In this document: positions 1 to 64,000 of the stretch, piece after piece
Layout: every line of letters starts with the position of its first letter
Numbering within the stretch: position 1 is the stretch's first letter
IMG/VR virus record: IMGVR_UViG_3300038393_000804
Location: 147,598 to 211,597 of that record
Origin: a virus
Lineage: Duplodnaviria; Heunggongvirae; Uroviricota; Caudoviricetes
Direction: 5' to 3' (one strand)
Length of the DNA: 64,000 bases
Notes under the pieces: model-generated
What the model was told of the DNA's origin: nothing
What the model saw: only the letters and a program-made list of their open reading frames with translations
The model's database searches: none
Made by a program: the position numbers and the translations under genes

Positions 1-223
1 ATTAGTGATGGCGATGTAAGAGTAGGTAAGATTATTCGAACATACCGTAGTTCCGACTTGCCTGAGCGTTATGAGAGAGGGCCGTGGATGTGGATTAGCA
101 AGAATGAAGCCGAACCATTCATTGAAAAGAATACGGAGGCTAAATCCCTCTTGAAAAAATATGAATGGAATGTAAAATAGTAAGTTGGTACAATAGATAG
201 AGAGATTTACAGGGAGGCTTAAC

Positions 224-781
224 ATGGAGAAAAAGAAAATCGTCGCGGTTGATATGGACGACACAATTGTTTATTTAATGAAACGGATTATGGAACACCA
301 CAATATTCTTCACCCAGACCATCAATTAGAATACGAACAGATGGCGGCATTTAAACATGAGGTATTTCATCCTGACTATGATTTAATATCTTATCTGAAT
401 GACCCAGCGACTTATGAAAGCCTGGAACTGGTTGATGAATATGTTGTTCCTGAACTAAAGAAGCTTACTGAAAACTATGATGTCATTATTGTTACGTCTG
501 CTTTTCCTAACGCAGTAGGTGGTAAGTGGAACTGGTTGCAAAAGAATCTTCCATTCATTCCACAAAGGAATTTTATTACGGCATCTAGGAAAGACCTAAT
601 TAATGCGGACATTTTAATTGACGATGCTATCCATAATGTGGTAGATTGGATTAAGACAGGGCGACCTGTTCTGGTTCCTAGTCATCATTGGAATCAGGAG
701 CTTGAAAAGCTTGACGGTGTTACAATGATTTACGGATTCCACGGAGTCAGTGATATTGTTGAACACATACTAGGTAAATAA
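224..781 (+). CDS. 5'(3')-deoxyribonucleotidase (NT5C-type HAD phosphatase)
   Basis: HAD motif I VAVDMDDT, IVTS motif II, C-terminal ILIDD; 185 aa. Confidence 0.85.
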   Translation: MEKKKIVAVDMDDTIVYLMKRIMEHHNILHPDHQLEYEQMAAFKHEVFHPDYDLISYLNDPATYESLELVDEYVVPELKKLTENYDVIIVTSAFPNAVGGKWNWLQKNLPFIPQRNFITASRKDLINADILIDDAIHNVVDWIKTGRPVLVPSHHWNQELEKLDGVTMIYGFHGVSDIVEHILGK

Positions 782-849
782 GGTTACTTGCTCTTTGGGC
801 AGGTAGAGAATAAGAATGAGAAGAATGCCAGGAACTACGGTGTAGTGGA

Positions 850-922
850 GGCCCGCATAGTTTATTGGGTAAAACAGCCGCCTATAAGCGGAAAGTAGCT
901 GGTTCGATTCCTTCTGGGGTCT
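850..922 (+). pseudogene. Degenerate tRNA-Ile(GAT)-like gene, anticodon loop reduced to 6 nt
   Basis: D arm GTTT/AAAC, T loop GGTTCGATTCC, anticodon arm CCGC-CTATAA-GCGG (Ile arm CGCCTGATAAGCG minus G34); bulge in acceptor stem, 2 mismatches in T stem. Confidence 0.5.
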
Positions 923-978
923 GCAATAGACACCAATCCGAAGTTCTTCTCCATATCATAGGTGCCAAGTAAGCCCCA

Positions 979-1061
979 TCGGGCATGGCGAAATTGGCAG
1001 ACGCAGACGGAGATAGCTCTGTCCGCCGAGAGGCGTGTGGGTTCGAGTCCCACTGTCGGAT
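979..1061 (+). tRNA. tRNA-Leu-type (long variable arm) RNA with non-canonical anticodon arm
   Basis: Leu-type D loop TGGCGAAATTGGCAGACGC, variable arm CGCC-GAGA-GGCG, T arm GTGGG-TTCGAGT-CCCAC; anticodon arm GACGGAG-ATAG-CTCTGTC has no 7-nt loop. Confidence 0.6.
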
Positions 1062-1118
1062 GGTAAGCACTGAAGCCTATGATTGTATCTTATTTTCTTC
1101 CTGCCCAAGGAGCTTTTT

Positions 1119-1363
1119 AAATTCTTTACTGAATAGAGAGTACGCATAAGAGAATTCCAAGACGTTGTAGGTGACCTCATGGTACAGGTGGGGTTAAATG
1201 CATGCCTAGAAATTACCAGCCTGGTCTGACGTTCTCTTATCAATGATAGGTATTAGATGAGTGGAGGAACCTATGGTTTCCTTTAGCTGCTAACCTGGGG
1301 CATGCACACGCTGATTCGAATCCTATCTTGTTTGTACTTTCTATTGGGTAAAGAATTTTTTTT
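1119..1363 (+). ncRNA. Candidate ~245-nt structured ncRNA
   Basis: Nested stems 1119-1129/1348-1358, 1132-1143/1334-1345, 1146-1154/1232-1240, 1245-1250/1322-1327; 8-bp loop-loop complement 1199-1206/1299-1306; ends in a T run. Confidence 0.55.
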
Positions 1364-1380
1364 ATTCAAGGAGTGATGGT

Positions 1381-1653
1381 ATGAAGAAGCTTCCAAAAGG
1401 AACGATTATCCGCATAGGGCAGAATAAAAGGAAATCTATTTCTATGGATGCAATTGGAATGGATTTTGAGTTGCCAAGGGATTTGGCCTGGGATGACCAT
1501 GCTAACATGGCAACGATTGTAAGAAAGCCAAAAGGATGCGGCTGGCTTGGCAGCGTAGTGTCTCACAGGCTAGACCCATATGGAGATAGGATTATTTCTA
1601 TTCCTTCTTCTAGTAATAAGGAAGCTGCTAGGCTGCTGGACAAGGAGTGGTAG
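1381..1653 (+). CDS. Small protein with shared C-terminal tag (copy 1)
   Basis: SD AAGGAGTGA; ends SNKEAARLLDKEW. Confidence 0.8.
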   Translation: MKKLPKGTIIRIGQNKRKSISMDAIGMDFELPRDLAWDDHANMATIVRKPKGCGWLGSVVSHRLDPYGDRIISIPSSSNKEAARLLDKEW

Positions 1654-1654
1654 A

Positions 1655-1873
1655 ATGTATTACAAAGGTCAAAGAGTCAAACGAATTAAGTATGTACACC
1701 CAGGATATAATGTTCCAGTTGGTATGACAGGAACCATTATAGAAGGAGAAGGAAAAGAAAGTCCTCGTATTAAATGGGACAATGGCGTAGAATGTCATTC
1801 TTTTCTATCATGTTTAGCTCCTGTATCTAGTAATAACAAAGGGGCTTCTACCCTATTGGACAAGGAGTGGTAG
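1655..1873 (+). CDS. Small SH3/KOW-like protein with shared C-terminal tag (copy 2)
   Basis: ATG 1655 after AAGGAGTGG; YKGQRVKR...GMTGTI...RIKWDNG; ends NNKGASTLLDKEW. Confidence 0.8.
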   Translation: MYYKGQRVKRIKYVHPGYNVPVGMTGTIIEGEGKESPRIKWDNGVECHSFLSCLAPVSSNNKGASTLLDKEW

Positions 1874-1875
1874 GT

Positions 1876-2172
1876 ATGTATGAATTAGGAGAGAAAGTAC
1901 TACTTACAGATGATTCAGAGTGGTACGAACAAAACAAAAGAGAAGGTGACAATGGAGAAGAATATGCTGTTGTCGGAACCATTGTGGGTAGATGTCACCA
2001 AGGAGAGATAGAAGGAAAGTATTCTAAACACTTTAAGCACTTTCAATATTCTGTCCTCTGGGAAGATGAAACCCAAGATGAATTATATTATCGCGATATA
2101 GATTTGATGTTGGCGGAAGCTCCTCCAGTAACAAATCAAGAAGCGAAAAAACGTTTAAGCAAGGAGTGGTGA
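1876..2172 (+). CDS. Small SH3-like protein with shared C-terminal tag (copy 3)
   Basis: YELGEKVLL...VGTIV...YSVLWED; ends TNQEAKKRLSKEW. Confidence 0.8.
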   Translation: MYELGEKVLLTDDSEWYEQNKREGDNGEEYAVVGTIVGRCHQGEIEGKYSKHFKHFQYSVLWEDETQDELYYRDIDLMLAEAPPVTNQEAKKRLSKEW

Positions 2173-2173
2173 G

Positions 2174-2482
2174 ATGGCAAGAAATAGACCGAGCAAGGAG
2201 ACGGCTAACTTTAAGGTAGGCGATATCATTACGCTACAGCCAAAGGCTTATTACATAAAGCAACTCGGCAGTTGGCAGACACCACAAGCTAGAATCTTAG
2301 ATGTGTTCTGGGACGACGGTGATTTCAAGACAGGATGGTGGTATGATATTCGCGTAGTGGCTCCAGAAGATTGGCCGCAGGATGCGCTAACTTATAGGAA
2401 CTCTTATCCTGAAGAAGACCTGATGTTTCCTCAAGCGAAAAACAATATGGAAGCAAAGCGATTGCTTTCAAAGGAGTGGTAA
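2174..2482 (+). CDS. Small SH3-like protein with shared C-terminal tag (copy 4)
   Basis: FKVGDIITL...ARILDV...WWYDIRV...YPEEDL; ends NNMEAKRLLSKEW. Confidence 0.8.
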   Translation: MARNRPSKETANFKVGDIITLQPKAYYIKQLGSWQTPQARILDVFWDDGDFKTGWWYDIRVVAPEDWPQDALTYRNSYPEEDLMFPQAKNNMEAKRLLSKEW

Positions 2483-2483
2483 G

Positions 2484-2777
2484 ATGAAAGTACGAATTAA
2501 AAGTATTTCTTCCACTAGCAAGTGGTATAAAAAAATGATAGGTTAAGTCTTTGATGTAGAAAAGAAATCTAATGGTGGCTATCGGGTAATTCCTAGTGAA
2601 GATAATGAGAAGGTTCTCCGCTTGGAACCTGATGATTATAACTACTCCGAGTTTGTACGTAGGATGAATGTTCCTATGGGCAATGGAGTAGGACTAGGTA
2701 TAACAGCAGAAGACGCCGTTGAAATTGCTATTGAATCAAATAAAGAAGCCGTTAATTTATTAAGTAAGGAGTGGTAA
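2484..2777 (+). pseudogene. Tag-family gene (copy 5) interrupted by an in-frame TAA at codon 21; absent from ORF track
   Basis: ATG 2484 to TAA 2777 is one 98-codon frame with a single stop at 2544-2546; MKVRIKSISSTSKWYKKMIG*VFDVEK...SNKEAVNLLSKEW. Confidence 0.75.
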
Positions 2778-2778
2778 C

Positions 2779-3039
2779 ATGCCACCAGAAAGACGTGACT
2801 CACAAGGCAATCGTTTTAAAGTTGGCTGGGTATATGAGTATAGCTTTCATAAGCTTGAGTTAATTAGTATGGCCCCAAACAAATGCGAAGGAACTTTTAG
2901 ACTTGTAGAAAACTACGGCAGCTTGTACGCAGGTTGGGAAGGCATTCTAACCTTTGACCGTGGGTTTACTCCATTGTACCTAAGCGAATCTTTAAAGAGC
3001 AATAAGGGCGCTGCAATGCTACTAAGTAAGGAGTATTGA
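2779..3039 (+). CDS. Small protein with shared C-terminal tag (copy 6)
   Basis: FKVGWVYEY; ends SNKGAAMLLSKEY. Confidence 0.8.
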   Translation: MPPERRDSQGNRFKVGWVYEYSFHKLELISMAPNKCEGTFRLVENYGSLYAGWEGILTFDRGFTPLYLSESLKSNKGAAMLLSKEY

Positions 3040-3040
3040 T

Positions 3041-3286
3041 ATGGCAGTCAATCTTAACAAAGAAAAGAAAAAGAAGTTTCCCTGGATAAGCTGGGGCACT
3101 TACTTCATGGTAGGTATACAAATTCTATTAATCCTGCTTCTAGCAATTGCAGTTGTCATGCTTGTTATTGCAGGTTTTAAACAACAGCCCATTATAACAA
3201 GTTGCGTTATTGGCTTTCTTGTTTTAATTTTCCCTGTTGGATATTTTGTTGTACATGTTTTAGGATGGAGGCCAGATGAATGGTGA
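3041..3286 (+). CDS. Two-TM membrane protein
   Basis: Two long hydrophobic stretches, basic N-terminus; SD provided by previous gene end. Confidence 0.7.
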   Translation: MAVNLNKEKKKKFPWISWGTYFMVGIQILLILLLAIAVVMLVIAGFKQQPIITSCVIGFLVLIFPVGYFVVHVLGWRPDEW

Positions 3287-3869
3287 ATAAAGAGTATGAT
3301 ATTATTCGCAAGATTATCCTGAAGAACTTTCTGATTGACCATAACATGGGTGGCTTTGTTGTAAATCCCGCCGTGGTTAAACAGTTGGAAGAACACTTCA
3401 GACAGAAGTTTGACAGCGAAAAGCTGAGCAACATATCCTCTAGCTGGGATGATAAGGTATGGGAACCATTTAAGTTAGATGAGTAAGGAAGTGATTGAAT
3501 GGGTAGAAGACAGGATGAGCACATCGCAGAAATTATGCAGTTAGCTCCGCCGCCAAATCCAGGCATTGTATATTTCTTTGAGGAGAAGACATTGAAGAAG
3601 TTGAACAACTTTGAACTAAATGCTCTTCGAAGAATCCTTGAGAACTATTATGTTCCAAGGATAAAGCCAGTCGAAGAATTCAGTGCTGGATTTAAATGCC
3701 CTGTTTGCAGAACAAGATTTAGCATAAAGGCGGAGGAATCATGATGAAAAAGAAAAAGCCAAAGGTAACTCCACCGCGAATCACTTGGGAGCGCAAGCCT
3801 ATGACTCAAGTGAAGAGCAGTGATAAAATATATTCAAGAAAAAATCAAAAGAAAAATTGGGAGGAATAA
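3280..3869 (+). CDS. Three coupled small hypothetical ORFs (3280-3486, 3499-3744, 3741-3869)
   Basis: Coupled starts and stops with SDs; 3741-3869 (MMKKKKPKVTPPRITWERKPMTQVKS...) is below the ORF-track cut-off. Confidence 0.6.
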
Positions 3870-3873
3870 CAAA

Positions 3874-4437
3874 ATGATTAATTTGCAAAAAGGCGGTAAC
3901 ATCAATCTTACAAAATCAGTACCAGGAGTAACAAAATTCAAAGTGGAATTAGGTTGGGATGCTAATCAGTATGACGGTTCTGCATTTGACTTAGATGCAT
4001 CTGCTGCAATCTTAGGTGATGGAGGCAAAATCATATCTGAGAACTCATTCGTATTCTTCAATAATCCAAGTGACCCTACGGGCAGCGTGGTATCCTCTGG
4101 GGATAACCGTACTGGTGAAGGTACTGGCCCTGATGAAACAGTAACAATTGATTTAGCGAAGCTTCCTATCGCTGCAAAGTTTGTTCGTTTTGCTATCACT
4201 ATCTATGATGCAGCAACACGTAACCAAAACTTTGGTCAAGTACACAATGCGTATGTGCAAGTAGTCAATGATGGAACTGGTGAAGTGGTAGCTCGTTATG
4301 ACTTATCAGAGGACTTCTCAATTGAAACTTGCGTGGTTATTGGTGAGCTTTATGAGCACAGTGGAGATTGGAAATTCAAAGCTGTTGGCGCTGGTTACGG
4401 CGGCGGTCTTGAGGCTTATGTAGCTGGAATCAACTAA
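3874..4437 (+). CDS. terD: TerD/TerZ-family stress protein
   Basis: MINLQKGGNINLTK, LGWD, FDLDASA, VFFNN, SGDNRTGEGTGPDE, NFGQV, WKFKAVGAG; start 3874 by SD GGGAGGA. Confidence 0.92.
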   Translation: MINLQKGGNINLTKSVPGVTKFKVELGWDANQYDGSAFDLDASAAILGDGGKIISENSFVFFNNPSDPTGSVVSSGDNRTGEGTGPDETVTIDLAKLPIAAKFVRFAITIYDAATRNQNFGQVHNAYVQVVNDGTGEVVARYDLSEDFSIETCVVIGELYEHSGDWKFKAVGAGYGGGLEAYVAGIN

Positions 4438-4565
4438 TGATTGAAGTGTTAAAGATGCTAGGCATAGTCACCATCGCAGTCGTTGGTGGCTTTTGTTTAG
4501 GTCATGACTATGGTTATAAAAAAGCATGGATGGAAGTAAAAGACTTTTATGAAAAGGGGAAATGA
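4437..4565 (+). CDS. 42-aa single-TM protein within ter cluster
   Basis: TAATG coupling to terD; MIEVLKMLGIVTIAVVGGFCLGHDYGYKK... Confidence 0.6.
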   Translation: MIEVLKMLGIVTIAVVGGFCLGHDYGYKKAWMEVKDFYEKGK

Positions 4566-4568
4566 ATC

Positions 4569-5150
4569 ATGGCAGTTGAGTTGGTAAAAAAAGGGCAACG
4601 TGTTGATTTAACGAAAGGAACAAACCTTTCAAAGATTAATGTAGCATTAGGCTGGGATACAAATAAGTATGCTGGCGGAGCAGACTTTGACCTGGATGTT
4701 TCAGTATTCATGGTTAATGAATTAAATAAAACTCGTGACGAAGGCGACTTTATATTCTATAATAATCTACGTCATGCTTCTGGTGCAGTTGAGCACTCAG
4801 GGGATGAGTTGACTGGTGGCACAGAGGGCGATGATGAGACAATCAAAGTTGACCTTTCAGTAATGCCTGCTTACATTCAGAAGCTTGCTTTCGTAGTAAC
4901 TATCTATGAAGCAGAGCGTCGTTCTCAAAACTTCGGACAAGTATCCAATGCTTATGTCCGCGTGTATGACCAAATCACAAATGAAGAAATCCTTCGCTTT
5001 GATTTAGGTGAGGACTTCTCTATTGAAACTGGAGTAGCAGTTTGTGAGATTTATAAAGTAAACGGCGAATGGAAATTCAACGCTATCGGTGCTGGTTATG
5101 CAAATGGCCTAGCTGGTTTCGTTAAAGATTATGGATTAACAGTCGCTTAA
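4569..5150 (+). CDS. terD: TerD-family stress protein (second paralogue)
   Basis: KGQRVDLTK, LGWD, DFDLDVS, FIFYNN, HSGDELTGGTEGDDE, NFGQV, WKFNAIGAG. Confidence 0.92.
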   Translation: MAVELVKKGQRVDLTKGTNLSKINVALGWDTNKYAGGADFDLDVSVFMVNELNKTRDEGDFIFYNNLRHASGAVEHSGDELTGGTEGDDETIKVDLSVMPAYIQKLAFVVTIYEAERRSQNFGQVSNAYVRVYDQITNEEILRFDLGEDFSIETGVAVCEIYKVNGEWKFNAIGAGYANGLAGFVKDYGLTVA

Positions 5151-5155
5151 AATAC

Positions 5156-5176
5156 GAGAGGGCTTCGGCCCTTTCT
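5156..5176 (+). terminator. Intrinsic terminator
   Basis: GAGAGGGC-TTCG-GCCCTTTC followed by T-rich tract. Confidence 0.7.
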
Positions 5177-5211
5177 TATATATAGATATTATATCTACAG
5201 GGGGAATGAAG

Positions 5212-5325
5212 ATGTCAGGGACGATTCTTACATTCGTGGTTGGTTATGTGGTAGGTCACTTCTTTCACGATAATGTGAAGGCAGCAGCAAAACATGTAGT
5301 GGACAAAATCAAAAACAAATATTAA
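5212..5325 (+). CDS. 37-aa single-TM protein within ter cluster
   Basis: SD GGGGGA; MSGTILTFVVGYVVGHFFHDNVKAAAKHVVDKIKNKY. Confidence 0.6.
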   Translation: MSGTILTFVVGYVVGHFFHDNVKAAAKHVVDKIKNKY

Positions 5326-5342
5326 TTAGGGAGTTGGAATAG

Positions 5343-6095
5343 TTGTTATCAATCATTGGACTAGTAGTTACGTTAGTCGTACTTGAAGGTTTGCTAAGCG
5401 CAGACAATGCATTAGTACTTGCAGTAATGACAAAGAGATTACCACTTAGTCAGCAAAAGAAAGCACTTTTCTATGGTATGTGGGGCGCGATTATCTTCCG
5501 TGCTGTATGTATCTTCGGCTGGGCTTATATCGCTGATTGGGAATACTTATGGGCCATCAAAACAGTTGGTGCTTTATACCTTGCTTATTTATCTATTAAG
5601 CATTTTGCCTCTAAGAAGAAAGACGAAGACGGCGATGGTATCAATGACGAGTTCGAAGAAAACAAGGTTCAAGCATTCTTTGGTAAGCTTGGCTTGTCGC
5701 CATTCGTTACAACAATTATCTCTGTTGAGTTAATGGACATTGCTTTCTCTGTTGATAGTATCTTAGCAGCATTTGCTTTATCTCAAAGCTTCTATGTATT
5801 AATCGCTGGTGGTATCCTTGGTATCTTAATGATGCGTTCTGTTGCAGGTGTATTCATTAAGCTTATCAATAAGGTTCCAGAGATGGAAGGAACAGCATTC
5901 GTTCTTATCTTCTTGATTGCGGTTAAGATGTTTGTAACTGAACTGCATGAAGTAGGTAACCTTATCGGTCAACACTGGACTTCATATGAAGCTCCAGACT
6001 GGTTATTCTTTATTGTTTTAATCATCACATTTGGATTAACATTTGTGGTTCACGCATTAAAGAACAAGGGCAGCAAGAAAAATGTTGCCGCGTAA
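5343..6095 (+). CDS. terC: TerC-family membrane protein
   Basis: LEGLLSADNALVLA, DIAFSVDSILAAFALS, GGILGILMMR; multiple TM helices; TTG start. Confidence 0.92.
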   Translation: MLSIIGLVVTLVVLEGLLSADNALVLAVMTKRLPLSQQKKALFYGMWGAIIFRAVCIFGWAYIADWEYLWAIKTVGALYLAYLSIKHFASKKKDEDGDGINDEFEENKVQAFFGKLGLSPFVTTIISVELMDIAFSVDSILAAFALSQSFYVLIAGGILGILMMRSVAGVFIKLINKVPEMEGTAFVLIFLIAVKMFVTELHEVGNLIGQHWTSYEAPDWLFFIVLIITFGLTFVVHALKNKGSKKNVAA

Positions 6096-6165
6096 TATCA
6101 GACAACTTATCAGCATGATTACATCTATAGACAGAGCCATCAGAGCTATCAGACGATTCTTTAAA

Positions 6166-6190
6166 TAAGCGGTCTTTCGGGGCCGCTTTA
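6166..6190 (+). terminator. Hairpin/terminator
   Basis: AAGCGGTC-TTTCGG-GGCCGCTTT. Confidence 0.55.
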
Positions 6191-6211
6191 CTAATTTCTA
6201 GGGGGAGAAAC

Positions 6212-7003
6212 ATGTTGGGTAACGTAATTGATTTAAAAAAGAAATCTGCAATCGTATTAGAGAAGTTAGGGCTTGCTGGTCTTCAAGCGAACATCGTATT
6301 CGCTATCGACAAATCAGGTTCTATGGGATGGGAAATTGACAAAGGGAATGTTCAAGAACAAGCTGACCGCTTCATCGGCGTTGGAATGAACATGGACCCA
6401 AACAAATCAATCGACATCTATGCTTTCAATCATGGCTATGAATATATTGGTTCTGCCAATGAAAGCAATCACAAAGACTTCTTAAAGAAGAAGGGTCTTC
6501 GTGCATCTGGTGGTACGGAGTATGCTCCAGTAATGAAACAAATTATTGCTAAGTACGGCACAGCTATCACTCCACAAGTTGTTCAAGAAGAAGTAACAAA
6601 AGAAGTGGAAGCTGGATTCCTTGGCAAACTGTTCGGTGCAAAATCAAAGACCGTAACAGAAGTAGTAAGCAAGACGGTTATGCCTGAAGATGTAAAGCCT
6701 GTTAAGATTCCTACACTGGTATTCTTCATGACAGATGGTGACAATGGTGACCGTTCTGAAACAACTCGTGTGATTACTGAGGCTGCTAAGCAGGGTATCT
6801 TCTGGCAGTTCATCGGTATCGGCAATGAGTCATTCAACTATCTGCAATCATTGGATGATTTAACAGGCCGCTACTTAGACAACGCTGACTTCACAAAGAT
6901 TTCAGATGTGAATGGAATTGCTGACGAGAAGCTTTACGAAGCCGTATTAAAAGAATTCCCTAACTGGTTACGTCAAGCGAAATCAAAAGGTGTTGTATTG
7001 TAA
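6212..7003 (+). CDS. Ter-associated von Willebrand factor A domain protein
   Basis: MIDAS DKSGSM, GGTEY, FMTDGD, FWQFIGIG, YLDNADF; amphipathic insert GFLGKLFG. Confidence 0.88.
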   Translation: MLGNVIDLKKKSAIVLEKLGLAGLQANIVFAIDKSGSMGWEIDKGNVQEQADRFIGVGMNMDPNKSIDIYAFNHGYEYIGSANESNHKDFLKKKGLRASGGTEYAPVMKQIIAKYGTAITPQVVQEEVTKEVEAGFLGKLFGAKSKTVTEVVSKTVMPEDVKPVKIPTLVFFMTDGDNGDRSETTRVITEAAKQGIFWQFIGIGNESFNYLQSLDDLTGRYLDNADFTKISDVNGIADEKLYEAVLKEFPNWLRQAKSKGVVL

Positions 7004-7206
7004 TGAGTCATCGTAACTTACGATTCATTATTGCCGCTATCCTGTACGTTATTATTGCAACAGCTTTAATTAATCTTGGATTTAATTTCACTGGATTCTT
7101 CGGGCTTATTAAACTATTCCTTCTTGGGTTTGGTTTACATGCGCTTGTTGATTTCGGTTTGCATAAATTAAAGAAAAAGAAAAAGGAGAATGATGCAAAT
7201 GTATAA
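7003..7206 (+). CDS. Two-TM membrane protein
   Basis: TAATG coupling to vWA gene; two hydrophobic helices, poly-K tail. Confidence 0.7.
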   Translation: MSHRNLRFIIAAILYVIIATALINLGFNFTGFFGLIKLFLLGFGLHALVDFGLHKLKKKKKENDANV

Positions 7207-7283
7207 CACAGAAAGTTTTCCATATGTGGATATCCAAAACATCCTAGAGAAATACTACGAGCAGGCAGAATAATTTTTTCACT

Positions 7284-7310
7284 GGGGCACCCTTCGCGGG
7301 GTGTCTTTTA
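7284..7310 (+). terminator. Intrinsic terminator
   Basis: GGGGCACCC-TTCGC-GGGGTGTCTTTT. Confidence 0.6.
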
Positions 7311-7313
7311 TAT

Positions 7314-7400
7314 GCTGCTGTAGTTCAGCGGTAGAATACTCCCCCAAGAGTCCACATCGACGGGGAGAGGTCGGAGGTTCGAATCCTCCTGGCAGCTCCA
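7314..7400 (+). tRNA. tRNA-like gene (Gly-like body, U73, encoded CCA) with 17-19-nt anticodon loop
   Basis: Acceptor GCTGCTG/TGGCAGC, D arm GTTC/GAAT, T arm GGAGG-TTCGAAT-CCTCC, 3' TCCA; CTCCCC/GGGGAG encloses CAAGAGTCCACATCGAC. Confidence 0.7.
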
Positions 7401-7454
7401 AGGGTTTTGTTTGGCAGCTTTCCCGCTTAAATAAAAAATGTTGACCAGAGCCAG

Positions 7455-8120
7455 GAGATATGACGGTTTATTCTCCTTCCAAAAACTAACCCCGTCACCA
7501 GATAAAGAAGATGCCAAGAACTTTTAGTAATCCCATATATATCGGCTGGGATAGCACGGTGGGCCGAAGAATATCCGTGACGACATATCTGAAGTCTTCT
7601 TGTCTTACTTAGAGATTAGGATGCGTAGGTGCTAGCTGGGGGATGCACCAGCAGATAAATGAAGGAGCGTGACCTGACAGCCTATCCGAAATCTAAGTTA
7701 ATCTTATGTGAGCTGACGGTATGAGAATTCATACTGTGTTCTGACATAAGATATTAGGAATCTCTAGTAAGGGGAAGATAAGTAGGGAACTACTGGCTGC
7801 GGTCTAGGCGGCATTCTAGACTGTACCTAGCTTTAGCTTCGGCTAATGGAGGCTTAGTTGCCAGCCACGAAAAAATTCGTACTGCTAGATAAACCGAATT
7901 CATGTCATGCAAGGGACGCCCAAGCAATAGAAGAGCCAAGGGTCACGGCACTGTCCGCCCCTAAAATTCCCTATGAAAGTCAGTGGCTAGTAGACGAAGT
8001 ATATGTAAGACGTGTAATCCCACGGCGAGTGGTGGCGCATTCCCTCAGTAGTGAAGACCGAGTACGAGTATATACGTGAAATAACTGAGTGGCAGGTATT
8101 CAGTTGAGCTGAAGTCCCAT
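7455..8120 (+). ncRNA. Large ornate ncRNA candidate (GOLLD/ROOL-like context); boundaries approximate
   Basis: ~750-nt gap with no SD-led ORF, dense nested helices (e.g. 7701-7709/7744-7752, 7716-7724/7729-7737, 7794-7799/7862-7867, cUUCGg at 7837-7842); directly follows a tRNA-like gene. Confidence 0.65.
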
Positions 8121-8188
8121 TGTATTTGTTAAACAAAAGGAGGCAAAGATAGTGATAAATAAACACATCAAAAAGGGGAAAACATCTT

Positions 8189-8905
8189 ATGAATTACAAA
8201 GTATCTTACAACATGGCGGTGGAACTTCTTAGAGTATACATGGAGAAGATTTACCAGCTGGACAAATTTAAAGGAAACATTATCAAGCTCCAACAACTAT
8301 ATGAATTGAATGAAGAGCTTCGTAAGCTCATTGAACAATTAAAGGAAGATGGACATGATACTGATTTACTTATCAGAGAAATTAAAGAGAAACTAGAGCC
8401 TAAGTATAACTACCAACGGTTGGTTGTGAATGTGGACGGCGCGGCACGAGGGAACAACGATACCACCAGACCGAATGTAAGCGGCATATCCTACATTGTT
8501 CGTGGAGATAGTCAGCTATTACACAAGGGAGCGAAGTATCTCGGTTCATCCATTCAGTTGCCAAGACTCCAACATGAAGACCCAGAAAAACACATCGCAG
8601 AAGCAGAAGCTACAAACAATACAGCTGAATATGTTGCATTAATCGAAGCATTAGAATACCTATTGGCGAACGGTTTAAATGCAAAACACATTGATGTCTT
8701 TAGCGATTCAAGAATGGTTGTCACACAAGTCAACCGAATTTCTACTACAAAAGCGCCACACTTAATACGATTACGTGATTGTGCATTAGAATTACTAGAA
8801 GAGTTTGATAGTATTAATCTCATTCATGTACCACGAGAAGAGAATGCGGAAGCAGATGAACTGGTCAATGAATTATTAGATAGCATGGAGGCTCAAGCAG
8901 GATAA
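8189..8905 (+). CDS. rnhA: Ribonuclease HI with N-terminal helical extension
   Basis: VNVDGAARGN, ATNNTAEYVAL, VFSDSRMVV, HVPREENAEADEL. Confidence 0.88.
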   Translation: MNYKVSYNMAVELLRVYMEKIYQLDKFKGNIIKLQQLYELNEELRKLIEQLKEDGHDTDLLIREIKEKLEPKYNYQRLVVNVDGAARGNNDTTRPNVSGISYIVRGDSQLLHKGAKYLGSSIQLPRLQHEDPEKHIAEAEATNNTAEYVALIEALEYLLANGLNAKHIDVFSDSRMVVTQVNRISTTKAPHLIRLRDCALELLEEFDSINLIHVPREENAEADELVNELLDSMEAQAG

Positions 8906-8970
8906 ATTATTCTTGCAATTCTGTCTTATAAAGCTTATCGTTAATAAAAGAGACCAGGAGGGCTTCTGCC

Positions 8971-9360
8971 ATGACAAATTTAGTTCAACGTTTAAAGCCA
9001 TTTGTTACAAAGTTTAGTGCATCTTTGAATGCAAATTCTCATGGAGAAACCGTGACTGTCGGCGGTAAGGTTACAGCTATCCTGAACATGACAGATTTTG
9101 GTGAAGGTGTTTACCTCACATTAGACGATGGAATCGGAGAGACACAGGTTGTCTTGTCTCCAAAAGCATATGAATTATATGTGAAGAATAACGGCGAGTT
9201 AAACAAAGACGATGCTGTCATTGTTGAAGGCAAGGTAGGCCGTCTTGATACTTCTCATTCTTACGATGATAAGAAGGGTAAGAAGATAACCGTCAACAAA
9301 CATAAAACAGAAACAGTGAGAGTACTATCATACCAGATTGCTCTGCTGCCTGAAGCATAA
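8971..9360 (+). CDS. Stand-alone OB-fold nucleic-acid-binding protein resembling the DnaE C-terminal OB domain
   Basis: VTVGGKVTAI...YLTLDDGIGETQVVLSPKAYE...DDAVIVEGKV. Confidence 0.75.
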   Translation: MTNLVQRLKPFVTKFSASLNANSHGETVTVGGKVTAILNMTDFGEGVYLTLDDGIGETQVVLSPKAYELYVKNNGELNKDDAVIVEGKVGRLDTSHSYDDKKGKKITVNKHKTETVRVLSYQIALLPEA

Positions 9361-9376
9361 TTAATTTGAATGCACA

Positions 9377-9407
9377 GAGCTACTCTTCGGGGTGGCTCTT
9401 TTATTTT
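9377..9407 (+). terminator. Intrinsic terminator
   Basis: AGAGCTACTC-TTCG-GGGTGGCTCT + T tract. Confidence 0.75.
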
Positions 9408-9542
9408 TAGCTAGGACACCGATTAGAGGGATACGTGTAGAAAGTGGAGGGTAATTTCCACAAAAGTTTTTGGTGACATCACCCTATTTATGGGTGTATC
9501 ATATATGTCATAAACAATTTAATCAGGAAAGTTGGTGGTCAA

Positions 9543-12500
9543 GTGACGCACGATTTATCGTTTGCTGTTGATACTAAACAGGAAGTCACTAATATTCCGT
9601 ACAATGTTTTTAGTACGGTACGTTTTACGCATCTGCATCTTCATACTCCATGGAGTTTGTTGGATGGATTCTGTCGGATTGATGACTTAATCGAGCTTGC
9701 CAAAGAATACGGAATGGATTCAATAGGTATTTCGGACCATGGTGTTTGTCATGGGCATATTGAATTCTATACGAAGGCGAAGAAGGCTGGATTAAAACCT
9801 ATTCTGGGTAACGAGATTTATCTCACACCGCACAGGACATGGAAGAAAGAGGAGTACGACAAGCAGCCTGGATTCTGGTTTGACAAAAAGAATCAAACTG
9901 GCTGGCGTCCAAATATGGCTCATATGCTTCTGATTGCAAGAACAAATGAAGGCTATGAGAACTTACTGGAACTGACCAGTCGTGCCCAGCTGGAGGGCTT
10001 CTATCGTAAGCCTCGCGCAGACTATGAACTGATTAAAAGATATGGCAAAGGAATTATTGCCACAACTGCTTGTCTCGGCGGAGAAGTTCCTCAGTTGATT
10101 CAAAGAGGCAGGTATAAAGTAGCGAAGAACCTGATTCGCTTCTATCAGAAATGTTTTGATGAATTGTATCTTGAGATTCAACCGTCAGACATGCCTGAAC
10201 AAATATTGGTCAATGAGGTTCTGAGACAATGGTCAGTCGAGATGAACATCCCGCTTGTAGCCACTTCAGACGCCCATATGCTACGCAAAGAAGAGAAGCC
10301 TATTCACGCTGCCTTAACAACAATTGGACGCAGTGAGGACGCTTCAGACATCTCTGTGTATGAGCATTGTTACTTCATGAGTGCTCAAGAGATGCTCGAC
10401 TTTGGCATCCCACATGAAGCACTAGAGAATGCGTACCAGATTTCTCAGAAGTGTAATGTGGAATTAGAACTGGGCGACATTAAGTTCCCTAAGTTTGATG
10501 TTCCATCTGGACATACATTTGATACCTACATTGCACAGCTATGTAACGTAGCCTTATTTGAATTAGCAATGGACAGAGATATCAACATTGTTGAGTACCA
10601 GGAACGGATGAACTATGAGCTTGATATTATTGCCAAGAAAAACATTTCAGCTTATCTATTAATCGTTTGGGATTATATTAAGTATGCGAAAGACAATGGG
10701 ATATTAGTAGGCCCAGGCCGTGGTTCTGGTGCTGGTTCTCTTGTCTGTTACCTGCTTCATATTACAAACTTAGACCCCATCAAATATGATTTGCTGTTTG
10801 AGCGTTTCATTAATCCAGAGCGACCTGGCTTCCCAGATATTGATACGGACTTCGACTACCTCAGACGACATGAAGTTATTGATTATGTTACAGAGAAGTA
10901 CGGAGCCGACCAAGTAGCACAGATTGGTACGTTCACTACCTTATCCACAAAAGCAGCATTCAAAGATATTGGCCGCGGTCTAGGCATTGACCACAACATT
11001 ATCAATGACATGAATAAGCTAATCCCTGTTCATCAAGGAAAGGTTATGTCCATTGAAGATGCGATGGAAGAAGTCGCGGACTTACAGCCGTATATCAGTC
11101 AGTATCCTGAACTGTTTGAGTTAGCCTCTAAGGTAGAGAAGCTTCCGCGTTCTGCATCTATCCATGCTTGTGGTATGTTAATCACGCCTGACCCAGTATC
11201 AAAGGCAGCTCCATTAATGCGTGGTAAGAACGGTGAGCGTGTTACCCAGTATGAAGGGCCAACGTTAGAGTCAATCGGATACATTAAGTTTGACTTCTTA
11301 GGTTTAAAGAACTTATCGGTTGTTGATATTGCCAGACGCCTTGTAAAGGAACGTCACGGCGTTGACATTGACCCAGATAGCTTAGAGCCTACAGACCCGA
11401 AAGTATTCCAGACCATTAAAGACGGATGGACTGACGGCGTGTTCCAGTTTGAGTCAGATGGTATGAAGAAGATGTTCAGAGGAATGAACAAGGTAGACTT
11501 CAACACACTGGTAGCTGGAAACGCATTGTATCGTCCAGGCCCGATGGATTATATTCCGCAATACCAGCGTCGTGCGAATGGTCAAGAAGACATTCCAGCT
11601 TTACATCCAGAGTATGATGCCATTACCAAAGAGACTTTCGGTATCATGATTTACCAAGAGCAGGTTATGATAGTGTCCCAACGGATGGCTGGATACTCGA
11701 AAGGCGAAGCGGACGTACTACGTAAAGCCGTAGGTAAGAAGAAGAAGGAAATCTTAGAGCCAGCTTTAGAGGAGCTGGAAGCAAAGATGATTGAACACGG
11801 CACACCACAGCACGTTGCCAAGCGTATATGTGATGACATCCGTCCGTTCGCAGGCTACGCGTTTAATAAGTCCCACGCGGCTTGTTATAGCTTCATTGCG
11901 TATCAGACTGCCTTCTTCAAGACGTACTATCCAATAGAGTTCATGACAGCTCTATTAACCATTGGTGCAGACAAGGAAGAAAAGGTTATTAACTACATCA
12001 ATGAATGTAAGCGAATGGGAATCAATATCCTGCCGCCTGACATTAATACATCAGGTGTAGGTTTTACCGTTGAAGGTAATGATATACGTTTCGGTTTAGC
12101 AGCTATCAAAGGACTAGGCGAAGCAGTAATATCTAATATTATGGAAGCAAGACCATATACAAGTCTGCAGAACCTGGTTGAAACACTTCCGAAAAAGCAG
12201 CTTAACAAACGGAGCATTCAAGTCCTAGCAAGGTCTGGTGCGCTGGACGAGCTGGGCAAGGATGCATTGAACCGTATGGACATCCTGCAGCAATTGTACA
12301 TGATTCGTGGAGATAAGGATGACTTGTCTGACGAAATCAATGGATTCACTGATAAGGTTAGACTGGAAGCAGAGAAGGAATTACTGGGGCTTTATGTCTC
12401 TGGTAATCCTCTCTCCGATGTTTCTCAGCCAGTGAATTGGGATTACCTGGGCGACTACGAGAACGTCAACACGGGCGGCATCTTGACTTCATTCAAAGTG

Positions 12501-12740
12501 ATGCCGACTAAGAAAGGTGACACAATGGCATTTATTAATGTCGATACATTAGAAGGCAATAAGCGCATGGTCTTATTCCCTGATGTATATGCTACGGTTG
12601 CAGACCAGCTGAAGAAAGACCTTGTGGTCAAGCTGACTTGCTACACGAAGTATAACCCACAATATGATGAAAGAAGTATCATCGTCAAGAAGATAACTAT
12701 TCCCAAACGGGTTAACAAACATCTTCTTACACCTCAGTAA
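9543..12740 (+). CDS. dnaE: DNA polymerase III alpha subunit (DnaE type, C family)
   Basis: PHP HLHLHT/SDHG/TSDAH, GPGRGSGAGS, FERFINPER, PDIDTDF, KFDFLGL, FNKSHAACY, C-terminal OB; 1065 aa. Confidence 0.97.
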   Translation: MTHDLSFAVDTKQEVTNIPYNVFSTVRFTHLHLHTPWSLLDGFCRIDDLIELAKEYGMDSIGISDHGVCHGHIEFYTKAKKAGLKPILGNEIYLTPHRTWKKEEYDKQPGFWFDKKNQTGWRPNMAHMLLIARTNEGYENLLELTSRAQLEGFYRKPRADYELIKRYGKGIIATTACLGGEVPQLIQRGRYKVAKNLIRFYQKCFDELYLEIQPSDMPEQILVNEVLRQWSVEMNIPLVATSDAHMLRKEEKPIHAALTTIGRSEDASDISVYEHCYFMSAQEMLDFGIPHEALENAYQISQKCNVELELGDIKFPKFDVPSGHTFDTYIAQLCNVALFELAMDRDINIVEYQERMNYELDIIAKKNISAYLLIVWDYIKYAKDNGILVGPGRGSGAGSLVCYLLHITNLDPIKYDLLFERFINPERPGFPDIDTDFDYLRRHEVIDYVTEKYGADQVAQIGTFTTLSTKAAFKDIGRGLGIDHNIINDMNKLIPVHQGKVMSIEDAMEEVADLQPYISQYPELFELASKVEKLPRSASIHACGMLITPDPVSKAAPLMRGKNGERVTQYEGPTLESIGYIKFDFLGLKNLSVVDIARRLVKERHGVDIDPDSLEPTDPKVFQTIKDGWTDGVFQFESDGMKKMFRGMNKVDFNTLVAGNALYRPGPMDYIPQYQRRANGQEDIPALHPEYDAITKETFGIMIYQEQVMIVSQRMAGYSKGEADVLRKAVGKKKKEILEPALEELEAKMIEHGTPQHVAKRICDDIRPFAGYAFNKSHAACYSFIAYQTAFFKTYYPIEFMTALLTIGADKEEKVINYINECKRMGINILPPDINTSGVGFTVEGNDIRFGLAAIKGLGEAVISNIMEARPYTSLQNLVETLPKKQLNKRSIQVLARSGALDELGKDALNRMDILQQLYMIRGDKDDLSDEINGFTDKVRLEAEKELLGLYVSGNPLSDVSQPVNWDYLGDYENVNTGGILTSFKVMPTKKGDTMAFINVDTLEGNKRMVLFPDVYATVADQLKKDLVVKLTCYTKYNPQYDERSIIVKKITIPKRVNKHLLTPQ

Positions 12741-12965
12741 GAGAAAATTTTGTTGAGAAAATTCAAGCGGTAATCGTTGACAAAAAAGTTCTCAGGGACT
12801 GTATTGACGATACTTTTTGAATAGGTTTAGATTATTCTTAGACACCATATGTGGAGGAAGTAGTTACCTTAGCAACACTATGTAGTAGCCCTTGTTAAAA
12901 ATAGAGGGGTGAGCAGAGCGATTTGCTTGCTCCTTTTTATCTGCTTAATCATGGGAGTGGAAGAG

Positions 12966-13364
12966 ATGCTGGTTGTGTTTGACAGTAAGACGGGAAACGT
13001 TCGTCGCTTTATAGAAGCGTTAGATGTTGAATCGAAACAAATCACTGATAGTTTAATAGTTGATGAGCCGTATGTGCTTATTACATATACGACAGGGTTT
13101 GGTATGGTTCCGCCATCTACGGCTAAATTCCTTGAGTCAAATCACATCTATTTACAGGGCGTCGCTGCTAGTGGCAATCGCAACTGGGGTGACTCGTTTG
13201 CTAGAAGCGCTGATAAAATATCAAGTATGTATGGAGTACCAATCATCCATAAGTTTGAGATGAGCGGGCTGCCAAAAGATGTGATGACATTCAAGGAAAG
13301 GGTGCAGAATATTCGCTATGAGACACATAGAATTAAACAACGAGGTGACACAGCTGAACGATAA
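12966..13364 (+). CDS. nrdI: Flavodoxin NrdI
   Basis: DSKTGNVRRF, TYTTGFG, GVAASGNRNWGDSFA, KFEMSG; start at MLVVF. Confidence 0.95.
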   Translation: MLVVFDSKTGNVRRFIEALDVESKQITDSLIVDEPYVLITYTTGFGMVPPSTAKFLESNHIYLQGVAASGNRNWGDSFARSADKISSMYGVPIIHKFEMSGLPKDVMTFKERVQNIRYETHRIKQRGDTAER

Positions 13365-15411
13365 TGGCTTCTTCAAATTGGAGAAGGATAAAGAGGCGGT
13401 TAAAGAATTTATTAAATCTGAAATCGACCCTAAACTTATTCGTTTCGACAGTGTTGCAGACAGATTTGCTTATATGGTTAAAGAGGATTTTTACTACAAG
13501 GAAGTTTTAGAACAGTATAGCGTTGAACAACTGGAAGAGATTACAGCACTTATTCAATCTTATCATTTTGAGTTCCAGTCTTACATGGCTATCTCTAAGT
13601 TCTACAAAGACTATGCCTTGAAGACAAATGATAAGAAGTTCTACCTAGAGAAGTATGAAGACCGTATTGTTATCGTGGCTTTATTCCTAGGTAAAGGAGA
13701 CTTTGATAAAGCTAAGCGTACTGCTATTGCAATGATTGAACAGCGATACCAGCCAGCTACGCCGACGTTCCTTAATGCTGGAAAGTCCAGAAGAGGAGAG
13801 ATGGTATCATGCTTCCTATTAGAAATGGATGATACATTAAACTCCATCAACTTCGTGTTGAATGTTTGTGGTCAGCTTTCTAAGATTGGTGGCGGTGTTG
13901 CCGTTAACTTATCTAAGCTACGTGGACGCAATGAAGTAATCAAAGGAATCGAGAACGCTGCATCAGGTGTTGTTCCTGTAATGAAGTTAATGGAAGACAC
14001 ATTCTCTTATGTGAACCAGTTAGGCCAACGTGCAGGCGCAGGTGCTGCCTACTTAAATATTTTCCATTGGGATGTTATTGAATTCTTGGATACAAAGAAA
14101 ATCAATGCTGATGAGAAATCACGTATTCAGAAGTTATCTATCGGCTTAATCGTGGAGAATAAATTCTTTGAGCTTGCTGAGCGCAATGAAGACCTTTATG
14201 TATTCGCTCCTTACAGTGTGTACAAAGAGTACGGTATCCACTTAGACGATATGAGAATGGACGACATGTACGAAGAGCTTGTTGCCAATCCAAACGTTAA
14301 GAAGCGTGTGGTAATGTCTGCCCGCGACATGTTAACAAAGATTGCACAGATTCAGCTTGAGTCAGGTTATCCGTACTTCATGAACAAGTCCAATGCGAAT
14401 GACCAACACGCCCTTAAAAATATTGGTCAAGTAAAAATGTCTAATCTTTGCACAGAAATTTTCCAGCTTCAGGAAACTTCTGAAATCAATGATTACGGTA
14501 TTGAAGACTTAATCAAGCGTGACATTAACTGTAACCTTGGCTCATTAAACATTCCGAATGTAATGAAACCAGGCCGTGTATTCCAAGACTCATGTCATGT
14601 TGGTATTGAAGCATTGACGGATGTATCTGACATGTCTGACGTAAAGAATGCACCAACAGTTAAGAAAGCAAACGAAGAATTGCATGCAGTTGGATTAGGT
14701 GCCATGAACTTACATGGTTATCTTGCTGCTAATAAGATACCATTCGAATCAGAAGAAGCGAAAGACTTTGTCCGCACATTCTTCATGATGATGAACTATT
14801 ACACCATTGAGAAGTCTATGTTGATTGCGAAAGACCGCAAGGAAACATTCAAAGATTTCGACAAATCTGATTACGCAAATGGTTCTTACTTCTTTAAATA
14901 CTTCGTGGTTGACTTCTCTCCTAAGACAGAGAAAGTGAAGAAGTTGTTTGAAGGAATTGAGATTCCAACTCCATTAATGTGGAAGGGACTAGCGCAGGCT
15001 GTTAGACGTTATGGCATGTACAATGCTTACCGTTTGGCTGTTGCTCCTACGCAAAGTATTGGATATGTTCAGAATGCTACGGCTTCTGTAATGCCAGTGG
15101 TAAGTCAAATCGAGTCACGTACTTATGCGAACTCTACAACTTACTACCCAATGCCATTCATGGATGAATCAAACTTCTGGTTCTACAAGTCAGCTTATGA
15201 TATGGACCAATTCAAGGTATTGGATTTGATTGCCGCGGCTCAGGAACACGTTGACCAAGGTATCTCCACTATCCTGTATGTAAATTCAGACATCTCTACA
15301 AGAGAGCTTTCACGTTACTATGTTTACGCTGCAAAGATTGGTCTGAAGTCACTGTACTATACACGTACACGTAATCTTGCTATTGATGAATGCATCGCAT
15401 GTGCGGTCTAG
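13318..15411 (+). CDS. nrdE: Class Ib ribonucleotide reductase alpha subunit
   Basis: QPATPTFLNAG, SCF, SNLCTEI, CNLGSLN, APTQSI, KSLYYTR, C-terminal CIACAV; uninterrupted. Confidence 0.97.
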   Translation: MRHIELNNEVTQLNDNGFFKLEKDKEAVKEFIKSEIDPKLIRFDSVADRFAYMVKEDFYYKEVLEQYSVEQLEEITALIQSYHFEFQSYMAISKFYKDYALKTNDKKFYLEKYEDRIVIVALFLGKGDFDKAKRTAIAMIEQRYQPATPTFLNAGKSRRGEMVSCFLLEMDDTLNSINFVLNVCGQLSKIGGGVAVNLSKLRGRNEVIKGIENAASGVVPVMKLMEDTFSYVNQLGQRAGAGAAYLNIFHWDVIEFLDTKKINADEKSRIQKLSIGLIVENKFFELAERNEDLYVFAPYSVYKEYGIHLDDMRMDDMYEELVANPNVKKRVVMSARDMLTKIAQIQLESGYPYFMNKSNANDQHALKNIGQVKMSNLCTEIFQLQETSEINDYGIEDLIKRDINCNLGSLNIPNVMKPGRVFQDSCHVGIEALTDVSDMSDVKNAPTVKKANEELHAVGLGAMNLHGYLAANKIPFESEEAKDFVRTFFMMMNYYTIEKSMLIAKDRKETFKDFDKSDYANGSYFFKYFVVDFSPKTEKVKKLFEGIEIPTPLMWKGLAQAVRRYGMYNAYRLAVAPTQSIGYVQNATASVMPVVSQIESRTYANSTTYYPMPFMDESNFWFYKSAYDMDQFKVLDLIAAAQEHVDQGISTILYVNSDISTRELSRYYVYAAKIGLKSLYYTRTRNLAIDECIACAV

Positions 15412-15419
15412 ATTAGATA

Positions 15420-15441
15420 TGGGGGCTTCGGCCCTCTTTAC
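15420..15441 (+). terminator. Hairpin/terminator between nrdE and nrdF
   Basis: GGGGGC-TTCG-GCCCTC + TTTT. Confidence 0.6.
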
Positions 15442-15470
15442 TTGCTAATATACTGGGGGAAAAAGAGAAT

Positions 15471-16520
15471 ATGGCTAAAGCAGCGGTTAACTGGAATCGT
15501 CATGAGGACGATTATACACAAATGTTTTATACGCAGAATACAAAGCAGTTCTGGTTACCAGAGGAAATCTCTGTAACAGCAGACAAAGGCGTATGGGAAA
15601 CAATGACGCCTGCCGAAAAAGATGTTTATAAGAAAGCATTAGGCGGCTTAACAATGCTGGATACAGAACAAGGCGGCGAGGGGATGCCGTTAATCATGAT
15701 GCACGTTGAAGGATTACAGCGTAAAGGTGTATTATCTTTCATGGGTATGATGGAACAGATTCATGCAAAATCTTATTCTACTATCTTTACAACTCTAGCA
15801 ACTGACGAAGAGATTGATGAAGTATTTGATTGGATTCAGTCGCATGAAAACCTTCAATACAAAGGACAGACTATCTCTGATTATTATATGAGATTATTCC
15901 AGCCGCAAGTTAGCAAGTATGACTTGTACATGGCAATGGTTGCTTCTGTTTACCTTGAAACGTTCTTGTTCTATTCTGGATTCTTCTATCCATTGTTCTT
16001 AGCTGGACAAGGAAAGTTAACAGCATCAGGCGAGATTATTAATCTAATAATTCGTGACGAGTCAATTCACGGGGTTTTTGTGGGTTTACTAGCTCAAGAG
16101 ACTTTTGCTCAGTTAACAGCAGAAGAACAAGCCCGCGCTACTGTTGAACGTGAACAGCTGCTTATTAATCTGTACGACAATGAATTGCTCTTTACTAATG
16201 ATGTCTACGCTCAGGTTGGTCTTACTGAAGAAGTAAACAAGTTTATCCGTTATAATGCGAACAAAGCTTGCATGAATCTCGGAATTCCTGTTCATTTCGA
16301 TGATGAGCCTATTAATCCTATCGTTGAGAATGGATTAAAAACTGACACGAAGAATCATGATTTCTTCAGCGTTAAGGGCAATGGCTATGTAAAGGCAACG
16401 AATGTGGAAGACTTAACAGATGATGACTTTGTTTTCCCTAATGCATATCAGCCTGTTAAGGTAGACAAGAGTGCAGTTGAAGATTTTATGGATGCATTTA
16501 TTGAAGTAAAGAGCTGGTAA
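15471..16520 (+). CDS. nrdF: Class Ib ribonucleotide reductase beta subunit
   Basis: NWN, FWLPEE, LDTEQ, EQIHAKSYS, ETFLFYSGF, IRDESIHG, HDFFSVKGNGY. Confidence 0.97.
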   Translation: MAKAAVNWNRHEDDYTQMFYTQNTKQFWLPEEISVTADKGVWETMTPAEKDVYKKALGGLTMLDTEQGGEGMPLIMMHVEGLQRKGVLSFMGMMEQIHAKSYSTIFTTLATDEEIDEVFDWIQSHENLQYKGQTISDYYMRLFQPQVSKYDLYMAMVASVYLETFLFYSGFFYPLFLAGQGKLTASGEIINLIIRDESIHGVFVGLLAQETFAQLTAEEQARATVEREQLLINLYDNELLFTNDVYAQVGLTEEVNKFIRYNANKACMNLGIPVHFDDEPINPIVENGLKTDTKNHDFFSVKGNGYVKATNVEDLTDDDFVFPNAYQPVKVDKSAVEDFMDAFIEVKSW

Positions 16521-16544
16521 TACAATTGAATGGAGTTGGTTGGG

Positions 16545-16751
16545 ATGAATCCGCAATATGAAAATAACTTTAACTATCATGCGCCGAAAGAAGGGCAGCC
16601 TGAGAAGTACGAAACGATTCGTGCGACTCTTAAGGCAGCAGCTTATAAAATTGATGAGCTTTGTCCTAATTCGCGTGAGAAGTCGCTTGCCATTACAAAA
16701 CTTGAAGAAGCAATGTTCTGGGCTAATGCGGCTATCGCAAGGGAGGAATAA
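16545..16751 (+). CDS. Acb2/Tad1-type helical hairpin protein (candidate immune-signal sponge)
   Basis: NNFNYHAP...CPNSREKSLAITKLEEAMFWANAAIAR resembles the SRENACALTHVEEALMW hairpin of Tad1 as recalled; not aligned computationally. Confidence 0.6.
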   Translation: MNPQYENNFNYHAPKEGQPEKYETIRATLKAAAYKIDELCPNSREKSLAITKLEEAMFWANAAIAREE

Positions 16752-16753
16752 AC

Positions 16754-17014
16754 GTGAAGTTGGTAAAGATTCAAAAACCAAACTGCCCAGCATGTAATCA
16801 AGTAGAAGCATTTCTACAAGATACTGGTGTAGAGTATGACAAGTGGGACATCATGGGTTCAGATGAAAACTCTGATAAAGCTCGTGAAATCCTAGGTGAA
16901 TTAGGACTATTCACTGTTCCTGTAACAGTTGTCCTTGAAGATGGTAAATTGGTTAAGCATTCACGCGGCTTCAACGGCGGCGAGTTGCAAGAGCTAGTTG
17001 ATATGGTAAAATAA
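16754..17014 (+). CDS. nrdH: Glutaredoxin-like NrdH redoxin
   Basis: CPAC active site, TVPV cis-Pro motif, GFN; follows nrdIEF. Confidence 0.88.
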   Translation: MKLVKIQKPNCPACNQVEAFLQDTGVEYDKWDIMGSDENSDKAREILGELGLFTVPVTVVLEDGKLVKHSRGFNGGELQELVDMVK

Positions 17015-17015
17015 G

Positions 17016-17043
17016 GAGAGGCCTTCGGGCTTCTCTTTTTTAT
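17016..17043 (+). terminator. Intrinsic terminator
   Basis: GAGAGGCC-TTCG-GGCTTCTC + T tract. Confidence 0.75.
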
Positions 17044-17058
17044 TTAGGAGGTGTAGTC

Positions 17059-17262
17059 ATGACTGTTGTGGGTAAGGAAAAGAATCACAACTACAACACA
17101 AAGAAACATATTAAGCGATTAATTATAGACAATATGGAGAATGAGTCCATTAAGAATCATGTCCTAGATTACATTGAGAACTTAGTTAATTCCCATAATG
17201 ATTTAGTGATTGCTTACAAGAACAAATGTAAAGAATTAAATAAGCTAAAAAGAAAGTACTAA
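17059..17262 (+). CDS. Hypothetical protein
   Basis: SD AGGAGGTG, 67 aa. Confidence 0.65.
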   Translation: MTVVGKEKNHNYNTKKHIKRLIIDNMENESIKNHVLDYIENLVNSHNDLVIAYKNKCKELNKLKRKY

Positions 17263-17279
17263 CATTAGGAGTGGTTGGA

Positions 17280-18356
17280 ATGAAAGAGCAAGTATTAGGT
17301 ATGAGCAAGGAACATCTAAGACAGGTTGTGGAACAATTAGACTACGATAACTTGGCCGAGATGGAGAAAGATTTCACTAGGATATTTGTTATCCTCTATT
17401 CAACAAGAGACTTATTAAAGCTTCATCCTGTGGCTGTACCAGTGCAGGAAGAAATTAAACACACTGAAGTTCCATTCGAGGAAGAAGAAGACTTTGCTAA
17501 ATTATTAGAAGAATCAGAAACAGTTGATGCTGACGATGGAAAGATTCCTTATCGGTTTGAAAGAAGGATTCGTGGCGGATACATTCCAGAGATTGATGCC
17601 TTCGTTCCTGAAAAGATAATTAATGAATTAGATTTGTATCATGGTGACCTAGTATATGCAACATTACTTAAAGAAGTAGAAGATGGTCCTGACCATTATG
17701 AATATGAGCTAGTGGAACGCGGCCCAGGTAAGGCACCACAGGGTATCATAGAAGTGAAGTATGGCATTGTTGAATATTATCCTTCTACTGAAAGTGGCTT
17801 CGCTGTTACAAAGACAGCAGGAGGCGATGGCATCTATCTAGGACAAGAAAAGCTTGTACTTCCAATTATAGAAGATGATGCACGCGCATTTAAGTTACAA
17901 GAAGATGACGTGATTGACTTGGCATTCTACGAGAACAACCCAGAGAATCCAAAGGTGAGATGGCGGCATTCCGTCTCTGAAATGAGAAACATTGAAACGC
18001 CAAAACCATCAGGATACTATAAAAAGAAAACAGATGGTAAGGATGAAGTAGACCAAGTATTTGTTGGTAAGACTATCTGTTGTATGGGTTATGAGCCAGG
18101 CTGGTCTGACTTCCGTGATGAAGTGGAAAGACGCGGCGGTGAATTCATTGGCATTACAGGAAGAGAAGCAAGAGATTCCCTTGCTGGTATCTTGAAGCGC
18201 TCTAGCTGTTTGATTATGACATTGGGACATGTAGGACATGGCGGCACACAATGGGCTGTTCCATTCTGCAAGAACAATGGTATTCCATATACAAGCATTA
18301 AAACGTTTGGTCGTGCCAGCTTCGTGTTGGCTGCCGATAGATTAATTAATCATTAA
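17280..18356 (+). CDS. Protein with C-terminal DUF2325-like domain
   Basis: C-terminal GKTICCMG...VERRGGEF...LIMTLGHVGH...CKNNGIPY; acidic N-terminal part. Confidence 0.65.
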   Translation: MKEQVLGMSKEHLRQVVEQLDYDNLAEMEKDFTRIFVILYSTRDLLKLHPVAVPVQEEIKHTEVPFEEEEDFAKLLEESETVDADDGKIPYRFERRIRGGYIPEIDAFVPEKIINELDLYHGDLVYATLLKEVEDGPDHYEYELVERGPGKAPQGIIEVKYGIVEYYPSTESGFAVTKTAGGDGIYLGQEKLVLPIIEDDARAFKLQEDDVIDLAFYENNPENPKVRWRHSVSEMRNIETPKPSGYYKKKTDGKDEVDQVFVGKTICCMGYEPGWSDFRDEVERRGGEFIGITGREARDSLAGILKRSSCLIMTLGHVGHGGTQWAVPFCKNNGIPYTSIKTFGRASFVLAADRLINH

Positions 18357-18368
18357 GGAGTGGTTGGT

Positions 18369-18806
18369 TTGAAACTAATCGTAAATGTTCAACAAGCAAA
18401 GGACTTATTAACAGTAAATCGTGAGAAGCACATCGAGGAGTACAAGCTTCAATTAGAGGCTTGGAAAGTCGAGTATGAAAAGTGGAGCAATGATTTGAAA
18501 GCATGGTCTCAAGCAGCAGGTGAAGGTGGAGAATTCGTGAAGCGTCCGAATGAGCCACACAAGCCAGGTTACCATGTTCATTCTTATGACAAGCTTCTTC
18601 GTAAGCTAGGTGTTCATGTGGAAACAAACGTTGAGATTGATGCGGCAGGCAGTTATGGAAACAATGAGTATGAGCAAATCTTTGAAAACAAATTTGATTG
18701 GTCAGGTTCATTCCGCGGCCTTACAGCTTCTTACATTAACAATGGTTCATTGACTGCTGATAAAATTACGGCGTCATCTTTAAACTGGTCTGACTTAACA
18801 GAGTAG
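18369..18806 (+). CDS. Hypothetical protein
   Basis: SD AAGGAG, TTG start; helical 145-aa ORF. Confidence 0.7.
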   Translation: MKLIVNVQQAKDLLTVNREKHIEEYKLQLEAWKVEYEKWSNDLKAWSQAAGEGGEFVKRPNEPHKPGYHVHSYDKLLRKLGVHVETNVEIDAAGSYGNNEYEQIFENKFDWSGSFRGLTASYINNGSLTADKITASSLNWSDLTE

Positions 18807-19123
18807 GGGTGATTCTATGGAACGCGAACATAATCACTAGTGGGATTCGACAGCCTGCGCCGATAGGACGTGCGTAAATATTACTGTTGACCCAAGGGAT
18901 TATGAGTGAAACATCTTCCGAAGAAAGAATGTATGAAGTATCGCTTCAAGCAAAAGACCATTTACTATCCTTGGTTAGCTGAACAAGTTGTCTGGAAGGA
19001 CATGTCCTCCGAAAGAGGTTTTACGAAAGACATAAAGAAAGCCTACAATGCGAAAGCACGTAAGCCTCTTTGGAGGAAAAAGCGCAAGGAACAGAAGCGA
19101 GCAAGACGGAAGGAGAGAAAAAC

Positions 19124-20033
19124 ATGGGAATGTATACGGGTCTTCGATTCAGAGGCTTTGTGAAACCTGAGTACCGAGAGATGATTAAACAAGTCCAAGA
19201 GACTGCGGGGTATTGGGAAGCGTTCGTTGAGCAATTCCCTTTCCTCGAAGACTTTGCCCATCTTCCAAGGTCAGGTATGATTCCATTCGGAAGCTTGTCT
19301 TATATGCCGAGTGAATGGGACGATAATGACAACATTAGAACTAGCAGCTTTAAGCGAAGCATTGATATGGAAACAGGCTACTGGACGTTCCAATGCAGCT
19401 TGAAGAATTATAACAATGAGATTGATGCCTTTCTTTCAGAGGTTGTCCCTCAGATTTGCAGTAGCACCGAATACATTGAGTACTTGTATGAAGAATGGGA
19501 TTCAAGTACATTATATGAATTGCGCAATGGTGAAGTTGTAAATGTCGGCAAACATGTATATCGTGAAGAAGAACCTAATTACTGGGAACAATATCCATGG
19601 GGAGGAAACGATGAATAAGTTTACAGATTTTCATGACGCATACCACTTCTTGAGTGAGCACCACTATTTCGAACACGGCAAATGGAAAGAGCCACATTTC
19701 GAAGAGTCACTGTCCATTATGGTAGTGAAGGTGAATCCAGAAACAAAAGCAATTGATGATGACGAAAGCAAGAATACCCTGACCAACGTATGGTTGGAAT
19801 GCGGCAACTGGGAAGACATCCCCGACCATGGCTGGAGTGGATATGTTCACGACATGGAATTGGATTGTGGCGGTGACACTTTCGAGGAGGCTATCATCAA
19901 TCTGGCAAATCTGGTACTGGAACATTACGGTGAGAATCCCGACGGATATGGTGAGTTAACGGAGGAACAAATTAACGAAATTAACTCTCGTTGGGATAAG
20001 ATGCTAGAATCTGCCGAAGAAGTAAATGAATAA
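19124..20033 (+). CDS. Two coupled acidic hypothetical proteins (19124-19618, 19611-20033)
   Basis: SDs AAGGAG and GGGAGGA; overlapping stop/start. Confidence 0.7.
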
Positions 20034-20171
20034 CAAGCTCCCAAATTGCGTCCCATTATAGAGCAATTTTTTATTATTTTTTGGCGCGAAAAATGGAAAG
20101 ACTATTAGGGGTGTAAAAAATTTTTTTTGGGGTTCTGTAAAAAGAATCCCTTTCTCTTTGGAGGAATGAGT

Positions 20172-20360
20172 ATGGCTTACTACAGACCTAGCAACAATGG
20201 CTACTTCACAATATCTACTAGTAGTAATTCAACGACGACTGGTTATTATTACACGACCAATAATTATTATGGGTACAGTGGAACGTACACAGCTAAGGGT
20301 AAACAAGAGTTTAAAAATAAGGAAGTAAAACATCTATTAGAAAAGGAAAGAGGATGGTAA
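20172..20360 (+). CDS. Tyr/Thr/Asn/Ser-rich low-complexity protein with tag variant (copy 7)
   Basis: SD GGAGGA; ...TTTGYYYTTNNYYGYSGTY...KNKEVKHLLEKERGW. Confidence 0.7.
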   Translation: MAYYRPSNNGYFTISTSSNSTTTGYYYTTNNYYGYSGTYTAKGKQEFKNKEVKHLLEKERGW

Positions 20361-20374
20361 GGAGGTGAGGAGAC

Positions 20375-20899
20375 ATGGCAATCGTTAGTGGTCTACCAGC
20401 TGGTGCTGTGCTATGGAAATTTTCTGAGATGAGAAGAGTGTATAGATACAATCCAGAAGAACGTCGGCACATGCATATGGATGTAATGTGTTACTTTACA
20501 GTCGAACTATACAGTAGGCGTGCTCGTAGCAATGGAAGCTATATTAACAAAGAGCTATATCCATTTCTAAATAAGTTAAAGATTCGCTTGAATGAGGAAG
20601 AGTTCTATCGTGATGGTGGATATGAACCTGCTTACCGTGCGATTGGTGTTCAGATTCGTGAACATCTTAGCCAAGAGAGGTGGGAAGCCCTTGAGGTACA
20701 TGAGACAGCTTTAAAGTATTACAAGAAGCTGAAGAATGGAAACATTACTCCTATCTTAAATAGGCACAGTGAGTTCAACGAGAATGAAATAATTGAGGAA
20801 ATGAAAGCGGCGGCTGTTGATTTCGAACTAGAAACAGAATGGCCTGATGAACCAGCCTTCTCTATTCATGCACGGAATGTAAGTAGTGCAGCTTGGTAA
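20375..20899 (+). CDS. Hypothetical protein
   Basis: SD AAGGAGGTGA, 174 aa. Confidence 0.75.
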   Translation: MAIVSGLPAGAVLWKFSEMRRVYRYNPEERRHMHMDVMCYFTVELYSRRARSNGSYINKELYPFLNKLKIRLNEEEFYRDGGYEPAYRAIGVQIREHLSQERWEALEVHETALKYYKKLKNGNITPILNRHSEFNENEIIEEMKAAAVDFELETEWPDEPAFSIHARNVSSAAW

Positions 20900-20982
20900 G
20901 ATTATAATTCTATTAAAATAGTAGACATAAATTCCTGAAGTGGTTACTCTTATACCCTAGTATGATATAGGAGGAATCGCTG

Positions 20983-21894
20983 ATGGAATTTCGTATTGAT
21001 TCTGATGTTCTAAATGTAGAGGCTGTTGCACCTGCTCAAGCAATTGACTGGGGTGTAAGTGTGGTTCAAGCTCCACAGGTTTGGTCTTTGACTCGTGGCG
21101 AAGGCGTGAAGGTAGCTATCCTTGATACAGGGATTGACTATAATCACCCTGACCTTAAGGGCAATATCAAAGCTGGCAAGAACTTCACTTCTGCTAACGT
21201 GAATGACTACATGGACAGACAGGGACATGGTTCACACTGCGCTGGTATTATTGCTGGTGTAGATAACAACTTTGGTGTTGTTGGTGTGGCTCCTAAGGCT
21301 GAGCTTTACATTGGTAAAGTACTTGGCGACAACGGTTCTGGAGACCTTAATGCAATTGTGAAAGGTATCGACTGGGCAATTAGCCAAAGAGTTGATGTCA
21401 TTTCTATGTCATTAGGTTGCGGTGCCGACCCTGGTGAAGCTTTCCACGCAGCTTTCAAACGTGCTCATGATGCTGGTATCATCATTGTAGCCGCTTCTGG
21501 TAACGAGAACTCACACACTGGCTGGCCTGCTGCTTACGACGAAGTAATCGCTGTAGCTGCTGTTGACCAAACTTTCGGGCGTGCGAACTTCTCTAACTTC
21601 GGACCAGAGGTTGACGTTGCAGCTCCTGGTGTTGACATCTTATCTACATACAAGAATGGTCAGTATGCAAAGCTTTCAGGTACATCTATGGCTACTCCAA
21701 TGGTGTCTGGTGTTATTGCACTAGTTGTTGGATACTGCCGCAAGCTGGGCCTTCAAGCTACTCCTGATAAAATCGTACAAATGATTAGTGAGCGTTCTAT
21801 TGACATGGGTAACCAAGGCCACGACGACATGTTCGGTAACGGACTTATCAACGTGATGCGCCTGTTAAAAGGCAATAACGACGGCTTACGCTAA
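20983..21894 (+). CDS. Intracellular subtilisin-like serine protease (S8)
   Basis: Catalytic D (ILDTG), H (HGSHCAG), oxyanion N (ASGNE), S (GTSMATP); no signal peptide. Confidence 0.95.
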   Translation: MEFRIDSDVLNVEAVAPAQAIDWGVSVVQAPQVWSLTRGEGVKVAILDTGIDYNHPDLKGNIKAGKNFTSANVNDYMDRQGHGSHCAGIIAGVDNNFGVVGVAPKAELYIGKVLGDNGSGDLNAIVKGIDWAISQRVDVISMSLGCGADPGEAFHAAFKRAHDAGIIIVAASGNENSHTGWPAAYDEVIAVAAVDQTFGRANFSNFGPEVDVAAPGVDILSTYKNGQYAKLSGTSMATPMVSGVIALVVGYCRKLGLQATPDKIVQMISERSIDMGNQGHDDMFGNGLINVMRLLKGNNDGLR

Positions 21895-21900
21895 TCATGA

Positions 21901-21929
21901 AAGAGTCACTCTTCGGAGTGGCTTTTTTA
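21901..21929 (+). terminator. Intrinsic terminator
   Basis: GAGTCACTC-TTCG-GAGTGGCTT + T tract. Confidence 0.8.
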
Positions 21930-22136
21930 TTATGCTCAAAAAGGAAGTGAATTAAATGCCGAAGTACACTGTCAGTACAAATAGAATAGGTGTTAATGTG
22001 ACGGCTAAGAATGAGGATGAAGCAATTGAAAAAGGTTATGCTCAGATTAAAAAATTCATAAACCTAGGAGTCATGACTCTAACTGCTGAGAAACAAGACA
22101 GCGCTCTAAAGGAAATACGTAAAGGGGAGTGACAAT

Positions 22137-22379
22137 ATGGGTTATCCGTATAGAGTAGGAGAAGAAGTTATTATTATAAAGAATACATCAGGACATGCCT
22201 TCCAGATTGGGGAGAAGGTAACCCTTAATACAGTAGAAAAATCTGACTCAGGTTCTTATTGGTCTATGTCAGCTCTCGGTCTTGGTGAACTTGACTGGTG
22301 GTTCAATGCTACGGAATGTATGCCCGTTGATTATAAATCCAATCAAGAGGCAAAACAGTTATTAGAAACAGATTATTAA
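22137..22379 (+). CDS. SH3-like protein with shared C-terminal tag (copy 8)
   Basis: YRVGEEVII...FQIGEKVTL; ends SNQEAKQLLETDY. Confidence 0.8.
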   Translation: MGYPYRVGEEVIIIKNTSGHAFQIGEKVTLNTVEKSDSGSYWSMSALGLGELDWWFNATECMPVDYKSNQEAKQLLETDY

Positions 22380-22392
22380 AAGGCGGTGTTAT

Positions 22393-23270
22393 ATGGAGCC
22401 ATTATTATTAATTGTAGTAGCAGCCATTATCGCAGTATGGTTGTTTAAAAGTTTCCCTGGTCTTACAGTCATAGCTTTTTTCTTATTCGCCATGTATGCG
22501 ATTGAACTAGGAAGCCATGAGAAGATTCCGTTAATGACGAACTTTATGAAAGGCGTAAACATAATGTTCAATAGTAAGTTTTAGGAGGTGGTAAGATGTC
22601 ATTGAAAGAAAAGCTTGTTGAATGGAAAGAGCTTAGTGATATGAAGGATAATGCTGATGACCATACAAGGTGTCCGAGATGCCGCGAACAATTATACTTT
22701 TGTGATTGTTGTGCAGTGTTGGCTGATGAAATTCTTCTTAATCACTATGATGAAATTATAGACAAGGCAGAAGAGATGGAGTAGGAGGTAGAGGATGGCA
22801 CGCTGGACGAATCGACCTTCTTGGTGGAATGACCCTATCACACAGAGGCAAGAGCGAGCCATCGCTACCATTACTCAGTGGCTGGGTCATCAATTCACTG
22901 GCAGGGTCAAAGGGGATGCAATGGGATTCATTGGTGAGTACTATGAATTAGCCAAAGAGGTTCGTGACAATGCTGATGTGAATGGCGTTACGAATCGAAG
23001 CATGGCAAGTTTTATATTGGAGGCGGAAGGACCATGGGGTTAAACGTAAGCGAAGCGATGCTACTTAAAGCGCAGTATGAGTTGGAACAATTCCAGCCTG
23101 ATGATAGCGCATTTGATATTGTTGATGTGATTATCACTGATGAAAGCTGGGATGATTATACCCGCGGCTATCTTACATGTAAGTTGGAACAGTGGGGCGA
23201 GTCATTGGACGGCAAGGATTTACTGGAGCAGTTCATAAACTTTGTCGAAGTAATCCTCTCACGAAATTGA
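22393..23270 (+). CDS. Four small hypothetical ORFs (22393-22584 TM, 22596-22784 Cys-rich, 22795-23043, 23034-23270)
   Basis: Each preceded by an AGGAGG-type SD. Confidence 0.65.
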
Positions 23271-23298
23271 TGACGATGTCTTGACATTATGGTACAAT
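23268..23298 (+). promoter_or_regulatory. Possible sigmaA-type extended -10 promoter for the ssb-recA-thyA operon
   Basis: TG-G-TACAAT at 23290-23298; weak -35 ATGACG. Confidence 0.4.
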
Positions 23299-23424
23299 AA
23301 AAAGGCCGCTGAATACTAGCGGTCTCCTACCATAGTGCTTTACTTAGAGGATGTAAGTCTATTATATCCTGTCAGTAGAGCATTATGCTCTCAAAAATAA
23401 ATAGATATTAGGAGTTGTTTTGGT

Positions 23425-23859
23425 ATGAGTTTATCTCAAACATTTGTAGTAGGACGTTTAACAAAGGACCCAGAGGTTCGCAATGTAATGGTAGGAGGAC
23501 AAGAAACAGCAGTTGCTAACTTTGCAGTGGCTTGTGACCGTGATTACGGAGAAGGCACAGACTTCTATGATGTAGTAGTTTGGAGAAAGCAAGCTGAGAA
23601 TGTCGGCAAGTACCTAACCAAGGGTCGTGAGGTATTAGTAACAGGACGCATGCAAAAGCGTACTTACACAGCGAAGACACCAGAAGGTGCTGAATACCCA
23701 CGCGATGTATGGGAGTTGCACGCTGATAAGGTTCAGTTCTTAGGCAGCGCGAAAGATTCTGGCGGCGGTCAAGGTGGCGGAGGATATCAACGTCAAACAC
23801 CACCACCACAAGAACCTGCTTATACACCAGACCCATACGCAGGCGGAGCACCTTTCTAA
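23425..23859 (+). CDS. ssb: Single-stranded DNA-binding protein
   Basis: VGRLTKDPEVR, ANFAVACDR, FYDVVVWRKQAE, GREVLVTGR; Gly/Pro tail ending PF. Confidence 0.95.
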   Translation: MSLSQTFVVGRLTKDPEVRNVMVGGQETAVANFAVACDRDYGEGTDFYDVVVWRKQAENVGKYLTKGREVLVTGRMQKRTYTAKTPEGAEYPRDVWELHADKVQFLGSAKDSGGGQGGGGYQRQTPPPQEPAYTPDPYAGGAPF

Positions 23860-23906
23860 TAGGTGTTCCTAACCCTTCGGGGGCAATGTATTTAAGGGGG
23901 ATTTAG

Positions 23907-24227
23907 ATGTCTGACCAACGTAAGGCGAGAGCCGAATTAAAGCAAGGGCTTCATCAATTCTTAATGCAATTATACGTGAATTATTCACAGAGTCATGGGC
24001 AAGACGAGGCCAAGGAACTCGTTCAAGAATGTATCGACGAAGAGTATAAATATTTCAATCCAGATGGATTAAAGAAATCTTCCGCAAAGGAAGAGTTGTC
24101 TGCTAAGATTAAAGAACTAACAGACAAAATTGATTCGCTTAAAGACTACGACATGCAGTTATACTATGCCGAGAAAGTAGATGCAATGCAGGCTGCACTC
24201 GACGCATTAGATATAAAAATTAGCTAA
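23907..24227 (+). CDS. Hypothetical helical protein
   Basis: SD AAGGGGG; between ssb and recA. Confidence 0.7.
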   Translation: MSDQRKARAELKQGLHQFLMQLYVNYSQSHGQDEAKELVQECIDEEYKYFNPDGLKKSSAKEELSAKIKELTDKIDSLKDYDMQLYYAEKVDAMQAALDALDIKIS

Positions 24228-24250
24228 CTATACGGGGAGTTGTTTGGTAT

Positions 24251-25309
24251 ATGTCATTAGACAAAGTTTTAGCTCAAATTAATAAGCAGTTTGGTGCTGG
24301 CACAGCGCAAATCCTAACACCTGATTACGTTCGTGAAATCAAAGTGTTTAACTCTGGTTCACTAACATTAGACCTAGCACTAGGACGAGGTGGGATTCCA
24401 AGAGGTCGTTTGGTTGAAGTATTCGGCCCGACATCAGCTGGTAAAACCACACTAGCATTACTACACGCTGCGGAAGTGCAACGTGCAGGAGAAGGATATG
24501 TAGCATTTGTCGATGCGGAGCATACATTTGACCCTGTACTTGCCGCTGAATACGGTGTAGATTTAGGCTCATTGATTTACATTGACCCAGAAACTGCTGA
24601 GAATGCGATTGATACTACCGACGCTCTGATTCGTTCAGGCGAAGTTCGCTTAATCATTGTTGACTCTGTATCGGCTTTAACACCATCAAAGATTGTTGAG
24701 TCATCTGTTGAACAACAAACGATGGCACTGTTAGCCCGATTCATGAGTACTACTTGCCAGAAGTTAAATGGCCCAGCTTACCACCACGATTGTACTGTGT
24801 TATTTATTAACCAGATTCGTGAAAAGCCAGGTGCTTTCAGCCCAGCTGGTACGCCTACAACAACTTCAGGTGGTCGTGCGTTACCATTCTACAGCTCAGT
24901 CCGTTTGAATGTACGTTCTGGTGAACTGTTCAAGAACAAAGCTGGAGACCAAATTGGTCATCAGATGAAGGTCAAAGTTGTTAAGAACAAAGTAGGTATG
25001 CCAGGTAAAGAGGCAACCTTCAGCTTGTTCTATGGCAAAGGTGTTGACCGTGTGGATGAGATTTCTCAGCTGGTATTATTAGCTGGTATCATCCGTCAAG
25101 CTGGTGCTTGGTTCCGCTATGAAGATGAGAACGGTGAACCATTAGAACGCGATGGTGAGATTTGCAAATGGCAAGGCCGCGCAGCGATGACTGAATTCCT
25201 TCGTCAACATCCAAGCTTCTTAATTGAACTTGAGAACAAGCTTCGTGGTGTGGAACTTGAAGCACCAGATATAGCAGAAGACGAGAAGGTTTCAGAAGAA
25301 GGTTACTAA
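24251..25309 (+). CDS. recA: RecA recombinase
   Basis: GSLTLDLALG, Walker A GPTSAGKT, IIVDSVSAL, FINQIREK, GGRALPFYSSVRL, KVVKNKV. Confidence 0.97.
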   Translation: MSLDKVLAQINKQFGAGTAQILTPDYVREIKVFNSGSLTLDLALGRGGIPRGRLVEVFGPTSAGKTTLALLHAAEVQRAGEGYVAFVDAEHTFDPVLAAEYGVDLGSLIYIDPETAENAIDTTDALIRSGEVRLIIVDSVSALTPSKIVESSVEQQTMALLARFMSTTCQKLNGPAYHHDCTVLFINQIREKPGAFSPAGTPTTTSGGRALPFYSSVRLNVRSGELFKNKAGDQIGHQMKVKVVKNKVGMPGKEATFSLFYGKGVDRVDEISQLVLLAGIIRQAGAWFRYEDENGEPLERDGEICKWQGRAAMTEFLRQHPSFLIELENKLRGVELEAPDIAEDEKVSEEGY

Positions 25310-25317
25310 TTAAATAC

Positions 25318-25349
25318 GGGGAGTTGCCTGCGGGTTGCTCCCTTTTTTT
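25318..25349 (+). terminator. Intrinsic terminator
   Basis: GGGGAGTTGCC...GGTTGCTCCC + T7. Confidence 0.65.
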
Positions 25350-25370
25350 ATAACAGGGGGAGAGTCAAAC

Positions 25371-26270
25371 ATGCCACAAGCTGATAAAGAGTACGACAAA
25401 ATCATTCACCAAATCATGATGGAAGGAGTCTGGGACAGAGGGGAACCTGTGCGGACGAAATGGTCTGACGGTACACCTGCTTACACCCAGAGTATCCTGA
25501 ATGCTCAAATGCATTTCGATGGAACAGAAGTACCTATTCTGACAAGGAAGAAGGTAGCAGAAAGAACCGCTACGAAAGAGATGCTTTTGTTCTGGCAAAT
25601 GAAGACCAATAGAGCAGAAGACTTTCATAACATGGGTGTGACCATCTGGGATGAATGGATTAAAGAGGATGGAACTATTGGGCCAGCATACGGTGCTCAA
25701 CTTGGTAAGCCCTGCCGCGTTGTTCCGAAGAGTCAATATGACATTACGCTTCATGACCCTAAGAAAGAAATCATTGAGTTTGATGTGAACAACTGGTTGA
25801 TTGACCAAGTAGACTATCTTATCTGGCAATTGAAAACGAATCCTACCAGCCGCCGTCACATCGTAAGTCTTTGGAACATTACAGACTTGGATGAAATGGC
25901 TTTGACTCCTTGCGTATGGAACTCACAATGGATTGTGCAGAACCGTAAGCTTCACTTAATCGTAGGAGTAAGAAGCAATGACATGGCCTTGGGCAATCCA
26001 TTCAATGTCTACCAGTACTACGTGTTGCAGCGTATGATGGCTCAGGTATGTAAGTATGATATCGGGACATTAACATTCAACATTAACAATGCCCACATCT
26101 ATGAGCGTCATGTGAATGGATTGGAAGAGCAAATGAGGAATCAGGAATTCCCTGCTCCGACATTATGGTTGAATCCAAACATCACAAACTTCTATGACTT
26201 CACTATGGATGACATTAAGTTGTTTGATTATATCAGCGGACCAACTATCCCATTCGAGGTGGCTATCTAA
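25371..26270 (+). CDS. thyA: Thymidylate synthase
   Basis: IWDEW, GPAYG, SRRHIV, MALTPCV, RSNDMALGNPFN, HIYERH; no intron. Confidence 0.96.
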   Translation: MPQADKEYDKIIHQIMMEGVWDRGEPVRTKWSDGTPAYTQSILNAQMHFDGTEVPILTRKKVAERTATKEMLLFWQMKTNRAEDFHNMGVTIWDEWIKEDGTIGPAYGAQLGKPCRVVPKSQYDITLHDPKKEIIEFDVNNWLIDQVDYLIWQLKTNPTSRRHIVSLWNITDLDEMALTPCVWNSQWIVQNRKLHLIVGVRSNDMALGNPFNVYQYYVLQRMMAQVCKYDIGTLTFNINNAHIYERHVNGLEEQMRNQEFPAPTLWLNPNITNFYDFTMDDIKLFDYISGPTIPFEVAI

Positions 26271-26427
26271 TGGATGAAATGATACTGGCATTAAACGCAC
26301 TGAAGGAAGCATTGATTCAAGGTAAGGGTTATGAAGTTTTGAATAGCCCTACCCAGGAAATCTTGAATGCAAACATCGCAGAGTTATCTGACATTATGGT
26401 TCGTTACTGTAAGGATAACTACGACGT

Positions 26428-26958
26428 ATGATATCGCTGATAGCCGCTATGGATAGGAATCGTAACATTGGTCTTGATGGTGACATGCCTTGGGGAAAAG
26501 AAATGAAGTCGGACTTACGCCGATTTAAAGAATTAACAACAGGTAAGGTAGTTGTAATGGGAAGGAAGACCTACGAAAGTATTGGTCGCCCCCTTCCTAA
26601 TAGAAATAATGTTATCTTATCTCGTGATGCCTCACTTGCTGTTGATATTCGGGGGAAGAAAATGGTGGAAATGAATCCTCTCTATGCAGACACAACAGTT
26701 GTTCCTAGCATTGAAGAGTTCTTTCAACTAGCCAAACTTGCTCCTGAGCAAGAGTTCTTTATTATTGGCGGTGCTCAAATCTATGAGCAGTTCCTACCTT
26801 ATGCTGATAAGATTTATATCACAAAGGTATTAGCGCATTTAGAGGGGGACACAAAGTTCCCTACGATTACAGGTACTTGGAAGACACATTATGGTGATGT
26901 GCTTCAAGCAGATGATGACAAGTATCCATCGCAATATATCACATTTGAGCGGGCCTAG
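26428..26958 (+). CDS. dfrA: Dihydrofolate reductase
   Basis: IGLDGDMPW, DLRRFK, VVMGRKTYESIGRPLPNRNNVILS, IIGGAQIY, GDTKFP. Confidence 0.96.
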   Translation: MISLIAAMDRNRNIGLDGDMPWGKEMKSDLRRFKELTTGKVVVMGRKTYESIGRPLPNRNNVILSRDASLAVDIRGKKMVEMNPLYADTTVVPSIEEFFQLAKLAPEQEFFIIGGAQIYEQFLPYADKIYITKVLAHLEGDTKFPTITGTWKTHYGDVLQADDDKYPSQYITFERA

Positions 26959-27004
26959 CCTGCTCTTTTGTTTTATATATATCTTAATAAAGGAGGGGTT
27001 CTTA

Positions 27005-27970
27005 ATGGTAGGAGAACTTCTTATCTACACCAGTATTTCTACGGTAGCTACAATCATTCCAGTATGGAAGTACCGTCGAGCATTGGTTAAGTTATTGCAC
27101 TTACCAGGCGTTGGTTGGGTATTAAACCTAGCGTATGCGTTTGGTATGAGCTGGCTGTTATTGCTGGTCTTCCACATGCAGTCATCTATCGCAGGCTTAG
27201 CTAACATGCTTCACAGTATTGTCTATGGTGTATGGTTGTACTTCTTGAAGAAGAAATACGATGGTGAGAAAATGGTGGCAGCAGCGGTTTAATCCGCTGT
27301 TGTTTCCTACTACCAAATAACTTAAGGTGGTGTAACATGTACGAATATTATATAAAGTTCTGGGGTCAAGCAGAGCCTAGGATAAAAGAAAAGCTTGGTG
27401 ACTTCTATCAGGAAGATGGCTACTTCTTCTCGACTAAAGAAGAAAGAGCTGAGTTTAAGGAAGCTATTAAGCAAGCAGCAGGCGACCAGATTATTGTCTT
27501 TGCTGAATACGAAGGACCAGATGTAAGGCTTCACACAGTCGTTCTAGTGGACGCAAGATTCAAGGGCAAGCGTTACACATTTGAATATGATTACGGCCCA
27601 GGCTACCCTGTAGAATCGGCTGAATATATGTTTGAAGATGGTAACTATTCATGCAACTGTAACTTATCAAGGTTCATTCAAGATAAGTATCCTGAGTTCC
27701 CTGAACTGGATTGTGTTGGCGATGAAGAAGGAAATGAAATTGACTATGTATTTACAGTAGAACAAAGGGAGGTTCATTAATATGTTATCAAGAAGCACAG
27801 TTCAGAAGATGCCGCAGCCAGTGATTGTTCCTGAAACGGGCATCATATTAGATAAAGAAACACAACTCTGGGAAGTTTGGTACAAGGGTGTCCGCTTTGC
27901 AGAACTAGACGAATTGAAAGAAGCGCATGACAGATTGCAGAAACTTTTAGCACTGGACACCACGAAATAA
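27005..27970 (+). CDS. Three hypothetical ORFs (27005-27292 membrane, 27337-27780, 27782-27970)
   Basis: SD-led, closely spaced. Confidence 0.65.
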
Positions 27971-28006
27971 TCATGTAACAATATAGAGTGGAAACTAAAG
28001 GAGGTT

Positions 28007-29935
28007 GTGTTGGTGGAATTATTGAATGGTTTGAATCCAGTACAGAGAGAGATTGTAAAGGATACAGAAGGTTATTTGCTGACGTTAGCAGGCGCAGGTT
28101 CGGGGAAGACACGCGTTCTAACACACCGTATCGCTTATCTATTAGGCCCATGTCAGGTGAAGCCTTGGCAAATACTTGCGGTGACTTTTACAAACAAAGC
28201 ATCGAAAGAAATGAAGGCTCGTATCGTGGACTTAGTGGGGCCTGCTGGACGCGATGTTTGGATGGGAACCTTCCATAGTATTTGTATCCGTATCTTATCT
28301 CGATTCGGTAGCGAGATTGGTCTTGAGAAATTCACTATTATTGATGACCCTGACCAAACAAAAATCTTCAAAGAAGTCTTGGCTCTGATTGGTAGCGATA
28401 AAGAACCAGCATCCATGAAGACAGAGATTAGTAATGCGAAGAATGCTCTGTTAAGTCCTGAAGATTATTTGGCTCAAGCGACTAGCGAGTATGAGAAGGA
28501 AGTAGCTCATGTCTATGCTGCTTACGAAGAGAAGAAGGTAGAGAATAATTATATTGATTACGATGACTGTATCTTGAAAGTAGTTCAACTGTTCAATGTA
28601 TGTGAACGAGCACGCGACCATTATCAGCAGCAGTTTAGATATGTAATGACAGATGAAACACAGGATACAAACAAGGCTCAATTTAAATTATTACAACAGC
28701 TATCTGCTGGTCATCAAAACTTATTCGCGGTTGGTGATACAGACCAATCTATCTATAGATTCCGTGGAGCAGAGATTGCAAACATCTTAAACTTTGCTCA
28801 GTACTTCCCAGGTACAAAGGTGTATAAGCTGGAGCAGAACTATCGTTCAACACGCAACATCGTTGATGCTTCGAATGCTGTTATTGAAAAGAATACACAG
28901 CGGCTGGAGAAGACAGCTTTCTCTGAAGCAGAGATTGGTGAGCCTATTTATATGTATCAGGCGGACGACGACGGACGTGAAGCAGACTTTGTTTGCCAAG
29001 CCATCAGACGTTTACAGTTTGTAAATAAAGATGACTGGGACCAGTACGCTGTTCTCTATCGTACCAATCGCCAGTCCCGTGAAATAGAAAAAGCATTCTC
29101 CCAGTATGGAGTCCCGTATCAACTGGTAGGAGGACATGCCTTCTATGATAGAAAAGAGATTAAAGACTTAGTCGCTTACTTGCGGGCTATTGATAATGGG
29201 GTAGACGTACTAGCCTTTAACCGTATCATTAATGTACCCAAGCGTGGCATTGGTGATTCAACCATTGGAAAGATTCAGGATTATGCAAATGCATGTGGCA
29301 TTCCATTCCCGAAAGCACTAGAGAATGTGGATGACATTCCAAAGATTCCAAAGAAAGCATTGGCTTCCATAAAAGAATTCTTAGCCATGATGAAGAAGTT
29401 CGATGAGTTCCAAGGCTCGGATGAATTCTCCGTACCTGAATTGATTCGATTGGTGATTAGAGAAACCAATTACATGAGTACATTGAATCTGGATAAGGAA
29501 GAAGATGTATCTCGTTATGAGAACATTCAAGAGCTTATCAACATGGCTGGTAAGTGGATGGAGGAATCCGAAAGTGAAACAAAATCACTGGCAGAATTCC
29601 TGACTGAAACAACTCTAGTAGCTGATATTGATTCAATGGAAGACATGAGTGCTGTTACATTAATGACAGTGCATGCCGCTAAAGGATTGGAGTTCAAGAA
29701 CGTATTCATCATTGGATGTGAAGAGACTATCTTCCCACATGGTCGTTCAATGGATGACCCAATGGAGATGGAAGAAGAGCGCCGTCTGATGTATGTAGCA
29801 ATGACACGAGCAGAGAAAAGATTGTTTATGACTTACTGCAAACAACGTTATGAGTATGGTCAGCAGCGCCCAATCTTTAATCGTCCATCGAGATTCTTGA
29901 GGGAAGTTCCTCAGCGATTTGTAAAACGAATTTAG
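28007..29935 (+). CDS. pcrA: PcrA/UvrD superfamily 1 DNA helicase
   Basis: AGAGSGKT, TFTNKA, DETQDTN, GDTDQSIYRFRGA, LEQNYRS, TVHAAKGLEF, EERRLMYVAMTRA. Confidence 0.97.
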   Translation: MLVELLNGLNPVQREIVKDTEGYLLTLAGAGSGKTRVLTHRIAYLLGPCQVKPWQILAVTFTNKASKEMKARIVDLVGPAGRDVWMGTFHSICIRILSRFGSEIGLEKFTIIDDPDQTKIFKEVLALIGSDKEPASMKTEISNAKNALLSPEDYLAQATSEYEKEVAHVYAAYEEKKVENNYIDYDDCILKVVQLFNVCERARDHYQQQFRYVMTDETQDTNKAQFKLLQQLSAGHQNLFAVGDTDQSIYRFRGAEIANILNFAQYFPGTKVYKLEQNYRSTRNIVDASNAVIEKNTQRLEKTAFSEAEIGEPIYMYQADDDGREADFVCQAIRRLQFVNKDDWDQYAVLYRTNRQSREIEKAFSQYGVPYQLVGGHAFYDRKEIKDLVAYLRAIDNGVDVLAFNRIINVPKRGIGDSTIGKIQDYANACGIPFPKALENVDDIPKIPKKALASIKEFLAMMKKFDEFQGSDEFSVPELIRLVIRETNYMSTLNLDKEEDVSRYENIQELINMAGKWMEESESETKSLAEFLTETTLVADIDSMEDMSAVTLMTVHAAKGLEFKNVFIIGCEETIFPHGRSMDDPMEMEEERRLMYVAMTRAEKRLFMTYCKQRYEYGQQRPIFNRPSRFLREVPQRFVKRI

Positions 29936-29959
29936 ATTTTGTAGAATATAGGTAAGTCG

Positions 29960-29986
29960 GGGAGGGGCTATGGCTCCTCTTTTTTA
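29960..29986 (+). terminator. Probable terminator
   Basis: GGAGGGGC...GCTCC + T tract. Confidence 0.5.
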
Positions 29987-30009
29987 TCTATTAAAGGAGT
30001 GGAAAACAA

Positions 30010-30960
30010 ATGACAGAAACAAAAGAGTTAGGAAAATATGAAATTATTCCTTCAGAGAAACAACTGAAAGCAATCGCAGACTACATGGTAAAGTACAAGG
30101 ACAACACAAACGAGGTTCGCTTTACGATTCGGCAGCTGCTTGAAGACCCAATTGTAGCTCCTCACTTCGGAAGTATTTCGTATCTGAATGGAGTGGTTAC
30201 ATATCTATCAAATGAAGGATGGTTAGACAGAACATTCTTAGGAAGACAAGGAACGCCGTCGCATTGGAATGTATATAAATTATTGAGCAACCTTGGGAAT
30301 GTTACAACGAGAGAGAAAGCTGGAAGAACAAGACCAAAACGGGAGGAATATGAGATGAAAGCCGCGGTTCAACCTGAAGTAGAAATTGTTCGTAAGTTAA
30401 CTCAAGAGGATAATGCAGAGACTGTTATCCTAGTAGGGAATAACAATCAAGTATTATCTGAGCTGAAAGGTGCGATGAATGATATCATTGGATACCTTCA
30501 AACCTTCCCTGCTGAGATAACTGGTCATTTGAATTCAATTGCAAATAAGATTGAAGTAACTGATGAGAATCTGATTGATAATCTTCGTGCTCAAATTGAG
30601 ACATTGCAGAATGAGAAAGCTGCATTGGTAACGAAGCAAGAGGATATTATGAAGGAAGTCGATGGATTCATGGAGGAAATCGACGAGCTAACCAGAGCAC
30701 AAAAAGACTGGCAGAAAAAAGAAATGGACCTCTCAGCAGAAGTCCAGCGCTTAAATACCCAGTTGGAAGAGGTTGGTCGCAATCTTAATTATAACAAACA
30801 CCACATCTACCGTCAACGAAATTTTATCTTGGATGAGGTAGACAGAATGATTAACGCACCGACTTGGACATTCAAGCAAAACAGTGTGAATCACCGTCAA
30901 ACAATCGAGTCGAAACTTGACGAAATCATGAATGAAATTGGAATTGACGGCAACGAGTAA
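30010..30960 (+). CDS. Hypothetical protein, possible N-terminal winged helix and long coiled coil
   Basis: Heptad-rich C-terminal half. Confidence 0.65.
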   Translation: MTETKELGKYEIIPSEKQLKAIADYMVKYKDNTNEVRFTIRQLLEDPIVAPHFGSISYLNGVVTYLSNEGWLDRTFLGRQGTPSHWNVYKLLSNLGNVTTREKAGRTRPKREEYEMKAAVQPEVEIVRKLTQEDNAETVILVGNNNQVLSELKGAMNDIIGYLQTFPAEITGHLNSIANKIEVTDENLIDNLRAQIETLQNEKAALVTKQEDIMKEVDGFMEEIDELTRAQKDWQKKEMDLSAEVQRLNTQLEEVGRNLNYNKHHIYRQRNFILDEVDRMINAPTWTFKQNSVNHRQTIESKLDEIMNEIGIDGNE

Positions 30961-31016
30961 GTGAGATATCCTATTAAAGGGAATCAAATATAAATTAATC
31001 AGGGAGAGTTGAGAAC

Positions 31017-31529
31017 ATGACTAAAGGTTTAGATTTAGTAGTAGCAGAAGTAGCAAAGTTCCACACAGCATTTAATCATCCAGTGGCGAAGGAAGCAAAG
31101 CCATTAGAGATTGGACGCGGCACAAACCGTGCTGTCTGGACAGGGGAAGAAGCGTTGGTTGAATTCCTTCAACAGTCTGCTGACAATGAGGAACAATTCC
31201 TAGCTGCTTACGACAAGATGATTGCTGGTCTTGAGAAAGCGAAAGTAAAATCATTAGGCATGGAGTACAATAAGACTGATATCGAAAAGATTATCGGTCA
31301 GATGGATGCTGTAGTAGATGCATTCTACTTCCTTGCAGGTACTTGCGTAGAGATTGGTATTCAACCACAAGCTCTATTCGAAATCGTGCAAGCTGCAAAC
31401 ATGGCGAAGCTTGGTGCTGATGGTAAGCCAATCATCCGTGAATCAGACGGAAAGATTATGAAGCCAGAGGGTTGGGAGCCGCCAGAAGCAAAACTAGAAG
31501 TCGAAATCAAACGTCAAATCAATGGTTAA
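31017..31529 (+). CDS. MazG-like all-alpha NTP pyrophosphohydrolase (PRA-PH/dUTPase-like)
   Basis: VAKFHTAF, GEEALVEF, DAVVDAFY, ANMAKL, DGKIMKPEGW. Confidence 0.82.
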   Translation: MTKGLDLVVAEVAKFHTAFNHPVAKEAKPLEIGRGTNRAVWTGEEALVEFLQQSADNEEQFLAAYDKMIAGLEKAKVKSLGMEYNKTDIEKIIGQMDAVVDAFYFLAGTCVEIGIQPQALFEIVQAANMAKLGADGKPIIRESDGKIMKPEGWEPPEAKLEVEIKRQING

Positions 31530-31737
31530 TCTGGAGAAGGAAAAGCGAAAGGGGTTCTGGCAGGATGCTTTCGAGCTGATGCTAGACCTTTTTTGTTTAC
31601 CATTTAAATTAATCGTATTGTTCTTTAAAGGTATTTGGTGGTTGATTAAGGGACTGGGACACGCAACAGTCTTCGTAGTTGAAGTGCTCTTTGAATTCTT
31701 AGGAGCAATATTAGAAGCCATCTTTAGTGGATGGTGA
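31522..31737 (+). CDS. Small membrane protein
   Basis: Hydrophobic Phe/Leu-rich helices. Confidence 0.6.
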   Translation: MVNLEKEKRKGFWQDAFELMLDLFCLPFKLIVLFFKGIWWLIKGLGHATVFVVEVLFEFLGAILEAIFSGW

Positions 31738-31740
31738 ATC

Positions 31741-31768
31741 AAGCCTTGCCTTCGGGTGAGGCTTTTTT
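31741..31768 (+). terminator. Intrinsic terminator
   Basis: AAGCCTTGCC-TTCG-GGTGAGGCTT + T tract. Confidence 0.75.
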
Positions 31769-31791
31769 ATTATGAAATGGAGGGTTTAGGT

Positions 31792-32130
31792 ATGGAGTTC
31801 ACAACTGTTTATCGGTATCCTGATGGTATCAATGCCAATAACTTTGGGGCTATTTCTAAAATGCTGCTGAAGGGTACGTCTGTAGAGTTTAATTGTGGGG
31901 CTAGTCAGTATGGCTCACGAGGTAGTGCAGAGAACAATGTGCAATTTCAGAAGCATGTGCAACTATGGGTAGGCTATATCCAAAGCCGCATGAAAGAAGA
32001 CCATGGGTTTACTGATAAGTTGGAATACGATTATTGCTCTAAAGATGATTGGACAAAGGTGCGTGTTCATTCACCTATGGATTTTAAAAGCAACATTAAA
32101 GCAAAACGATTATTAAGTAAAGAATATTAG
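31792..32130 (+). CDS. Hypothetical protein with shared C-terminal tag (copy 9)
   Basis: SD GGAGGG; ends SNIKAKRLLSKEY. Confidence 0.8.
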   Translation: MEFTTVYRYPDGINANNFGAISKMLLKGTSVEFNCGASQYGSRGSAENNVQFQKHVQLWVGYIQSRMKEDHGFTDKLEYDYCSKDDWTKVRVHSPMDFKSNIKAKRLLSKEY

Positions 32131-32141
32131 GAGGGATTATT

Positions 32142-32420
32142 ATGGCAGTAGTAAACATGTTAGACATTTCAACAGGACACATTACAGAGAGTACAAATGA
32201 TTGGCTAATGACAGCTGGTACAACAGTAGGATTCCTTGTTTATCCTAGAGAATATGGCTGGTTGATTCCTGTATTAGACTATCAAGAGGAAGTTCATATT
32301 ACAAATATCCCGCGCGACCTTATTGCCGTTCTTTATTATGCAAAGGGATTGGGATGTGAATGGATTAATCTAGACAAGGATGCTGACTTTGAAAAGGAGT
32401 TGCCGACGTATGAATGGTAA
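32142..32420 (+). CDS. Hypothetical protein
   Basis: SD AGGAGGG; MLDISTGHIT...GCEWINLDKDA...LPTYEW. Confidence 0.7.
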   Translation: MAVVNMLDISTGHITESTNDWLMTAGTTVGFLVYPREYGWLIPVLDYQEEVHITNIPRDLIAVLYYAKGLGCEWINLDKDADFEKELPTYEW

Positions 32421-32685
32421 TAAAGTAGAGTGTCCATTGTGCGGCGCTGATATGCCATTAACAGAGTTGGAATCTGCTCCCAATGGGAGAGAAAACAAAT
32501 CATATATATGGATATGTAATGAGTGCCCTGGCATCCTATTAGAGTGGGTGGACTACAAAGATACGGATGCATTTAACAAGTACATTAACTTTCACGAAGG
32601 AGTGATTAAGTGTCATGGAGAACACGGGTATGTCGGAGAAACAACTAACAATAAAAATATTAAGCGACTTGACTCAGACTATTGA
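32410..32685 (+). CDS. Zinc-ribbon protein with tag variant (copy 10)
   Basis: CPLC...CNEC; ends NNKNIKRLDSDY. Confidence 0.7.
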   Translation: MNGNKVECPLCGADMPLTELESAPNGRENKSYIWICNECPGILLEWVDYKDTDAFNKYINFHEGVIKCHGEHGYVGETTNNKNIKRLDSDY

Positions 32686-33460
32686 CCAGCTGCAATATCA
32701 CATTAGTATGCAAGACTCATTCTTGCGTGAACATTTCCGTCAGTATGCAAGTTATGGGCCTAGCACCCATGGGTTATTGCAGACTATTAAGACGGACATT
32801 TTAAATTTGCAGAAGATAACGTTATCTAATAAAGATAATGCGCATCTATTATCTCCAGTGCAGGAGGAGCCAAGACCACAGCAGCAACGGGCTATTAGAT
32901 ATCAGCCTGACCAATGGGGATATGCTGAGTTCTAGGAGGAATTAAAATGGATATGAATTGCCCTGAATGCTTTCGGTATTCAGTGGGTGGATGGCTATGT
33001 AGAAGATGTATTAATGAAAAGATGGATGCCATGAAATCTGAATATAGAGAATGGCTAGAAGAAATAGAGGTGCTTCCAGATGAAGAGAATCGTTACGGTT
33101 GAAAACTTATACCAACAGGCAATGAAGAACTCAAGGAGAGCGTCGGGTATTGGGTCCGCCCGTACCATGCGACGTGGTCACGCCGTTTATGAAGTTATCA
33201 TAGACAGGAATGCACGCATTGCTTATCTCAAACACTATGGAACAGTGACCATCAAGTACCACTTGCAAGACAGAGAGTTGCTGGAATGGTACGGTGAAGG
33301 GGTGAGCGACAGAGATTCTATGAATACATTTGTGAGTTGCCTTCAAGAAGACAGATATTATTTCCGTTATGGAAGTAAGATGGGATTCCAGATGGAACAC
33401 GAAGGGAGATTGATTCCAATTGAAGAGGCGAATCAAAGCATATGGGTGGGACTGTCCTGA
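32615..33460 (+). CDS. Hypothetical ORFs (32615-32935, a short CPEC ORF near 32947-33100, 33080-33460)
   Basis: Contiguous SD-led ORFs. Confidence 0.55.
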
Positions 33461-33719
33461 TTGTGGTGAAGCTCATACTCCAGACGACTGGAATGAAATG
33501 ACGCTGAGATACATCCAACAGGAAATCGACACCACTTACACGATGGAACGGATGACCAAGATTGAAGATTCAAAGATGGATGGTGAAGTGTTCTTCATTT
33601 GTCCATCTTGCAGCAGCTTTAATTACAACTACAATCACTACTTTAATAAAGTTTATGTGGAGGTAGAAGTAGAAAGCAACAAGGAAGCTGCCAAATATAT
33701 ATTAGAGGAGAGTTGGTAA
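33420..33719 (+). CDS. Zinc-finger protein with tag variant (copy 11)
   Basis: CPDC..HT...WNE...CPSC; ends SNKEAAKYILEESW; paralogue of 49745-49948. Confidence 0.75.
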   Translation: MKRRIKAYGWDCPDCGEAHTPDDWNEMTLRYIQQEIDTTYTMERMTKIEDSKMDGEVFFICPSCSSFNYNYNHYFNKVYVEVEVESNKEAAKYILEESW

Positions 33720-33720
33720 C

Positions 33721-34017
33721 ATGGCTTACATGGTATTTGCTTTTGATAATTATTATCCGAAAGGAGGAATGAATGACCTGAAAGCTAGCTTTACTGACTT
33801 GAATGACCTTGCAACAAAGAAGCCGATTCCTTCAGACTACCTAATCTATCAAATCCTTAATACGGAGAGCGGGAGACTCAGAGAGACCAGTACTCGTGAC
33901 TTGTTTGACGATTTAGGTTGGGATGAAGAAGTAAAAGCTAGAGCAACATACATCGAGAATTTTATTAAGACTTTCATAGAAGGAGACAAACATCATGGCG
34001 AAGCAACTACCAGATGA
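33721..34017 (+). CDS. Hypothetical protein
   Basis: YMVFAFDNYYPKGGMNDL; coupled to primase. Confidence 0.65.
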   Translation: MAYMVFAFDNYYPKGGMNDLKASFTDLNDLATKKPIPSDYLIYQILNTESGRLRETSTRDLFDDLGWDEEVKARATYIENFIKTFIEGDKHHGEATTR

Positions 34018-35212
34018 CTTCTTGAAGCAAGTCCGTGACATCCCGATTGAGGAGATAGCGGAGAACTATTTTGACCTCAACAACATGGGGAATATCTATC
34101 AAACCAATTGCATTCACAAGGGAGATAACAGCCCGTCCTTGACGTTCTTTACCCAGACCAATACCTTCTATTGCTTTGGATGTGGAGCAGGCAAGAGACC
34201 GAAGACAGAGGGCGCAGACGTTATCTCCTTTGTCATGTGGGTAGATAATTGTAGCTTCATGGAAGCAGTGACAAAGATATGTGCCTTAAAGGGAATCTCA
34301 ATCCCGAAGGCGCAGTTGTCACCAGAGGAAAAGAAAAAGCAGGAACAGATTCAACTGATGACAGATATGAATAGACGCATGTGGGAAGACCTTCAGAAGG
34401 AACCACGGGCGCTGAAGTATCTGAAAGCAAGAGGCATAGGTAAAGCAGAGATAGACCAGTGGCGCATTGGTTATATCCCAGAAGAAGCCAGACACTTTCA
34501 TAAAGGAAAGCTAACCTTCGCTCTCATGAATGAGGGTGGACAGACGGTTGGATTCTCTCATAGGGATATGACAAAAGAATTTCATAAGAAAGAATTAACG
34601 GGGCCTAAGTATGTGAACTCTGCAAAGAGTGCCATCTTTGATAAAGGCTCCATTCTTTATGGTCTGAACTTTGTAAAGAAACGTATAAGAGAAAAAGGAT
34701 ATGCGGTAGTTGGCGAAGGCTTTGGAGATACTATCATGGGACAGAAAGCAGGTGTTCCATTTGTCAGTATGATGGGTACAAGCTTAACAGATAATCACAT
34801 CAGATTACTCAAGCGCCATACAGATGTAGTGATTCTTTGGATGGACGGCGACCCAGCAGGGATAGAAGCTACCAGCCGCCATGCGAAAGCTCTACAGAAA
34901 GAAGGCTTGCTGGTTAAGATATTGAATGTCCGTGACAAAGACCCTGATGATGTCTTCATGGAAATGCTGAAAGAAAAGCGTGATGCTTGTGAATGGATTG
35001 AAGAGAACGCGGTGCTTGCATCCCAATTTGAAATCCAAAAGATTATGCTTACTCATATTAGCAAGATGAATGAGCTTGTCTTAAGTACTATTAAGGTAGT
35101 GAAGCCAGTCATCATGGAAATTCCAGAGGGTGACGAACGAGATGTGTTCGTTGCTCAGGTAGCACACCAGCTGCATATCCCAATCGAAACTTTGATAGGA
35201 GAAAAGAAATGA
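33995..35212 (+). CDS. dnaG: DNA primase (DnaG type)
   Basis: Zn finger CIH..DNSPSL...FYCFGCG; KYVNS...IFDKGSILYG; TOPRIM EGFGD, MDGDPAG, KDPDD. Confidence 0.95.
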   Translation: MAKQLPDDFLKQVRDIPIEEIAENYFDLNNMGNIYQTNCIHKGDNSPSLTFFTQTNTFYCFGCGAGKRPKTEGADVISFVMWVDNCSFMEAVTKICALKGISIPKAQLSPEEKKKQEQIQLMTDMNRRMWEDLQKEPRALKYLKARGIGKAEIDQWRIGYIPEEARHFHKGKLTFALMNEGGQTVGFSHRDMTKEFHKKELTGPKYVNSAKSAIFDKGSILYGLNFVKKRIREKGYAVVGEGFGDTIMGQKAGVPFVSMMGTSLTDNHIRLLKRHTDVVILWMDGDPAGIEATSRHAKALQKEGLLVKILNVRDKDPDDVFMEMLKEKRDACEWIEENAVLASQFEIQKIMLTHISKMNELVLSTIKVVKPVIMEIPEGDERDVFVAQVAHQLHIPIETLIGEKK

Positions 35213-35702
35213 TTTGGGTTATCGTAATTCAGTTTATTATTATCTTGATTATGGGATGGATGATTTGGGACTCACAGAAAGCAATAAGAAACCTGCTTGA
35301 TATGTGGGCGGAAGAACAGAACAAGAAGTGGGTGCAAATGATGAAAGAGTCAGGAGCAGAGATAATTTATTTAGGAGGCGAAAAGAAATGAGCCTAGATA
35401 TATGGCTAACAGCAGTAGTAGAACATGAAGTAGTAAGTAGAAACATTACACACAATCTAGGCAAGATGTGGGTAGAGGCAGGTATCTATGATGCGCTCTA
35501 CAGGTCAGAAGGAAAGAGGGCAATGGATGTCCTTCCTGAGCTAGAGAATGGCCTTGTTCTTATGGTAAATGAGCCAGAAAGATTTAAAAAGTTCAGCGCA
35601 TCCAATGGATGGGGAACATACGAGCAAGCGGTGCCGTGGCTGGCAGACCTGATTGAGAAGTTTAAGGAATACCCTGAGGGTAAGATAGGAATATCTAGAT
35701 GA
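35209..35702 (+). CDS. Two small ORFs (35209-35391 TM, 35388-35702)
   Basis: ATGA couplings; SLDIWL...NITHNLGKMW. Confidence 0.65.
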
Positions 35703-35959
35703 GTATCTTTCCTAAAGCATCAATCAACAGACCTTTGGAGGTGGGGCAGCACATCGTTATTGATGTGTCCCAGGTTCCAGAGTTTAAAAGATTTTATTAT
35801 CCTGGCGTGACAGATGTAGATTTTACATTGATTCAGATACTTAACTATGAGAGCGGAACATTCTATGTTGTCTCAGATGATGTTCATGTATTCTCTATCG
35901 AGATTGAAATGCCTGACACGAATGCAGAAGCAATAGGCTTCTTGGATAATGAATATTAG
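35699..35959 (+). CDS. Beta-rich small protein with shared C-terminal tag (copy 12)
   Basis: LEVGQHIVID; ends TNAEAIGFLDNEY. Confidence 0.75.
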   Translation: MSIFPKASINRPLEVGQHIVIDVSQVPEFKRFYYPGVTDVDFTLIQILNYESGTFYVVSDDVHVFSIEIEMPDTNAEAIGFLDNEY

Positions 35960-35970
35960 GAGGTAATACT

Positions 35971-36657
35971 GTGAATGAATTAGAAGTCGTCAGAAGGTTA
36001 AAGGATAGGGTATTGGGTAAGGTTACTGGCGAAGCAAGGACTGCAATCGAGGTTGAAATCAATCGTGCAGAAACAGAAGCATCCATGCGGGTAGACTTGC
36101 AGGCTTGCACAGACTGTCCTCTTGCAGAGGGTTGTGCAAATAAAGTTCCTGGCGTCGGCCCAATGAACGCTGACATCATGTTTGTCGGTGAAGCGCCAGC
36201 AGAGGTGGAGACTCATACAGGTATTCCATTCACTGGCCCATCAGGACAATTAATGAACAAAGCATTAGAGGCAGTGGGCATTGACAGAAGCCAGTATTAC
36301 TTTACGAATGTATGTAAGTGTCGTACACCTGACAATAGAAATCCGTTGGTATCAGAAGTAAGAGCCTGCTTTAGACATCTAAAAGCAGAGATTGATTACG
36401 TGAATCCTAAGGTGATTGTTTGTTTAGGCGGCACCGCAGCGAATACATTGATTCATCCTGACTTCAAAGTAACACAAGAACACGGCAGTTGGTTTGAGGT
36501 AGGCGGACGGAGAGCACTTGCTGTCTTCCATCCAGCTTATCTTCTTTACCTAGCAGACGGCAGCGAGAAGCAGAACCGTGCGAAGTGGGATGTGTTCAAT
36601 GGATTAAAGAAAGTAAAAGAGTATAGAGACAATGGATTCAAAGATGTATTAGGCTGA
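35971..36657 (+). CDS. udg: Uracil-DNA glycosylase family 4
   Basis: CTDCPL 4Fe-4S ligands, MFVGEAP, PFTGPSG, TNVCKCRTPDNRNP, FHPAYLL. Confidence 0.93.
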   Translation: MNELEVVRRLKDRVLGKVTGEARTAIEVEINRAETEASMRVDLQACTDCPLAEGCANKVPGVGPMNADIMFVGEAPAEVETHTGIPFTGPSGQLMNKALEAVGIDRSQYYFTNVCKCRTPDNRNPLVSEVRACFRHLKAEIDYVNPKVIVCLGGTAANTLIHPDFKVTQEHGSWFEVGGRRALAVFHPAYLLYLADGSEKQNRAKWDVFNGLKKVKEYRDNGFKDVLG

Positions 36658-36788
36658 AGGGAAGTGTGGGCATCCCTTTCCCAACCTGAGGCCGACAGCA
36701 TTGAATGGGAACCTTAGGGTTCCAATATTACCAACAATAGGTTATACTATTGTATCGCTGTCAACCTATCTATAGAAAGGATGATGAC

Positions 36789-37496
36789 ATGGGCCATAAA
36801 GACAACCCCAGACGTATACGGAATAAGGTTATCGCAGCAGGCATTGGGGCGCTACTGGTAGCTGGCGTAGGGTATGAAGGTTATACCGTACAAAAGCAGG
36901 ATAAACTTATTCACGAGTATCAGCAAAAGCTGAACGAGCAAGGGAGTCTGATAGACCAACAGAAAGATACATTGGTGAATCAGAAAAGGGAACTCAAACA
37001 ACTTAATGACCAAGTGAATAAATTAAGTGAACAGCTCGGTAAACAGAAAGCTGATAATCAAAAAGCAACGGAGAGTTTTGAAACCGAGAGGGAAACTCTT
37101 CAAGCTAAGATTAAAGATTTGGAGAAGGAGCTGGCTTTTAAGAAAGCCAATGAAGGGAAGGCGATTGCCGCTAGTACCCTTCCTTCAACAAAATCACCAC
37201 AGGGACGTAAGGTGACTGTTGAAGCGACAGGATACATAGCTACATGCAGCGAGGGATGTACAGGTATTACAGCTACAGGATATAATCTAGCCGCGAATCC
37301 GCACGCTAAGGTTATTGCGGTAGACCCTAATGTTATTCCCCTAGGTACGAAAGTTTATGTACCAGGCTATGGCTATGCAGTTGCTGCCGATACTGGCGGC
37401 GGCATTAACGGACATGAAATTGATGTCCACTTTCCTAGTACCCATGATGCATTACAATGGGGACGAAGAACAATTGAGATTACAATTGTAAATTAA
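36789..37496 (+). CDS. Membrane-anchored coiled-coil 3D-domain cell-wall protein (YocH/YuiC-like)
   Basis: N-terminal TM, heptad repeats, EATGY..GITATG..IAVDPNVIPLGT..AADTGGGINGHEIDV. Confidence 0.9.
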   Translation: MGHKDNPRRIRNKVIAAGIGALLVAGVGYEGYTVQKQDKLIHEYQQKLNEQGSLIDQQKDTLVNQKRELKQLNDQVNKLSEQLGKQKADNQKATESFETERETLQAKIKDLEKELAFKKANEGKAIAASTLPSTKSPQGRKVTVEATGYIATCSEGCTGITATGYNLAANPHAKVIAVDPNVIPLGTKVYVPGYGYAVAADTGGGINGHEIDVHFPSTHDALQWGRRTIEITIVN

Positions 37497-37505
37497 TATA
37501 GGAAG

Positions 37506-37534
37506 TTGACAGACAGCGATGCATCGGTTATACT
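37506..37534 (+). promoter_or_regulatory. Near-consensus sigmaA promoter
   Basis: TTGACA-17 nt-TATACT. Confidence 0.8.
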
Positions 37535-37540
37535 TCAAGT

Positions 37541-37608
37541 ATACCAACCAACTCCTGATTAATTTATAAAGTTCGGATTTAAAGGCCATCCTTCGGGGTG
37601 GCTTTTTT
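37541..37608 (+). ncRNA. Candidate ~68-nt sRNA with 5' anti-SD seed and intrinsic terminator
   Basis: Starts ~7 nt after -10; CCAACCAACTCCT at 37544-37556; GGCCATCC-TTCG-GGGTGGCT + T6; no ATG. Confidence 0.55.
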
Positions 37609-37743
37609 CATTTTAGGGGGAAAATAAAATGGGAGCCGAGGTACTCAAGCTAAAGATGAAGAGAGAGCAGATGGTTAAGGTTGCTGCTAAGCTCGAAGAG
37701 TTAATTGACAAACTAGCAATACAAATAGAGGAGTTGGAAGAGC

Positions 37744-37986
37744 ATGGACATAGTCAGGGAGGTAACAGTAAAGCAGTTTAACGGATTGATTAGGTCAGGT
37801 ACTCCTATTAAGATTTCGTTTTGGGAAAAACACAGGGGTTGGGATGCTATCTATGCCATTGTCAAAAAGAATGAAGGTGAACTTCTTCGTTATGTTTTTG
37901 TTGCAGGTGGGGAAGTAAAAGAGCGTAGCGTTCATGTAGAAGAACTACCCATGCATAACATGACAATAGAAATAATGAATAAATAA
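37744..37986 (+). CDS. Hypothetical protein
   Basis: SD GAGGAG upstream; 80 aa. Confidence 0.6.
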   Translation: MDIVREVTVKQFNGLIRSGTPIKISFWEKHRGWDAIYAIVKKNEGELLRYVFVAGGEVKERSVHVEELPMHNMTIEIMNK

Positions 37987-38048
37987 AAATAGGAAATTTT
38001 AATTAAACCTGTTGACAGAACACTCAAAAAATGGTTTGTATAGATAGT

Positions 38049-38191
38049 GTGAAGGGGAACCTAGTAATTGCATATAACACTCCTTTCATATTGATTATCT
38101 CCTTTTCGTGATAGCTGTACATTTTTCCCTCCCGCAGAGGTTTTTGGTACAGCGCCTTTCTTGTTTGGTTAACCTAGGTTCCCTATATCAC
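38049..38191 (+). ncRNA. Candidate structured RNA in the tRNA-Asn leader with several CU-rich unpaired motifs
   Basis: Closing stem GGGGAACCTAG/CTAGGTTCCCT, inner GCTGTAC/GTACAGC; motifs ACTCCTTTC, TCTCCTTTT, TTCCCTCC. Confidence 0.5.
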
Positions 38192-38194
38192 CTT

Positions 38195-38266
38195 TGCTCT
38201 GTGGCGTAGTGGTAGCGCGACGGACTGTTAATCCGCAGGTCGCAGGTTCGAATCCTGCCAGAGCAG
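38195..38266 (+). tRNA. tRNA-Asn(GTT)
   Basis: Cloverleaf TGCTCTG/CAGAGCA, loop CT-GTT-AA, T arm GCAGG-TTCGAAT-CCTGC; CCA not encoded. Confidence 0.92.
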
Positions 38267-38326
38267 TAAATAATACTTGATAGTTTCATAGTAACAGGTT
38301 ACGTTTATGGCATACTGCTATAGGAT

Positions 38327-38806
38327 GTGACTGCTATGGAACAGAAGAAGATGGTAGGTGCTCATGACCAAGTCAGACACCTAACTGAAATCGTTCATAC
38401 GCCAGAGCACGTTCAACGCAAAGAAAGTTCTATGTTCAGAGAGTCTAAGAAAAGACTTCGAGAAGATGGTCACTATCATTGCTATGTATGTGGTTCAACT
38501 GACGAGCTACAGGTTCATCACTACGGCGGTGAATGGTCATTAGAAAATGTCCTAGACATGCAGAAGTTGAAAGACTTCGTGGAAGAATGGGATGTATATG
38601 GATACGGAAAACTATTAAGAAACAAACCTCTTACTAGCGTTGACGATATCCGTAATATGATGGTGCTTTGCCAAGAGCATCATACAGGCGGCATGACCGA
38701 TGGTTCTGCTAACGGTATACATAACATCACATTCCCAGCTTGGATTAGTCAAAAGCTAGTCCAAGACGGCAAAGAGACCGTTCCTCTAGAACGGGAAGAA
38801 GACTAA
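38327..38806 (+). CDS. HNH-like endonuclease domain protein
   Basis: CYVCGS..ELQVHH...NMMVLCQEHH...GIH. Confidence 0.65.
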   Translation: MTAMEQKKMVGAHDQVRHLTEIVHTPEHVQRKESSMFRESKKRLREDGHYHCYVCGSTDELQVHHYGGEWSLENVLDMQKLKDFVEEWDVYGYGKLLRNKPLTSVDDIRNMMVLCQEHHTGGMTDGSANGIHNITFPAWISQKLVQDGKETVPLEREED

Positions 38807-38824
38807 TAACAGGAGGAGATTCGC

Positions 38825-38968
38825 ATGGCAAACATCCAGTACAATGGTGGAGTACCTTTACAACCACAGAAAAAAGGCGGTTCAATGAAGCCACTTAACC
38901 TTGCTCCTAAGCTTGCTCCTAAAGCACCAGCTAAAGGACCTGCTATCAAGGCTCCAACTAAGCCTTAA
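38825..38968 (+). CDS. 47-aa Pro/Lys/Ala-rich peptide (not in ORF track)
   Basis: Strong SD AGGAGGAG; MANIQYNGGVPLQPQKKGGSMKPLNLAPKLAPKAPAKGPAIKAPTKP; own terminator downstream. Confidence 0.7.
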   Translation: MANIQYNGGVPLQPQKKGGSMKPLNLAPKLAPKAPAKGPAIKAPTKP

Positions 38969-38990
38969 TTTTTGTCATAACCTATGCGGT

Positions 38991-39012
38991 AAGAGGGCTT
39001 CGGCCCTCGTTT
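38991..39012 (+). terminator. Hairpin/terminator
   Basis: GAGGGC-TTCG-GCCCTC + GTTTT. Confidence 0.6.
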
Positions 39013-39014
39013 TA

Positions 39015-39088
39015 CGGGAAGTAGCTCAGCTTGGTAGAGCACTTGGTTTGGGACCAAGGGGTCGCAGGTTCGAATCCTGTCTTCCCGA
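39015..39088 (+). tRNA. tRNA-Pro(TGG)
   Basis: CGGGAAG/CTTCCCG acceptor, CTTGG-TT-TGG-GA-CCAAG. Confidence 0.95.
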
Positions 39089-39091
39089 TAT

Positions 39092-39151
39092 GCAGGTACA
39101 TGGTACGGCTATTCTAGAACGGCGGTGGTTCAAGTCCACCTGCCTGCATCA
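39092..39151 (+). ncRNA. Miniature tRNA-like element (acceptor and T arm intact, D and anticodon arms collapsed)
   Basis: GCAGGTA/TGCCTGC 7-bp acceptor, GGTGG-TTCAAGT-CCACC; only 25 nt between them. Confidence 0.55.
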
Positions 39152-39154
39152 TAC

Positions 39155-39230
39155 GCTGGCTTAGCTCAGTAGGTAGAGCGACTGACTTGTAATCAGTAGG
39201 TCGCGGGTTCAATTCCTGCAGCCAGCACCA
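39155..39230 (+). tRNA. tRNA-Thr(TGT)
   Basis: GCTGGCT/AGCCAGC, CTGA-CT-TGT-AA-TCAG, encoded CCA. Confidence 0.96.
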
Positions 39231-39231
39231 T

Positions 39232-39305
39232 GGGAGCATAGCTCAGTTGGTTAGAGCGCCACCCTGTCACGGTGGAGGCCGAGGGTTCGAGTCCCTTTGT
39301 TCTCG
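39232..39305 (+). tRNA. tRNA-Asp(GTC)
   Basis: GGGAGCA/TGTTCTC, CCACC-CT-GTC-AC-GGTGG. Confidence 0.94.
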
Positions 39306-39468
39306 TTGCAGACCTCTGCAAAGTCTAAACCTTAGACTAAACAGATACGGTTTCTTGCTTCCGTAAAGAGCAAGTGGTGGGCCATCAAACATAGACAGTC
39401 AGCGGCGACAAGAAGCTGACAACATATTTTTAGCTACACGGAGAGAGAGCTAAGTAGTACCTGTCGCC
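39306..39468 (+). ncRNA. Candidate multi-hairpin, pseudoknotted RNA after tRNA-Asp
   Basis: Five short hairpins; loop GGCGACA (39404-39410) complements TGTCGCC (39462-39468). Confidence 0.5.
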
Positions 39469-39497
39469 AAACAACATATCAAATTGGGGGATTTGAA

Positions 39498-40071
39498 ATG
39501 GGATTGGGAAAAAACAAGGGACATCAATCTGTAATTCAAGAAGCTGGAAAGTTATTTGATTCATCAATCAGTATGTTTACTGAGGCTGAAAAGAAAATTG
39601 ACGAAGCACAATCGAAACTTGATGTGACGATTGCAGGCTTAGATACAGCGATTGAAGAACTACAACAACTTAAAGAGAAAGCAGTAAAAGATAAAGAAAG
39701 AAACGCTGGCTTCAAAGAGAAGCTAAAAGAGTTTACTGCAAAGTAGGAGAGAGGGCCATACTAACTGTATGGTCTTTTATTTTTTTAGGAGGGATTTTAT
39801 GAAGATAACTGAGAGTATCACAGCTAACATTAGCCTGAAAGAAATCGAAGCGATGATTCAGGAGAATGCTTCTAAAGAAGGATACGATGTCACAAAGGTT
39901 ACGCCAGAATATGAGAAAGAATATTCTCGTGACCCAAGAGAAAGCGGAATGGTTACTGGTCAGAAGCTTACTGGATTCAAGGTAGACCTAAGACGTAAAC
40001 AAGTACCAACGAAGCGAAGCATCACTCAGTCTGCAGCTACTCGTGACTGGTTTGACATTAATGACCGCTAA
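39498..40071 (+). CDS. Two hypothetical ORFs (39498-39746 coiled coil, ~39787-40071)
   Basis: SD-led. Confidence 0.65.
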
Positions 40072-40142
40072 AAATTAGTCCCCCATCCCCCAATCTTTTA
40101 TGCTACAATGGGACATATATATTGTGCATGGGAGAGGTTGGC

Positions 40143-40745
40143 ATGAAGATTATTGCAGTAGAAGGCTTAGACAAATCAGGAAAACACACAGCTGTTAAAT
40201 TCCTACAGGAGTATCTTACAACTCAAGGACTATATGTAGTAAGGTCAGAGTTTCATAGATATGATACGCCAACTGGTGAGCTTATCATGAAGTGGTTGAC
40301 TGGTCGATATGATGTAGACCAGCACACCATTGAATTGATTATGGCAGCTGATAAGCAAGCTCAGCAAAAATGGTTTGATGAACTGGAAGAAGAGGGCGTT
40401 GACATCCTTGTATTAGACCGATACGTGGGAAGCCAGCAGGTTTATTCATATGCAAATGGAGTAGCTCCTACATGGGCAGCAATGCTTCAGCAGTATATGC
40501 GTAAACCTGATTTGGAATTATTCATTGATGTCACTGCCGAAGAAAGTATGCGCCGTAAAGGGAAGCACAACAACGGAGAGAATGACCGTTACGAGCGTGA
40601 CTTCGAATTGCTTTCTAAGGTTCGTGAGCTTTTCCTTCAGCGTAAGAATGTTAAAATAAATGGTATGCAATCCATTGAAGATGTTCACGCTGAGATTGTC
40701 GAGGCTTTAAAAGGAGTTGATTTTGGTTGGTTATTACGCAAGTAG
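40143..40745 (+). CDS. tmk: Thymidylate (dTMP) kinase
   Basis: IAVEGLDKSGKHT P-loop, AADKQ, LVLDRYVGS, KPDLELFIDV. Confidence 0.9.
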   Translation: MKIIAVEGLDKSGKHTAVKFLQEYLTTQGLYVVRSEFHRYDTPTGELIMKWLTGRYDVDQHTIELIMAADKQAQQKWFDELEEEGVDILVLDRYVGSQQVYSYANGVAPTWAAMLQQYMRKPDLELFIDVTAEESMRRKGKHNNGENDRYERDFELLSKVRELFLQRKNVKINGMQSIEDVHAEIVEALKGVDFGWLLRK

Positions 40746-41179
40746 ACACACAATGGCAACAACAAAAGCAAGCTTATAAAGAGCGGCTAGCTACGATTGT
40801 TATCCCTCTGGATATTTCAGCTGGAGTTGCTAAGGGTTTATTAGCCCGCATTGATGCATTCTTCTCTGAGCTTCGCTTAGAAGTGGCAGAGATAAGTGCC
40901 CAGAAAGAACAGATTGAAATTCTGATTCGAGAAATCGAACGAGTAAAGGCAAATGGCAGCAATGAGATTGCCCGTAAGAAAGCCGCATCAGAAGCTGTTC
41001 AGAAGTATGATGTTAACGGTTCTATTATTAATCTCTATGATGTACAGAGAGAGCTGGTAGAAAAGTCTTCATTCTTATACGGTGTGCTAGATGTATTAAA
41101 TGGAAAGCAGGCACGACTCATTACTATCTCAGGCGTACTGAAACTAGAGAAAGATTTATCTCCTTATGGTACTTTGTAG
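40727..41179 (+). CDS. Helical hypothetical protein
   Basis: Long amphipathic helices; function not recognised. Confidence 0.6.
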   Translation: MVITQVDTQWQQQKQAYKERLATIVIPLDISAGVAKGLLARIDAFFSELRLEVAEISAQKEQIEILIREIERVKANGSNEIARKKAASEAVQKYDVNGSIINLYDVQRELVEKSSFLYGVLDVLNGKQARLITISGVLKLEKDLSPYGTL

Positions 41180-41271
41180 GCATAGGGAATAGGTCAATCC
41201 CCCTCTTGACAGGTTCCCTCCAATAGCTTCCAATCAAAGTAACATAAGGTTTTTGGAGGGGAAACAAGGGG

Positions 41272-41502
41272 ATGAAAATCGGGAAGCATGCTATCAGAAG
41301 ATACAAAAAAAGAATTGGCAAGCGAACGGCAACAAGAGAGCGGATTGAGAAAGACATCAAGAAGCATATTGAAACATCTACTATAAAGAAGGTGTATTAC
41401 AAAGAGACAGGTCAGTACCGAATCTGGACACCAAAGTTTATAGCAGTATGTGAAAAGGGAATGGTAGTAACGATACTGCCGCCAAATGAAAACTGTGGGT
41501 GA
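41272..41502 (+). CDS. Small basic protein, possible RelE/BrnT-like (DUF4258-type) fold
   Basis: KHAIRRYKKR...FIAVCEKGMVVTIL. Confidence 0.45.
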   Translation: MKIGKHAIRRYKKRIGKRTATRERIEKDIKKHIETSTIKKVYYKETGQYRIWTPKFIAVCEKGMVVTILPPNENCG

Positions 41503-42229
41503 TAGAATGAGAAAGTACAAGTGTAATGAAGACATGCATTCACGTTGTTCGAACAATGCTTTGTGTCACTTGTGCGATGGGGAAGCACTCTTCAAAGACC
41601 CGAAGGCAGAGTTCCAAGAGAAGATGCGTATCCGTGAAGAGAATAAGGAAGCGGAGAAACATGCTTTAGTAAAGTCCTACAAGAAGGAAAAGAAAGAAGG
41701 TATGGGCTTTGAGAAGCGTGTAGCTGGAGCTTGGAATGATAAGTTCGGAACGAAGAAGAAAAAGAAGCCAGTTGCAAAGCCACGTATTAGTGTAGACTTT
41801 GATGATGAACCAGAAGAAGAAGTAGATGAAGGAATAACAGCACCTACCTTCTTAGGTAATACACCAAAGCCTGCTAAGAAATATGTAAAGCAAGAAGCGC
41901 AGCGCCAGGTGAACTCAGGAGCGATGTGGCATAGTAAAGGTGATATCAAACTTCATCATGCTTTGATGGAATGCAAAGAGCGTGGAAGCACGAACTCCAA
42001 AGGTGAGAAAACCATAAGCATACCAAAGCATTGGCTGGAGAAGCAGGAGTTGGAGGCGTTCCAAGAGCAACGTCCTTACTGGTATCTTCCCTTCGGTTAT
42101 AAGAATGATGATGCCATCTATTTGATTAAGCCATACGACCATGAGCTTGAATTGGTATTTGAATTAAGAAAGGCTCGTGAAGAAATTGAAAGACTACAAG
42201 CTGAACTTCAAAAGCTCAAAGGACAATGA
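41486..42229 (+). CDS. PD-(D/E)XK nuclease, Hjc-like resolvase candidate
   Basis: GMGFEKRV, NSGAMWHSKGDI..LMECKE, SIPKHWLEK. Confidence 0.65.
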   Translation: MKTVGDRMRKYKCNEDMHSRCSNNALCHLCDGEALFKDPKAEFQEKMRIREENKEAEKHALVKSYKKEKKEGMGFEKRVAGAWNDKFGTKKKKKPVAKPRISVDFDDEPEEEVDEGITAPTFLGNTPKPAKKYVKQEAQRQVNSGAMWHSKGDIKLHHALMECKERGSTNSKGEKTISIPKHWLEKQELEAFQEQRPYWYLPFGYKNDDAIYLIKPYDHELELVFELRKAREEIERLQAELQKLKGQ

Positions 42230-42391
42230 AGAACCATTGCGCGACTTGCAGCAAGGCTTTAAAATTATAGAGCGTATCGGTGCTGGAAGAGTGAGAATGC
42301 AAGATGGTTCTATCCTTTGCTTAGGGTGCAACATGAAAGTTAATCATGCATTCAGCACAAACTGTGGTTGCAATGATTGGAGAGGGATTAA

Positions 42392-43918
42392 ATGACAATC
42401 ACCATTCCTTTTTGGGGAATAATTGCATTAATTATTGTAGTCTGCATTATTGTATGTGGAATCCTTGCCTACTTTGGAGAAAAAGAAGGAGGATACCTTG
42501 GGGGTATAGGACATGCCATCGGCATACTTATAGTAGGATTCTGCACAATCGCTATCTGTCTTGGAATGATAGCAGGAAAGTATTTGTTTTAAGGAGGCGA
42601 TAATATGTTATTGCCAGAAGAATTCAAACGATGTCCTAAGTGCGGACAAGGTTGGTTTGAAAAGAAAGAGTTCGTCCTTATCTATAAGGGTTCGAAATCT
42701 TATGAAATGCCAGACATCTACAAGAAGGAAATCCAATACCATTGCGTTGGTTGCGGACACATCGAACATAAATACAACGAACAATTATAGGAGGAATTAT
42801 GATGGAGTTAGGTAAGGTGCCAAATTTTGAGCCAGATGAAGAGTTCAAAAAGATGCTAGAGGATTTATTCACAAAGACGGAAGAGCCGAAAGAAGAGGCA
42901 AAGGAAGAGCCGAAGTCAGAGGAGAAGCCAAAGAAGAAAACTCCGACACGTCGGGTAAAGATTCCTGAGCCGCCTGCACAAACCAAAGAAGAAGAAAAGG
43001 AAGCATTGAAGTTTGCTCAAGGTGAACTTGATACTTTGTTTGATGCCTTCTATCAGTTCACAGAGGCAGCAGGTGAAACAATTGTCTTTGGTTATCTTCA
43101 GAATGATATTCAAGAATTAGTTTCCCGCTTCGAGGATATCGACATTATCCTTCAGGATAAGATTGATAAAGAGAAGCTAACGGAGTATGGATTGACGGAC
43201 TTCGAAAAGTATCGGAAGATACGTGCCCGAATCCTGAATGACATATACAATAAATATAAAAATAGCAAGTAAAAATTTTGAAAAATATATTCCATTTCTT
43301 CTAAAATGCTGTATAATATTCTTAACGGAATATATGTACGGCATTTTCTGTCTTTGTACAAGTTATAGGGGGATACGCATGGCAGAGTTAAAGCTGGATT
43401 GCTCCAGAGAAAGAGTAGCATTCTTAATGGACAATATTCCACAGACAAGGTACAACTACTTGCATTTGCTAATAAGCTACTGGCAAGTATTCGATGAAAT
43501 TGACATACCAGAACATGTTGTCAACCAGATAGTCGAAAAGGCTACGCAACCAGAAACCATTGGCAGGGCAAGACGCAAGGCTAAGGAACTGGCTAGATAT
43601 AGAGAATTGCTAGAGTTGCAACGCATGGTACAGGAACTGGAAGAGGTAGAGCAACCATAAAATACAATATGGATGGGAGAACTCTACTTGAGTAACGAGA
43701 ACAATCAATTCATCAGTACGTCACGGGGATATAAAACAAAAGGTAACGAGTACAAAGACAGGTACGTAGAAAAGGATTGTCCTGAGTGCGGTCACAATCG
43801 CGCATACAAGGATACTTGGCGTACACGAGTTGCTTATACTTGTTTGAAACGCAACTGCCGCCACAAGTGGTATGAAAAGATTGACCCGCATACAGGTGAA
43901 GAACTTACAGAGAAATAA
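42392..43918 (+). CDS. Small hypothetical ORFs (42392-42592 TM, 42605-42790 Zn, 42799-43272, ~43379-43660, 43673-43918 Zn)
   Basis: SD-led; 43379-43660 (YWQVFD..PETIGRARR) parallels 49432-49737 (YWQVVD..AESITRARR). Confidence 0.6.
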
Positions 43919-43985
43919 ATTCAAGAGTCAGTGAAAGCGTGAGGGGGCGTAAGTAACTGACTTTTGTTATGAAAGGGAGAAGATA

Positions 43986-44570
43986 ATGGCGAGTCTTTAT
44001 TTTGTTCAGGCACCAATGAATTCAAGCAAGTCTGCTCAGCTATTAATGACTGCTCACAATTATGAAGAGCGTAGTCATCGAGTACTGATTGTTAAACCTG
44101 CTATTGATACTCGTGACGGCGTCTACGTACAGTCTAGAGCATTAGAAGTAAAAAGGGAAGTGGACTTAGTCATAGGACCAAACGACCATTGGCATGTCTA
44201 TAAGGAAGTAGAAGGCAGTGATTACGCCGCTGTCTTAGTAGACGAAGCTCAGTTCTTGTCGGCTAGACAAGTGGATGAACTGGGAGAAATCGTAGATGAT
44301 TTAGGAATCCCTGTTATGGCCTACGGCTTACGTACAGATGCTTTTACAAACCTATTTGAAGGCAGTAGAAGGCTGTACGAAATAGCTGATAAGTTCCAAG
44401 AGCTGAAAACGATTTGCCCTTGCTGCGGTAAGAAGGCTATCATTAATATGAGACTAGATGAAAATGGTGAACCATTGTTTAATGGTGACCAGGTATCTCC
44501 AGGTATCAACTACCTTCCTGTATGCCGCAAGTATTATAACGAGTTAAAGCGTAAAGCTGAAGAAGTGTAG
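43986..44570 (+). CDS. tdk: Thymidine kinase
   Basis: APMNSSKS, KPAIDTRDG, VLVDEAQFL, YGLRTDAF, FEGS, CPCC, YLPVCRK. Confidence 0.94.
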   Translation: MASLYFVQAPMNSSKSAQLLMTAHNYEERSHRVLIVKPAIDTRDGVYVQSRALEVKREVDLVIGPNDHWHVYKEVEGSDYAAVLVDEAQFLSARQVDELGEIVDDLGIPVMAYGLRTDAFTNLFEGSRRLYEIADKFQELKTICPCCGKKAIINMRLDENGEPLFNGDQVSPGINYLPVCRKYYNELKRKAEEV

Positions 44571-44580
44571 GAGTGATTAG

Positions 44581-46374
44581 ATGTTATCAATTAAGTTAAG
44601 TGGAAACGTCCTCCATCTCAAAATAGAGACGCAGTTAGGAGGCAACACGTACAAAAACTTAATGACTCTATTCCGAAGCCTCACTGGTGCTTTCTATTGG
44701 GAAGAGAAGTACACATGGATTATTCCAAAAGAGTATGTTGATGACATCGTGAACTTCGTTGGCGAGGACAAGATTGCTTGGTTTAATTCATTGGAAGAAA
44801 TCAAGGGGATTAAAGAATCTGTCATCCCAAGATTCGAAGTATCAGACATAGGTCTGTCGGATTTAAAATTGAACCCTTATCCATTCCAGGCAGTGGGCAT
44901 TAGTTTCCTGCATGATATTCAAACAGGATTGCTGGCTGATGAGATGGGATTAGGGAAGACGCCGCAAGCTATCGGTGCAGTACACCGCCTCTGGAAAGAA
45001 GGCAGAGCAAGAAAAGCATTGGTAGTTTGCCCGACATCATTGAAGTATCAGTGGAAGGAAGAAATCAGTAAGTTCACCGAGCATAAGGGAATTGTTATTG
45101 ACGGCACACCTAAGCAGAGAAAAGAACAGCTGATAGAGTTCGCTTCCTCAGATGAATACTTATTTGCTATTATAAATTATGAATTAGTCAGAAATGATTT
45201 AGAAACTATCAGGCAGATACGAGTAGATGTATTGGTAGCAGATGAATGTCATCGCATTAAGAATCATAAGACGAAGACTTCACAAGCGATGAAGATGCTG
45301 GATGCTCCGTATAAGTTTGGATTAACAGGAACGCCAATGCAGAATAAGCCAGATGAATTATGGAATGTAATGGACTGGCTTGACCCAACTGTGCTAGGAA
45401 ACTACTGGGCTTTCCGCAACCGCTATGTGGTGACAGGTGAGAAGTTTGGCAAGCGGAATGTAGAGATTGGATACAAACGATTGGGTGAACTTCGCAGGCG
45501 TGTAGCTCCGAAGATGCTCCGTCGAATGAAGATAGACGTGGCTCCAGAACTTCCAGAGATGATATTCAATAAGTATCGTGTAGAGATGACGCCTGAACAG
45601 CAGCGCATTCAGGATGCTATCCAGCAAGAGTTCGTAGAATTGCTAAAAGAAATTCAGCAGTTTAATGAACGCAATCAATCGGATGAAGAAACAGAACATC
45701 CAAAGCAAGGACAGATGCTTGGGTTCTTCAACTTATTGCTGGCTGTATCGGATGCACCTGAGCTACTTCAAATGAGTGATTCAAATATGGCGGCCCGATA
45801 CACAGATATGCTGACAGCGAATCCGAAGAGTCCAAAACTGGATGAGCTGGAGAAGATATGTGAAGAGAACATTGAATCTGGAAATAAAAAGATTGTGGTG
45901 TTCACCCAATTCGCACGTATGCAAACACTAGCTGTGGGCAGATTAAAAGACATGGGTGGTGTTGAAGTTATCAATGGGTCAATGAAACCTTTCGAAAGGC
46001 AAGCAGCTCTTGATAACTTTAAGTATAATGAAGCAATAAACTTCCTGGTGTGTACGGATGCTGCAAACTACGGGTTGAACATGCAGTTCGCTAATGTCCT
46101 TATTAACCTAGACATCCCATGGAATCCAGCAACGTATGACCAGCGTGCGGGACGCGTACATCGTATTGGCGGGGAGCATAAGAATGTATTCATTATTGAT
46201 ATTATCACGCAGGGCGGAATCGACGAGAAGGTGGAAGAAGCCTTATATCGTAAGCGGGAGCTGGCTGGACAAATCGTTGAAAAGAACGATGAAGAACGTG
46301 CCATGATGAATCGCTTATCCGCAAACCTCATGAGTAAAATCATGGGTACTGGTAAGACTAGAAAGAAAAAGTAG
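44581..46374 (+). CDS. SNF2-family ATPase/helicase
   Basis: LADEMGLGKT, DECHRIKN, LTGTPMQN, VVFTQF, GLNMQFA, WNPATYDQRAGRVHRIG. Confidence 0.94.
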   Translation: MLSIKLSGNVLHLKIETQLGGNTYKNLMTLFRSLTGAFYWEEKYTWIIPKEYVDDIVNFVGEDKIAWFNSLEEIKGIKESVIPRFEVSDIGLSDLKLNPYPFQAVGISFLHDIQTGLLADEMGLGKTPQAIGAVHRLWKEGRARKALVVCPTSLKYQWKEEISKFTEHKGIVIDGTPKQRKEQLIEFASSDEYLFAIINYELVRNDLETIRQIRVDVLVADECHRIKNHKTKTSQAMKMLDAPYKFGLTGTPMQNKPDELWNVMDWLDPTVLGNYWAFRNRYVVTGEKFGKRNVEIGYKRLGELRRRVAPKMLRRMKIDVAPELPEMIFNKYRVEMTPEQQRIQDAIQQEFVELLKEIQQFNERNQSDEETEHPKQGQMLGFFNLLLAVSDAPELLQMSDSNMAARYTDMLTANPKSPKLDELEKICEENIESGNKKIVVFTQFARMQTLAVGRLKDMGGVEVINGSMKPFERQAALDNFKYNEAINFLVCTDAANYGLNMQFANVLINLDIPWNPATYDQRAGRVHRIGGEHKNVFIIDIITQGGIDEKVEEALYRKRELAGQIVEKNDEERAMMNRLSANLMSKIMGTGKTRKKK

Positions 46375-46399
46375 AGGCTCCTAATGGGGTCTCTTTTTT
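46374..46399 (+). terminator. Probable terminator
   Basis: GAGGCTCC-TAAT-GGGGTCTC + T tract. Confidence 0.65.
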
Positions 46400-46416
46400 A
46401 TTTAGGAGGGAAAACT

Positions 46417-48354
46417 ATGGATGTAATGGTTGTCATCGAGCGAGTAGGATATGACATCCGAACCTCACTTGAAAATGTAAATGAAAATGTATCAGACCAT
46501 CGCTTAATTGAGATGGGCAAAGCAAAGTTTAAAGAACTTGGCGTTGAAATAAAAGAAAATGATTCCTTTGATTTGTATGCATACTAGGAGGCTAGCTAAT
46601 GGAAGCATTTAATTATAAGATTAATTTCCAACACATCAATGGACATATTGTTCTTCATATTAGTGAGGAAGGAAAGCTTGGCGGCGCAAGTATCAACGTA
46701 ACAGAAGAAGTCATGCCTGCCGTAGATGACTACCTTGATTATCATTTAGATTTGGGAGGCAAACCAGGATGGGTAAAAAGAAAGGAGAGTGATACAGATG
46801 TTTAGAAAGAAACAGTACAGCGTTGAGTTTGTTTATGAAGCTCATTACATCTTCATGGAAGTATCGAATGGTATCTACAGCGTTGCTAAATGCAGAACAA
46901 ATATGTTTAGACCAGGGTCGTATGTATCAACGGATGAAGTGATTAAACTATTAAATTCTGAACACAGAGTAGCTCTTTGTCAAAACAATGTTCATACAAT
47001 TATTCATGCAAACTTTGAGGCATCAAGACAGAGAATGACAAATGCAGAAATGAAAGGAATGTTAGAGAATGCCTAACTGGTGTAACAATACATTAGAAGT
47101 AACAGGTTCAGTAGATGCAATGGATAAGTGGCGGATTGCTCTTGCGAATGATGAGAGCATAGAACCATGGCTATCCTTTGATAAGCTACTACCAATGCCA
47201 AAGGAACTTGAAGAAAATGAAGGATGGTATGGCTGGCGCGTCGAGAACTGGGGATGCAAGTGGGACATATCGGGTCGCGATAATCAAGAGCCGCATGCTT
47301 CCGAGCCAGAGTATTGTGGCTATGGGTTTGAAACTCCATGGGGGCCGCCCCTTGAATTGTTTAATAACATATCTCCAGACTTTCCAGGTGTACGATTTGA
47401 GTTGGCTTACTACGAAGAAGGTATGCAATTTGCTGGTTTGTTTATCTTTAAGGACGGAGAAATCATACACAAAGAGGAGCACGAAGGGAAAGCCTTTGCT
47501 GAATTTGTTGCCGATTACTTCGGTGATGATTACTATCTTGAAGGATGGGACGAAGAGGAGGAAGAGTAATGCCATATTACAGAGGGTATGCACCTGTTAG
47601 AAAAACAGAGGTTGGCACTTTAATTGAATCATTCATGGATGACAACCACGAGAATCTTTCTCCTGAGTTATGGGAGAAGCTAGATGCATTAGGAAAAGAA
47701 GTAGATGAAATGGTAGAAGCATTAGAAGGACATATTGATGAATTGAATTCGCAAATTGTAGACTAAGGAGGAAGAACAATGGGAGCAAGTACATTTGAAG
47801 ATTACGCATGGGGCAAGACACCGCAGGAGGCGTTCAGCATTGCAGTGACAGATGCCGCACATGAATATGGTCATGGAGGATACACTGGAACGATTGCAGA
47901 GAAAAGCGAATTCGTTATGATTCCAGTTCCAGCTAAGTGGAAAGGCAAAGAGCAAGAGTATGCCTACCATTTAATGAATAAAGATGACCACCGCATTGAA
48001 GATAAGTGGGGGCCTGCTGGTTGTATTTTACTAGAATCACAGGATGCTATTGAGAAAGTTCCATATGCTACAACGGTGGAACGCTATGACCAGCAAGGTG
48101 CTCGCAAGTGGGAGACAGTATTCACTGTTTATTCCAGAGCTGGTGGTGCATCTCGCAGTTTTACATCTCAGACTGAAGCAGAGAAGTTTGCAAAAGATTG
48201 GGTGAAAGCTAATAATGAAGTAGCGAAGATTCGTATTGAGAAGCGATTGGTGAATGGCAGCCAAGAGATTATCACCATTAAGCCTAAGACAAAAGATGTC
48301 AAAGTAAAGGGCGGAAAGAATAAATACATGTTCTTTGGTTGGGCATCCTGTTAA
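46417..48354 (+). CDS. Run of small accessory ORFs including 47069-47569 (DUF1281/YubB-like) and 47779-48354
   Basis: MPNWCNN..WRVENWGCKWD..FETPWGPP; each ORF SD-led. Confidence 0.65.
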
Positions 48355-48491
48355 AGGAGGTTATGGAATATGGAGAAATGTCCTACATGTAGAGCGTGGT
48401 TCGTGAAGTGTCCTTGTTGTGATACTTACTTTTGCCCCGAATGTGGTAGCACCGAAGAAGAACTAGAAACAGATTTCGAGGAGGAAGAAGA

Positions 48492-49019
48492 ATGAAAGCA
48501 TACTTAGCAAATGGATTATTCAGTGAGGCAGACCAGGCATATAACGAGTACCTAGCACACCGTATTCGAATGAGTTTGCCTTGGGTAGACTTATACCTTC
48601 CGCAGGAAAATGAAGCCCTTAACGACAAAACTGGGTACGCTGACAGCCGCACTATCTTTAAAGGAGATAACAGATATCTTGATGAAGCGGACATCTTAAT
48701 TGCGGTTCTGGATGGAATCGAAATTGATTCTGGAGTGGCTGCCGAAGTAGGACGTTTCCTTACCCATAAGGAATGGGAAGAAGGTATGGACGGTTATGCA
48801 CCACGCTATGTCTTTGGGTTGTATACAGATGTACGTCAACAAGGTGCAGAGAATGCCAAGAAAATTGATGCACTAGTAAATGAGGTTGCTGAAAACCAAT
48901 TTATGTATCGCAATCTTTATGTGGTTGGTGGCATCAAAGAGCATGGCTATATTGTTAACAGCTCAGATGAGTTAATTGGATTGATGGAAGAGATTATTCC
49001 ATTGCCAAAGAAAAAGTAG
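48492..49019 (+). CDS. Nucleoside 2-deoxyribosyltransferase / Rcl-like N-glycosidase
   Basis: KAYLANGLF, LYLPQEN, IFKGD, LDG..IDSGVAAEVG, NLYVVG. Confidence 0.85.
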   Translation: MKAYLANGLFSEADQAYNEYLAHRIRMSLPWVDLYLPQENEALNDKTGYADSRTIFKGDNRYLDEADILIAVLDGIEIDSGVAAEVGRFLTHKEWEEGMDGYAPRYVFGLYTDVRQQGAENAKKIDALVNEVAENQFMYRNLYVVGGIKEHGYIVNSSDELIGLMEEIIPLPKKK

Positions 49020-49031
49020 GAGGTGAAATAA

Positions 49032-51280
49032 ATGTTCAAGCCAGGAGACATCTGTCTTGTAAAGGACAATGATGTTCTCTCTGGTCTATATCGTTCGCTA
49101 ATTGGAAAGCATGTAATTATATTAAATGGCCCAGTCATTAATGACAAGTATCCTATTGACGTTATTAGTCCAGAGAGTATGTTTCAGAGAAGCACGCAGC
49201 TTCAAATGAGAGCTAGCCTTTTAGTAAAGGAGGTAGTAGAATGCGAGTAGTAGAAGCCATTATCTCAGAAGTGGTTGAAAGCTATGCTATCGTCACATTA
49301 GATGATGACGGTAATGTAATTAACACAGAGAATGTGGAAGAGAAAGACCGCTACGATTTAGAGATTGTAGACATCTTGCACAATGTAGATGAAGAGGGAG
49401 AAGTAGAAGACCCACGGGAGGTAGAATAGTAATGAGCACATATGGAGAGAACCAGAAACAAATCAAACAAAACGTATTAGCATTGTTAGAGGCATTCGAA
49501 CAAGCACGCAACAGTGACAAATACTTGTTGCTGAAATACTGGCAAGTGGTTGATAGCATCCCAATGGGTGAAGGTTTTGTCCAGGCTTTTGTTGGTCATT
49601 CTACATCGGCAGAAAGCATCACGCGGGCAAGACGAAGTATCCAGTCTTCGGGATTGTTTCCTCCAACAGACCCAGATGTCTTGAAGAAGCGTAAGTTACT
49701 TCAGGAAGAAGCAAGACTACATCACTCAGAACAGTAAAGGAGGGTTGTCCATGCCATCAGTAGATACATTGTATCAATGCCCAGTATGTGAATCAGAGCA
49801 TACAGCAGAAGAGTGGAACGAAACAACGGAAGAAGATTTCGAGACGCATAACATCATGCCAATCGAAGTCGCTGATTCTCCAGAGTATCGTTATACTTGT
49901 CCAACATGTTGGAACATTAATGACATTGAGGACATTGCAAGAAAGTAGGAGACAACATGTTAATTAAAAAAGCTCATACATTAGAAGAGCTATTTATGTA
50001 TCTGGAAGCTCTGGAAATGTTGGATATGGAATACACAATTCAGAAACTTCCAGAGTCAGATGCGGGGGATATTATCCTCCCACTGACATGGGTAATTGAG
50101 TACTGGCCGATTGAAAGACAGGCTAAGAAATCCCCAATTGAATATGAGGACTAGGAGGGACAGAATGTTCAATGAAGCCTCAGCAAAAGTAGCCTACATG
50201 TTAGGGATACTTGAAGGAGAAAATCTAATTGAGCCTTTTGACAACTGGGATGAAGTTGCATTGGTCTGCCACAACATTGCTATGGATTGGAGCGACCATG
50301 TTGACATTCAAGATGAGGAAGAAGAAGGCTATATCATGAGGTATGCTGAGCGCATACTCAGTGAAAAATATCCAAGAAGAGCAGAGAGGGCGTAAGCCTT
50401 CTCTTTTTTTATGAAAGGAGATGACAATATGTATATCTACTTTAAGCATATGAATTTAAGAACACCTGCAAGCAGGAATGATGAATTCGCAAATGAGTTG
50501 GAAAAACTATTAATTAAATATGCTGGTACTGACTGGACATATCAGTACACAACAGAAGACGAAGAAGGTGAATATGATGACGAAGAAGAATCCAGCAGTG
50601 AGATTTGATTTGCAATGTGTAAGTGTGAAGTGGGTGCCAGCTGATGTAGAATCATTTGCTTATGGAGAAACGTTCATTGAAGGTGTGCAAGATTTAATCG
50701 ACACTATCAATAGAAAAGACGAAGCTCCATGGGATAGCAGCGGCGAATGGTTTAAAACGTATTATTATACATGCGAAGATGAAGGTTACTACTTCTATAC
50801 AGAAGAAGATATGGATTACGAAGGAGAGGAAGATTTTAACCCTGAGAACGACCCGCAAGAAGTCCCAAACGATATTGACTTTGATGATTATAAGGAGGAA
50901 GAATAATGAATACACCGAAGCAAAAGTGTACAGATTGTGGACACATATCAGACCAGTTCATTCAGCCAGCAAAGGTTGACTGCGATGCATTGGTAGATTA
51001 TAAAGGGGAGTTCCAATGGTGGAAGAGTGAGAACTTTGAAAACCCTAGCTTCGAACATGGAACTTTCATGTGTGAGAATTGTTACTCAGAAAACTTAGAG
51101 GACTACACTGAAGAGAAGACACCAGAAGAATATATTAAGGAAGCTTTTGATGCTGGTGCTCTTGCCATTACATTAATCAATGGAAAGCCTGCACCATGGA
51201 CACCATTTGGTATGGAACCAGACATTAGAAACTTTACAAGAGGAAACAAAGCAAACAGAAAGAAGAAGGAGGAAGAATAA
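49032..51280 (+). CDS. Run of about ten small, mostly acidic or Zn-binding accessory ORFs
   Basis: 49032, 49241, 49432, 49745, 49957, ~50165, 50411, ~50568, 50906; SD-led, E/D-rich C-termini. Confidence 0.6.
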
Positions 51281-51404
51281 TGTTTCATGTCATTGAGGAA
51301 CTGGAAGCTATCCTCCACAGTATAGAACTTGATGGTGATGGCGACAGTGATGTAGCAGATGAATTCAGAAAAGCAATTGAAATACTTAAGGAGGTAAAAG
51401 AATA

Positions 51405-52196
51405 ATGGGCACAGATATTCATATGTTTGTTGAGAAGTACAATTCAGAACACGGCTATTGGGAAGGTGTAGCAGGACCGAACCCACGCGTTGCTATGTAT
51501 AAAGCATGGGCAGAACGTGACCGCGAGAACGGCAGAATAGAAGCTGCTGAGGAACACGAGAAGTTGGCTGCGGACATTGCATCTGGCGAAGCATTAAAAG
51601 GGATTACCCGCCGATGGGAATTCGATTGGAACGCACCGAAGGTGTATGAAGGTTGGGTATATGATGGACGCAACTATGATTTGTTTGCCATCCTAGCTGA
51701 TGTACGCAATGGTCGTGGATTTGCTGGTGTCGAAACAGGAGAGGGATTCAATTCCATTGATACTCCTCGTGGTCTTCCTGATGACATTTCAGAAGAAGTA
51801 GAAGACTACTTAAAAGAAGACGGCGGCTATCACAGCATGAGCTACGTAGGATTGGATGAACTTATCCAGTATGACTGGGACCAAGTGACCACTCAATATG
51901 GTACAGTCAGCGAAGAAGAATACAAGGTCTTCAAAGAAGAAGGGGAGCCTAAGCATTACTCAGGTGATGTATGGGGTCAGAATATTATTAAGATTACACA
52001 GCAAGAGATGGAAGACCTGATTGCAGGAAAGAAAGAGCGCGAAGAAGGAAAGACTTATTATACAAGAGTTTCCTGGCACGAGAGCTACCGTGACGCCGTC
52101 GGCACTTACTGGTTTGATTCTATGGACAAACTGAAAGAGCTGGCGGATAATATAGACGGAAGCGATGTCCGCATCGTATTCGGTTTTGACAGTTAA
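51405..52196 (+). CDS. Hypothetical phage protein
   Basis: MGTDIHMFVE..RNYDLFAILADVRNG..PRGLPDD..HSMSY..DVRIVFGFDS. Confidence 0.75.
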   Translation: MGTDIHMFVEKYNSEHGYWEGVAGPNPRVAMYKAWAERDRENGRIEAAEEHEKLAADIASGEALKGITRRWEFDWNAPKVYEGWVYDGRNYDLFAILADVRNGRGFAGVETGEGFNSIDTPRGLPDDISEEVEDYLKEDGGYHSMSYVGLDELIQYDWDQVTTQYGTVSEEEYKVFKEEGEPKHYSGDVWGQNIIKITQQEMEDLIAGKKEREEGKTYYTRVSWHESYRDAVGTYWFDSMDKLKELADNIDGSDVRIVFGFDS

Positions 52197-52208
52197 GGAG
52201 GATGTTGG

Positions 52209-52727
52209 ATGAGTAAAGGCAGCATGTATTCAATGATTGTTACAAAAGATATGGTGGATGAAGGAAGAGTTTTAGATATTCAAAAGGCAATCAGCAAACT
52301 AGAAAGCGCTGGCGTTGATACTTTCCAAAGAGTAGCCATTGCATTCCACGGTTACGATGATACATCAGTAGAGCTTTGGGAGATGCCTGAGGTTCGCAAG
52401 TGGGTAGGGAAGCTGATTAACAAAGTTCCTCACCTTTTCTACCATGTTGAACAAGAAGTATATCAGACACAGCAGACTCTAATGATTTGCCTGAATGATT
52501 ATGATAGTGTTTATGCTGGAGAAAGAAAGTCCCCAGAAGAACACTACCATGAAGGAACAAAGATTGATGAATTGCCACAGCATAAGATTAAGGTTCATGT
52601 TCATCAGAAATCATTTCGTTTAATGTCATCAGAGATTCGCAAACATGCTCGTCAGATTGGCAAGATGGCTAATGCAGAAAAAGTCATCAAAGAAATGAGT
52701 GAGCGCTATGGCGTATCAGCAAACTGA
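52209..52727 (+). CDS. DUF1817/CRR6-like hypothetical protein
   Basis: IAFHGYDD..ELWEMPEVRKWV..PHLFY. Confidence 0.5.
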   Translation: MSKGSMYSMIVTKDMVDEGRVLDIQKAISKLESAGVDTFQRVAIAFHGYDDTSVELWEMPEVRKWVGKLINKVPHLFYHVEQEVYQTQQTLMICLNDYDSVYAGERKSPEEHYHEGTKIDELPQHKIKVHVHQKSFRLMSSEIRKHARQIGKMANAEKVIKEMSERYGVSAN

Positions 52728-53139
52728 ACTTGAAGAACTATGGATGAGGATACAGCAGTTCCTTGTCCATGGTTATCTTTACTACGCACTGGATGAAAGC
52801 ATTATTGATGACCATAAGTATGATAGGATATGCGTAAGACTGGTAGAGCTTCTTGAGAAGTATCCAGAAGAAGCAAAGAAACTTCCTTACTACAATATTG
52901 TAGGTGGAGGTGGAGAGTCAAGTGGCTCTGCTTTCTTTATTCGATTAGAAGATTACCCGCCGCAAATTGTTACAACTGCATTCAGACAGCTTTGGTATCA
53001 TAAGAAAGATACCCTATCAAATTTCAATGATGACTTTGAACACTTCATTGGAAGATATGGAAGAAGCTTAGTGCCGCATGACTATGTAGAAGAGAAGCCA
53101 AAGGTAAGGAAAGTTGCCGCACCAAAGAAAAAGAAATAG
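52708..53139 (+). CDS. Stand-alone NAD+-ligase domain Ia (Nlig-Ia)-like protein
   Basis: LVHGYLYYALDESIIDDHKYD matches the H..xYY...p.IsD.eYD ligase Ia motif; no adenylation domain. Confidence 0.7.
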   Translation: MAYQQTELEELWMRIQQFLVHGYLYYALDESIIDDHKYDRICVRLVELLEKYPEEAKKLPYYNIVGGGGESSGSAFFIRLEDYPPQIVTTAFRQLWYHKKDTLSNFNDDFEHFIGRYGRSLVPHDYVEEKPKVRKVAAPKKKK

Positions 53140-53150
53140 GAGGTATCTCA

Positions 53151-53768
53151 ATGGCTAAGAAGAGACCAGAAAGAGACAACTGTACATGGACAAAAGAAGA
53201 AGATGAAATCATATTAGAGATGGCAGGACAAGCAGGATTTAATTTCATTGGAAGCAAGTTAAAGCGGTCTCCAAGGGCCGTTGAGAATCGCCTAAGGGAA
53301 TTGGATACAACAGACATGCTATTGCACACAGGGATGATGACAGCCGCTGAGCTGGCTCGATTAGTGAAGCGAAACAAGTCTTACATCATCAAGCTGATTA
53401 ATGAAGATGGACTTCCTGCTAAGAAGCCTCAGTTAACTTATAAGAATAGGGAAGCCCATCGCTGGATGATTGACCCTTATAAGTTTTGGAAGTGGGCAGA
53501 GAAGAATCGTGACAAGTTAAACTTCTATCTCATTGAGATGGATAGCATTCCGCCTGAACCAGAATGGGTGGCAAAGCAACGACAGCTTGATTATGAGAAG
53601 CCTGTTACGCGCAAGCGCTGGACAGAGGAAGAAAAGAAACGTGCCATTGAATTACTTGACCAAGGTTACTCCCGCCCACAGGTAGCCAAGGTATTCAATC
53701 GTAGTGTCAGCAGTATCCGCTGGATATTGGACAAACACTTAGAAGAGATTGGTGTAAAGAAAAAGTAA
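53151..53768 (+). CDS. Multi-HTH (Myb/SANT-like repeats) DNA-binding protein
   Basis: WTKEEDEII..RSPRAVENR and WTEEEKKR..VAKVFNRSVSSIR. Confidence 0.75.
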   Translation: MAKKRPERDNCTWTKEEDEIILEMAGQAGFNFIGSKLKRSPRAVENRLRELDTTDMLLHTGMMTAAELARLVKRNKSYIIKLINEDGLPAKKPQLTYKNREAHRWMIDPYKFWKWAEKNRDKLNFYLIEMDSIPPEPEWVAKQRQLDYEKPVTRKRWTEEEKKRAIELLDQGYSRPQVAKVFNRSVSSIRWILDKHLEEIGVKKK

Positions 53769-53863
53769 TATTCGTAATATTCTTGGCAACATTTTCGCAA
53801 TGACAACCGAATTGACTTCGGGTTATGGTTAGTGAGTACATAACTTAAGATAGGAGTGTTGTC

Positions 53864-54463
53864 ATGAAAGCCAAAATACTAGCTCTTGCAGGTGCCATAC
53901 TGTTGTCGATGAACGTCGGCGCTTACGCTGCATCAGCAGCAACAGGGGATGACATTGTTAATACAGGGGAGAAGTATTTGGGGGTTCCGTACTCATACGG
54001 TGCTGTATATGGAAATGTATCAAGCTTTGATTGTTCTTCCTTTACAGAGTATATATATGCACAGAATGGTGTTACCTTACCAAGAGTAAGCCGAGACCAA
54101 GCTAAAGTAGGAACTCAAGTCTCTGTCAATAATCTGCAAAAAGGAGACCTACTGTTCTTCGACATAAATAGGGATGGTGTCGTTGACCATGTTTCTATTT
54201 ACGTCTCTCCGTATTATATGCTTGGCGCTCAGTCTTCTACAGGTGTTGCGTTTGCTGACACTCATTACTACTGGGGGAATTACCTTGTGCAGGCACGGAG
54301 AGTTCTTGAAACACAAACATCAGTAGCTACGTACACGGTAGTTTCTGGCGACACACTATGGGGCATAAGCCAGAAATTCCACACAACTGTCTCTGCTATC
54401 CAGCAGAAAAATAATATGACTTCCACTACGATTTATGTAGGACAGAAGTTGTTATTGCCATGA
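53864..54463 (+). CDS. Secreted NlpC/P60 peptidoglycan endopeptidase with C-terminal LysM
   Basis: Signal peptide (AYA-A), YLGVPYSYG, FDCSSF, DHVSIY; YTVVSGDTLWGIS..IYVGQKL. Confidence 0.93.
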   Translation: MKAKILALAGAILLSMNVGAYAASAATGDDIVNTGEKYLGVPYSYGAVYGNVSSFDCSSFTEYIYAQNGVTLPRVSRDQAKVGTQVSVNNLQKGDLLFFDINRDGVVDHVSIYVSPYYMLGAQSSTGVAFADTHYYWGNYLVQARRVLETQTSVATYTVVSGDTLWGISQKFHTTVSAIQQKNNMTSTTIYVGQKLLLP

Positions 54464-54488
54464 GGAGTATTCTTACTCCTCTTTTTTT
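54462..54488 (+). terminator. Intrinsic terminator
   Basis: GAGGAGTA-TTCT-TACTCCTC + T7. Confidence 0.8.
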
Positions 54489-54608
54489 GTATTGTAAATA
54501 CCTTTGGCTAATAGAAAAATGATTTATTTTTTTGCCTAGGGTTAAAACTTATCGTGTATGTTTATAATAAAATCATTGCTAACGCAAAACAATCAGGAGG
54601 TAATTGGT

Positions 54609-55679
54609 ATGGCAACATATGTTAAATTAAGTGGCACAGAGGGAACGCAATTCGGACGTAAATTTTACAACATCACATTAAAGTTCCATGAGTTACAGGA
54701 ATTCTTAGCGGTCTTCAAAGAGGTGCAACGTAACATTGATAGAGAAAAGGTTATCAGCATTTCCAAGTATGTGTTAAAAGGATTGAGAGAAGACAACATG
54801 AGCTTCCTTACATCTATTACAACTACTTGTCGTGGTGACATTCTTTACAATCATCAGAAGGAAGAAGTTTCTATTGATATTGAAAGTATACTTTCTGTTA
54901 ATGATGGGCAGCATCGCTTTAAAGGGATTGTAAGAGCCATCAGCGTCCTTGAGAAAGAACTGAAGGCAGAGGAAGACAAGCGTAAGAAATTCTTAATCTC
55001 GCGCAAGCTGGAGGCTCTAAAGAACATGCAGATACCAGTGGTTATCTTTGCAGGGATTACAGAAGATATGGAGCGCCAGTTATTCCATGACTTGAACCAA
55101 TTGGCTAAGCGCCCAACAAGGTCAGTAAGCTTGAAATTTAATCAGACAAATCTTTACACAAGAGTTGCAAAGTATCTTGCCACTAACAATGAGTACTTCA
55201 CAAAGTATGGCGTAGAGATGGAGAAGACAAGATTGACTGATGCGAATCCAAACACATTCTTGCTTTCTATCCTTACTAACTCTGTAAGCTATCTCTTAAC
55301 TGGAACAGATAAGTCTGCTTCTGATGATGTATTGAACGAAGAAAACTATGATGAAGTAAGAGCTTATGTAGAAAGCACATTCAATAAAGTGTTTGAGGTT
55401 TTACCTGACGATTTAAATGACCACAAAAAGTATGTGATGAATAAGTCCGCGGTCATCCAAGGTATCGCACGATTCATTTACCTATCCAAGTTTGCTGGAG
55501 TAAGCGAAGAAGATATTCTTCTTGCGATTGCTAATACAGACTTCACTATCAATGCACCATGGGAAGAGTTTGGAGCAAACAGAGTGGATGGAACAGTCAC
55601 ATTTGTTGGTACTGGTACTGGTGTAAACATCGTCACACGATACATTGGAAAACAATTGGAGGCACTAACTGCCCAATAA
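54609..55679 (+). CDS. DGQHR-domain / DndB-like protein
   Basis: VQRNIDREKV..I, LSVNDGQHRFKGI, RQLFHDLNQLAK. Confidence 0.82.
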   Translation: MATYVKLSGTEGTQFGRKFYNITLKFHELQEFLAVFKEVQRNIDREKVISISKYVLKGLREDNMSFLTSITTTCRGDILYNHQKEEVSIDIESILSVNDGQHRFKGIVRAISVLEKELKAEEDKRKKFLISRKLEALKNMQIPVVIFAGITEDMERQLFHDLNQLAKRPTRSVSLKFNQTNLYTRVAKYLATNNEYFTKYGVEMEKTRLTDANPNTFLLSILTNSVSYLLTGTDKSASDDVLNEENYDEVRAYVESTFNKVFEVLPDDLNDHKKYVMNKSAVIQGIARFIYLSKFAGVSEEDILLAIANTDFTINAPWEEFGANRVDGTVTFVGTGTGVNIVTRYIGKQLEALTAQ

Positions 55680-55680
55680 A

Positions 55681-55712
55681 AAAGAGCCACGGTTATTCTT
55701 CCGTGGTCTCTT
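55681..55712. terminator. Probable bidirectional terminator at convergent junction
   Basis: AGAGCCACGG...CCGTGGTCTCT inverted repeat. Confidence 0.6.
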
Positions 55713-57035
55713 CGTTTGCACATCCACATGTAACAGGGATGTATCCAAGCTCTTCTAAAGTTTGGCTTAGCTTGGTTTCTTTATTATCTAAGATTTGCTT
55801 GAGGGTAGGCGCTTGGCCTTCCTTCTTGCAATCTTCACATTTAATTGGCACATATACGATGTCGCTGAAATTGAATTCTCCCACTATTCCATTACCTCTC
55901 TTGTTCCGAATTCCACAGCTTTAGTAATCGCATCTTTAATCTTTTCCAAGTCCGCTTCTTCTGAAACATTACAATTCATGACAGTTGTTGTATAACCTGG
56001 AGTCGTAGTAATTGAACCAGTACCAAAGTAAGCAGTCGTTGGTGGATAGTAAGGCGTCTTAATAATGGCTGGTGTTGTATTCTTTTCAAACCAATCAGTT
56101 GGCTTACCGCCCTTGCCACTTACAGTTTGTTTGCCATACACAGAGATTTCATAGTGACCAAACTTCTGCTCACATGCTACAATGTGTCCTGAGCTTAATA
56201 ACCCATCTACAATCTTCTCTTTGTCTGTAAGCTTCTCTACTTTGAATTGGTATTCTGGATTCATTTCTTTTCCCCCTGGTCATCTTTTAATGTAATCTCT
56301 ACTACTTCATCATCACCATCACGAAAGATTTCTATCTTCTCTATATCTGATTTCTTGTACCCCTGTTCCCTTAGTATGTTGATAGCATCTCTCTTTAGAA
56401 GATACCTCTCATACTTCTTAATAAGGAAGCCTCCGCCATACATAGTCACCGCAATCGTCAGCATGATAGTCCAGAAACCAAAATGCTTTTGCGGATAGTA
56501 TGGGCGAACATGAAAGTGGACAAGAATGAAGTAAACAACTAGGCAAGCAATGTAATACAGATAGCTCTCTGCAATTTCTCTAATCATCTGTTTCAAAATA
56601 ATTCCCCCTAGCTCATTTTTATCCACTAGGAGGAACATTCGTCAAGCTTTATTTGCCTTCTAATTTAAGGCGTGCATCGTTCGCCATCATGTAGCGTAGG
56701 ATGAGTTCATCAGGAATATCGCGGTGGATGAAGTCACCATTCTTGGTTGTGTTCTCAAGGTCTGCAGCATACCATTCTCTATGACAGTTATGACAGAACA
56801 CAACAGTCTGTCCAGACTTCGTGATTTCCTTGAAAGCCATTTGATGTTTACACTTAGGGCAGCCGCGGCCTGTGCTCCATTGACTCTTGGCAGGTGGGTT
56901 ACCATCTCCATTGAGGACTGGTTTGCTCATCCCATCGAGCTTCGCGAGAGCAGCTTCATTGTCCTTGGCCTTGAGGAGTTCTCCTCTTACACCATCGTCA
57001 CGGTCAGCATTATTGTACTGTTTCTTATATGCCAT
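55693..57035 (-). CDS. Four minus-strand ORFs (55693-55884 Zn, 55884-56264, 56261-~56595 TM, 56649-57035 Zn ribbon)
   Basis: Coupled on the minus strand; SD AGGAGG upstream of 57035. Confidence 0.65.
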
Positions 57036-57053
57036 GTGTTACCTTAACCTCCT

Positions 57054-57083
57054 TTGACTTTATGACATTTGCCATGCTATAAT
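57054..57083 (+). promoter_or_regulatory. sigmaA-type promoter for the Cas4-like gene
   Basis: TTGACT-18 nt-TATAAT with extended TG. Confidence 0.65.
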
Positions 57084-57153
57084 AAGGTGGAGTATTCTTA
57101 CGGTAATATAAGCATTTAACATAGATAAATCAATAGAATCGGGAGGAATTCGG

Positions 57154-58017
57154 TTGGATACAGCACAGATTCGAAAAGAGATTCAAAAGATTAACGAGAA
57201 GTATGGGGATATGAATCTCGTTGATATGGTGCATCAATTCCTTGTGGAAGAAGACCAAGCTAATCAGCAAAAGCGTTATGAAGATGGAAGGATTGGAAAG
57301 TTCTATCCATCATCAGTAGGGAAATGCAAGCGTCTGATTGCTTATCAAATGATGGGTTACCCAGGTAAGCCTAAGCAAGGAAGAAACATCCTAATCCTTG
57401 ATAACGGTACTTACTTTCATGAAAGAATGGAAGCGACCTTCGAGAGAATGGGAATCATGATTGCGCCCGAACTAAAACTAAAAGATGAGAAGCTTCGCAT
57501 ATCAGGACGAAGCGACGCTATCGTTTGGAACTTCATGAAGAAACCCGACGATGTCATTGAGGATGACAAGGTGATTAAGCTATACAAGCCTGTCTATGAT
57601 GAAGAGGGAAATGAAACTGGAGAAGAGTTAGTATATGAAGGTCTTGCTTCTGATGTTTTAATTGTTGAGTTTAAATCAGCAAAAGAGAAAAGCTACAATG
57701 ACTACATCCCAAAGACAAAGCCAGATAAGAAACATGAGATGCAGTTACAGCTCTACTTCTTTCTGACAGGGATACGGGCAGGGCTAGTCTACTATGAAAA
57801 CAAAAACACCCAAGACCAAAAGTATTATTATGTCACATATAACCAAGCGATTGTGGATGAAATCGTGGCGGACATTGAGTTCGTTATTCATCATATTGAT
57901 AATGGGACTTTACCTGACCGCGAATATCAACCTACTTCTTTTGAATGTCGCTATTGTGATTACCGTGATATTTGTCATCCTGTTATAAACAGCTATAATT
58001 TGGAAGAGCTATTTTAG
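57154..58017 (+). CDS. Cas4-like PD-(D/E)XK exonuclease with Fe-S ligands
   Basis: PSSVGKC, ISGRSD, IVEFKS, QLQLY, C-terminal CRYCDYRDIC; no CRISPR array or other cas genes. Confidence 0.85.
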   Translation: MDTAQIRKEIQKINEKYGDMNLVDMVHQFLVEEDQANQQKRYEDGRIGKFYPSSVGKCKRLIAYQMMGYPGKPKQGRNILILDNGTYFHERMEATFERMGIMIAPELKLKDEKLRISGRSDAIVWNFMKKPDDVIEDDKVIKLYKPVYDEEGNETGEELVYEGLASDVLIVEFKSAKEKSYNDYIPKTKPDKKHEMQLQLYFFLTGIRAGLVYYENKNTQDQKYYYVTYNQAIVDEIVADIEFVIHHIDNGTLPDREYQPTSFECRYCDYRDICHPVINSYNLEELF

Positions 58018-58045
58018 GATAGAGCCGCCACCTCTGGACAACATA
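58017..58045 (+). promoter_or_regulatory. Possible sigmaG/sigmaF-type forespore promoter
   Basis: GGATA-17 nt-CAACATA upstream of the SASP SD; fits gnATr...cAtnnTA loosely. Confidence 0.35.
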
Positions 58046-58065
58046 ACTTAAAGGAGGTGGATAAC

Positions 58066-58257
58066 ATGGCATCTAACAACCGAAATAGTTTGATTGTTCC
58101 TGGTGTTGAATCTGCTCTTAACCAAATGAAGTTTGAAATTGCCTCAGAGTTTGGAGTCCAGCTCGGAGCGGAATCAACTGCTCGTGCTAACGGTTCCGTT
58201 GGCGGGGAGATTACCAAACGTCTTTGTGCAATGGCTTACTCAGGGATTCACCGATAG
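58066..58257 (+). CDS. ssp: Alpha/beta-type small acid-soluble spore protein
   Basis: [42 protein letters not shown]; SD AAAGGAGGTG. Confidence 0.93.
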
Positions 58258-58302
58258 AAGATAATAACACTAACAACCAATTCATAAAAAATACGATTAG
58301 AA

Positions 58303-58335
58303 AAGCAGCTTACTTGGGACGGTAGGCTGCTTCTC
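58303..58335. terminator. Probable bidirectional terminator
   Basis: GCAGCTTAC...GTAGGCTGC between convergent genes. Confidence 0.55.
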
Positions 58336-58340
58336 TGTTA

Positions 58341-58535
58341 TTATTTACTTTTATCAATCAATACATAATTATAGAACGCCCATAGAGCAGCGACCATCGC
58401 GCCCTCATAGATGATGGTTGCAACAAGTACTACCATCGGAATCTTTCCTACTGCTAAATAAGTAAAGCCAACTACAATAGCCGTCATAATCATGGTTGTT
58501 AAAACCCATAGTATGATTCCAGTAGATTCCTTCAT
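58341..58535 (-). CDS. Two-TM membrane protein
   Basis: Two hydrophobic helices. Confidence 0.65.
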   Translation of the reverse strand: MKESTGIILWVLTTMIMTAIVVGFTYLAVGKIPMVVLVATIIYEGAMVAALWAFYNYVLIDKSK

Positions 58536-58924
58536 TCTTCTTCCTCCTCGAACATTGCGATAATATCCAAGTCTTCATCGTATCGGCTCATGTCAATGGT
58601 ACGGTGATTATCCTTTACATGATTCCAGAAGATAGTGATGATACGCTCAGAGGCTATCTCGACTACCACACATGGAACCCAGTTATGTATCGGTGTCTCA
58701 CTGCGGAACAGTAAACGACTATGTCCATTCCGACAATGGTATTCTATTAAGCTACCATATTCAATGGCCTCAATAATATCAGACAAAGTACCGCCGCGCT
58801 TTTCCATCTGTTGACGTACATGCCCACTCATTATCCATGACTTCCTCTTTACCAGTGAAGTAAAGAAGTCTACTTCCTCCAGCGACATTTGAGAGATGTG
58901 TTTACGGATGGATGATTGAGTCAT
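58532..58924 (-). CDS. DUF4258-like (BrnT/RelE-fold) protein
   Basis: SGHVRQQMEKRG..DIIEAI..VVE..RIITIF. Confidence 0.6.
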   Translation of the reverse strand: MTQSSIRKHISQMSLEEVDFFTSLVKRKSWIMSGHVRQQMEKRGGTLSDIIEAIEYGSLIEYHCRNGHSRLLFRSETPIHNWVPCVVVEIASERIITIFWNHVKDNHRTIDMSRYDEDLDIIAMFEEEEE

Positions 58925-59068
58925 GACGCTAACTCCTTCATTTTCCTTACAACGAATAAGTAGAACGTGTCGTTCTCATATACCCCTGTTAAGATTTCTT
59001 CTGTCTTTTTCATATCGTACTCTTCCCCTAATTGGTCCAACAGTTCATCTGTCAGGCTAACCACAGTG

Positions 59069-59620
59069 TTATTTCCCCCCGAAAATTTGGTTGTGTAGTT
59101 TTTTATTTGCCTTTAAAATATCAAGCTTCAAGGCATCTGTTGTTATCTTATGGTTATAAGCCACACGGATTAACGTAATGCCTTTCTTCTTGCAGGCTTC
59201 TTCCTTCAGTCTGTCGCACTCTTTGTAGTATTCGAAGTTCTTCTTCGACTTATGGATGTACTTATTGTACTCCTCGTGCTGCTTGCCATCGTATTCAAAG
59301 CCGAGTTTCAAGTCAGGATAGTATCGGTCCATCTGGAGCGGATATCCCTTCGGGCTTAATAGGAAGGAGTAATAACCATGATTAATATAGTCATGTCCTC
59401 CCAGTAACGAATCCAGAGCACGGAATAAAATAAGCTCACCCTGAGTGTTCTTGTTATCAGGGAACTTCTTACCACTAGAAGGTTTCTTTGTGGCTGTCTT
59501 CTTAGCCGCTGGCTTCTTCTTGACGGTCAAACGGCAGGTTGAACAAACCTTCGGCTTCTTCGTTGTATATTTAATTTCTTTTCCGCACTCTGTACAGTTC
59601 GTTACGTTAAGTTCTGTCAT
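59069..59620 (-). CDS. Vsr/DUF559-like endonuclease with N-terminal Zn ribbon
   Basis: CTEC..CSTC; LQMDRYYPDLKLGFEYDGKQH; KEEACKKKGITLIRV. Confidence 0.78.
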   Translation of the reverse strand: MTELNVTNCTECGKEIKYTTKKPKVCSTCRLTVKKKPAAKKTATKKPSSGKKFPDNKNTQGELILFRALDSLLGGHDYINHGYYSFLLSPKGYPLQMDRYYPDLKLGFEYDGKQHEEYNKYIHKSKKNFEYYKECDRLKEEACKKKGITLIRVAYNHKITTDALKLDILKANKKLHNQIFGGK

Positions 59621-60462
59621 GAATAAAAGCCCTCTTGTATTAGTTTTTCTACTGTTTCTTTTACGATGGCATCAGCTTTCTTGCGTTGGCGGAAGATGGT
59701 GTTAATATGAATGCCCATCATGTCGGCAATCTTTCCATCGCTCCAGCCGTCTTCGTAGTTCAGCTTGATAATCAAACGTTGCAGCTGAGATAATTCTTTA
59801 AACTCTTCTCCGCATGTGAACCCACGAACCCAGTTGATATCCAATTCTTCTTCCATCTGCATGATAGGAAGATTCATTAGGATACTGTCTTGTAATTCAA
59901 TCACGCTATCATCATCGCCAAGCAGGTCATCTGCTATACGAATCAGGCGGTCAGGATGTTTTACATACATTTCATCTGGTTGTAGTAACTTCTTGATAAA
60001 GTTGGCTACTTCAAATCGGTAGTAGTTGTAAAGGTATCCGTTGAAATCCACGTTCTTCTTTACCTTCTTGTACTTCTTGGCTACCTTCAGGAACATGGCT
60101 ACAAGCTCTTGGCGTAAGTCATCATCCGTCATAACACGTAATGAATGCTCCAGGTTCTGAAGCTTTCTCCGCGCTGCTTGTTGCGTTGGCTTGTACTGAT
60201 AAGCCTTTCTCATTTCCTTCCGCATGCAAGGGTCTTCAAGGAATAAAGAGATGAATAGGCGGCTGTCCCTGTCATTCAGGTCAAGCTTGCCATAGCGGAG
60301 CATCTTGAAGTACTTGCCTAAGTAAAGGCTTAGGTCTCTCTTCTTAGGATGCCCACCGTAGATTTCAAGGAGTTCCATTGCAGCTTCTTCGCTACCGTTT
60401 TGATAAGCAAATACCAACTCATCAATATTGTTGTCTGGGTTGTAGTTCTCTTTTCTCATCAT
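59617..60462 (-). CDS. Sigma-70 family RNA polymerase sigma factor (regions 2 and 4, no acidic region 1.1)
   Basis: LVFAYQNG..A..L, DDDLRQE..FL....KY...FNGYL, LSQLQRLIIKLNYEDGWSDGKIADMMGIH. Confidence 0.82.
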   Translation of the reverse strand: MMRKENYNPDNNIDELVFAYQNGSEEAAMELLEIYGGHPKKRDLSLYLGKYFKMLRYGKLDLNDRDSRLFISLFLEDPCMRKEMRKAYQYKPTQQAARRKLQNLEHSLRVMTDDDLRQELVAMFLKVAKKYKKVKKNVDFNGYLYNYYRFEVANFIKKLLQPDEMYVKHPDRLIRIADDLLGDDDSVIELQDSILMNLPIMQMEEELDINWVRGFTCGEEFKELSQLQRLIIKLNYEDGWSDGKIADMMGIHINTIFRQRKKADAIVKETVEKLIQEGFYS

Positions 60463-60471
60463 AATCGCTCC

Positions 60472-60939
60472 TTATTTTTGAGCGTCAAGAATATGACGGA
60501 AGCGCTGTACAATCCTTTTTACTTTCAAGTCTTCGTTGCTGCATAAGAAGTTCTCCATTAGTTCTTCTTCCGTAGGGAATGAAGCTCCTAATGTTGATGT
60601 CGGCCCGAAGATTAAATCCAAATCTTCTTCGCTTAGGTTGTCAAAGTAACCTTGCTCTTCTGATAAGAAGTCAAATAGATTTGCAAACCCGACACCTTCA
60701 TCTTCAAACAGACTGTCGATATCGCCATCAAAGTCTTCAAGGTTAATGACCCCAAGGAATACAACGTCATCATCAAAGTCGCCATCAAAATCCCCGATGA
60801 ATGACGTACCTTTGATAGAGCCTGTTGCTTCCAGGTCAAGCACCATGTCGATGATATCCTCTAATGCGTCCTCTTCCAACAAGTCAAGAAAGCTTTCAAG
60901 CGTTAAATCAACGCCCGCCTCACCTTTATAAATTCTCAT
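60472..60939 (-). CDS. Highly acidic protein
   Basis: About 41 D/E in 155 aa; no K/R between residues 44 and 138. Confidence 0.72.
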   Translation of the reverse strand: MRIYKGEAGVDLTLESFLDLLEEDALEDIIDMVLDLEATGSIKGTSFIGDFDGDFDDDVVFLGVINLEDFDGDIDSLFEDEGVGFANLFDFLSEEQGYFDNLSEEDLDLIFGPTSTLGASFPTEEELMENFLCSNEDLKVKRIVQRFRHILDAQK

Positions 60940-60967
60940 TATTAGCTCCTCCAGACGTATTCTTTAG

Positions 60968-61222
60968 CTACCATTTTAGTGTTTTGGTTGGTTTAATTTT
61001 AAATGTTGATTCCAATTCGGAATAGCAATCTTCGCACAAGTGAACTTCAAAGTCTTCCATATCGTACTTGGTTGAACCATATCCGAAGTCGGCAGTGATG
61101 ACAGCTGAATTAAAGTTGACCATGTCTTCGCCTAGTTCATACCTGCAAGACTTGCCGCACTTATTGCAAAGGACATCTGTTACAGTGTCTTTCTCAACTA
61201 ATTTTTTCTCCAGTATCTCCAT
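60968..61222 (-). CDS. Zn-binding hypothetical protein
   Basis: CNKC...FGYGSTKYD...LCEDC. Confidence 0.68.
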   Translation of the reverse strand: MEILEKKLVEKDTVTDVLCNKCGKSCRYELGEDMVNFNSAVITADFGYGSTKYDMEDFEVHLCEDCYSELESTFKIKPTKTLKW

Positions 61223-61694
61223 TGTCTTCCCCCGTAAAGTATGATACGCCAGCATAAGCAATGCCTATAGCATCGGCAATATCGTTTTCTTTGTCTGTCA
61301 ATTCCAGACCGTACACTTCATTTACCCAGTTAAGAGTATCTTCTTTCTTAGCATTACCTTTCCCATGGGTAATCTTTCTCCAAGAGCTGGGATGCATCAG
61401 TTCGAACGGCAAATCATATTGCCCTGCAAGCAGTACCATGAGTCCAGATGTACGAGCAAGCTTCTTTAATGTATCCTTATTGAGTCCACCATGTTGGTCT
61501 TCACATAGGATATATTCTACTGCACACTCTTCAATGACTTTAGCCAGTGTATTGTATTGCATTGCTGCCTGCTGTCCAATAGTCATCTTCTTCTTGTTTG
61601 GTTTGATTACTCCATAAGCAAGAAGTTCTCTGTGTTCATTCATTACTGCAAATCCACTTGAAGCAGTGGATGGGTCAATACCTAAAATGTTCAT
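61194..61694 (-). CDS. ruvC: RuvC-like Holliday junction resolvase
   Basis: ILGIDPS..SGFAV, LCEDQ, PSSWRK, GNAKKED, DIADAIGI. Confidence 0.88.
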   Translation of the reverse strand: MNILGIDPSTASSGFAVMNEHRELLAYGVIKPNKKKMTIGQQAAMQYNTLAKVIEECAVEYILCEDQHGGLNKDTLKKLARTSGLMVLLAGQYDLPFELMHPSSWRKITHGKGNAKKEDTLNWVNEVYGLELTDKENDIADAIGIAYAGVSYFTGEDNGDTGEKIS

Positions 61695-61709
61695 TGCCGT
61701 TTCCCCCGA

Positions 61710-62834
61710 TTACTTACGTCTTTTCTTTTTAAACTTCTTATCGCTAATTGTAGCTTGCGAAATCTTAGCCTCAGTAATTTCAGCTGATGCAAGTTCACCT
61801 TCTACAAAGTCTGCAATTGATTTTGGATTATTATTAATCACTGTTACTAAGTCAGTGTCCACTTCATAGGCTACTCCATCTACGACATCTAATGAATGAA
61901 GAATGTTGGACAGTTGTTTCTGGTCAATCCCTTTTGCCAGTACAACATAATGAAAATCTGGAGTAAAACCCTTGGCTACATAAGAACCAACATGACGATT
62001 CGCTGGTGCCTTGTATTCGCCGCCAAAATGAATTAACTCACGTTCATCTGATAGTCCTTCAATCGTGATGTCAGCATCGAATTCATAGGAGTGTACCGTT
62101 ACTACGGTATCATATACTTTTAGCATTTGTGTTATCATTACAATCCCTCCATACGTTATTTGTAACCACTATTGGTGGGTTTTGTAAAGATAAAAATAAA
62201 GAGAGGGTCAGTCCCTCTCCGTAAAGTCTAGCATGCTGTTGATAGCATTCTCAATGTATTCCTGAATATAGGTTTCTGCCCACTGAGGAATCTTATCATA
62301 GTCAATGCGGCCCAGGTAGAAGGCTCTTCGCAACTCTTCCTTCTTCTTGTACAATGGCTTGGATGCATCCTCTGCAAAGGTGTCGGCATAGCCAAAGTGC
62401 TTTAGCTGTTCTTCCGCCGCGTCCTCTACTGCTTCAATCGCCTTGTTAAGCTTTCCTACTAAGCTAGCAATTGCCTTTGATACAAAGCGCTCAGTGATAA
62501 GGTCACCGTACCGTACTTGAAGCTTAGGTTTAGATGCACCAATGGCTTCTTCAATCTGTTTAAGGATGTCTTCACCAGCAATGAATGTCTCCTGTTTGGA
62601 GTAAGCTTCGCCCTTATCAAAATCAATAGTGAATTCTTCTTCTTCATCTTCGTCCTCTTCTTCTACGTTAGAAGAGTCAGCCACACTGTTGAAGGTTTGG
62701 AACTTGCTCAAGTATCCTTCAATCTCTTTCTCGTCTTGTTCTTTAATGTATTCAAGTTCTTCTTTTGTTAATTCCCGCGTCTCTTCTTTTGGTACAAGCT
62801 CTACTACTTTGTTTTCATCTTTCTTCTTTGCCAT
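61710..62834 (-). CDS. Two hypothetical proteins (61710-62138, 62208-62834 acidic)
   Basis: SD-led minus-strand ORFs. Confidence 0.68.
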
Positions 62835-62845
62835 GATGATTCCCC

Positions 62846-63337
62846 CTATAATTCATCTGGACTAGCCAGCAATAAGTCTTTCACTGATTTGTTTGTAGGA
62901 TTCTTTGGAATGTGAAACTTCTCCTCCATGTGACCCTCGGATATACAATCACAGATATATCCATTCCATGTTGTGGATTGTCTTGATTGTGTTACGGACA
63001 CATTTGGAACGACGACTTCGTATTTCGATTCATGAGGCTTGATATGAATATTAAAAAAGTCTTGAGTAGCCATAATGCCACGGAAAGCAGACGGTTCGAG
63101 ATAAAGTGTAGACAGAAATCTACGACGGCGTGGAGCAAAGTAAGCAGGTAGTCGGTCTCCGAACGAGTAAATAGGCTCCCTTTCGACGACGAGCTGGTAC
63201 TCGACTGAGAGGACTTTAATCTCCTGACCGTTTCTTGTAGTGACCCAGATGTCGGCCATGGTGCTGTCGATGGATGCACCTTCTTCAACGTAGGTGTTGT
63301 ACACATTTAACCACTCCCAAAAGTAAAAGCCCACCAT
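62846..63337 (-). CDS. Beta-rich protein, weak tail-tube-like motif, ends in tag variant (copy 13)
   Basis: REPIYSFGDRLPAYFAPRRR; ends PTNKSVKDLLLASPDEL. Confidence 0.55.
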   Translation of the reverse strand: MVGFYFWEWLNVYNTYVEEGASIDSTMADIWVTTRNGQEIKVLSVEYQLVVEREPIYSFGDRLPAYFAPRRRRFLSTLYLEPSAFRGIMATQDFFNIHIKPHESKYEVVVPNVSVTQSRQSTTWNGYICDCISEGHMEEKFHIPKNPTNKSVKDLLLASPDEL

Positions 63338-63405
63338 AAGATGAGCTTGTTTAGTTACTTATATTATACTATTGGATGTCATAACTTACAATCATTTTAT
63401 GACGT

Positions 63406-63996
63406 TTATTTCCACGGGTTCTTGCGCCATTCTTTGTCTACCTTGCGGCGTTGTTCGCGTGGCTTAACAACCTTACCCTCTTTGGCTAGCTTCTCCATAC
63501 GAGCCTTAGCCATATCAATTAGGTTGTCATTGCTGCCCATGATGTTGACAGCTTCAGCAAGTCGTTGCTTCTCTGCTTCAGAATGAGTCTTGTCAATCAG
63601 GCGGCGTTGCTCACGGTTCAATGACACATAGTAAGCTTCAATAACAATAGAACCTTCAATGTCGATACCAGTCTGTACAACATCACACTTAGGACGGATA
63701 ACTTCTTTCGCCTTTAAGAATTCAATAACAGATTCCTGAGTCAGGATAGCTTTAATCTTTGCTACCTGCACTTCTGTATCTAGCTTATTCCATTCAGGTG
63801 TACGGTCAACTAAGTCATACACAGCTTTCTCTTGTGCCGCTTCTGGAAGCTTAACTACCTTTAAGATGGCAAGGATGGCTGGATTAGAAACGACGATGCG
63901 CTCCATCTTCATGTTAGCCATATCGTATTCAGCGATAAAGATACCACTCATTCCCTCAAATTCTTTTTCCCCTACGAGTGTTTTTTCTTCTGACAC
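63406..63996 (-). CDS. Hypothetical protein at window edge (start may be upstream)
   Basis: 196-aa ORF reaching the window end. Confidence 0.6.
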   Translation of the reverse strand: MSEEKTLVGEKEFEGMSGIFIAEYDMANMKMERIVVSNPAILAILKVVKLPEAAQEKAVYDLVDRTPEWNKLDTEVQVAKIKAILTQESVIEFLKAKEVIRPKCDVVQTGIDIEGSIVIEAYYVSLNREQRRLIDKTHSEAEKQRLAEAVNIMGSNDNLIDMAKARMEKLAKEGKVVKPREQRRKVDKEWRKNPWK

Positions 63997-64000
63997 GTTG

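Follow-up and report, generated by a model that had tools for sequence, protein, structure and literature searches.

A shared C-terminal peptide that overlaps the Shine-Dalgarno sites and cassette junctions of small genes in a Bacillus-type jumbo phage

A short terminal peptide common to otherwise unrelated proteins is a known concept. The capsid targeting sequence of T4, the cargo-loading peptides of encapsulins and the encapsulation peptides of microcompartments are all short targeting peptides at the ends of unrelated cargo. Other tails gather proteins on a hub: those of T4 gp43, gp55 and gp33 bind the gp45 clamp, the bacterial clamp-binding motif reads QL[SD]LF, and SSB and T7 gp2.5 have acidic tips that end in Phe. 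Adaptor-box families, among them the poxvirus ankyrin/PRANC (F-box-like) and SOCS-box proteins, form a third group. At the DNA level, the PeSL cassettes (promoter-early stem-loops) of T4-type phages are intergenic promoter-terminator units (PMC2839356, PMC4122927).

In the 64,000-nt stretch of DNA analysed here (the window), which belongs to an uncultured 264-kb Bacillus-type jumbo phage, six translationally coupled genes at 1381-3039 have the common end N-x-x-A-x-x-L-L-x-K-E-[W/Y]-stop. At least 16 genes of this phage are tagged in this way, with the motif 4-8 residues before the stop. The six ends quoted in the original prediction are present in the sequence letter for letter; the limits of the genes, t1 to t6, were corrected by placing each start at the ATG 3' of an AAGGAG (Table 1). 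These ends are best read as a modular tag for docking, fused to a cassette junction, and we give this reading about an even chance.

The tag resembles the targeting peptides in being shared and of similar size (about 10-20 residues), in its predicted form, often an amphipathic helix with a flexible linker in those systems, and possibly in having one reader. The T4 sequence, however, is N-terminal and cleaved, and the C-terminal position of the window tag rules out a capsid targeting sequence of that type. Encapsulin and microcompartment peptides differ in that shell genes adjoin them; the tagged genes here encode small domains and lie among replication and nucleotide-metabolism genes, not virion genes, with no shell gene in this neighbourhood. 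With the C-terminal hub-binding tails the tag has in common that it is a free peptide with a hydrophobic or aromatic end after acidic residues and that many proteins may meet on one hub. This likeness is found in those relatives whose tags end D-P-W, D-A-F or D-x-S-F, and in some relatives the last three residues of the tag are acidic, Pro or Ala, and aromatic. The core of the window tag, in contrast, is a predicted helix upstream of the tip, with neither Gln nor the clamp consensus. A beta-clamp-binding motif (Q-L-[S/D]-L-F or Q-x-x-L-x-x-F) was rejected because the window tags have no Gln at the required place, and no beta clamp gene was detectable in this phage; an SSB-type tip (an Asp run followed by [I/L]-P-F-COOH) was rejected as well, the window tags ending K-E-W or K-E-Y.

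As in the PeSL cassettes, a short border sequence of small non-essential genes would serve both expression and the homology for gain, loss and shuffling in hyperplastic regions. The repeat in the window, however, is a Shine-Dalgarno/stop/start unit that overlaps the upstream coding end, and neither a PeSL-type early promoter with stem-loop terminator nor any other promoter- or terminator-like site was found on the + strand at 1381-3300; the array is therefore regarded as one operon. Adaptor-box families are multigene and often tandem, and join variable bodies to a constant short helical C-terminal box that docks on a common machine; the window array, for its part, adjoins a ubiquitin-like conjugation operon. 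The two have no sequence similarity, the window tag is much shorter, and a functional link to the operon would be hypothetical. The original prediction that no such system had been described thus held for the tag itself, which literature searches did not find described, whose ending matches no database description and which belongs to no described family; it did not hold for shared terminal peptides on unrelated proteins, which are known elsewhere.

The array is preceded by w0, the first gene 3' of the ThiF/E1 gene of the ubiquitin-like operon. Its tag is the variant N-T-E-A-K-S-L-L-K-K-Y-E-W, followed by N-V-K-stop, and its orthologues lie directly 3' of ThiF in the relatives L004 (6810-7157) and L006 (1925-2263). 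An orthologue of t6 is present in L004 (10379-10642), and homologues of the membrane protein that closes the array flank arrays in L004, L007 and L008. The fifth gene had been read as a 51-aa ORF starting at TTG; this was replaced by a longer frame with an internal stop codon. The same TAA was found in an independent soil-metagenome contig with zero differences (run X8, record 4), and the t5 body constitutes a separate family, shared with the gene at genome 123674-123985. The idea of a suppressor tRNA for this codon found no support: in the tRNA-like gene at 851-922 the anticodon loop is odd, with 6 nt, and there is no UUA anticodon.

Table 1. Tagged genes and the gene closing the array (positions in the window).
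Feature	Position	Strand	Length	C-terminal end	Remarks
w0, 3' part	1..180	+			tagged gene; start 164 nt before the window
t1	1381-1653	+	90 aa	NKEAARLLDKEW	Shine-Dalgarno site of t2: AAGGAG, 1642-1647
t2	1655-1873	+	72 aa	NKGASTLLDKEW	weak SH3-like Pfam matches of the body
t3	1876-2172	+	98 aa	NQEAKKRLSKEW	SH3-like (MIB/HERC2- or YorP-like) barrel, flexible linker, short helix (predicted)
t4	2174-2482	+	102 aa	NMEAKRLLSKEW	SH3/Tudor-like barrel (predicted), remote paralogue of t3
t5	2484-2777	+	97 codons	NKEAVNLLSKEW	in-frame TAA at 2544-2546
t6	2779-3039	+	86 aa	NKGAAMLLSKEY	end encoded by AAG GAG TAT TGA
membrane protein	3041..3286	+			two helices, untagged; closes the array
tagged gene	20127..20360	+		NKEVKHLLEKERGW	low-complexity Tyr/Thr/Asn-rich body; start codon uncertain
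tagged gene	22137..22379	+	80 aa	NQEAKQLLETDY	following gene has its own Shine-Dalgarno site
tagged gene	31792..32130	+	112 aa	NIKAKRLLSKEY	alpha/beta body (predicted)
tagged gene	33420..33719	+	99 aa	NKEAAKYILEESW	two CxxC pairs (zinc ribbon) in the body
tagged gene	35699..35959	+	86 aa	NAEAIGFLDNEY	looser match to the motif

A regular expression for the strict core motif gave 17 matches in the six-frame ORFs of the whole 264-kb genome (274,744 residues). For 15 of these the stop follows after 4-8 residues; all 15 are on the + strand at genome 113.9-181.3 kb, and positions at this distance from a stop account for about 7.6% of the residues searched (binomial P about 2e-15). Enrichment at C-termini over internal positions, named earlier as a check on the tag, was thus borne out, and a looser pattern added a 16th tagged gene. 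In the central 70 kb about one small gene in five is tagged, and the numbers in relatives are similar. An aromatic C-terminus as a habit of the whole proteome was rejected, since the overall enrichment is slight and the excess comes mainly from the tagged family.

One alternative is mutual binding of the tails: the amphipathic helices of co-translated paralogues would bundle into a hetero-oligomer that displays many domains. The tight translational coupling of the array suggests matched amounts of the products, and the tags of one phage have a common flavour, as would be expected if they had to fit each other. The helix, however, has about three turns and a small hydrophobic face, and beyond the array tagged genes are single copies scattered across 70 kb, so that we consider mutual binding distinctly unlikely.

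The bodies in front of the tag are of several kinds: SH3-like barrels, an alpha/beta fold, a four-Cys zinc ribbon, a low-complexity body and the t5-type body. The original prediction had called them not alignable. This holds at the BLASTP level, because in an all-against-all comparison of tail-trimmed bodies the best pair was no better than E = 0.06, but profile comparison identified t3 and t4 as remote homologues (hhalign probability 92%, E 6e-7). Since these two are paralogues, part of the tag sharing reflects common descent. The t5-type body was unrelated to t3 (hhalign probability 0.4%), and single-sequence profiles of the t1, t2, t6 and 22137-22379 bodies, a comparison of low power, gave no significant match to the t3 family.

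The bodies of t3 and t4, and probably that of t2, are predicted to be SH3-like barrels. For t3 the predicted fold is that of MIB/HERC2, CPH and Tudor-like SH3 barrels and of YorP from the Bacillus prophage SPbeta (PDB 2HEQ, 2DK3, 3DKM), but the matches are weak, with a best Foldseek E of 0.024 (YorP), TM values of 0.46-0.53 and, for MIB-HERC2 2DK3, E 0.3 at 24% identity. For t4 the same barrel fold is predicted from the profile comparison and an Atlas model, and the Protein Atlas look-ups give leads at fold level only. In Pfam and PHROGs neither the six proteins of the array nor the further proteins scanned had a match above threshold, and a PDB sequence profile search returned no significant match.

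In the structural models the tail looks like an appended module. AlphaFold2 modelled the t3 barrel at pLDDT 93-96 and residues 81-98, including a helix at 87-94, at 52-56; for the protein encoded at 31792-32130 the alpha/beta body reached 66-83 and the tail helix (102-110) 44-53, this alpha/beta model being of moderate confidence only and built on a two-row alignment. The tail helix is thus predicted to be unpacked from the domain, and the linker between it and the last strand varies in length. Of the single-domain homologues that a t3-family profile search brought up, 16 have the tail and 4, although complete, lack it; a further 27 proteins, longer and mostly multi-domain, have the barrel and no tail. 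The finding that would have spoken against a tag, a helix integral to one shared fold, was therefore not made: the tails are poorly modelled next to well-modelled bodies. Sequence comparison and models together support a tag that is added to different folds and that homologous bodies can do without.

The same data bear on the view that the tagged proteins are one old, fast-diverging family of paralogues, in which the helix would be the structural and best-conserved part of an SH3/chromo-like fold, as in Sso7d and chromodomains. Chromo-like folds do have a C-terminal helix, chromodomains are among the fold matches, and the barrels of t3, t4 and probably t2, two of them remotely homologous, fit this view. 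It is nevertheless quite improbable, given the low pLDDT of both tails, the variable linker, the complete barrel homologues and multi-domain proteins without a tail, and the presence of the tag on alpha/beta, zinc-ribbon and low-complexity bodies.

The tag is found across the clade. A syntenic JGI contig has 10 tags and a 247-kb ENA contig 9, and three short contigs have the tag as well; every contig has its own flavour, common to its different bodies, and related soil phages have their own versions. Orthologues retain the tag at body identities of 38-68%, and related tails are present in the cultured Bacillus phages WH1, Edson and KLEB27-3. Searches of a phage collection with the window DNA and the t3 protein gave no match, and back-translated searches of IMG/VR found no relatives. 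The strict DNA pattern of the tag had 3 matches in IMG/VR and, across 185,579 prokaryote genomes, another 47, every one of them by chance or out of frame; at that stringency, therefore, no host protein with the tag ending was found.

Across these relatives the end of the tag changes to D-x-S-F, D-P-W, D-A-F or L-L-E-D-D, and the core motif lies 3-14 residues from the stop. Neither of the two features that the original prediction took for constant, the K-E and the free aromatic end, is thus kept across the clade. As the C-terminal end is phage-specific and overlaps the start region of the next gene, part of the flavour may be due to nucleotide constraint and not to co-evolution with a reader. 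We counted two features against docking: the shortness of the tag and the small size of its hydrophobic face (Ala, Leu, Leu, aromatic).

The strict C-terminal position of the tag, adjoining the stop, and the spacing of the genes (1-5 nt apart) would also suit a signal of turnover or timing, that is, a C-terminal degron or shield that acts through a host protease or adaptor, or a nascent peptide acting in the tunnel to favour re-initiation. C-terminal peptides are the usual protease signals of bacteria. To our knowledge, however, the tag is unlike ClpXP or tail-specific-protease signals, which counts against a degron, and a tunnel peptide fits poorly with the varying distance between core and stop. 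We regard both versions as quite unlikely.

Selection on the peptide is visible in the codons. Within codons 1-9 of the tag, identity is 0.62 at codon positions 1 and 2 and 0.32 at position 3; Leu is encoded by TTA, TTG, CTT, CTA or CTG, Ala by all four codons and Ser from both codon boxes. This third-position variation argues for selection on the peptide in codons 1-9, where the earlier argument from synonymous variation stands. It fails at K-E-[W/Y]: nucleotide identity of K-E-W-stop is 0.86, and K-E is AAG GAG in every tag with a start codon 1-5 nt downstream, always 7-8 nt 5' of that start. At 6/6 array junctions AAGGAG lies 7-8 nt 5' of the next ATG and is therefore the Shine-Dalgarno site of the next gene, and in 14/14 tags that closely precede a start codon Glu is GAG, a codon with a genome-wide share of 0.35 (P about 4e-7). 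In the copy at 31792-32130, where the next gene has a separate Shine-Dalgarno site, K-E is encoded by AAA GAA. Codons 10-12 hence have a double use, and the Shine-Dalgarno site is embedded in the upstream coding end, as in translational coupling.

Every array junction contains 10-17 identical bases, and the cassettes of L004 differ from those of this phage in order and in number. One soil-metagenome contig (run X9) joins 1654 to 1876 and lacks exactly t2; the joint lies between two copies of the 17-nt repeat plus ATGTAT. The deletion, with breakpoints in the repeated border element, is seen in this single contig, at a depth of 6.7 and with 30 nt past the joint.

Could the shared end then be constrained at the nucleotide level only, as the translation start region of the next gene and a recombination joint of cassettes, with a functionless peptide? 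The invariant AAG GAG, the near-identity of K-E-W-stop and the cassette deletion at a junction speak for it, as does L006, in which Ser-Phe is TCT TTT in 4/4 tags and the end reads TCT TTT TAA/G; in a further phage array (L060) a 14-nt overlap with the conserved start of the next gene fully accounts for the common C-terminus. Codons 1-9, however, have near-random third positions, with Asn, Ala and Leu-Leu kept through different codon families. K-E-Y is retained at 31792-32130 despite the separate Shine-Dalgarno site, and WH1 keeps a hydrophobic-K-x-E peptide although its Shine-Dalgarno site is 3' of the stop. Nucleotide constraint therefore covers the last 3-4 codons only, and as an explanation of the whole tag it is very unlikely.

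Least probable of all is a link to the phage's own upstream ubiquitin-like conjugation machine, into which the tag would bring the proteins as its substrates or substrate receptors. The operon of poly-Ubl, JAB and ThiF/E1 ends about 30 nt before the first tagged gene here and in L004 and L006, and phage WH1 encodes ThiF and also has arrays whose tail is related. This co-occurrence, however, is not independent because it is confined to one clade; no Lys of the tag is conserved across relatives, and the last residue varies, which sets the tag apart from the ends adenylated by E1 enzymes. A hydrophobic-K-x-E substrate motif for such conjugation was rejected, as the L008 and L009 tags have no Lys and the Lys in the window belongs to the Shine-Dalgarno site. 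When t3 (with its alignment) was co-folded with the 183-aa E2-like candidate, the 252-aa protein and the 305-aa ThiF/E1 of the operon, the score was 0.00 (mark 0.32), a result that speaks neither for nor against such a link.

We return to a docking tag fused to a cassette junction. The docking reading of the original prediction is favoured by the selection on the peptide, the strict C-terminal position and the appended nature of the module, while two of its parts, the K-E-aromatic end and the unrelatedness of all bodies, were lost. The proposed gene end would be portable and have three overlapping jobs, as docking peptide, ribosome-binding site and recombination joint. In the docking peptide a flexible linker would lead to a short amphipathic helix, [S/T]-N-x-x-A-x-x-L-L, the two being added to several families of small bodies and followed by 3-8 polar or acidic residues, often with an aromatic one last. 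We infer that the helix binds a partner; the likeliest job of the tag would be to plug all bodies into one common partner, the array then presenting small binder domains that vary and a docking tail that does not. In this phage the last codons, AAG GAG TGG and the stop, form the Shine-Dalgarno site through which translation of the next cassette is coupled, and the identical junction bases would offer homology for the loss, gain and reordering of cassettes with reading frames intact.

A more far-reaching proposal, which we hold to be rather doubtful, is that the tagged genes are a phage adaptor family: fast-evolving binders for host or phage targets, joined by one constant helix to a single hub, with ends that act as a self-propagating cassette junction. 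The hub may be, for example, the upstream ubiquitin-like conjugation machine, the host sliding clamp or a protease, and the Shine-Dalgarno/stop/start junction may let a phage population add, drop and reorder adaptors by recombination.

Within 12 codons a peptide motif, a ribosome-binding site and a recombination joint would be combined as compact overlapping codes, and their overlap would be a concrete mechanism by which arrays of accessory genes are kept expressed during shuffling. If the peptide is a docking tag, its reader would place a whole set of 'hypothetical' phage proteins in one pathway at once, and the tag itself would be a portable means of sending proteins into that pathway; since cultured relatives with related tails exist, a bench test is possible. 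If the tagged genes are indeed an adaptor family, they may point to a general, undescribed organisation of the small accessory proteins of large phages.

The window occupies positions 147,598-211,597 of a single 264,094-bp virus record rated complete, and its DNA is also present in soil and rhizosphere metagenomes. The DNA polymerase III alpha of this phage was 60-61% identical to those of the Bacillus jumbo phages vB_BauM_KLEB27-3, vB_BceM_WH1 and Edson. At window 1381-3039, six consecutive + strand genes (t1-t6) are separated by 1-2 bases from each stop to the next ATG, and each of them closes with N-x-x-A-x-x-L-L-x-K-E-[W/Y]-stop (the tag), exactly as the original prediction gave them. Promoter-like and terminator-like sites were looked for on the + strand, and none was found inside the array. 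In t5 an in-frame TAA lies at 2544-2546, three codons past an A7 run; it was also present in a contig from another, independent soil sample, and the orthologue in the syntenic JGI contig L004 has Met at this position. The TAA may have arisen recently as a nonsense allele, or t5 may be expressed from an internal start.

Scanning the genome's six-frame ORFs (274,744 residues) with a strict pattern of the core motif gave 17 matches. Of these, 15 sat 4-8 residues ahead of a stop codon, every one on the + strand and within 113.9-181.3 kb; relaxing the pattern brought in one further member. The motif is thus enriched at C-termini, and the six genes first noticed are exceeded genome-wide. By crude gene calls, 18 of 71 small + strand genes (113-200 kb) encode an aromatic C-terminal residue, and 13 of these 18 belong to the tag family. 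A zinc-ribbon protein (window 32380-32685) ends in a degenerate tag, T-N-N-K-N-I-K-R-L-D-S-D-Y. Judging by their endings, further eroded members may exist, for example at genome 122275-122481 (S-N-E-E-M-L-E-L-V...E-N-Y).

Positions of tagged genes, accompanying genes and related arrays (starts of t1-t6 placed at the ATG after AAGGAG)
Feature	Sequence	Position	Strand	Remark
t1	window	1381-1653	+	
t2	window	1655-1873	+	
t3	window	1876-2172	+	
t4	window	2174-2482	+	
t5	window	2484-2777	+	97-codon frame with in-frame TAA
t6	window	2779-3039	+	
End of tagged gene	window	1-180		directly after ThiF/E1 gene
Tagged gene	window	20127-20360		Tyr/Thr/Asn-rich body
Tagged gene	window	22137-22379		
Tagged gene	window	31792-32130		body modelled as alpha/beta fold
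Tagged gene	window	33420-33719		two CxxC pairs in protein
Tagged gene	window	35699-35959		
Basic 41-45 aa protein	window	3741-3869		
Basic 41-45 aa protein	L004	11160-11285		
Basic 41-45 aa protein	L008	1583-1720		
Basic 41-45 aa protein	L009	4824-4955		
Two-helix membrane protein	window	3041-3286		
Two-helix membrane protein	L004	10927-11160		
Two-helix membrane protein	L007	160-357		
Two-helix membrane protein	L008	135-377		
SPFH/Band-7-type gene	genome	115090-116112		L011 2091-3113
SPFH/Band-7-type gene	L006	5252-6250		
Arrays of tailed small genes	WH1 (L005)	11246-12837, 21192-22407, 23437-26033, 27436-28412		

Among 5.8 billion clusters, only one homologue of the t4 protein was found (47% identity); it is encoded on the 25-kb contig L004. 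Window and L004 share the order Ubl operon, tagged gene, NT5C, tRNAs, tagged-gene array, two-helix membrane protein and 41-aa basic protein, followed by TerD, TerC and a vWA gene, onward to Pol III alpha; the ten tagged genes of L004 differ in order and number from those of the window. Nine tags in the 247-kb ENA contig L006 end in D-x-S-F or similar, and those of three short related contigs end in E-E-A-W (L007), D-P-W or D-A-F (L008) and, without an aromatic residue, L-L-E-D-D (L009). The free aromatic end, originally read as part of the tag, is therefore not universal. Common to the whole clade is [S/T]-N-x-x-A-x-x-L-L, then a short polar or acidic end; K-E and the free aromatic residue are local flavours, and within each phage one flavour is common to its different bodies (the protein parts before the tag). 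Matches to a strict DNA pattern of the tag, in IMG/VR and across 185,579 prokaryote species represented by one genome apiece, were all due to chance or out of frame. Neither the comparative analysis of phage 0305phi8-36 (PMC2147016) nor full-text literature searching turned up a description of such a tag.

Other genes lie alongside the tagged ones. A conserved, very basic protein with a K-rich start and a T-W-x-x-x-P-x-T-x-V core, which had no family match, accompanies the arrays here and in contigs L004, L008 and L009. A small two-helix membrane protein lies at one edge of the array in every relative with a visible edge. In this genome and in L006, tagged genes are closely followed downstream by an SPFH/Band-7-type membrane-scaffold gene. 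The tRNA-like gene at window 851-922 scored 31.4 bits against Rfam tRNA, yet has a 6-nt anticodon loop (CUAUAA); the gene aligned to it in L004 encodes an ordinary tRNA-Tyr(GTA) with a different anticodon arm. Irregular anticodon loops also mark two further tRNA-like genes reported by ARAGORN (window 978-1062 and 7314-7400).

A pure nucleotide constraint might keep the tag. In codons 1-9 of the six tandem tags, identity was 62% at codon positions 1 and 2 and only 32% at position 3, with five Leu codons, four Ala codons and both Ser codon boxes in use, which shows selection on the peptide, as predicted from synonymous variation. That variation does not extend to codons 10-12, whose nucleotides, counted with the stop, show 86% identity. 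Wherever a start codon closely follows the tag, Lys-Glu is written AAG GAG, 7-8 nt before that start; all 14 such tags of this phage and the relative nearest to it encode Glu as GAG (genome-wide GAG share 0.35), and the only canonical tag with a separate Shine-Dalgarno site for its downstream gene uses AAA GAA. K-E-W therefore doubles as the ribosome-binding site of the next gene. Nucleotide constraint alone can mimic a tag: in an unrelated small-gene array (L060, 188-912), three consecutive genes end in L-x-Y-[E/D]-[I/V]-[F/Y], an overlap artefact fully explained by their last 14 nt overlapping the next gene's conserved MK[Y/S]F start. Codons 1-9 of the present tag, which overlap nothing, fall outside this explanation.

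Bacillus phage WH1 has four arrays with a total of at least 21 small genes whose ending, N-x-x-small-x-x-x-[L/M/F]-K-x-[E/D] and then three or four residues, is likely a cousin of the tag; as a cultured relative, WH1 offers a usable laboratory model. In this tail K-x-E is kept even where the Shine-Dalgarno site follows the stop, so the charged pair is probably part of the peptide motif, used by our phage also as ribosome-binding site.

Alternatively, the tag helix could be structural, part of the fold. A t3-family profile matched 47 proteins among 1.84 billion representatives: 16 were single-domain with a tail, four were single-domain and ended soon after the last strand, and 27 were longer, mostly multi-domain, with the barrel lacking a tail; two tail-less homologues checked were complete genes within their contigs. 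In the AlphaFold2 model (21 sequences), t3 forms a beta barrel; pLDDT is 93-96 through residue 80 and drops to 52-56 for residues 81-98 (helix at 87-94). Its closest solved folds, all weak matches, were SH3-like (SPbeta YorP, Tudor and chromo domains, CPH and MIB/HERC2 domains), and the Atlas model of t4 is SH3/Tudor-like (residues 7-88). The protein at 31792-32130 was modelled with two long helices (pLDDT 66-83) and a low-confidence tail helix (44-53), and isoelectric points of the bodies ranged from 4.1 to 9.7. The bodies had been called unalignable, and BLASTP indeed gave no matches between them; nevertheless, the t3 and t4 families with tails removed matched by hhalign (probability 92%) and are therefore remote paralogues, while the t5 family did not match (0.4%). 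Common descent thus accounts for part of the sharing within the array. Given the low-confidence tails, complete tail-less homologues and differing bodies, the tail behaves as a module added to bodies of several types rather than as an integral helix of one fold.

Contigs of four metagenome runs were placed on window 1300-3300. One contig of soil run X9 (2,592 nt, depth 6.7) joins base 1654 straight to base 1876, an exact loss of t2, on the evidence of this one contig extending 30 nt beyond the joint and needing raw reads for confirmation. A second X9 contig begins at 1876, and soil run X8 has t2. An exact 17-nt repeat, with ATGTAT directly after it, occurs at both the t1/t2 and the t2/t3 junction; the remaining junction pairs have 7-12 nt in common. 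The deletion leaves t1 whole, including its tag, as well as the Shine-Dalgarno site and the start of t3. Such a loss fits the differing cassette orders in L004. The repeated junction would act as homology joint for cassette loss, resembling in this the PeSL border elements of T4-type phages (PMC2839356, PMC4122927); unlike these, it contains no promoter or terminator. Another X9 contig was about 86% identical to t3 (window 1995-2134, 20 differences in 140 nt), so a second, diverged strain or relative co-occurs in that sample.

As read from the sequences, tag positions 1, 4, 8 and 12 plus 7 lie on one face of a three-turn helix beginning with an S/T-x-x-E capping box. Because this helix is conserved, exposed, on a flexible linker and common to many proteins, the tag is most simply a putative docking peptide for one partner. 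The original observation holds and has grown in extent, and its interpretation finds partial support. The tag is under selection as a peptide and is a module appended at the C-terminus; against the prediction, a Shine-Dalgarno site occupies its last three codons, not every relative keeps the aromatic end, and some bodies are paralogues. Further rival readings are a degron or nascent-peptide role, tail-to-tail bundling of tags, and Ubl wiring; the Ubl operon directly upstream (six Prok_Ub, JAB, ThiF) is a candidate partner by position only. The genome search showed no beta clamp encoded by the phage itself, and the host clamp is therefore another candidate. By analogy, a docking tag would belong to the known kind of shared terminal docking or targeting peptides, here joined to a PeSL-like cassette junction. 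Its helix on a flexible linker would plug many different small bodies into one partner. The bodies are mostly small barrels of peptide- or nucleic-acid-binding kind, which suggests that the tagged proteins form a family in which the binding part varies and the plug stays constant.

Follow-up and report, generated by a model that had tools for sequence, protein, structure and literature searches.

To our knowledge, only a handful of large ornate RNA families have been described; recent work on the phage-borne ones, GOLLD (RF01998) and ROOL (RF03087), showed that they assemble into cages made of RNA alone, of unknown purpose. Free-standing stable RNAs, such as 6S, SRP and Y RNAs and, through its P1 helix, RNase P, usually have their 5′ and 3′ ends paired. 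GOLLD RNAs are large, structured phage RNAs of Bacillota-type hosts that lie beside, or are interleaved with, tRNA genes; ROOL RNAs are phage or prophage RNAs of ~600 nt that occur near tRNA islands and are abundant. The function of both is unknown. In GOLLD, the 3′ region is conserved and the 5′ region varies, and tRNAs lie within the linker (bioRxiv 10.1101/2024.12.08.627333).

Here, we describe a gene-free gap of a soil jumbo phage that is conserved among some ten related phages, contains helices, is modular in make-up and matches no Rfam family. Like GOLLD, it is large and structured, lies beside tRNA genes in a phage of a Bacillota-type host, and has a conserved 3′ part and a variable 5′ part; with ROOL it shares the phage setting, a similar size and the nearness to tRNA genes. 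However, no covariance model of GOLLD matches it, and the locus consists of repeated end-paired clamps that can be separated by genes. Similarly, no ROOL model matches, the conserved motifs are different, and the locus is an array where ROOL is one multi-pseudoknotted unit. Y RNA-like RNAs (YrlA, RF02553) and other tRNA-linked modular stable RNAs combine paired ends with a tRNA-like module, as does one clamp of this phage (window 953–1088), but YrlA has no match in the target region; its sole weak hit (E 0.0066), far below the gathering score, is on ordinary tRNAs of a related locus, L015. New here are a homology of ~115 nt between one clamp and the P6 extension of a group I intron, an anticodon arm identical to part of 23S rRNA helix 89, and metatranscriptome cover of parts of two modules. 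A further, unrelated ornate family would widen the class to which GOLLD and ROOL belong. The appeal of this one lies in its simple repeated plan, in a sub-domain that seems to double as an intron accessory, and in a neighbouring tRNA that appears to display an rRNA helix; moreover, its modules of 100–250 nt are small and tractable for structure work.

A gene-free gap without a match to catalogued RNA families

The window, by which we mean the whole 64,000-nt stretch of DNA analysed, is part of a 264-kb virus record. Its DnaE is ~60% identical to DnaE of the Bacillus jumbo phages KLEB27-3, WH1 and Edson, and soil and rhizosphere metagenomes contain DNA near-identical to the window. An earlier sequence-only reading had pointed to a long interval without a credible ORF, and we find such an interval at positions 7401–8188. 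The longest frames, of 33–73 aa, are short and unconserved, and many indels among relatives are not multiples of three; we therefore consider the gap to be non-coding. On its upstream side lies a terD-terD-terC-vWA module with a small membrane ORF, ending by 7206, and on its downstream side an RNase H-like gene (8189–8905; RNase H family match), followed by genes for an OB-fold protein and an intact DnaE. The predicted fold of the whole gap beats shuffled sequences only marginally (z −1.74 on the + strand, −0.58 on the − strand); the support for structure described below comes from phage-to-phage comparison and not from folding energy.

The same reading had proposed a GOLLD/ROOL-type RNA. A scan of the whole window with Rfam 15 at the gathering score returned tRNA matches only, and cmscan of positions 7200–8300 at E-values up to 10 found no GOLLD, ROOL, OLE (RF01071), raiA (RF03072), group I or group II intron, RNase P or tmRNA. 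Nine homologous loci, searched at E-values up to 0.5, likewise gave no match to GOLLD, ROOL, OLE, raiA or the group I intron. Membership of a catalogued family thus finds no support; the broader proposal is upheld: the locus is large and conserved, encodes structured non-coding RNA, belongs to a Bacillota-type phage, lies beside tRNA or tRNA-like genes and has a GOLLD/ROOL-like lifestyle. BLAST of the gap and of its L015 homologue against 50,697 phage records gave zero matches, and BLAST and nhmmer of the gap against loci of KLEB27-3, WH1, Edson and one IMG/VR relative gave chance words only. Scans of IMG/VR with RNase H peptides, the tRNA-loop motif and the 3′ motif of clamp B2 yielded no useful match, and an RNase H profile search of genome contigs found only distant cellular RNase H genes. 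Literature searches, which were not exhaustive, turned up no account of these RNAs or of a tRNA bearing helix 89.

Homologues reveal a composite, modular locus

There are 42 full-length relatives, at 50–89% identity, of the RNase H-like protein encoded downstream. We fetched the contigs that encode them and searched these with nhmmer and a profile. A conserved non-coding element is present upstream of the RNase H-like gene in L014, L137, L015, L138/L139, L140, L141/L142, L144–L146 and L147; L016/L017 have only part of it, and L143 gives a weak match. With nhmmer and a covariance model, its 3′ part, module B, was found ahead of the RNase H-like gene in 11 distinct lineages, whose RNase H proteins are 52–89% identical. 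The structures described below rest on about ten sequences. We conclude that the locus is a + strand array of a tRNA-like gene, clamp A, hairpin P1, a variable middle and clamp B2.

A single RNA of ~650 nt, as first envisaged, is contradicted by the two closest relatives, L014 and L137, in which two complete protein genes split the 5′ and 3′ parts at about window position 7700. Window 7200–7707 and 7697–8190 align to these loci as two blocks ~700 nt apart, and the ~700-nt insertion carries two ORFs that match phrog_19476 (unknown function); searches of Pfam and PHROGs detected no homing-endonuclease or endonuclease domain in them. In both loci the second inserted ORF ends in the tag TNKEAKxLLK, as do the ORFs that abut module B in L145 and L141. 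The same kind of tag is found on cassette genes at window 1381–3039; these ORFs are therefore complete genes and not exons. Small genes adjoining RNA modules, most of them with this tag, lie at L014 1873–2573, L137 1840–2527, L145 230–786 and L141 1361–1821.

Most lineages carry the 3′ block (module B) only, and of module B, L016/L017 have the B2 core alone. Module B and the RNase H-like gene are separated by one 233-aa gene in L141/L142 and by two small genes in L016/L017, and gene cassettes separate A from B in L014 and L137. This flexible order of modules, with B2 alone in some phages and intervening genes in others, fits independent RNAs better than a single leader. The tRNA-like gene that had been noticed next to the RNA is directly upstream of it, and a tRNA or tRNA-like gene occupies that position in seven lineages (the window, L014, L137, L015, L138, L147 and L016); in L014 and L137 the 3′ end of the tRNA abuts the RNA without a spacer.

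Covariation supports hairpin P1 and the closing helices of two clamps

De novo alignment, which had been proposed as a check on the sequence-only reading, revealed covariation in hairpin P1, in the closing helices of clamps A and B2 and in a hairpin near the 3′ end of B2. Hairpin P1 (7701–7752, + strand) consists of an outer stem (7701–7709/7744–7752; ATCTTATGT/ACATAAGAT) and an inner stem (7716–7724/7729–7737; ACGGTATGA/TCATACTGT), followed by the conserved sequence AUAUUAGGAA. Both stems had been picked out by eye; they are real, and together they make up this one hairpin. Across nine sequences P1 is 95.6% paired, with compensatory changes in 13 of its 20 pairs; none of 500 shuffles was as good, and controls slid along the alignment were 29–52% paired. 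The many G-U pairs in P1 indicate that the RNA is on the + strand only. A further helix, proposed at ~7605–7615/7761–7770, holds in part: a 12-bp pairing (7606–7618/7759–7770) can form in the window and in L014, but it is absent from L137 and from lineages that lack the 5′ part.

The variable middle of module B (7753–7881, + strand) occurs as two unrelated types among the homologues. In the window, this middle contains UGGCUG...CAGCCA and a cUUCGg hairpin; L137, a close relative of the window, has the other type, which suggests modular exchange. A scan of column pairs gave a candidate UAG/CUG (UAA/UUG) pairing of the element behind P1 with GAGYUGAAG; the C/U position of this pairing covaries with GCCAAR too, which leaves its partner ambiguous.

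Clamp B2 (7882–8130, + strand) is the conserved core of the locus. It is closed by a helix at 7907–7917/8114–8125 and includes GCCCAAG (7918–7924), a 3-bp helix (7923–7925/8108–8110) and GCUGAAGUC (8108–8116). A covariance model of B2, R1, matched 11 lineages with E-values of 1e-12 to 1e-44. The closing helix is 91.4% paired, with compensatory changes in 13 of 14 pairs, whereas slid controls were 34–44% paired and 0 of 500 shuffles did as well; G-U pairs in module B again place the RNA on the + strand. Just 5′ of GAGYUGAAG, a 3′ hairpin (8083–8089/8099–8105, + strand) is found in 11/11 sequences with a conserved loop, GG.UGG, on stems that differ from lineage to lineage (CUGAG/UUCAG, UCUGG/CCAGA, CCCCG/CGGGG, CCAAG/CUUGG, CUCAU/AUGAG and others). 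The CTCAGT/ACTGAG helix suggested earlier (8045/8084) competes with this preserved hairpin, and we discard it. The conserved single strands of B2 include GCCAAR, a repeated GUAAGNC, UUCCCU, CGUCCCUGUGCG and GAGYUGAAGUCC. RNAalifold on MAFFT alignments did not resolve the interior of B2 or the 3′ hairpin, owing to register shifts. A search of the genome with R1 detected no second copy of B2; the same model gave one unconvincing match in G001 (E 0.69) and none in G002 or KLEB27-3.

Module A and B2 share a clamp plan

Upstream of P1, a lineage-specific 5′ element (7452–7500, + strand) contains a GGAGA/UCUCC hairpin; its loop, UGACGG, is complementary to CCGUCA (7492–7497) and could pair with it. 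The complementarity of TGACGG (7461–7466) to CCGTCA is present as originally noted; the element is near-invariant among the window, L014 and L137, so there is no covariation signal either way, and from the letters we infer a possible pseudoknot. A weak sigma-70-like promoter match (TTGGCA-17-AAAAAT, 7411–7439, + strand; 9/12 matches, with such sites no commoner than in shuffles) sits in a 51-nt spacer that is absent from L014 and L137.

Clamp module A (about 7501–7607, + strand) has a closing helix at ~7501–7512/7594–7607, two inner hairpins, and the motifs GAUGCCAAG (7510–7518) and CUGAAGUC (7589–7596); a variable linker with a hairpin follows (7608–7700, + strand). Homologues of module A are present in L014, L137, L138/L139 and L016, each right behind a tRNA or tRNA-like gene. 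Among five aligned A-type clamps, 13 of 23 predicted pairs show compensatory changes, and an alignment of three sequences agrees with that of five.

Modules A and B2 have a plan in common, in which a long helix closes the ends and flanks GAUGCCAAG...YUGAAGUC. We scanned 234 kb of fetched loci, on both strands, for the motif combined with the helix. All matches were on the + strand and coincided with mapped A-type or B2 modules, and the scan revealed the small A-type clamps behind the tRNA or tRNA-like genes of L138/L139 and L016. A third clamp, at window 953–1088, has the form AUAUCAUAGGU-GCCAAG...CUGAAG-CCUAUGAU and encloses an odd tRNA-like element (978–1062) for which ARAGORN reads a 4-nt anticodon, AUAG. 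Less strict matches in the rest of the genome occur within open reading frames, and we took them as chance.

A sub-domain of B2 is related to the P6 extension of a dnaE intron

R1 also matched WH1 and Edson (W02 195820–195962, E 1.4e-4; W03 193447–193601), in both cases inside a gap that splits dnaE. With nhmmer, B2 matched this dnaE intron of WH1/Edson at an E-value of 1.5e-7, with the homology limited to about 115 nt. The WH1 gap itself matches the Rfam model Intron_gpI (28.7 bits, E 3e-5) and has canonical R and S elements (GUUCAACGACUA, GAUAUAGUC); the stretch homologous to B2 is a 154-nt insert within P6 of this match. Parts of the intron core resemble introns of Twort and Kayvirus, but the P6 extension does not. 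The corresponding sub-domain of B2 (7984–8056, + strand) has GUAAGNC repeats, a CCAC/GUGG hairpin and UUCCCUC. The introns of WH1 (LC597490.1) and Edson (PV796108.1) thus have GUAAG repeats, a small hairpin, UUCCCUC and CGUCCCUGUGCG in common with the interior of B2. However, in these phages the sub-domain is a peripheral insert of a canonical, gene-interrupting intron, whereas B2 is a free-standing clamp without an intron core, exons or an Intron_gpI match. By this homology, a sub-domain of ~115 nt is common to a free-standing clamp and to an intron periphery. It may fold independently enough to double as a peripheral P6 extension in the self-splicing intron of related phages. We conclude that the group I ancestry of this one sub-domain is real, and that the identity of the whole of module B as an intron is not supported.

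The group I intron that splits dnaE of WH1 (L233 1316–1929; LC597490.1 ~195635–196249) and of Edson (L234) is unannotated. A second gap in WH1 (L004 10001–10405) probably contains another intron. Both phages also have gene-free gaps of ~720 nt upstream of replication genes (WH1 L004 1135–1858, Edson L005 2189–2912); searched with R1, these proved not to be module B.

A small ORF, and traces of transcription

Directly downstream of module B lies a strong Shine-Dalgarno (S-D) sequence, AAAGGAGG (8137–8144, + strand), and a 26-codon small ORF that starts with GTG at 8152 (within 8137–8232, + strand) and overlaps the start of the RNase H-like gene. Alignments place an ORF of 17–26 codons at the same position in L014, L015, L138, L140, L146 and L147, and every lineage examined has a strong S-D sequence together with a small ORF in the interval from module B to the RNase H-like gene. 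The encoded peptide is not conserved overall, although those of L138 and L140 both end in PSD. The ORF stops at or over the ribosome site of RNase H, a position suggestive of translational coupling or of a leader peptide. B2 ends 12–25 nt ahead of the S-D sequence, and a search of 7150–8300 found no terminator-like site, hence none behind B2; given these two observations, B2 could be the 5′ UTR of the RNase H-OB-DnaE operon.

Two metatranscriptome runs from different studies contain a 262-nt contig equal to window 7416–7678 and a 163-nt contig, from a relative, on 7780–7916; these contigs carry no information on ends, strand or level, and DNA carry-over into RNA libraries is possible. They are the only window-like pieces across 5000–11000, and the flanking genes are uncovered; we did not count the uncovered parts of this 6-kb stretch as silence. 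A DnaE fragment in the same runs belongs to another organism.

Proposed stable end-paired RNAs, and alternative readings of the gap

Our preferred reading, held with moderate confidence, is that the RNAs of the gap are stable and end-paired and form a new family of phage RNAs, arranged as a + strand array and derived from a tRNA-led transcript. From the comparisons above we infer that the clamps may be independent, stable RNAs that act in trans. The array would be transcribed from upstream, jointly with the tRNA-like gene, and the tRNA-like piece would be freed by tRNA-processing enzymes (RNase P, plus RNase Z or exonucleases). Each clamp would be a self-contained fold with its 5′ and 3′ ends locked in the long helix that flanks the GAUGCCAAG/YUGAAGUC junction, and would then remain as a stable, exonuclease-resistant RNA. 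Such clamps could serve as scaffolds or decoys in trans that bind a protein or the translation apparatus through conserved single-stranded motifs, for which the junction, the GUAAGNC repeats, UCCCU and the hairpin loop GG.UGG are candidates.

The main rival is that module B acts in cis: as the 5′ leader of an operon of replication genes (the small ORF and the genes for the RNase H-like protein, the OB-fold protein and DnaE), it would sense a protein or metabolite and set translation or transcript stability. We take this seriously but judge it unlikely. Module B does lie on the same strand as the RNase H-like gene and directly upstream of it in most lineages, with no terminator-like site between them, and the 3′ strand of the closing helix falls just ahead of the S-D sequence and small ORF present in all lineages. 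However, module B is parted from the RNase H-like gene by the 233-aa gene of L141/L142 and by the two small genes of L016/L017; the sequence from B2 to the S-D element is not conserved across lineages, and we saw no alternative pairing that would occlude the latter. Furthermore, the related clamps (A and window 953–1088) do not precede the replication operon, and module B, at 430–560 nt, is far above the size of known leaders. The constant adjacency to RNase H-like, OB-fold and DnaE genes would also suit an RNA that marks or primes phage DNA replication, similar to ColE1 RNA II: the transcript would be linked to an origin and be processed by the neighbouring RNase H. We consider this improbable: cumulative GC skew has no break at 7–8 kb, no iterons or AT-rich unwinding element were noticed, and covarying intramolecular helices favour a folded, free RNA over a persistent R-loop.

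Module B as a group I intron, or as a group I-derived ribozyme or remnant, perhaps rearranged and perhaps processing the transcript upstream of the RNase H-like gene, seems to us highly improbable, despite the homology of the B2 interior to the P6 extension of a genuine intron. Two motifs invite the comparison, GCCAAG, which resembles the P4′/P6 junction of the Rfam consensus (CCGCAGCCAA), and CAUAAGAUAUUAGG behind P1, which resembles the J8/7-P7 element AAGAUAUAGUC; yet the AAGAU of this S-like element is base-paired with covariation, unlike J8/7. For the same reason we set aside a permuted group I arrangement, with P8 and J8/7 upstream and P3-P6-P7 downstream. The homology is confined to those ~115 nt. 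Intron_gpI (RF00028) has no match in the window region at E-values up to 10 and none in nine homologues at E-values up to 0.5, whereas our positive control, the intron of WH1, scores 28.7 bits. By eye we found no P7/R-S pairing, P3-P8 order or splice sites. Moreover, the flanking ORFs in relatives are complete and have their own C-terminal tag, the window has no exon or ORF upstream of module B, and the RNase H-like gene starts at a conserved site of its own. That the locus is a highly diverged member of GOLLD or ROOL is barely credible. The lifestyle is the same (phage-borne, large, beside tRNAs), and GOLLD, too, combines a 3′ region that is conserved with a 5′ region that varies and has tRNAs within the linker (bioRxiv 10.1101/2024.12.08.627333), but neither the window nor the nine homologues gave a covariance-model match at any threshold tried, and the conserved motifs and clamp plan differ, as judged by the Rfam models.

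The tRNA-like gene carries a copy of a 23S rRNA helix

The tRNA-like gene at the head of the array (7314–7400, + strand) has an encoded U-CCA end and scores 51.7 bits with the Rfam tRNA model (RF00005). It has an 18-nt insert where the model has 6 nt, and its other arms fit; the anticodon loop region is 17–18 nt long and not 7 nt, and ARAGORN reads an odd anticodon. The 29-nt anticodon arm (7339–7367, CUCCCCCAAGAGUCCACAUCGACGGGGAG) is identical to the apical stem-loop of helix 89 of 23S rRNA, and a metagenome scan with the 20-nt loop motif found 119 loci, every one of them (119/119) in the conserved context of 23S rRNA domain V, GGGAUAACAGGCUGAU...GGUUUGGCACCUCGAUGUCGGCUC. Numbering from the PTC landmarks A2451 and U2504–U2506, we take the copied segment to be approximately E. 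coli 2462–2488. In the large subunit, the tip of helix 89 is the region associated with orthosomycins, uL16 and late assembly. The graft is preserved in L014 (1492–1576) and L015 (2224–2314), and the positional homologue in L137 has a normal 7-nt loop. The gene looks like a tRNA scaffold that displays a ribosomal helix. A search for further rRNA mimicry in 7250–8200 and 800–1400 gave chance words of 11–13 nt only, such as the 16S word CTTAGTTGCCAGC, which is not preserved in L014; the RNA modules showed no further mimicry.

These features allow a more speculative reading, to which we assign a low probability, of the whole array as RNA mimicry aimed at the host translation machinery: the tRNA scaffold with its helix 89 arm and the clamps would bind, titrate or decoy a ribosome-directed factor. 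Candidates for this factor are assembly GTPases, rRNA-modifying enzymes and defence nucleases that target rRNA; if the idea were true, the phage would possess a counter-measure made of RNA. The locus points to a hypothesis testable in Bacillus, an interaction with the ribosome or with its assembly or defence factors.

Two other loci have unusual tRNA genes. In L015, a tRNA with a CUA anticodon (1681–1755; amber-reading, labelled Pyl by ARAGORN) lies beside a tRNA-Cys gene, upstream of the tRNA-like gene with the helix 89 arm. In L016, a 144-nt match to the tRNA model (693–836) contains an insertion of ~70 nt with a GUAA-loop hairpin, and an A-type clamp at ~848–955 lies directly 3′ of it.

What the first reader, a model, noticed from the sequence alone, without database searches (positions are those of the whole stretch)
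20172..63337. The tag recurs on seven dispersed genes of different folds, including a paralogue pair with and without it
Seen: 22137-22379 (SNQEAKQLLETDY), 31792-32130 (SNIKAKRLLSKEY) and 35699-35959 (TNAEAIGFLDNEY) keep the exact 12-residue register. Looser variants end 20172-20360 (NKEVKHLLEKERGW, on a Y/T/N low-complexity body), 32410-32685 (NKNIKRLDSDY, Zn ribbon), 33420-33719 (SNKEAAKYILEESW, Zn finger) and 62846-63337 (TNKSVKDLLLASPDEL). The Zn finger at 33420 has a paralogue at 49745-49948 (CPxC..HT..WNE.T...IE...CPxC) that ends without the tag. Inference: the tag is a detachable module added to or removed from unrelated proteins, as expected of a targeting signal rather than a fold element.
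Basis: partly seen in the sequence, partly recalled or inferred. Interest (0 to 1): 0.85.

Follow-up and report, generated by a model that had tools for sequence, protein, structure and literature searches.

The report
Shared C-terminal helix tag on phage proteins
About 17 small early proteins of this uncultured Bacillus-type giant phage, and about 45 in each of two cultured relatives, end in one short helical peptide kept by selection on the peptide itself; it behaves like a portable docking tag, and its reader is still unknown.

Summary

- **The seven cited ORFs.** Five are true members (22137, 31792, 35699, 20172, 33420). One is marginal (32410). The minus-strand ORF at 62846 is a chance match.
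- **Genome-wide.** 17 ORFs, all on the + strand, end in [STN]-N-x-[EG]-A-x-x-L-L-x-K-E-[WYF]-stop.
- **Level of selection.** Synonymous sites in the tail are saturated, so selection acts on the peptide. Only the K-E codons double as the next gene's ribosome-binding site, and only in the arrays.
- **Bodies.** The bodies fall into at least seven groups with no similarity even at the profile level. The same SH3-like barrel occurs without a tail in other phages. The tagged Zn-finger has an untagged paralogue (E = 5e-6).
- **Relatives.** Cultured phages WH1 and Edson carry a sister version of the tail on about 14% of their genes. Within shared body families the tail follows the phage lineage, not the family. 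That points to a shared constraint, most simply one common binding partner.
- **What is not shown.** No reader was identified, and a targeting role is untested.

This scan has reported analogous shared tails in other phages, but not this peptide. Verdict: observation largely confirmed; "detachable module" supported; "targeting signal" unproven.

The parts
22137..22379 (+). 80-aa protein: SH3-like (YorP-like, PHROG 10201) barrel plus exact-register tail SNQEAKQLLETDY (tail codons 22338-22376)
   Evidence: PSSM 28.7 bits. PHROG 10201 E = 2.8e-11 covering residues 4-65 only. AF2: barrel 10-63 at pLDDT 84-90, helix 66-78 at pLDDT 55-69. Foldseek gives about 60-residue matches to SH3/KOW/Tudor barrels. 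Orthologue P0006 keeps the tail.
31792..32130 (+). 112-aa orphan protein with exact-register tail SNIKAKRLLSKEY (tail codons 32089-32127). The SD of the next gene lies after the stop, so K-E use the non-SD codons AAA GAA.
   Evidence: PSSM 35.7 bits; DNA; weak orthologues in WH1 and Edson carry the lineage-B tail.
35699..35959 (+). 86-aa protein with exact-register variant tail TNAEAIGFLDNEY (tail codons 35918-35956)
   Evidence: PSSM 24.5 bits. The gene is absent at this position in a relative whose primase is 90% identical.
20172..20360 (+). 62-aa Tyr/Thr/Asn/Ser-rich low-complexity protein ending in a tail variant, KNKEVKHLLEKER plus GW (tail codons 20313-20357)
   Evidence: PSSM 17.0 bits at offset 2, 0 of 3,867 null ORFs as high; RBS-supported start.
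33420..33719 (+). 99-aa two-knuckle Zn-finger protein, about 18-residue linker, then tail SNKEAAKYILEESW, which is one residue longer than the consensus (tail codons 33675-33716)
   Evidence: PSSM 15.6 bits with one insertion. Orthologue P0004 is 73% identical overall but 14/14 in the tail. The same longer form occurs on the unrelated barrel P0025. The AF2 model is of low confidence.
32410..32685 (+). 91-aa Zn-ribbon protein with a marginal, possibly decaying tail TNNKNIKRLDSDY (codons 32644-32682)
   Evidence: PSSM 4.8 bits, 2 of 3,867 null ORFs as high. The orthologue ends TNAEHAKGLDSSY; tail 54% identical versus body 81%.
49745..49948 (+). 67-aa untagged Zn-finger paralogue of 33420
   Evidence: BLASTP E = 5e-6; alignment A2; has a homologue in tail-less KLEB27-3.
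62846..63337 (-). 163-aa minus-strand ORF in the structural region; not a member of the tagged set
   Evidence: PSSM -6.8 bits, 78 of 3,867 null ORFs score as high; no family hit.
1381..3039 (+). Tandem array of six tagged genes (1381-1653, 1655-1873, 1876-2172, 2174-2482, 2484-2777 with an in-frame TAA at 2544-2546, 2779-3039). Here K-E-W-stop (AAGGAGTGGTAR) is also the SD of the next gene.
   Evidence: PSSM 36.8-43.1 bits; DNA; orthologous but reordered array in relative L007.
1..180 (+). 3' end of a 114-aa gene (it starts 164 nt before the window, directly after the E1 gene of the Ubl operon) carrying an internal tail variant, KNTEAKSLLKKYEW plus NVK
   Evidence: PSSM 27.3 bits; orthologue in L007 at E = 5e-34 with the same variant.

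Best explanation
The tail is an autonomous C-terminal peptide module of about 13 residues: an N-capped, three-turn amphipathic helix appended to many otherwise unrelated small early proteins in a clade of Bacillus-type jumbo phages.

Shown here:
- It is far beyond chance.
- It is conserved as a peptide while synonymous sites are saturated.
- It is better conserved than the bodies it sits on.
- It is dispensable for at least one body fold.
- It has a lineage-specific form that is uniform across different body families within a genome.

Inferred: the tail works as a docking handle that lets one common partner recognise this whole set of proteins. The partner could be phage- or host-encoded, for example a scaffold, chaperone or protease adaptor. 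The partner's binding site differs between phage lineages, which forces all tails in a genome to change together. In the tandem arrays the last codons (AAG GAG) were additionally co-opted as the Shine-Dalgarno site of the next gene. The identity of the partner, and the consequence of docking (localisation, turnover or assembly), are unknown.
For: - Beyond chance: 15 ORFs score 15-43 bits against a null maximum of 10.8 bits (n = 3,867); shuffled tails reach at most 8.2 bits.
- C-terminal only: all strong hits are C-terminal.
- Peptide-level selection: codon sharing at conserved residues equals the codon-usage expectation (Ala4 0.34 vs 0.34, Leu7 0.24 vs 0.21, Leu8 0.28 vs 0.21, Asn1 0.56 vs 0.51). 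Dispersed members keep [KNT]-[ED]-Y with non-SD codons and a separate SD after the stop.
- Tail more conserved than body: orthologue pairs give tail 68% vs body 52% identity, p = 0.006. P0004's tail is 14/14 identical at 73% overall identity.
- Modularity: no pairwise body similarity; at least seven groups unrelated at the profile level; the PHROG 10201 profile ends before the tail; untailed barrels P0018, Kirov and S4-4, and tandem-domain forms; tagged versus untagged Zn-finger paralogues.
- Structure: helix 66-78 at pLDDT 55-69 behind a barrel at 84-90. Foldseek matches cover only about 60 residues.
- Clade-wide sister form: 45 of 328 WH1 genes and 46 of 330 Edson genes end in [STN]N-x2-[ATS]-[VLI]-x2-[MLF]-K-x-E-x3-6, against 2/255 and 0/259 in controls.
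- Concerted change: in the three body families shared by both lineages the tail follows the lineage, and 111 of 113 tails are classified correctly by lineage.
Against: - No partner was identified. The phyletic screen gives only 13 candidates, and its best-conserved pair (DUF8224 plus AAA ATPase) belongs to families widespread in phages that lack the tail.
- The concerted-change argument rests on three shared families with only five lineage-A proteins, and my anchoring regexes were lineage-specific, which adds some circularity.
- Ancient gene conversion followed by synonymous drift could also homogenise tails within a lineage.
- In lineage B the residues after E11 vary in number and identity, so a free-carboxylate reader is unlikely there.
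- Many bodies may still be cryptic small beta-barrels, in which case a structural role cannot be excluded.
- The AF2 confidence for the tail is low and no coordinates were available to inspect contacts.
- My gene sets come from a crude ORF filter, although WH1's deposited CDS calls agree.
Confidence: 0.45

Rival explanations
1. Fold element of one very old, fast-evolving superfamily of small beta-barrel proteins. The C-terminal helix caps the barrel and is simply the slowest-evolving part. There is no external reader.
For: Several bodies start with an SH3/KOW-like xVGxxVxI strand. The 22137 body is an SH3-like barrel. Families 3, 6 and 7 are related at the profile level, and families 0 and 2 share a weak hint. 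Arrays of clear paralogues exist in WH1 and Edson.
Against: - The barrel exists and is conserved without the helix.
- The tail also ends Zn-finger and low-complexity bodies.
- Most family pairs score below 5% in hhalign.
- Tails follow lineage, not family, which an intramolecular cap on different bodies does not predict.
- The helix has low pLDDT.
Confidence: 0.15
2. By-product of gene-boundary DNA. The tail reflects the Shine-Dalgarno site, stop codon and translational-coupling context, or a roughly 40-nt recombination cassette that shuffles genes and homogenises their ends.
For: In 8 of 17 members K-E-[WY]-stop is AAGGAGTGGTAR or AAGGAGTATTGA, followed by the next gene's ATG or GTG within 1-3 nt. 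WH1 tails often hold the SD with an ATGA overlap. Array order differs between this phage and L007.
Against: - N1, A4, L7 and L8 lie 12-33 nt upstream of the SD and use all synonymous codons at the frequencies expected from codon usage.
- Ser9 uses both the AGY and TCN codon families.
- Five members have a separate SD after the stop yet keep the tail.
- Many WH1 tails use non-SD K-x-E codons.
- An SD read in other frames would give G-G or R-R, which are not seen.
This explains the AAG GAG codon bias in the arrays, but not the tag.
Confidence: 0.05
3. The tails bind each other, so that differently bodied small proteins co-assemble into mixed oligomers through a helical bundle.
For: It is an amphipathic helix: A4, L7, L8 and [WY]12 fall within about 140 degrees of a helical wheel (read from the sequence; helix predicted). 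Lineage-uniform tails would also be expected for mutual recognition.
Against: The helix is very short (three turns) with only three or four hydrophobic positions. The lineage-B tails are net acidic. There is no direct evidence.
Confidence: 0.1
4. The conserved C-terminal residues act inside the ribosome exit tunnel as a nascent peptide that modulates termination and re-initiation in tightly coupled polycistronic arrays.
For: The tail always occupies the last 12-17 residues, and tailed genes are nearly always followed within a few nucleotides by the next start.
Against: - The distance from the conserved residues to the stop varies (3-6 residues after E11 in lineage B), whereas arrest peptides need exact spacing.
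- The host ribosome tunnel is conserved, which does not predict lineage-specific tails.
- The tail of the gene ending at window 180 has no closely following gene.
Confidence: 0.07
5. Virion-packaging (capsid-targeting) signal, as the first reader suggested among other options.
For: Jumbo phages package many proteins. T4 uses a short shared targeting peptide for its internal proteins (established knowledge).
Against: All tailed genes lie in the early and replication region on the + strand, none among the structural genes. None of the roughly 20 tailed WH1 genes inspected is annotated as a virion protein, although the record uses that label for other genes. This evidence is weak because the basis of that annotation is unknown.
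Confidence: 0.05

Closest known systems
Shared C-terminal docking tails of phage replication proteins (T7 gp2.5 and gp4 acidic tails ending in Phe; T4 clamp-binding tails; bacterial SSB tail DDDIPF)
   Same: A short C-terminal peptide shared by otherwise unrelated proteins, read by a common partner. Lineage A ends in an aromatic residue with a free carboxylate.
   Different: The tail here is a basic-to-neutral N-capped amphipathic helix, not an acidic run. It sits on 17-46 small proteins of unknown function, not on a few replication enzymes. The phage's own SSB keeps a normal acidic tail ending in PF. No partner is known.
ESCRT-III MIM1 helix read by the MIT domain of the AAA ATPase Vps4
   Same: A C-terminal amphipathic helix of about three turns with Leu at i and i+3/4, borne by several different proteins and read by one partner.
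   Different: The MIM1 consensus (D/E)xxLxxRLxxL(K/R) is not matched. No MIT domain was detected. The phage AAA ATPase restricted to tail-bearing genomes belongs to a family common in tail-less phages.
C-terminal degrons (ssrA tag read by ClpXP and SspB)
   Same: A portable C-terminal peptide that commits diverse proteins to one machine. It would suit timed removal of early proteins.
   Different: There is no LAA-type terminus. The tail is encoded in the gene, not added in trans. Lineage B ends are variable. Turnover is untested.
Analogous shared-tail findings of this scan in other phages (e1-173140, e1-4772764, e1-831089, e1-3433680)
   Same: One short terminal peptide on many unrelated small phage proteins, uniform within a genome and differing between related genomes, with no reader known.
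   Different: The peptide, the host group and the phage clade are all different. In this case two cultured phages carry the sister form, so it can be tested at the bench.
YorP-like / PHROG 10201 SH3-like barrels of Bacillus phages
   Same: The body of 22137 is a member (E = 2.8e-11).
   Different: The family profile and most members lack the tail, which is an add-on specific to this jumbo-phage clade.

Membership tests
PHROG 10201 / YorP-like SH3-like barrel (body of 22137 only) | Significant full-length match to the family profile | tested here: met
   E = 2.8e-11; residues 4-65 cover profile positions 4-64 of 65. tblastn hits to proteins annotated YorP-like.
PHROG 10201 / YorP-like SH3-like barrel (body of 22137 only) | Small five-stranded SH3-like beta-barrel fold | tested here: met
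   The AF2 model has five strands at pLDDT 84-90. Foldseek top hits are eS4 KOW, PetP, PsaE, SH3 and Tudor domains at TM about 0.55 and rmsd 2.3-2.5 A over about 60 residues, but E is only about 0.01.
Acidic C-terminal docking tails (SSB / T7 gp2.5 type) | Run of Asp/Glu ending in a hydrophobic or aromatic residue with a free carboxylate | tested here: not met
   The lineage-A consensus has K2, K5, [RK]6 and K10 and only E3 and E11. Lineage-B ends vary in length and residue.
MIM1-MIT (ESCRT-III/Vps4) | Consensus (D/E)xxLxxRLxxL(K/R) at the C-terminus and an MIT-domain reader | tested here: not met
   The tail logo does not fit the consensus. Pfam finds only an AAA domain, and no MIT, in the phage AAA protein.
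ssrA-type degron | C-terminal Ala-Ala or LAA recognised by ClpX | tested here: not met
   Tails end in [WYF] (lineage A) or variable residues (lineage B).
Membrane-targeting amphipathic helix (MinD/FtsA type) | C-terminal amphipathic helix with a broad hydrophobic face and net positive charge; the pattern is conserved, not the sequence | tested here: not met
   Polar residues N1, E3, S9 and E11 are conserved as identities. There are only three or four hydrophobic positions. Lineage-B tails are net acidic.
T4-type capsid targeting sequence | N-terminal peptide removed by the prohead protease after L/I-x-E; carriers are virion proteins | tested here: not met
   The tail is C-terminal. The carriers lie in the early region, and none is annotated as a virion protein in WH1.
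Companion of the phage Ubl-conjugation (PRTRC-like) operon | Tail-bearing genes co-occur with the operon | tested here: not met
   KLEB27-3 has the operon but neither the tails nor the body families.

The most novel reading that the evidence does not exclude
A clade of Bacillus jumbo phages labels 5-14% of its proteins, unrelated small early proteins, with one genome-specific C-terminal helix. A single hub protein, still unidentified, reads this helix, co-evolves with it, and handles the whole set as one group, for example for timed degradation, sequestration or assembly on a scaffold. That would be an undescribed viral protein-addressing system.
Probability: 0.35. Interest if true: 0.8.

Novelty: new variant of a known kind. 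Interest (0 to 1): 0.6.

Why it matters
Most small early genes of large phages have no known function. A shared peptide that marks dozens of them and evolves in concert gives a single experimental handle on the whole set: one synthetic peptide could pull down the common partner.

The sister form of the tail sits on about 45 genes in each of two cultured Bacillus cereus phages (WH1 and Edson), so the idea can be tested at the bench now. It also shows how a coding tail and a ribosome-binding site can share the same nucleotides without the peptide being a mere by-product.

Tried and rejected
- **Coupling to the Ubl operon** (lead from e1-1681795): rejected. KLEB27-3 has the operon but no tails.
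- **S8 subtilase as reader or processor:** it is conserved next to the tailed YorP-like gene in four relatives, but it is shared only with tail-less KLEB27-3 and is absent from WH1 and Edson. Rejected.
- **DUF8224 (693 aa) plus AAA ATPase pair and the SPFH protein as readers:** these are restricted to tail-bearing genomes among the four complete ones, but the first two belong to families widespread in phages. They gave no PDB or NCBIfam identification. Kept only as weak leads.
- **Host mimicry or a prophage reservoir:** a back-translated tail pattern found only 6 scattered single hits in 596 Gb of prokaryote genomes, 3 in IMG/VR and 61 single hits in metagenomes. All are at chance level, and none is an array.
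- **More relatives via the helicase or RNR:** none was found, or the search was misled by horizontal transfer. RecA found four KLEB-like relatives without tails near RecA.
- **Complex prediction of two differently bodied tailed proteins (22137 with 2174):** the tool returned no verdict. This counts neither for nor against binding.
- **Pfam, NCBIfam and atlas searches on most bodies:** nothing above threshold.
- **PDB sequence search with 22137:** nothing meaningful.
- **AF2 model of 33420:** too poor (mean pLDDT 51) to support a fold call.
- **Literature searches:** no description of this tail and no paper on WH1 or KLEB27-3 in the library.

Full report
**Context.** The window is bases 147,598-211,597 of a 264,094-bp uncultured jumbo phage record. 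Its core genes are about 50-60% identical to those of Bacillus phages vB_BceM_WH1, Edson and vB_BauM_KLEB27-3. Nearly all genes in the first 55 kb of the window are on the + strand.

**Observation.** A regex and then a position-specific model showed that the peptide is much commoner than reported. Eleven ORFs share the exact register N-x2-A-x3-L-x3-[YW]-stop, and six more are register variants. All 17 are on the + strand between genome positions 113,907 and 183,556.

I tested the cited cases against 3,867 other ORF C-termini, allowing offsets and one insertion. The null maximum was 10.8 bits, and 6,760 shuffled tails reached at most 8.2 bits.
- 31792: 35.7 bits. Member.
- 22137: 28.7 bits. Member.
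- 35699: 24.5 bits. Member.
- 20172: 17.0 bits. Member.
- 33420: 15.6 bits. Member.
- 32410: 4.8 bits, with 2 null ORFs as high. Marginal.
- 62846 (minus strand): -6.8 bits, with 78 null ORFs as high. Chance.

The second named test also passes: 33420 and 49745 align at E = 5e-6.

**Peptide or DNA?** In eight members the last codons are AAG GAG TGG (or TAT) plus the stop, and the next gene's start codon (ATG or GTG) follows within 1-3 nt. This does not explain the tag, for three reasons.
- Five members have a separate SD after the stop and keep [KNT]-[ED]-Y with non-SD codons.
- At the conserved Asn1, Ala4, Leu7 and Leu8, pairs of tails share the same codon no more often than codon usage predicts: 0.56 vs 0.51, 0.34 vs 0.34, 0.24 vs 0.21 and 0.28 vs 0.21.
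- Ser9 uses both codon families.

Synonymous sites are saturated while the peptide is kept. Selection therefore acts on the peptide, and recent gene conversion, cassette recombination or an RNA element is not what maintains it.

**Relatives of the same lineage.** A 25-kb metagenomic contig (L007) has the same synteny: poly-Ubl, JAMM, E1, a tailed 115-aa gene, a nucleotidase, then an array. It carries seven tailed array genes, with content and order different from this phage. Short contigs from two further relatives hold orthologues of 33420, 32410 and 22137. In seven orthologue pairs the tail is 68% identical and the body 52% (p = 0.006). The 33420 tail is 14/14 identical at 73% overall identity. 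The one exception is 32410, with tail 54% and body 81%, which fits its marginal score. Genes 35699 and 31792 are missing at their positions in a relative whose primase is 90% identical, so tailed genes belong to the flexible gene content.

**A sister form in cultured phages.** Unbiased clustering of C-termini showed that WH1 and Edson each have about 45 genes (14% of genes) ending in [STN]-N-x2-[ATS]-[VLI]-x2-[MLF]-K-x-E-x3-6. The controls gave 2/255 and 0/259. This form shares N1, a small residue at 4, a hydrophobic residue at 8 and E11 with the form in this phage. There too, K-x-E is the SD in some genes but not in many others. KLEB27-3 lacks both the tails and nearly all the body families. 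Four KLEB-like IMG/VR relatives show no tails near RecA.

**Are the bodies unrelated?**
- With tails removed, the 17 bodies show no pairwise BLASTP similarity; the best E is 0.09.
- The 117 tailed proteins from four genomes fall into 39 clusters.
- Among the ten larger families, only families 3, 6 and 7 are related by hhalign. Families 0 and 2 share a weak N-terminal hint, and all other pairs are below 5% probability.
- No Pfam family passes its threshold.
- The body of 22137 is an SH3-like barrel (PHROG 10201, E = 2.8e-11).
- In a search of 1.8 billion representative proteins the same barrel occurs alone without a tail, as tandem repeats, inside very large proteins, and with recognisable tails. 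One of those tails is the one-residue-longer form also seen on the Zn-finger 33420.
- Kirov and S4-4 barrels have no tail.
- AF2 gives a confident barrel (pLDDT 84-90) followed by a helix at residues 66-78 with pLDDT 55-69. Foldseek matches to SH3, KOW and Tudor barrels span only about 60 residues.
- The 33420 model is too poor to use for more than 'not a barrel; linker; terminal helix'.
- The untagged paralogue 49745 has a KLEB27-3 homologue and the tagged 33420 does not. The simplest history is tail gain on a duplicate.
- The 20172 carrier is low-complexity and offers no fold for the helix to cap.

I cannot exclude that several orphan bodies are cryptic small barrels. 'Different folds' is shown for barrel versus Zn-finger versus low-complexity, but not for all.

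**Concerted change.** Three body families have members in both lineages. In each, the tails match the genome's lineage and not the family, and 111 of 113 tails are classified by lineage. There are two caveats: only five lineage-A proteins are involved, and the anchoring step used lineage-specific patterns. Since these families predate the split, their tails changed in parallel. A constraint shared by all tails of a genome, most simply one binding partner, explains this. A fold cap on different bodies does not.

- The neighbouring Ubl operon is not coupled to the tail, because KLEB27-3 has the operon and no tails.
- The S8 protease is shared only with KLEB27-3.
- Thirteen genes are present in this phage, WH1 and Edson but absent from KLEB27-3. 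They include an SPFH protein preceded by tailed genes in both lineages, a highly conserved DUF8224/AAA-ATPase pair, a vWA-TerF protein, a glutaredoxin and a 174-aa unknown next to 20172. Two of these families are widespread in tail-less phages, and none is specifically implicated.
- Scans of prokaryote genomes, IMG/VR and metagenomes for the back-translated tail gave only chance-level single hits. I see no host protein being mimicked and no prophage reservoir.

**Comparison with known systems.** In logic the tail resembles shared docking tails (SSB, T7 gp2.5 and gp4, T4 clamp binders), MIM helices read by MIT domains, and C-terminal degrons. It meets the defining sequence features of none of them (see the membership table). 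This scan has reported analogous shared tails in other phages, but neither this peptide nor this protein. I found no description in the searchable literature.

**Verdict.** 'Detachable module' is supported. 'Targeting signal' remains one untested option within a docking-tag model, to which I give about 45%. The feature is a new variant of a known kind. Its interest is moderate to high because cultured phages make it testable.

Noticed in passing
window 2484-2777: The fifth gene of the tagged array reads as one 97-codon ORF interrupted by a single in-frame TAA at 2544-2546, a few bases after an A7 run. Its L007 orthologue has Met at that position. It may be a pseudogene, a sequencing error or a recoding site. 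The 3' part still ends in a perfect tail.
   Followed up: partly
window 20172-20360 and L003:5129-6415 (JAMM gene upstream of the window): The Tyr/Gly/Ser/Thr-rich low-complexity body of the tailed 62-aa protein resembles in composition the Gly/Tyr/Ser-rich C-terminal extension of the Ubl-operon JAMM peptidase noted earlier (e1-1681798).
   Followed up: no
window 20983-22379; L054; L055: An S8 subtilase gene followed, directly or after one tiny ORF, by the tailed YorP-like gene is a neighbourhood seen in this phage and in the two short contigs L054 and L055; L053 has the syntenic tailed gene, but the contig does not reach an S8 gene. The protease is also present in tail-less KLEB27-3 and absent from WH1 and Edson.
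   Followed up: partly
genome 120190-123622 (L002:8190-11622), upstream of the window: A DUF8224 protein (693 aa) and an AAA ATPase (372 aa) are 68% and 58% identical to their WH1 counterparts. That is more conserved than RecA or the helicase. They are absent from KLEB27-3, and their function is unknown.
   Followed up: partly
genome 113907-116112 (L002:1907-4112); WH1 185334-186940; Edson 182667-184714: In both lineages an SPFH/Band-7 gene is immediately preceded by one or two tailed genes whose bodies are not detectably homologous between the lineages.
   Followed up: no
L007:9541-9783: Inside the relative's tagged array sits an 80-aa Zn-ribbon gene without a tail, so array membership does not by itself confer the tail.
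   Followed up: no
window 13318-15411: The class I ribonucleotide reductase large subunit is up to 79% identical to genes in unrelated IMG/VR records that lack the phage's RecA. This indicates horizontal transfer of the RNR gene.
   Followed up: partly

What the first reader, a model, noticed from the sequence alone, without database searches (positions are those of the whole stretch)
37506..37608. Strong promoter plus terminator define a ~68-nt sRNA whose 5' end is antisense to the phage's own RBSs
Seen: TTGACA-17-TATACT, then ATACCAACCAACTCCTG..., then a cUUCGg terminator, with no ORF. The seed's complement AGGAGTTGGTTGGTAT matches the RBS of the Acb2/Tad1-like gene perfectly over 12 nt (GGAGTTGGTTGG, 16532-16543), recA at 14/15 (GGAGTTGTTTGGTAT, 24236-24250), ssb (AGGAGTTGTTTTGGTAT, 23410-23426), and 17267 and 18356 (AGGAGTGGTTGG, 1-nt bulge). 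The match extends well past the core SD. Established: C-rich seeds of Bacillota sRNAs (RoxS, RsaE) block RBSs. Inference: a trans-acting phage sRNA timing recombination and anti-defence genes.
Basis: partly seen in the sequence, partly recalled or inferred. Interest (0 to 1): 0.7.

Follow-up and report, generated by a model that had tools for sequence, protein, structure and literature searches.

The report
Conserved jumbo-phage small RNA masking ssb/recA start sites
A 264-kb Bacillus-type jumbo phage and at least seven related phages carry a tiny non-coding RNA gene whose exposed 5' end is complementary to the ribosome-binding sites of the phage's own ssb and recA genes, so it is most likely a new phage regulatory RNA of a familiar kind, though its expression has not been shown.

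Summary
TTGACA-17-TATACT (37506-37534), a 5' segment AUACCAACCAACUCCUGAU, and an 11-bp UUCG hairpin with a U-run (37581-37608) lie in a 132-nt gap with no ORF. All the claimed RBS matches are there.

One promoter match proves little: the 264-kb genome has 8 equally good ones. Conservation decides it. Seven metagenomic relatives (primase 57-89% identical) keep the -35 and the key -10 positions. They also keep the 18-nt 5' segment, apart from one C-to-U change and one 6-nt insertion. The promoter spacer, the linker and the terminator hairpin all differ (seven hairpin sequences in eight loci), as do the flanking genes.

In five relatives the best predicted RBS partner in a ~20-kb locus is ssb (4) or recA (1). 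The real seed beats 999-1000 of 1000 same-composition permutations. Two more distant jumbo phages lack the seed, and their ssb and recA start sites show only background pairing.

The most likely reading is a trans-acting sRNA that blocks ssb and recA translation. Pairing with Acb2/Tad1 is perfect here but could not be tested in relatives. Two other proposed targets were not supported.

A leader or attenuator role for the downstream genes cannot be excluded. There is no Rfam match. The scan had already reached the same ssb conclusion on another record carrying this sequence.

The parts
37506..37511 (+). -35 hexamer TTGACA
   Evidence: Invariant in all 8 homologous loci (alignment A1).
37529..37534 (+). 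-10 hexamer TATACT, 17 nt after the -35
   Evidence: Positions T1, A2, T3 and T6 are invariant in 8/8 (TATACT, TATAAT or TATGAT), while the 17-18-nt spacer is not conserved.
37541..37608 (+). Predicted ~68-nt non-coding RNA. The start is inferred as 7 nt after the -10; the end is the U-run.
   Evidence: No ORF. No Rfam family here or in 7 relatives. Fold -18 kcal/mol, z -2.7.
37541..37559 (+). Seed AUACCAACCAACUCCUGAU: a CA-rich 5' end followed by the anti-SD ACUCCU
   Evidence: TACCAACCAACT and CTGAT are invariant in 8 loci, with one C-to-U change and one 6-nt insertion between them. Nucleotides 1-12 are unpaired with probability 0.77-0.97 in all 8.
37553..37577 (+). Weak internal hairpin that partly covers the anti-SD
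   Evidence: Present in 5 of 8 homologues and absent in L009, L011 and L012, so probably not essential.
37581..37608 (+). Intrinsic terminator: 11-bp stem, UUCG loop, U-run
   Evidence: Each of the 8 homologues has a hairpin plus a U-rich tract at this place, with 7 different hairpin sequences.
23406..23427 (+). Predicted target: ssb SD through AUG (AGGAGUUGUUUUGGUAUG)
   Evidence: Duplex -22.5 kcal/mol. Among the top 3 of 319 RBS windows in this genome. Top-ranked in 4 of 5 relatives' loci. Seed-permutation test 0/1000.
24234..24251 (+). Predicted target: recA SD through AUG (GGGAGUUGUUUGGUAUAUG)
   Evidence: Duplex -21.2. First or second in 4 of 5 relatives and third in L048. Seed-permutation test 0/1000. 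GGAGT-G is invariant in six phages.
16531..16544 (+). Candidate target: RBS of the Acb2/Tad1-hairpin gene (16545-16751)
   Evidence: 12 contiguous pairs, -23.5. One of only two matches with at most one mismatch to the 12-nt extension in the genome. Conservation could not be tested.
17263..17279 (+). Candidate target: RBS of the DUF2325 gene (17280-18356). Conservation untested.
   Evidence: -22.7. The start of the orthologue in L048 is cut off.
18345..18369 (+). Candidate target: RBS of the 145-aa gene. Not conserved where it could be tested.
   Evidence: -22.6 here. The L050 orthologue scores only -12.0.
37629..37986 (+). Downstream small genes (50 aa and 80 aa) that start 20 nt after the terminator
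   Evidence: There is no room for a promoter of their own, so they must be reached by read-through. The downstream gene differs among relatives and is an SNase-family nuclease gene in 5 of 8, directly in 4 and after one small ORF in L008.

Best explanation
This is a phage-encoded, trans-acting, base-pairing small RNA of about 65-83 nt.

Proposed mechanism:
- Host sigma-A RNA polymerase starts at a near-consensus promoter, and an intrinsic terminator ends the transcript.
- The first ~19 nt (AUACCAACCAACUCCUGAU) stay single-stranded.
- They pair with the region from the Shine-Dalgarno sequence to the AUG of the phage's own ssb and recA mRNAs, forming 15-17 bp with a small internal loop.
- These sites read GGAGU rather than GGAGG, so they pair with 16S rRNA over only about 5 nt. 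The far longer sRNA duplex should therefore keep 30S subunits off and lower SSB and RecA synthesis.
- In this phage the Acb2/Tad1-like gene may be affected as well.

What is shown: the anatomy, its conservation, and the conserved and specific complementarity. What is inferred: the transcription start, that the RNA accumulates, and that pairing represses rather than activates.
For: (1) Anatomy.

(2) Eight homologous loci show the signature of an sRNA gene. The -35 and the key -10 positions are invariant, as is the 5' segment. The spacer and linker vary, there are seven different terminator hairpins, and the neighbouring genes differ.

(3) Seed nucleotides 1-12 are unpaired with P = 0.77-0.97 in all eight.

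(4) ssb and recA are among the top three of 319 RBS windows in this genome. In five relatives' loci, using genes called by the tool, ssb ranks first in four and recA first in one. recA ranks second in three.

(5) Seed-permutation tests. The summed duplex energy over six phages is -121.5 for ssb against -82.3 +/- 10.4 for permuted seeds, and -107.3 for recA against -71.3 +/- 9.9. None of 1000 permutations does as well. With the window left out, 1 of 1000 does.

(6) The only two matches with at most one mismatch to the 12-nt extension in 528 kb (both strands) sit directly after GGAG and before a start codon.

(7) Two more distant jumbo phages, KLEB27-3 and IMG/VR G001, have no seed within 3 mismatches. 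Their ssb and recA RBSs pair only at background level, -8 to -10.5.
Against: - There are no expression data.
- The relatives share ancestry, so the permutation p-values overstate independence.
- In the two phages with variant seeds the pairing is weaker (L054: -14.2 and -13.1) or holds for recA only (L053: ssb -15.6). No clean compensatory change was seen.
- Whether the L050 phage carries the sRNA is unknown.
- Within this genome alone, enrichment of strong duplexes is marginal (p about 0.04).
- The genes just downstream have no promoter of their own, so the same unit may also, or instead, be their leader.
- In five homologues a weak hairpin partly covers the anti-SD.
Confidence: 0.6

Rival explanations
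1. The unit is a promoter-proximal leader or attenuator. The promoter serves the downstream genes (an SNase-family nuclease in most relatives, small ORFs here, then the tRNA cluster). The terminator is a checkpoint that is read through by a modified or phage polymerase, or relieved by an antiterminator. The conserved 5' segment is the site that factor recognises. The short RNA would then be a by-product, as 6S RNA is at lambda PR'. This reading can coexist with a trans function.
For: In all 8 loci the next gene's SD begins only ~5-25 nt after the U-run, leaving no room for a promoter. The downstream gene is SNase in 5 of 8, directly in 4 and after one small ORF in L008. A -10-like TATACC sits at about +1 to +6, which recalls sigma-dependent promoter-proximal pause elements. 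That comparison rests on my own knowledge of lambda PR'.
Against: No stable or conserved antiterminator fold competes with the terminator: with the 3' arm removed the fold is only -1.2 to -8.1 kcal/mol and has no shared geometry. The -35/-10 spacer, where a Q-type binding element would lie, is not conserved. The downstream and upstream genes differ among loci while the element stays the same. This reading does not explain the specific, conserved complementarity to ssb and recA 13-14 kb away.
Confidence: 0.22
2. The conserved 18 bp act at the DNA level, for example as an operator for a phage or host protein placed just after the start site. The RNA itself would have no role.
For: The conserved block starts at about +1 of a conserved promoter. 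A 15-bp palindrome, TATACTTCAAGTATA, spans the -10 and +1 in four loci.
Against: The invariant block TACCAACCAACT..CTGAT is not palindromic. The palindrome is missing in L010 and differs in L009, L011 and L012. A DNA site does not predict a terminator hairpin at a fixed distance in all eight loci, nor the complementarity to ssb and recA.
Confidence: 0.06
3. The RNA is a decoy or sponge for a host factor, or it targets host rather than phage mRNAs. The factor could be an RNA-binding protein that recognises CA-rich single strands, or a host sRNA.
For: The unpaired CA-rich 5' end and the strong host-type promoter would suit early action on the host.
Against: No host genome was available, so this was not tested. 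It does not explain why phage ssb and recA RBSs match the seed and lose the match in phages without it.
Confidence: 0.08
4. A chance promoter-like site lies next to the terminator of the upstream 3D-domain gene, and nothing here is functional.
For: The genome holds 8 equally good promoter matches. The terminator also closes the upstream operon.
Against: The seed is conserved at the nucleotide level across phages whose primases are only 57-63% identical, while the sequence around it is unalignable.
Confidence: 0.02

Closest known systems
RoxS/RsaE-type and LhrC-type sRNAs of Bacillota
   Same: A short trans-encoded RNA with its own sigma-A promoter and an intrinsic terminator. A pyrimidine-rich, unpaired seed pairs with the SD regions of several mRNAs and blocks initiation.
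   Different: No sequence or structure homology (no Rfam hit). The seed sits at the extreme 5' end and holds a single CUCCU plus a CA-rich extension reaching the AUG, rather than repeated C-rich loop motifs. It is encoded by a phage and aimed at the phage's own genes.
c4 antisense RNA of phages P1/P7
   Same: A phage RNA that acts in trans by pairing with the RBS region of the phage's own mRNA (summarised in PMC12197685).
   Different: c4 is cut out of the leader of the operon it controls, in a temperate phage of enterobacteria. This RNA has its own promoter. Its predicted targets lie 13-21 kb away in other transcription units of a large, apparently lytic Bacillaceae phage. There is no Rfam match.
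Lambda PreS (LPR1) sRNA
   Same: A phage-encoded base-pairing sRNA that acts on DNA-replication functions during the lytic cycle (bioRxiv 10.1101/2024.10.31.621285).
   Different: PreS acts on host genes and enhances dnaN translation. This RNA is predicted to repress the phage's own ssb and recA. The two are not homologous.
T4 RegA and gp32 translational autoregulation
   Same: Post-transcriptional limiting of replication and recombination proteins by occluding their translation start regions. gp32 is the T4 SSB. This rests on my own knowledge.
   Different: Those repressors are proteins. Here the predicted repressor is an RNA.

Membership tests
Trans-encoded base-pairing sRNA (functional class) | Own promoter | tested here: met
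   The -35 TTGACA and the -10 positions T1, A2, T3 and T6 are invariant in 8/8 loci while the 17-18-nt spacer varies. The promoter scores 11/12 against consensus. Promoter activity itself is not shown.
Trans-encoded base-pairing sRNA (functional class) | Rho-independent terminator at the 3' end | tested here: met
   A hairpin plus a U-rich tract is present in all 8 homologues, with 7 different stem sequences.
Trans-encoded base-pairing sRNA (functional class) | Non-coding | tested here: met
   No ORF. Indels of 1 and 6 nt and an unalignable linker occur between homologues.
Trans-encoded base-pairing sRNA (functional class) | Conserved, accessible seed | tested here: met
   TACCAACCAACT and CTGAT are invariant. 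P(unpaired) is 0.77-0.97 for nucleotides 1-12.
Trans-encoded base-pairing sRNA (functional class) | Complementary target sites conserved in relatives | tested here: met
   ssb or recA is top-ranked in 5 of 5 relatives' loci. Seed-permutation tests give 0/1000 and 1/1000. The match is absent in two phages that lack the seed.
Trans-encoded base-pairing sRNA (functional class) | The RNA accumulates and changes target expression | not testable with these tools
   This needs a northern blot or RNA-seq, plus reporter assays with compensatory mutations.
RsaE/RoxS family | Match to the family's covariance model | tested here: not met
   No Rfam family reaches its gathering score at the element in the window or in 7 relatives. 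The permissive scan gives only terminator-driven noise.
c4 antisense RNA (P1/P7) | Match to the family model | tested here: not met
   No Rfam hit.
c4 antisense RNA (P1/P7) | Location in the leader of the operon it controls | tested here: not met
   The predicted targets lie 13-21 kb upstream of the RNA gene.
Terminator/antiterminator RNA switch (attenuator, riboswitch-type leader) | A conserved alternative fold that competes with the terminator | tested here: not met
   With the 3' arm removed the fold is -1.2 to -8.1 kcal/mol, with no shared structure that engages the 5' arm.
Terminator/antiterminator RNA switch (attenuator, riboswitch-type leader) | The downstream genes depend on read-through | tested here: inconclusive
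   No promoter fits between the terminator and the next SD in 8/8 loci. Read-through itself is unmeasured, and the downstream genes differ among loci.
Lambda PR'/6S-type Q antitermination unit | A conserved factor-binding element between the -35 and the -10 | tested here: not met
   The spacer is the least conserved part of the unit.
Lambda PR'/6S-type Q antitermination unit | A -10-like pause element in the initially transcribed region | tested here: inconclusive
   TATACC lies at about +1 to +6 in 6 of 8 loci, CATACC in L010 and TGTACC in L011. It lacks the final T of a -10. Pausing cannot be tested here.

The most novel reading that the evidence does not exclude
The RNA is the phage's riboregulator of recombination-dependent replication, an RNA counterpart of T4 RegA and gp32 autoregulation. 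Only host sigma-A polymerase makes it, from one of the very few consensus host-type promoters in the genome. It holds ssb, recA and, in this phage, the Acb2/Tad1 anti-defence sponge in check. Its decline after host-polymerase shut-off would then release their translation, making it a timer. The same unit would also gate read-through into the nuclease and tRNA genes behind it.
Probability: 0.25. Interest if true: 0.72.

Novelty: new member of a known kind. Interest (0 to 1): 0.6.

Why it matters
Almost all described phage-encoded regulatory RNAs come from temperate phages of enterobacteria. A 2025 review of phage sRNAs does not mention Bacillus, Gram-positive hosts or jumbo phages at all (PMC12197685).

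This element offers a conserved sRNA family in large Bacillaceae phages with a concrete, testable pair of targets, ssb and recA. If it is real, these phages set the dosage of their ssDNA-binding and recombination proteins with an RNA, where T4 uses proteins. In this phage the same RNA may also touch an anti-CBASS/Thoeris sponge gene.

The seed is short and the predicted duplexes are explicit, so reporter assays with compensatory mutations could settle the question quickly.

Tried and rejected
- **Close-relative searches in viral contigs.** Searches with the 3D protein, the 80-aa protein and the primase found nothing. So did exact-pattern scans for the seed.
- **18-mer seed scans.** Scans of metagenome contigs and genome contigs gave 35 hits, all chance matches with no promoter or terminator context. 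The gapped pattern gave none.
- **The genome search.** It cannot reach the ENA, Logan or JGI records behind my loci, and it draws no relatives for a virus record. Whole genomes of the sRNA-bearing relatives could therefore not be scanned.
- **UvrD helicase as a third conserved target.** Rejected: the summed energy is no better than that of permuted seeds (p = 0.35).
- **The 145-aa gene as a conserved target.** Rejected in L050.
- **Compensatory change in the two variant-seed phages.** None is clean. L053 recA pairs slightly better with its own inserted seed (-23.7 against -21.4), but ssb does not.
- **A divergent sRNA near the primase of IMG/VR G001.** Not found. The only strong promoter there leads straight into an RBS, with no terminator.
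- **Rfam.** No family matches. The weak Phe_leader, STnc100 and RNAI hits are driven by the terminator.
- **Host targets.** Not tested, because no host genome was to hand.

Full report
**What is there.**
The window is bases 147,598-211,597 of a 264,094-bp IMG/VR phage record. Its closest cultured relative is Bacillus phage vB_BauM_KLEB27-3, with a primase 47% identical. Homologous proteins occur on 220-250-kb contigs in assemblies named Bacillus, Priestia and Cytobacillus, so the host is most likely a member of the Bacillaceae.

A 132-nt gap separates a 3D-domain (cell-wall hydrolase type) gene ending at 37496 from a 50-aa ORF starting at 37629. The gap reads as follows:
- TTGACA (37506-37511), 17 nt, TATACT (37529-37534);
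- then, 7 nt later, AUACCAACCAACUCCUGAUUAAUUUAUAAAGUUCGGAUUU;
- then an 11-bp hairpin with a UUCG loop and a U-run (37581-37608).

There is no ORF. No Rfam family matches.

**Is it more than chance?**
Taken alone, hardly. The genome holds eight promoter matches of 11/12 or better, four of them intergenic. Any RNA containing CUCCU will pair with SD sequences. Against 319 crudely called RBS windows, 18 duplexes reach -16 kcal/mol or lower. Seeds whose 10-nt extension was shuffled gave 7.7 +/- 4.9 (p about 0.04), and the best energy is not unusual. The phage's general RBS is AGGAGG followed by an A-rich spacer, so the GGAGUUGGUUGG type is a minority.

**Conservation.**
I fetched contigs through primase homologues and found the element in seven relatives. 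Their primases are 89% to 57% identical to the window's.

| Locus | Position of the -35 |
|---|---|
| L003 | 10774 |
| L006 | 3253 |
| L008 | 10668 |
| L009 | 10660 |
| L010 | 9239 |
| L011 | 10811 |
| L012 | 12355 |

The alignment (A1) shows which parts are held and which are free.
- Invariant: the -35 TTGACA, the -10 positions T1, A2, T3 and T6, and the blocks TACCAACCAACT and CTGAT.
- Variable: the 17-18-nt promoter spacer and the AU-rich linker.
- The terminator hairpin has seven different sequences in eight loci, each followed by a U-rich tract.
- L012 has ACUUCU in place of ACUCCU, which still allows a G-U pair with AGGAG.
- L009 has a 6-nt insertion that lengthens the pyrimidine tract to CUUCCUUUUCU.

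The flanking genes also differ. Upstream lies a 3D-domain gene, an unannotated 167-aa gene, UDG, two other uncharacterised genes, or MazG. Downstream lies a 50-aa ORF, an 87-aa ORF, or an SNase-family nuclease.

In all eight RNAs the first 12 nt are predicted to be unpaired, with P = 0.77-0.97. Conserved promoter hexamers, a conserved unpaired 5' end and a free-running terminator sequence together form the classical footprint of a seed-at-the-5'-end sRNA gene. No Rfam family matches in the relatives either.

**Targets.**
In this genome, ssb (-21.2) and recA (-21.2) are among the top three of 319 RBS windows in the ranking. The others in the top five are the DUF2325 gene (-21.3), the 145-aa gene (-20.9) and the window holding the Acb2/Tad1 site (-19.8, ranked there under a miscalled start, 16558). 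With the start corrected to 16545 and a 22-nt seed, these five score -21.2 to -23.5. The ssb and recA duplexes run from the SD through the AUG.

The only two matches with at most one mismatch to the 12-nt extension in the whole genome lie directly after GGAG and before a start codon, at Acb2/Tad1 and recA.

I fetched the ssb-recA regions of five relatives and scored every gene the tool had called there, 31-39 per locus. The best RBS partners were:

| Locus | Best | Next |
|---|---|---|
| L048 | ssb -22.9 | an unnamed 59-aa gene -17.3; recA third, -13.7 |
| L049 | ssb -20.5 | recA -19.7 |
| L050 | ssb -22.3 | recA -16.2 |
| L053 | recA -22.7 | an unnamed 69-aa gene -19.2; ssb not in the top four (-15.6) |
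| L054 | ssb -14.2 | recA -13.1 |

Locus medians were -6.7 to -11.5.

The spacers differ by substitutions and indels but keep GGAGUUG...UGGUAUG. The U after GGAG, which departs from the usual AGGAGG and pairs with A12 of the sRNA, is invariant at recA.

I then permuted the 11-nt extension while keeping CUCCUGAU. The real seed beats all 1000 permutations for ssb (sum -121.5 against -82.3 +/- 10.4) and for recA (-107.3 against -71.3 +/- 9.9). With the window excluded, it beats 999 of 1000.

Two more distant jumbo phages serve as negative controls. KLEB27-3 and IMG/VR G001 (primase 45%) have no seed within 3 mismatches anywhere in their genomes. Their ssb and recA RBSs pair only at background level, -8.0 to -10.5.

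Some proposed targets did not hold up. The UvrD-type helicase, which looked recurrent, is not supported (p = 0.35). The 145-aa gene loses the match in L050.

**Mechanism proposed.**
Host sigma-A polymerase makes a ~68-nt RNA. Its free 5' end forms a 15-17-bp duplex over the SD-to-AUG region of ssb and recA. These sites pair with the 16S anti-SD over only about 5 nt, because they read GGAGU rather than GGAGG, so the sRNA should exclude the 30S subunit and lower synthesis of both proteins. ssb has a plausible extended -10 promoter (TGGTACAAT, 23290-23298) and a ~120-nt leader, so regulator and target may both be early, host-polymerase transcripts. Repression, timing and any chaperone dependence are inferences.

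**Rivals.**
The main rival is a leader or attenuator. In all eight loci the next gene starts only ~5-25 nt after the U-run, so those genes can be reached only by read-through. In five of the eight that gene is an SNase-family nuclease, directly in four and after one small ORF in L008. A -10-like TATACC sits at about +1.

Several points count against a purely cis role:
- no conserved antiterminator fold exists;
- the promoter spacer, where a Q-type site would lie, is the least conserved part;
- the neighbouring genes change while the element does not;
- a cis role does not explain the match to ssb and recA.

The two roles can coexist, as they do in terminated leaders that also act in trans. A DNA operator, a decoy or sponge, and plain chance are less likely; the rival entries give the reasons.

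**Comparison with what is known.**
In mechanism the RNA resembles the SD-masking sRNAs of Bacillota (RoxS/RsaE, LhrC) and the c4 RNA of P1/P7. It is a member of neither family: there is no model match, the seed layout differs, it has its own promoter, and its targets are distant. Lambda PreS is a recent example of a phage sRNA acting on replication, but it acts on host dnaN and activates it. In function the nearest analogues are the T4 proteins RegA and gp32 (my own knowledge). A 2025 review of phage sRNAs contains no example from Bacillus, Gram-positive hosts or jumbo phages.

**Earlier notes of this scan.**
An earlier follow-up, made on another record that shares the whole sequence, reached the same conclusion: the element is conserved in at least nine relatives and ssb is the best conserved match. 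I saw that note only after my own ssb result. It agrees with that result but is not independent evidence.

**Limits.**
- No expression data are available.
- My gene calls for the full genome are crude.
- The relatives are phylogenetically related, so the tests overstate independence.
- Whether the L050 phage carries the sRNA is unknown.
- Host targets were not examined.

**Verdict.**
The element is a real, conserved non-coding unit. It is most likely a new phage sRNA family that represses ssb and recA translation (confidence about 0.6). A leader role for the downstream genes is the main alternative, or an additional function.

Noticed in passing
L012:13511-13632: A relative phage carries a match to the Rfam 'skipping-rope' RNA (RF02924, 57.5 bits against a gathering score of 36.7). 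It lies about 1 kb downstream of its copy of the sRNA, near the tRNA genes.
   Followed up: no
window 37529-37543: A 15-bp palindrome, TATACTTCAAGTATA, spans the -10 hexamer and the predicted start site. It is identical in L003, L006 and L008, altered in L009, L011 and L012, and absent in L010. It could be an operator or a coincidence.
   Followed up: partly
window 37629-37781; L009 about 11200-11330: The 50-aa coiled-coil ORF just after the terminator has an uncalled look-alike inside a 636-nt 'gap' of L009 (sequence printed). It is therefore probably a real micro-gene.
   Followed up: no
window 23270-23424: ssb has an extended -10 promoter candidate (TGGTACAAT, 23290-23298) and a ~120-nt leader with hairpins ahead of the predicted sRNA site.
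   Followed up: no
whole genome (G000): Only 8 sites in 264 kb match the sigma-A consensus at 11/12 or better, and only 4 of them are intergenic. Most genes of this phage probably use another promoter type.
   Followed up: no
L054:2590-5248, L054:10001-13789, L049:8201-10235: Relatives are riddled with selfish elements. recA is split around a LAGLIDADG gene. The UvrD-type helicase carries an intein. Thymidylate synthase is split by a GIY-YIG endonuclease gene.
   Followed up: no
L011:5131-5862: A relative encodes an Apyc1-type anti-Pycsar metallo-beta-lactamase-fold protein upstream of the primase.
   Followed up: no
window 38012-38195 and L009 about 11340-11420: A TTGACA-containing promoter-like site and a conserved leader precede the tRNA cluster in both phages. 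In all relatives the sRNA always lies 0.5-1.5 kb upstream of this tRNA cluster.
   Followed up: no
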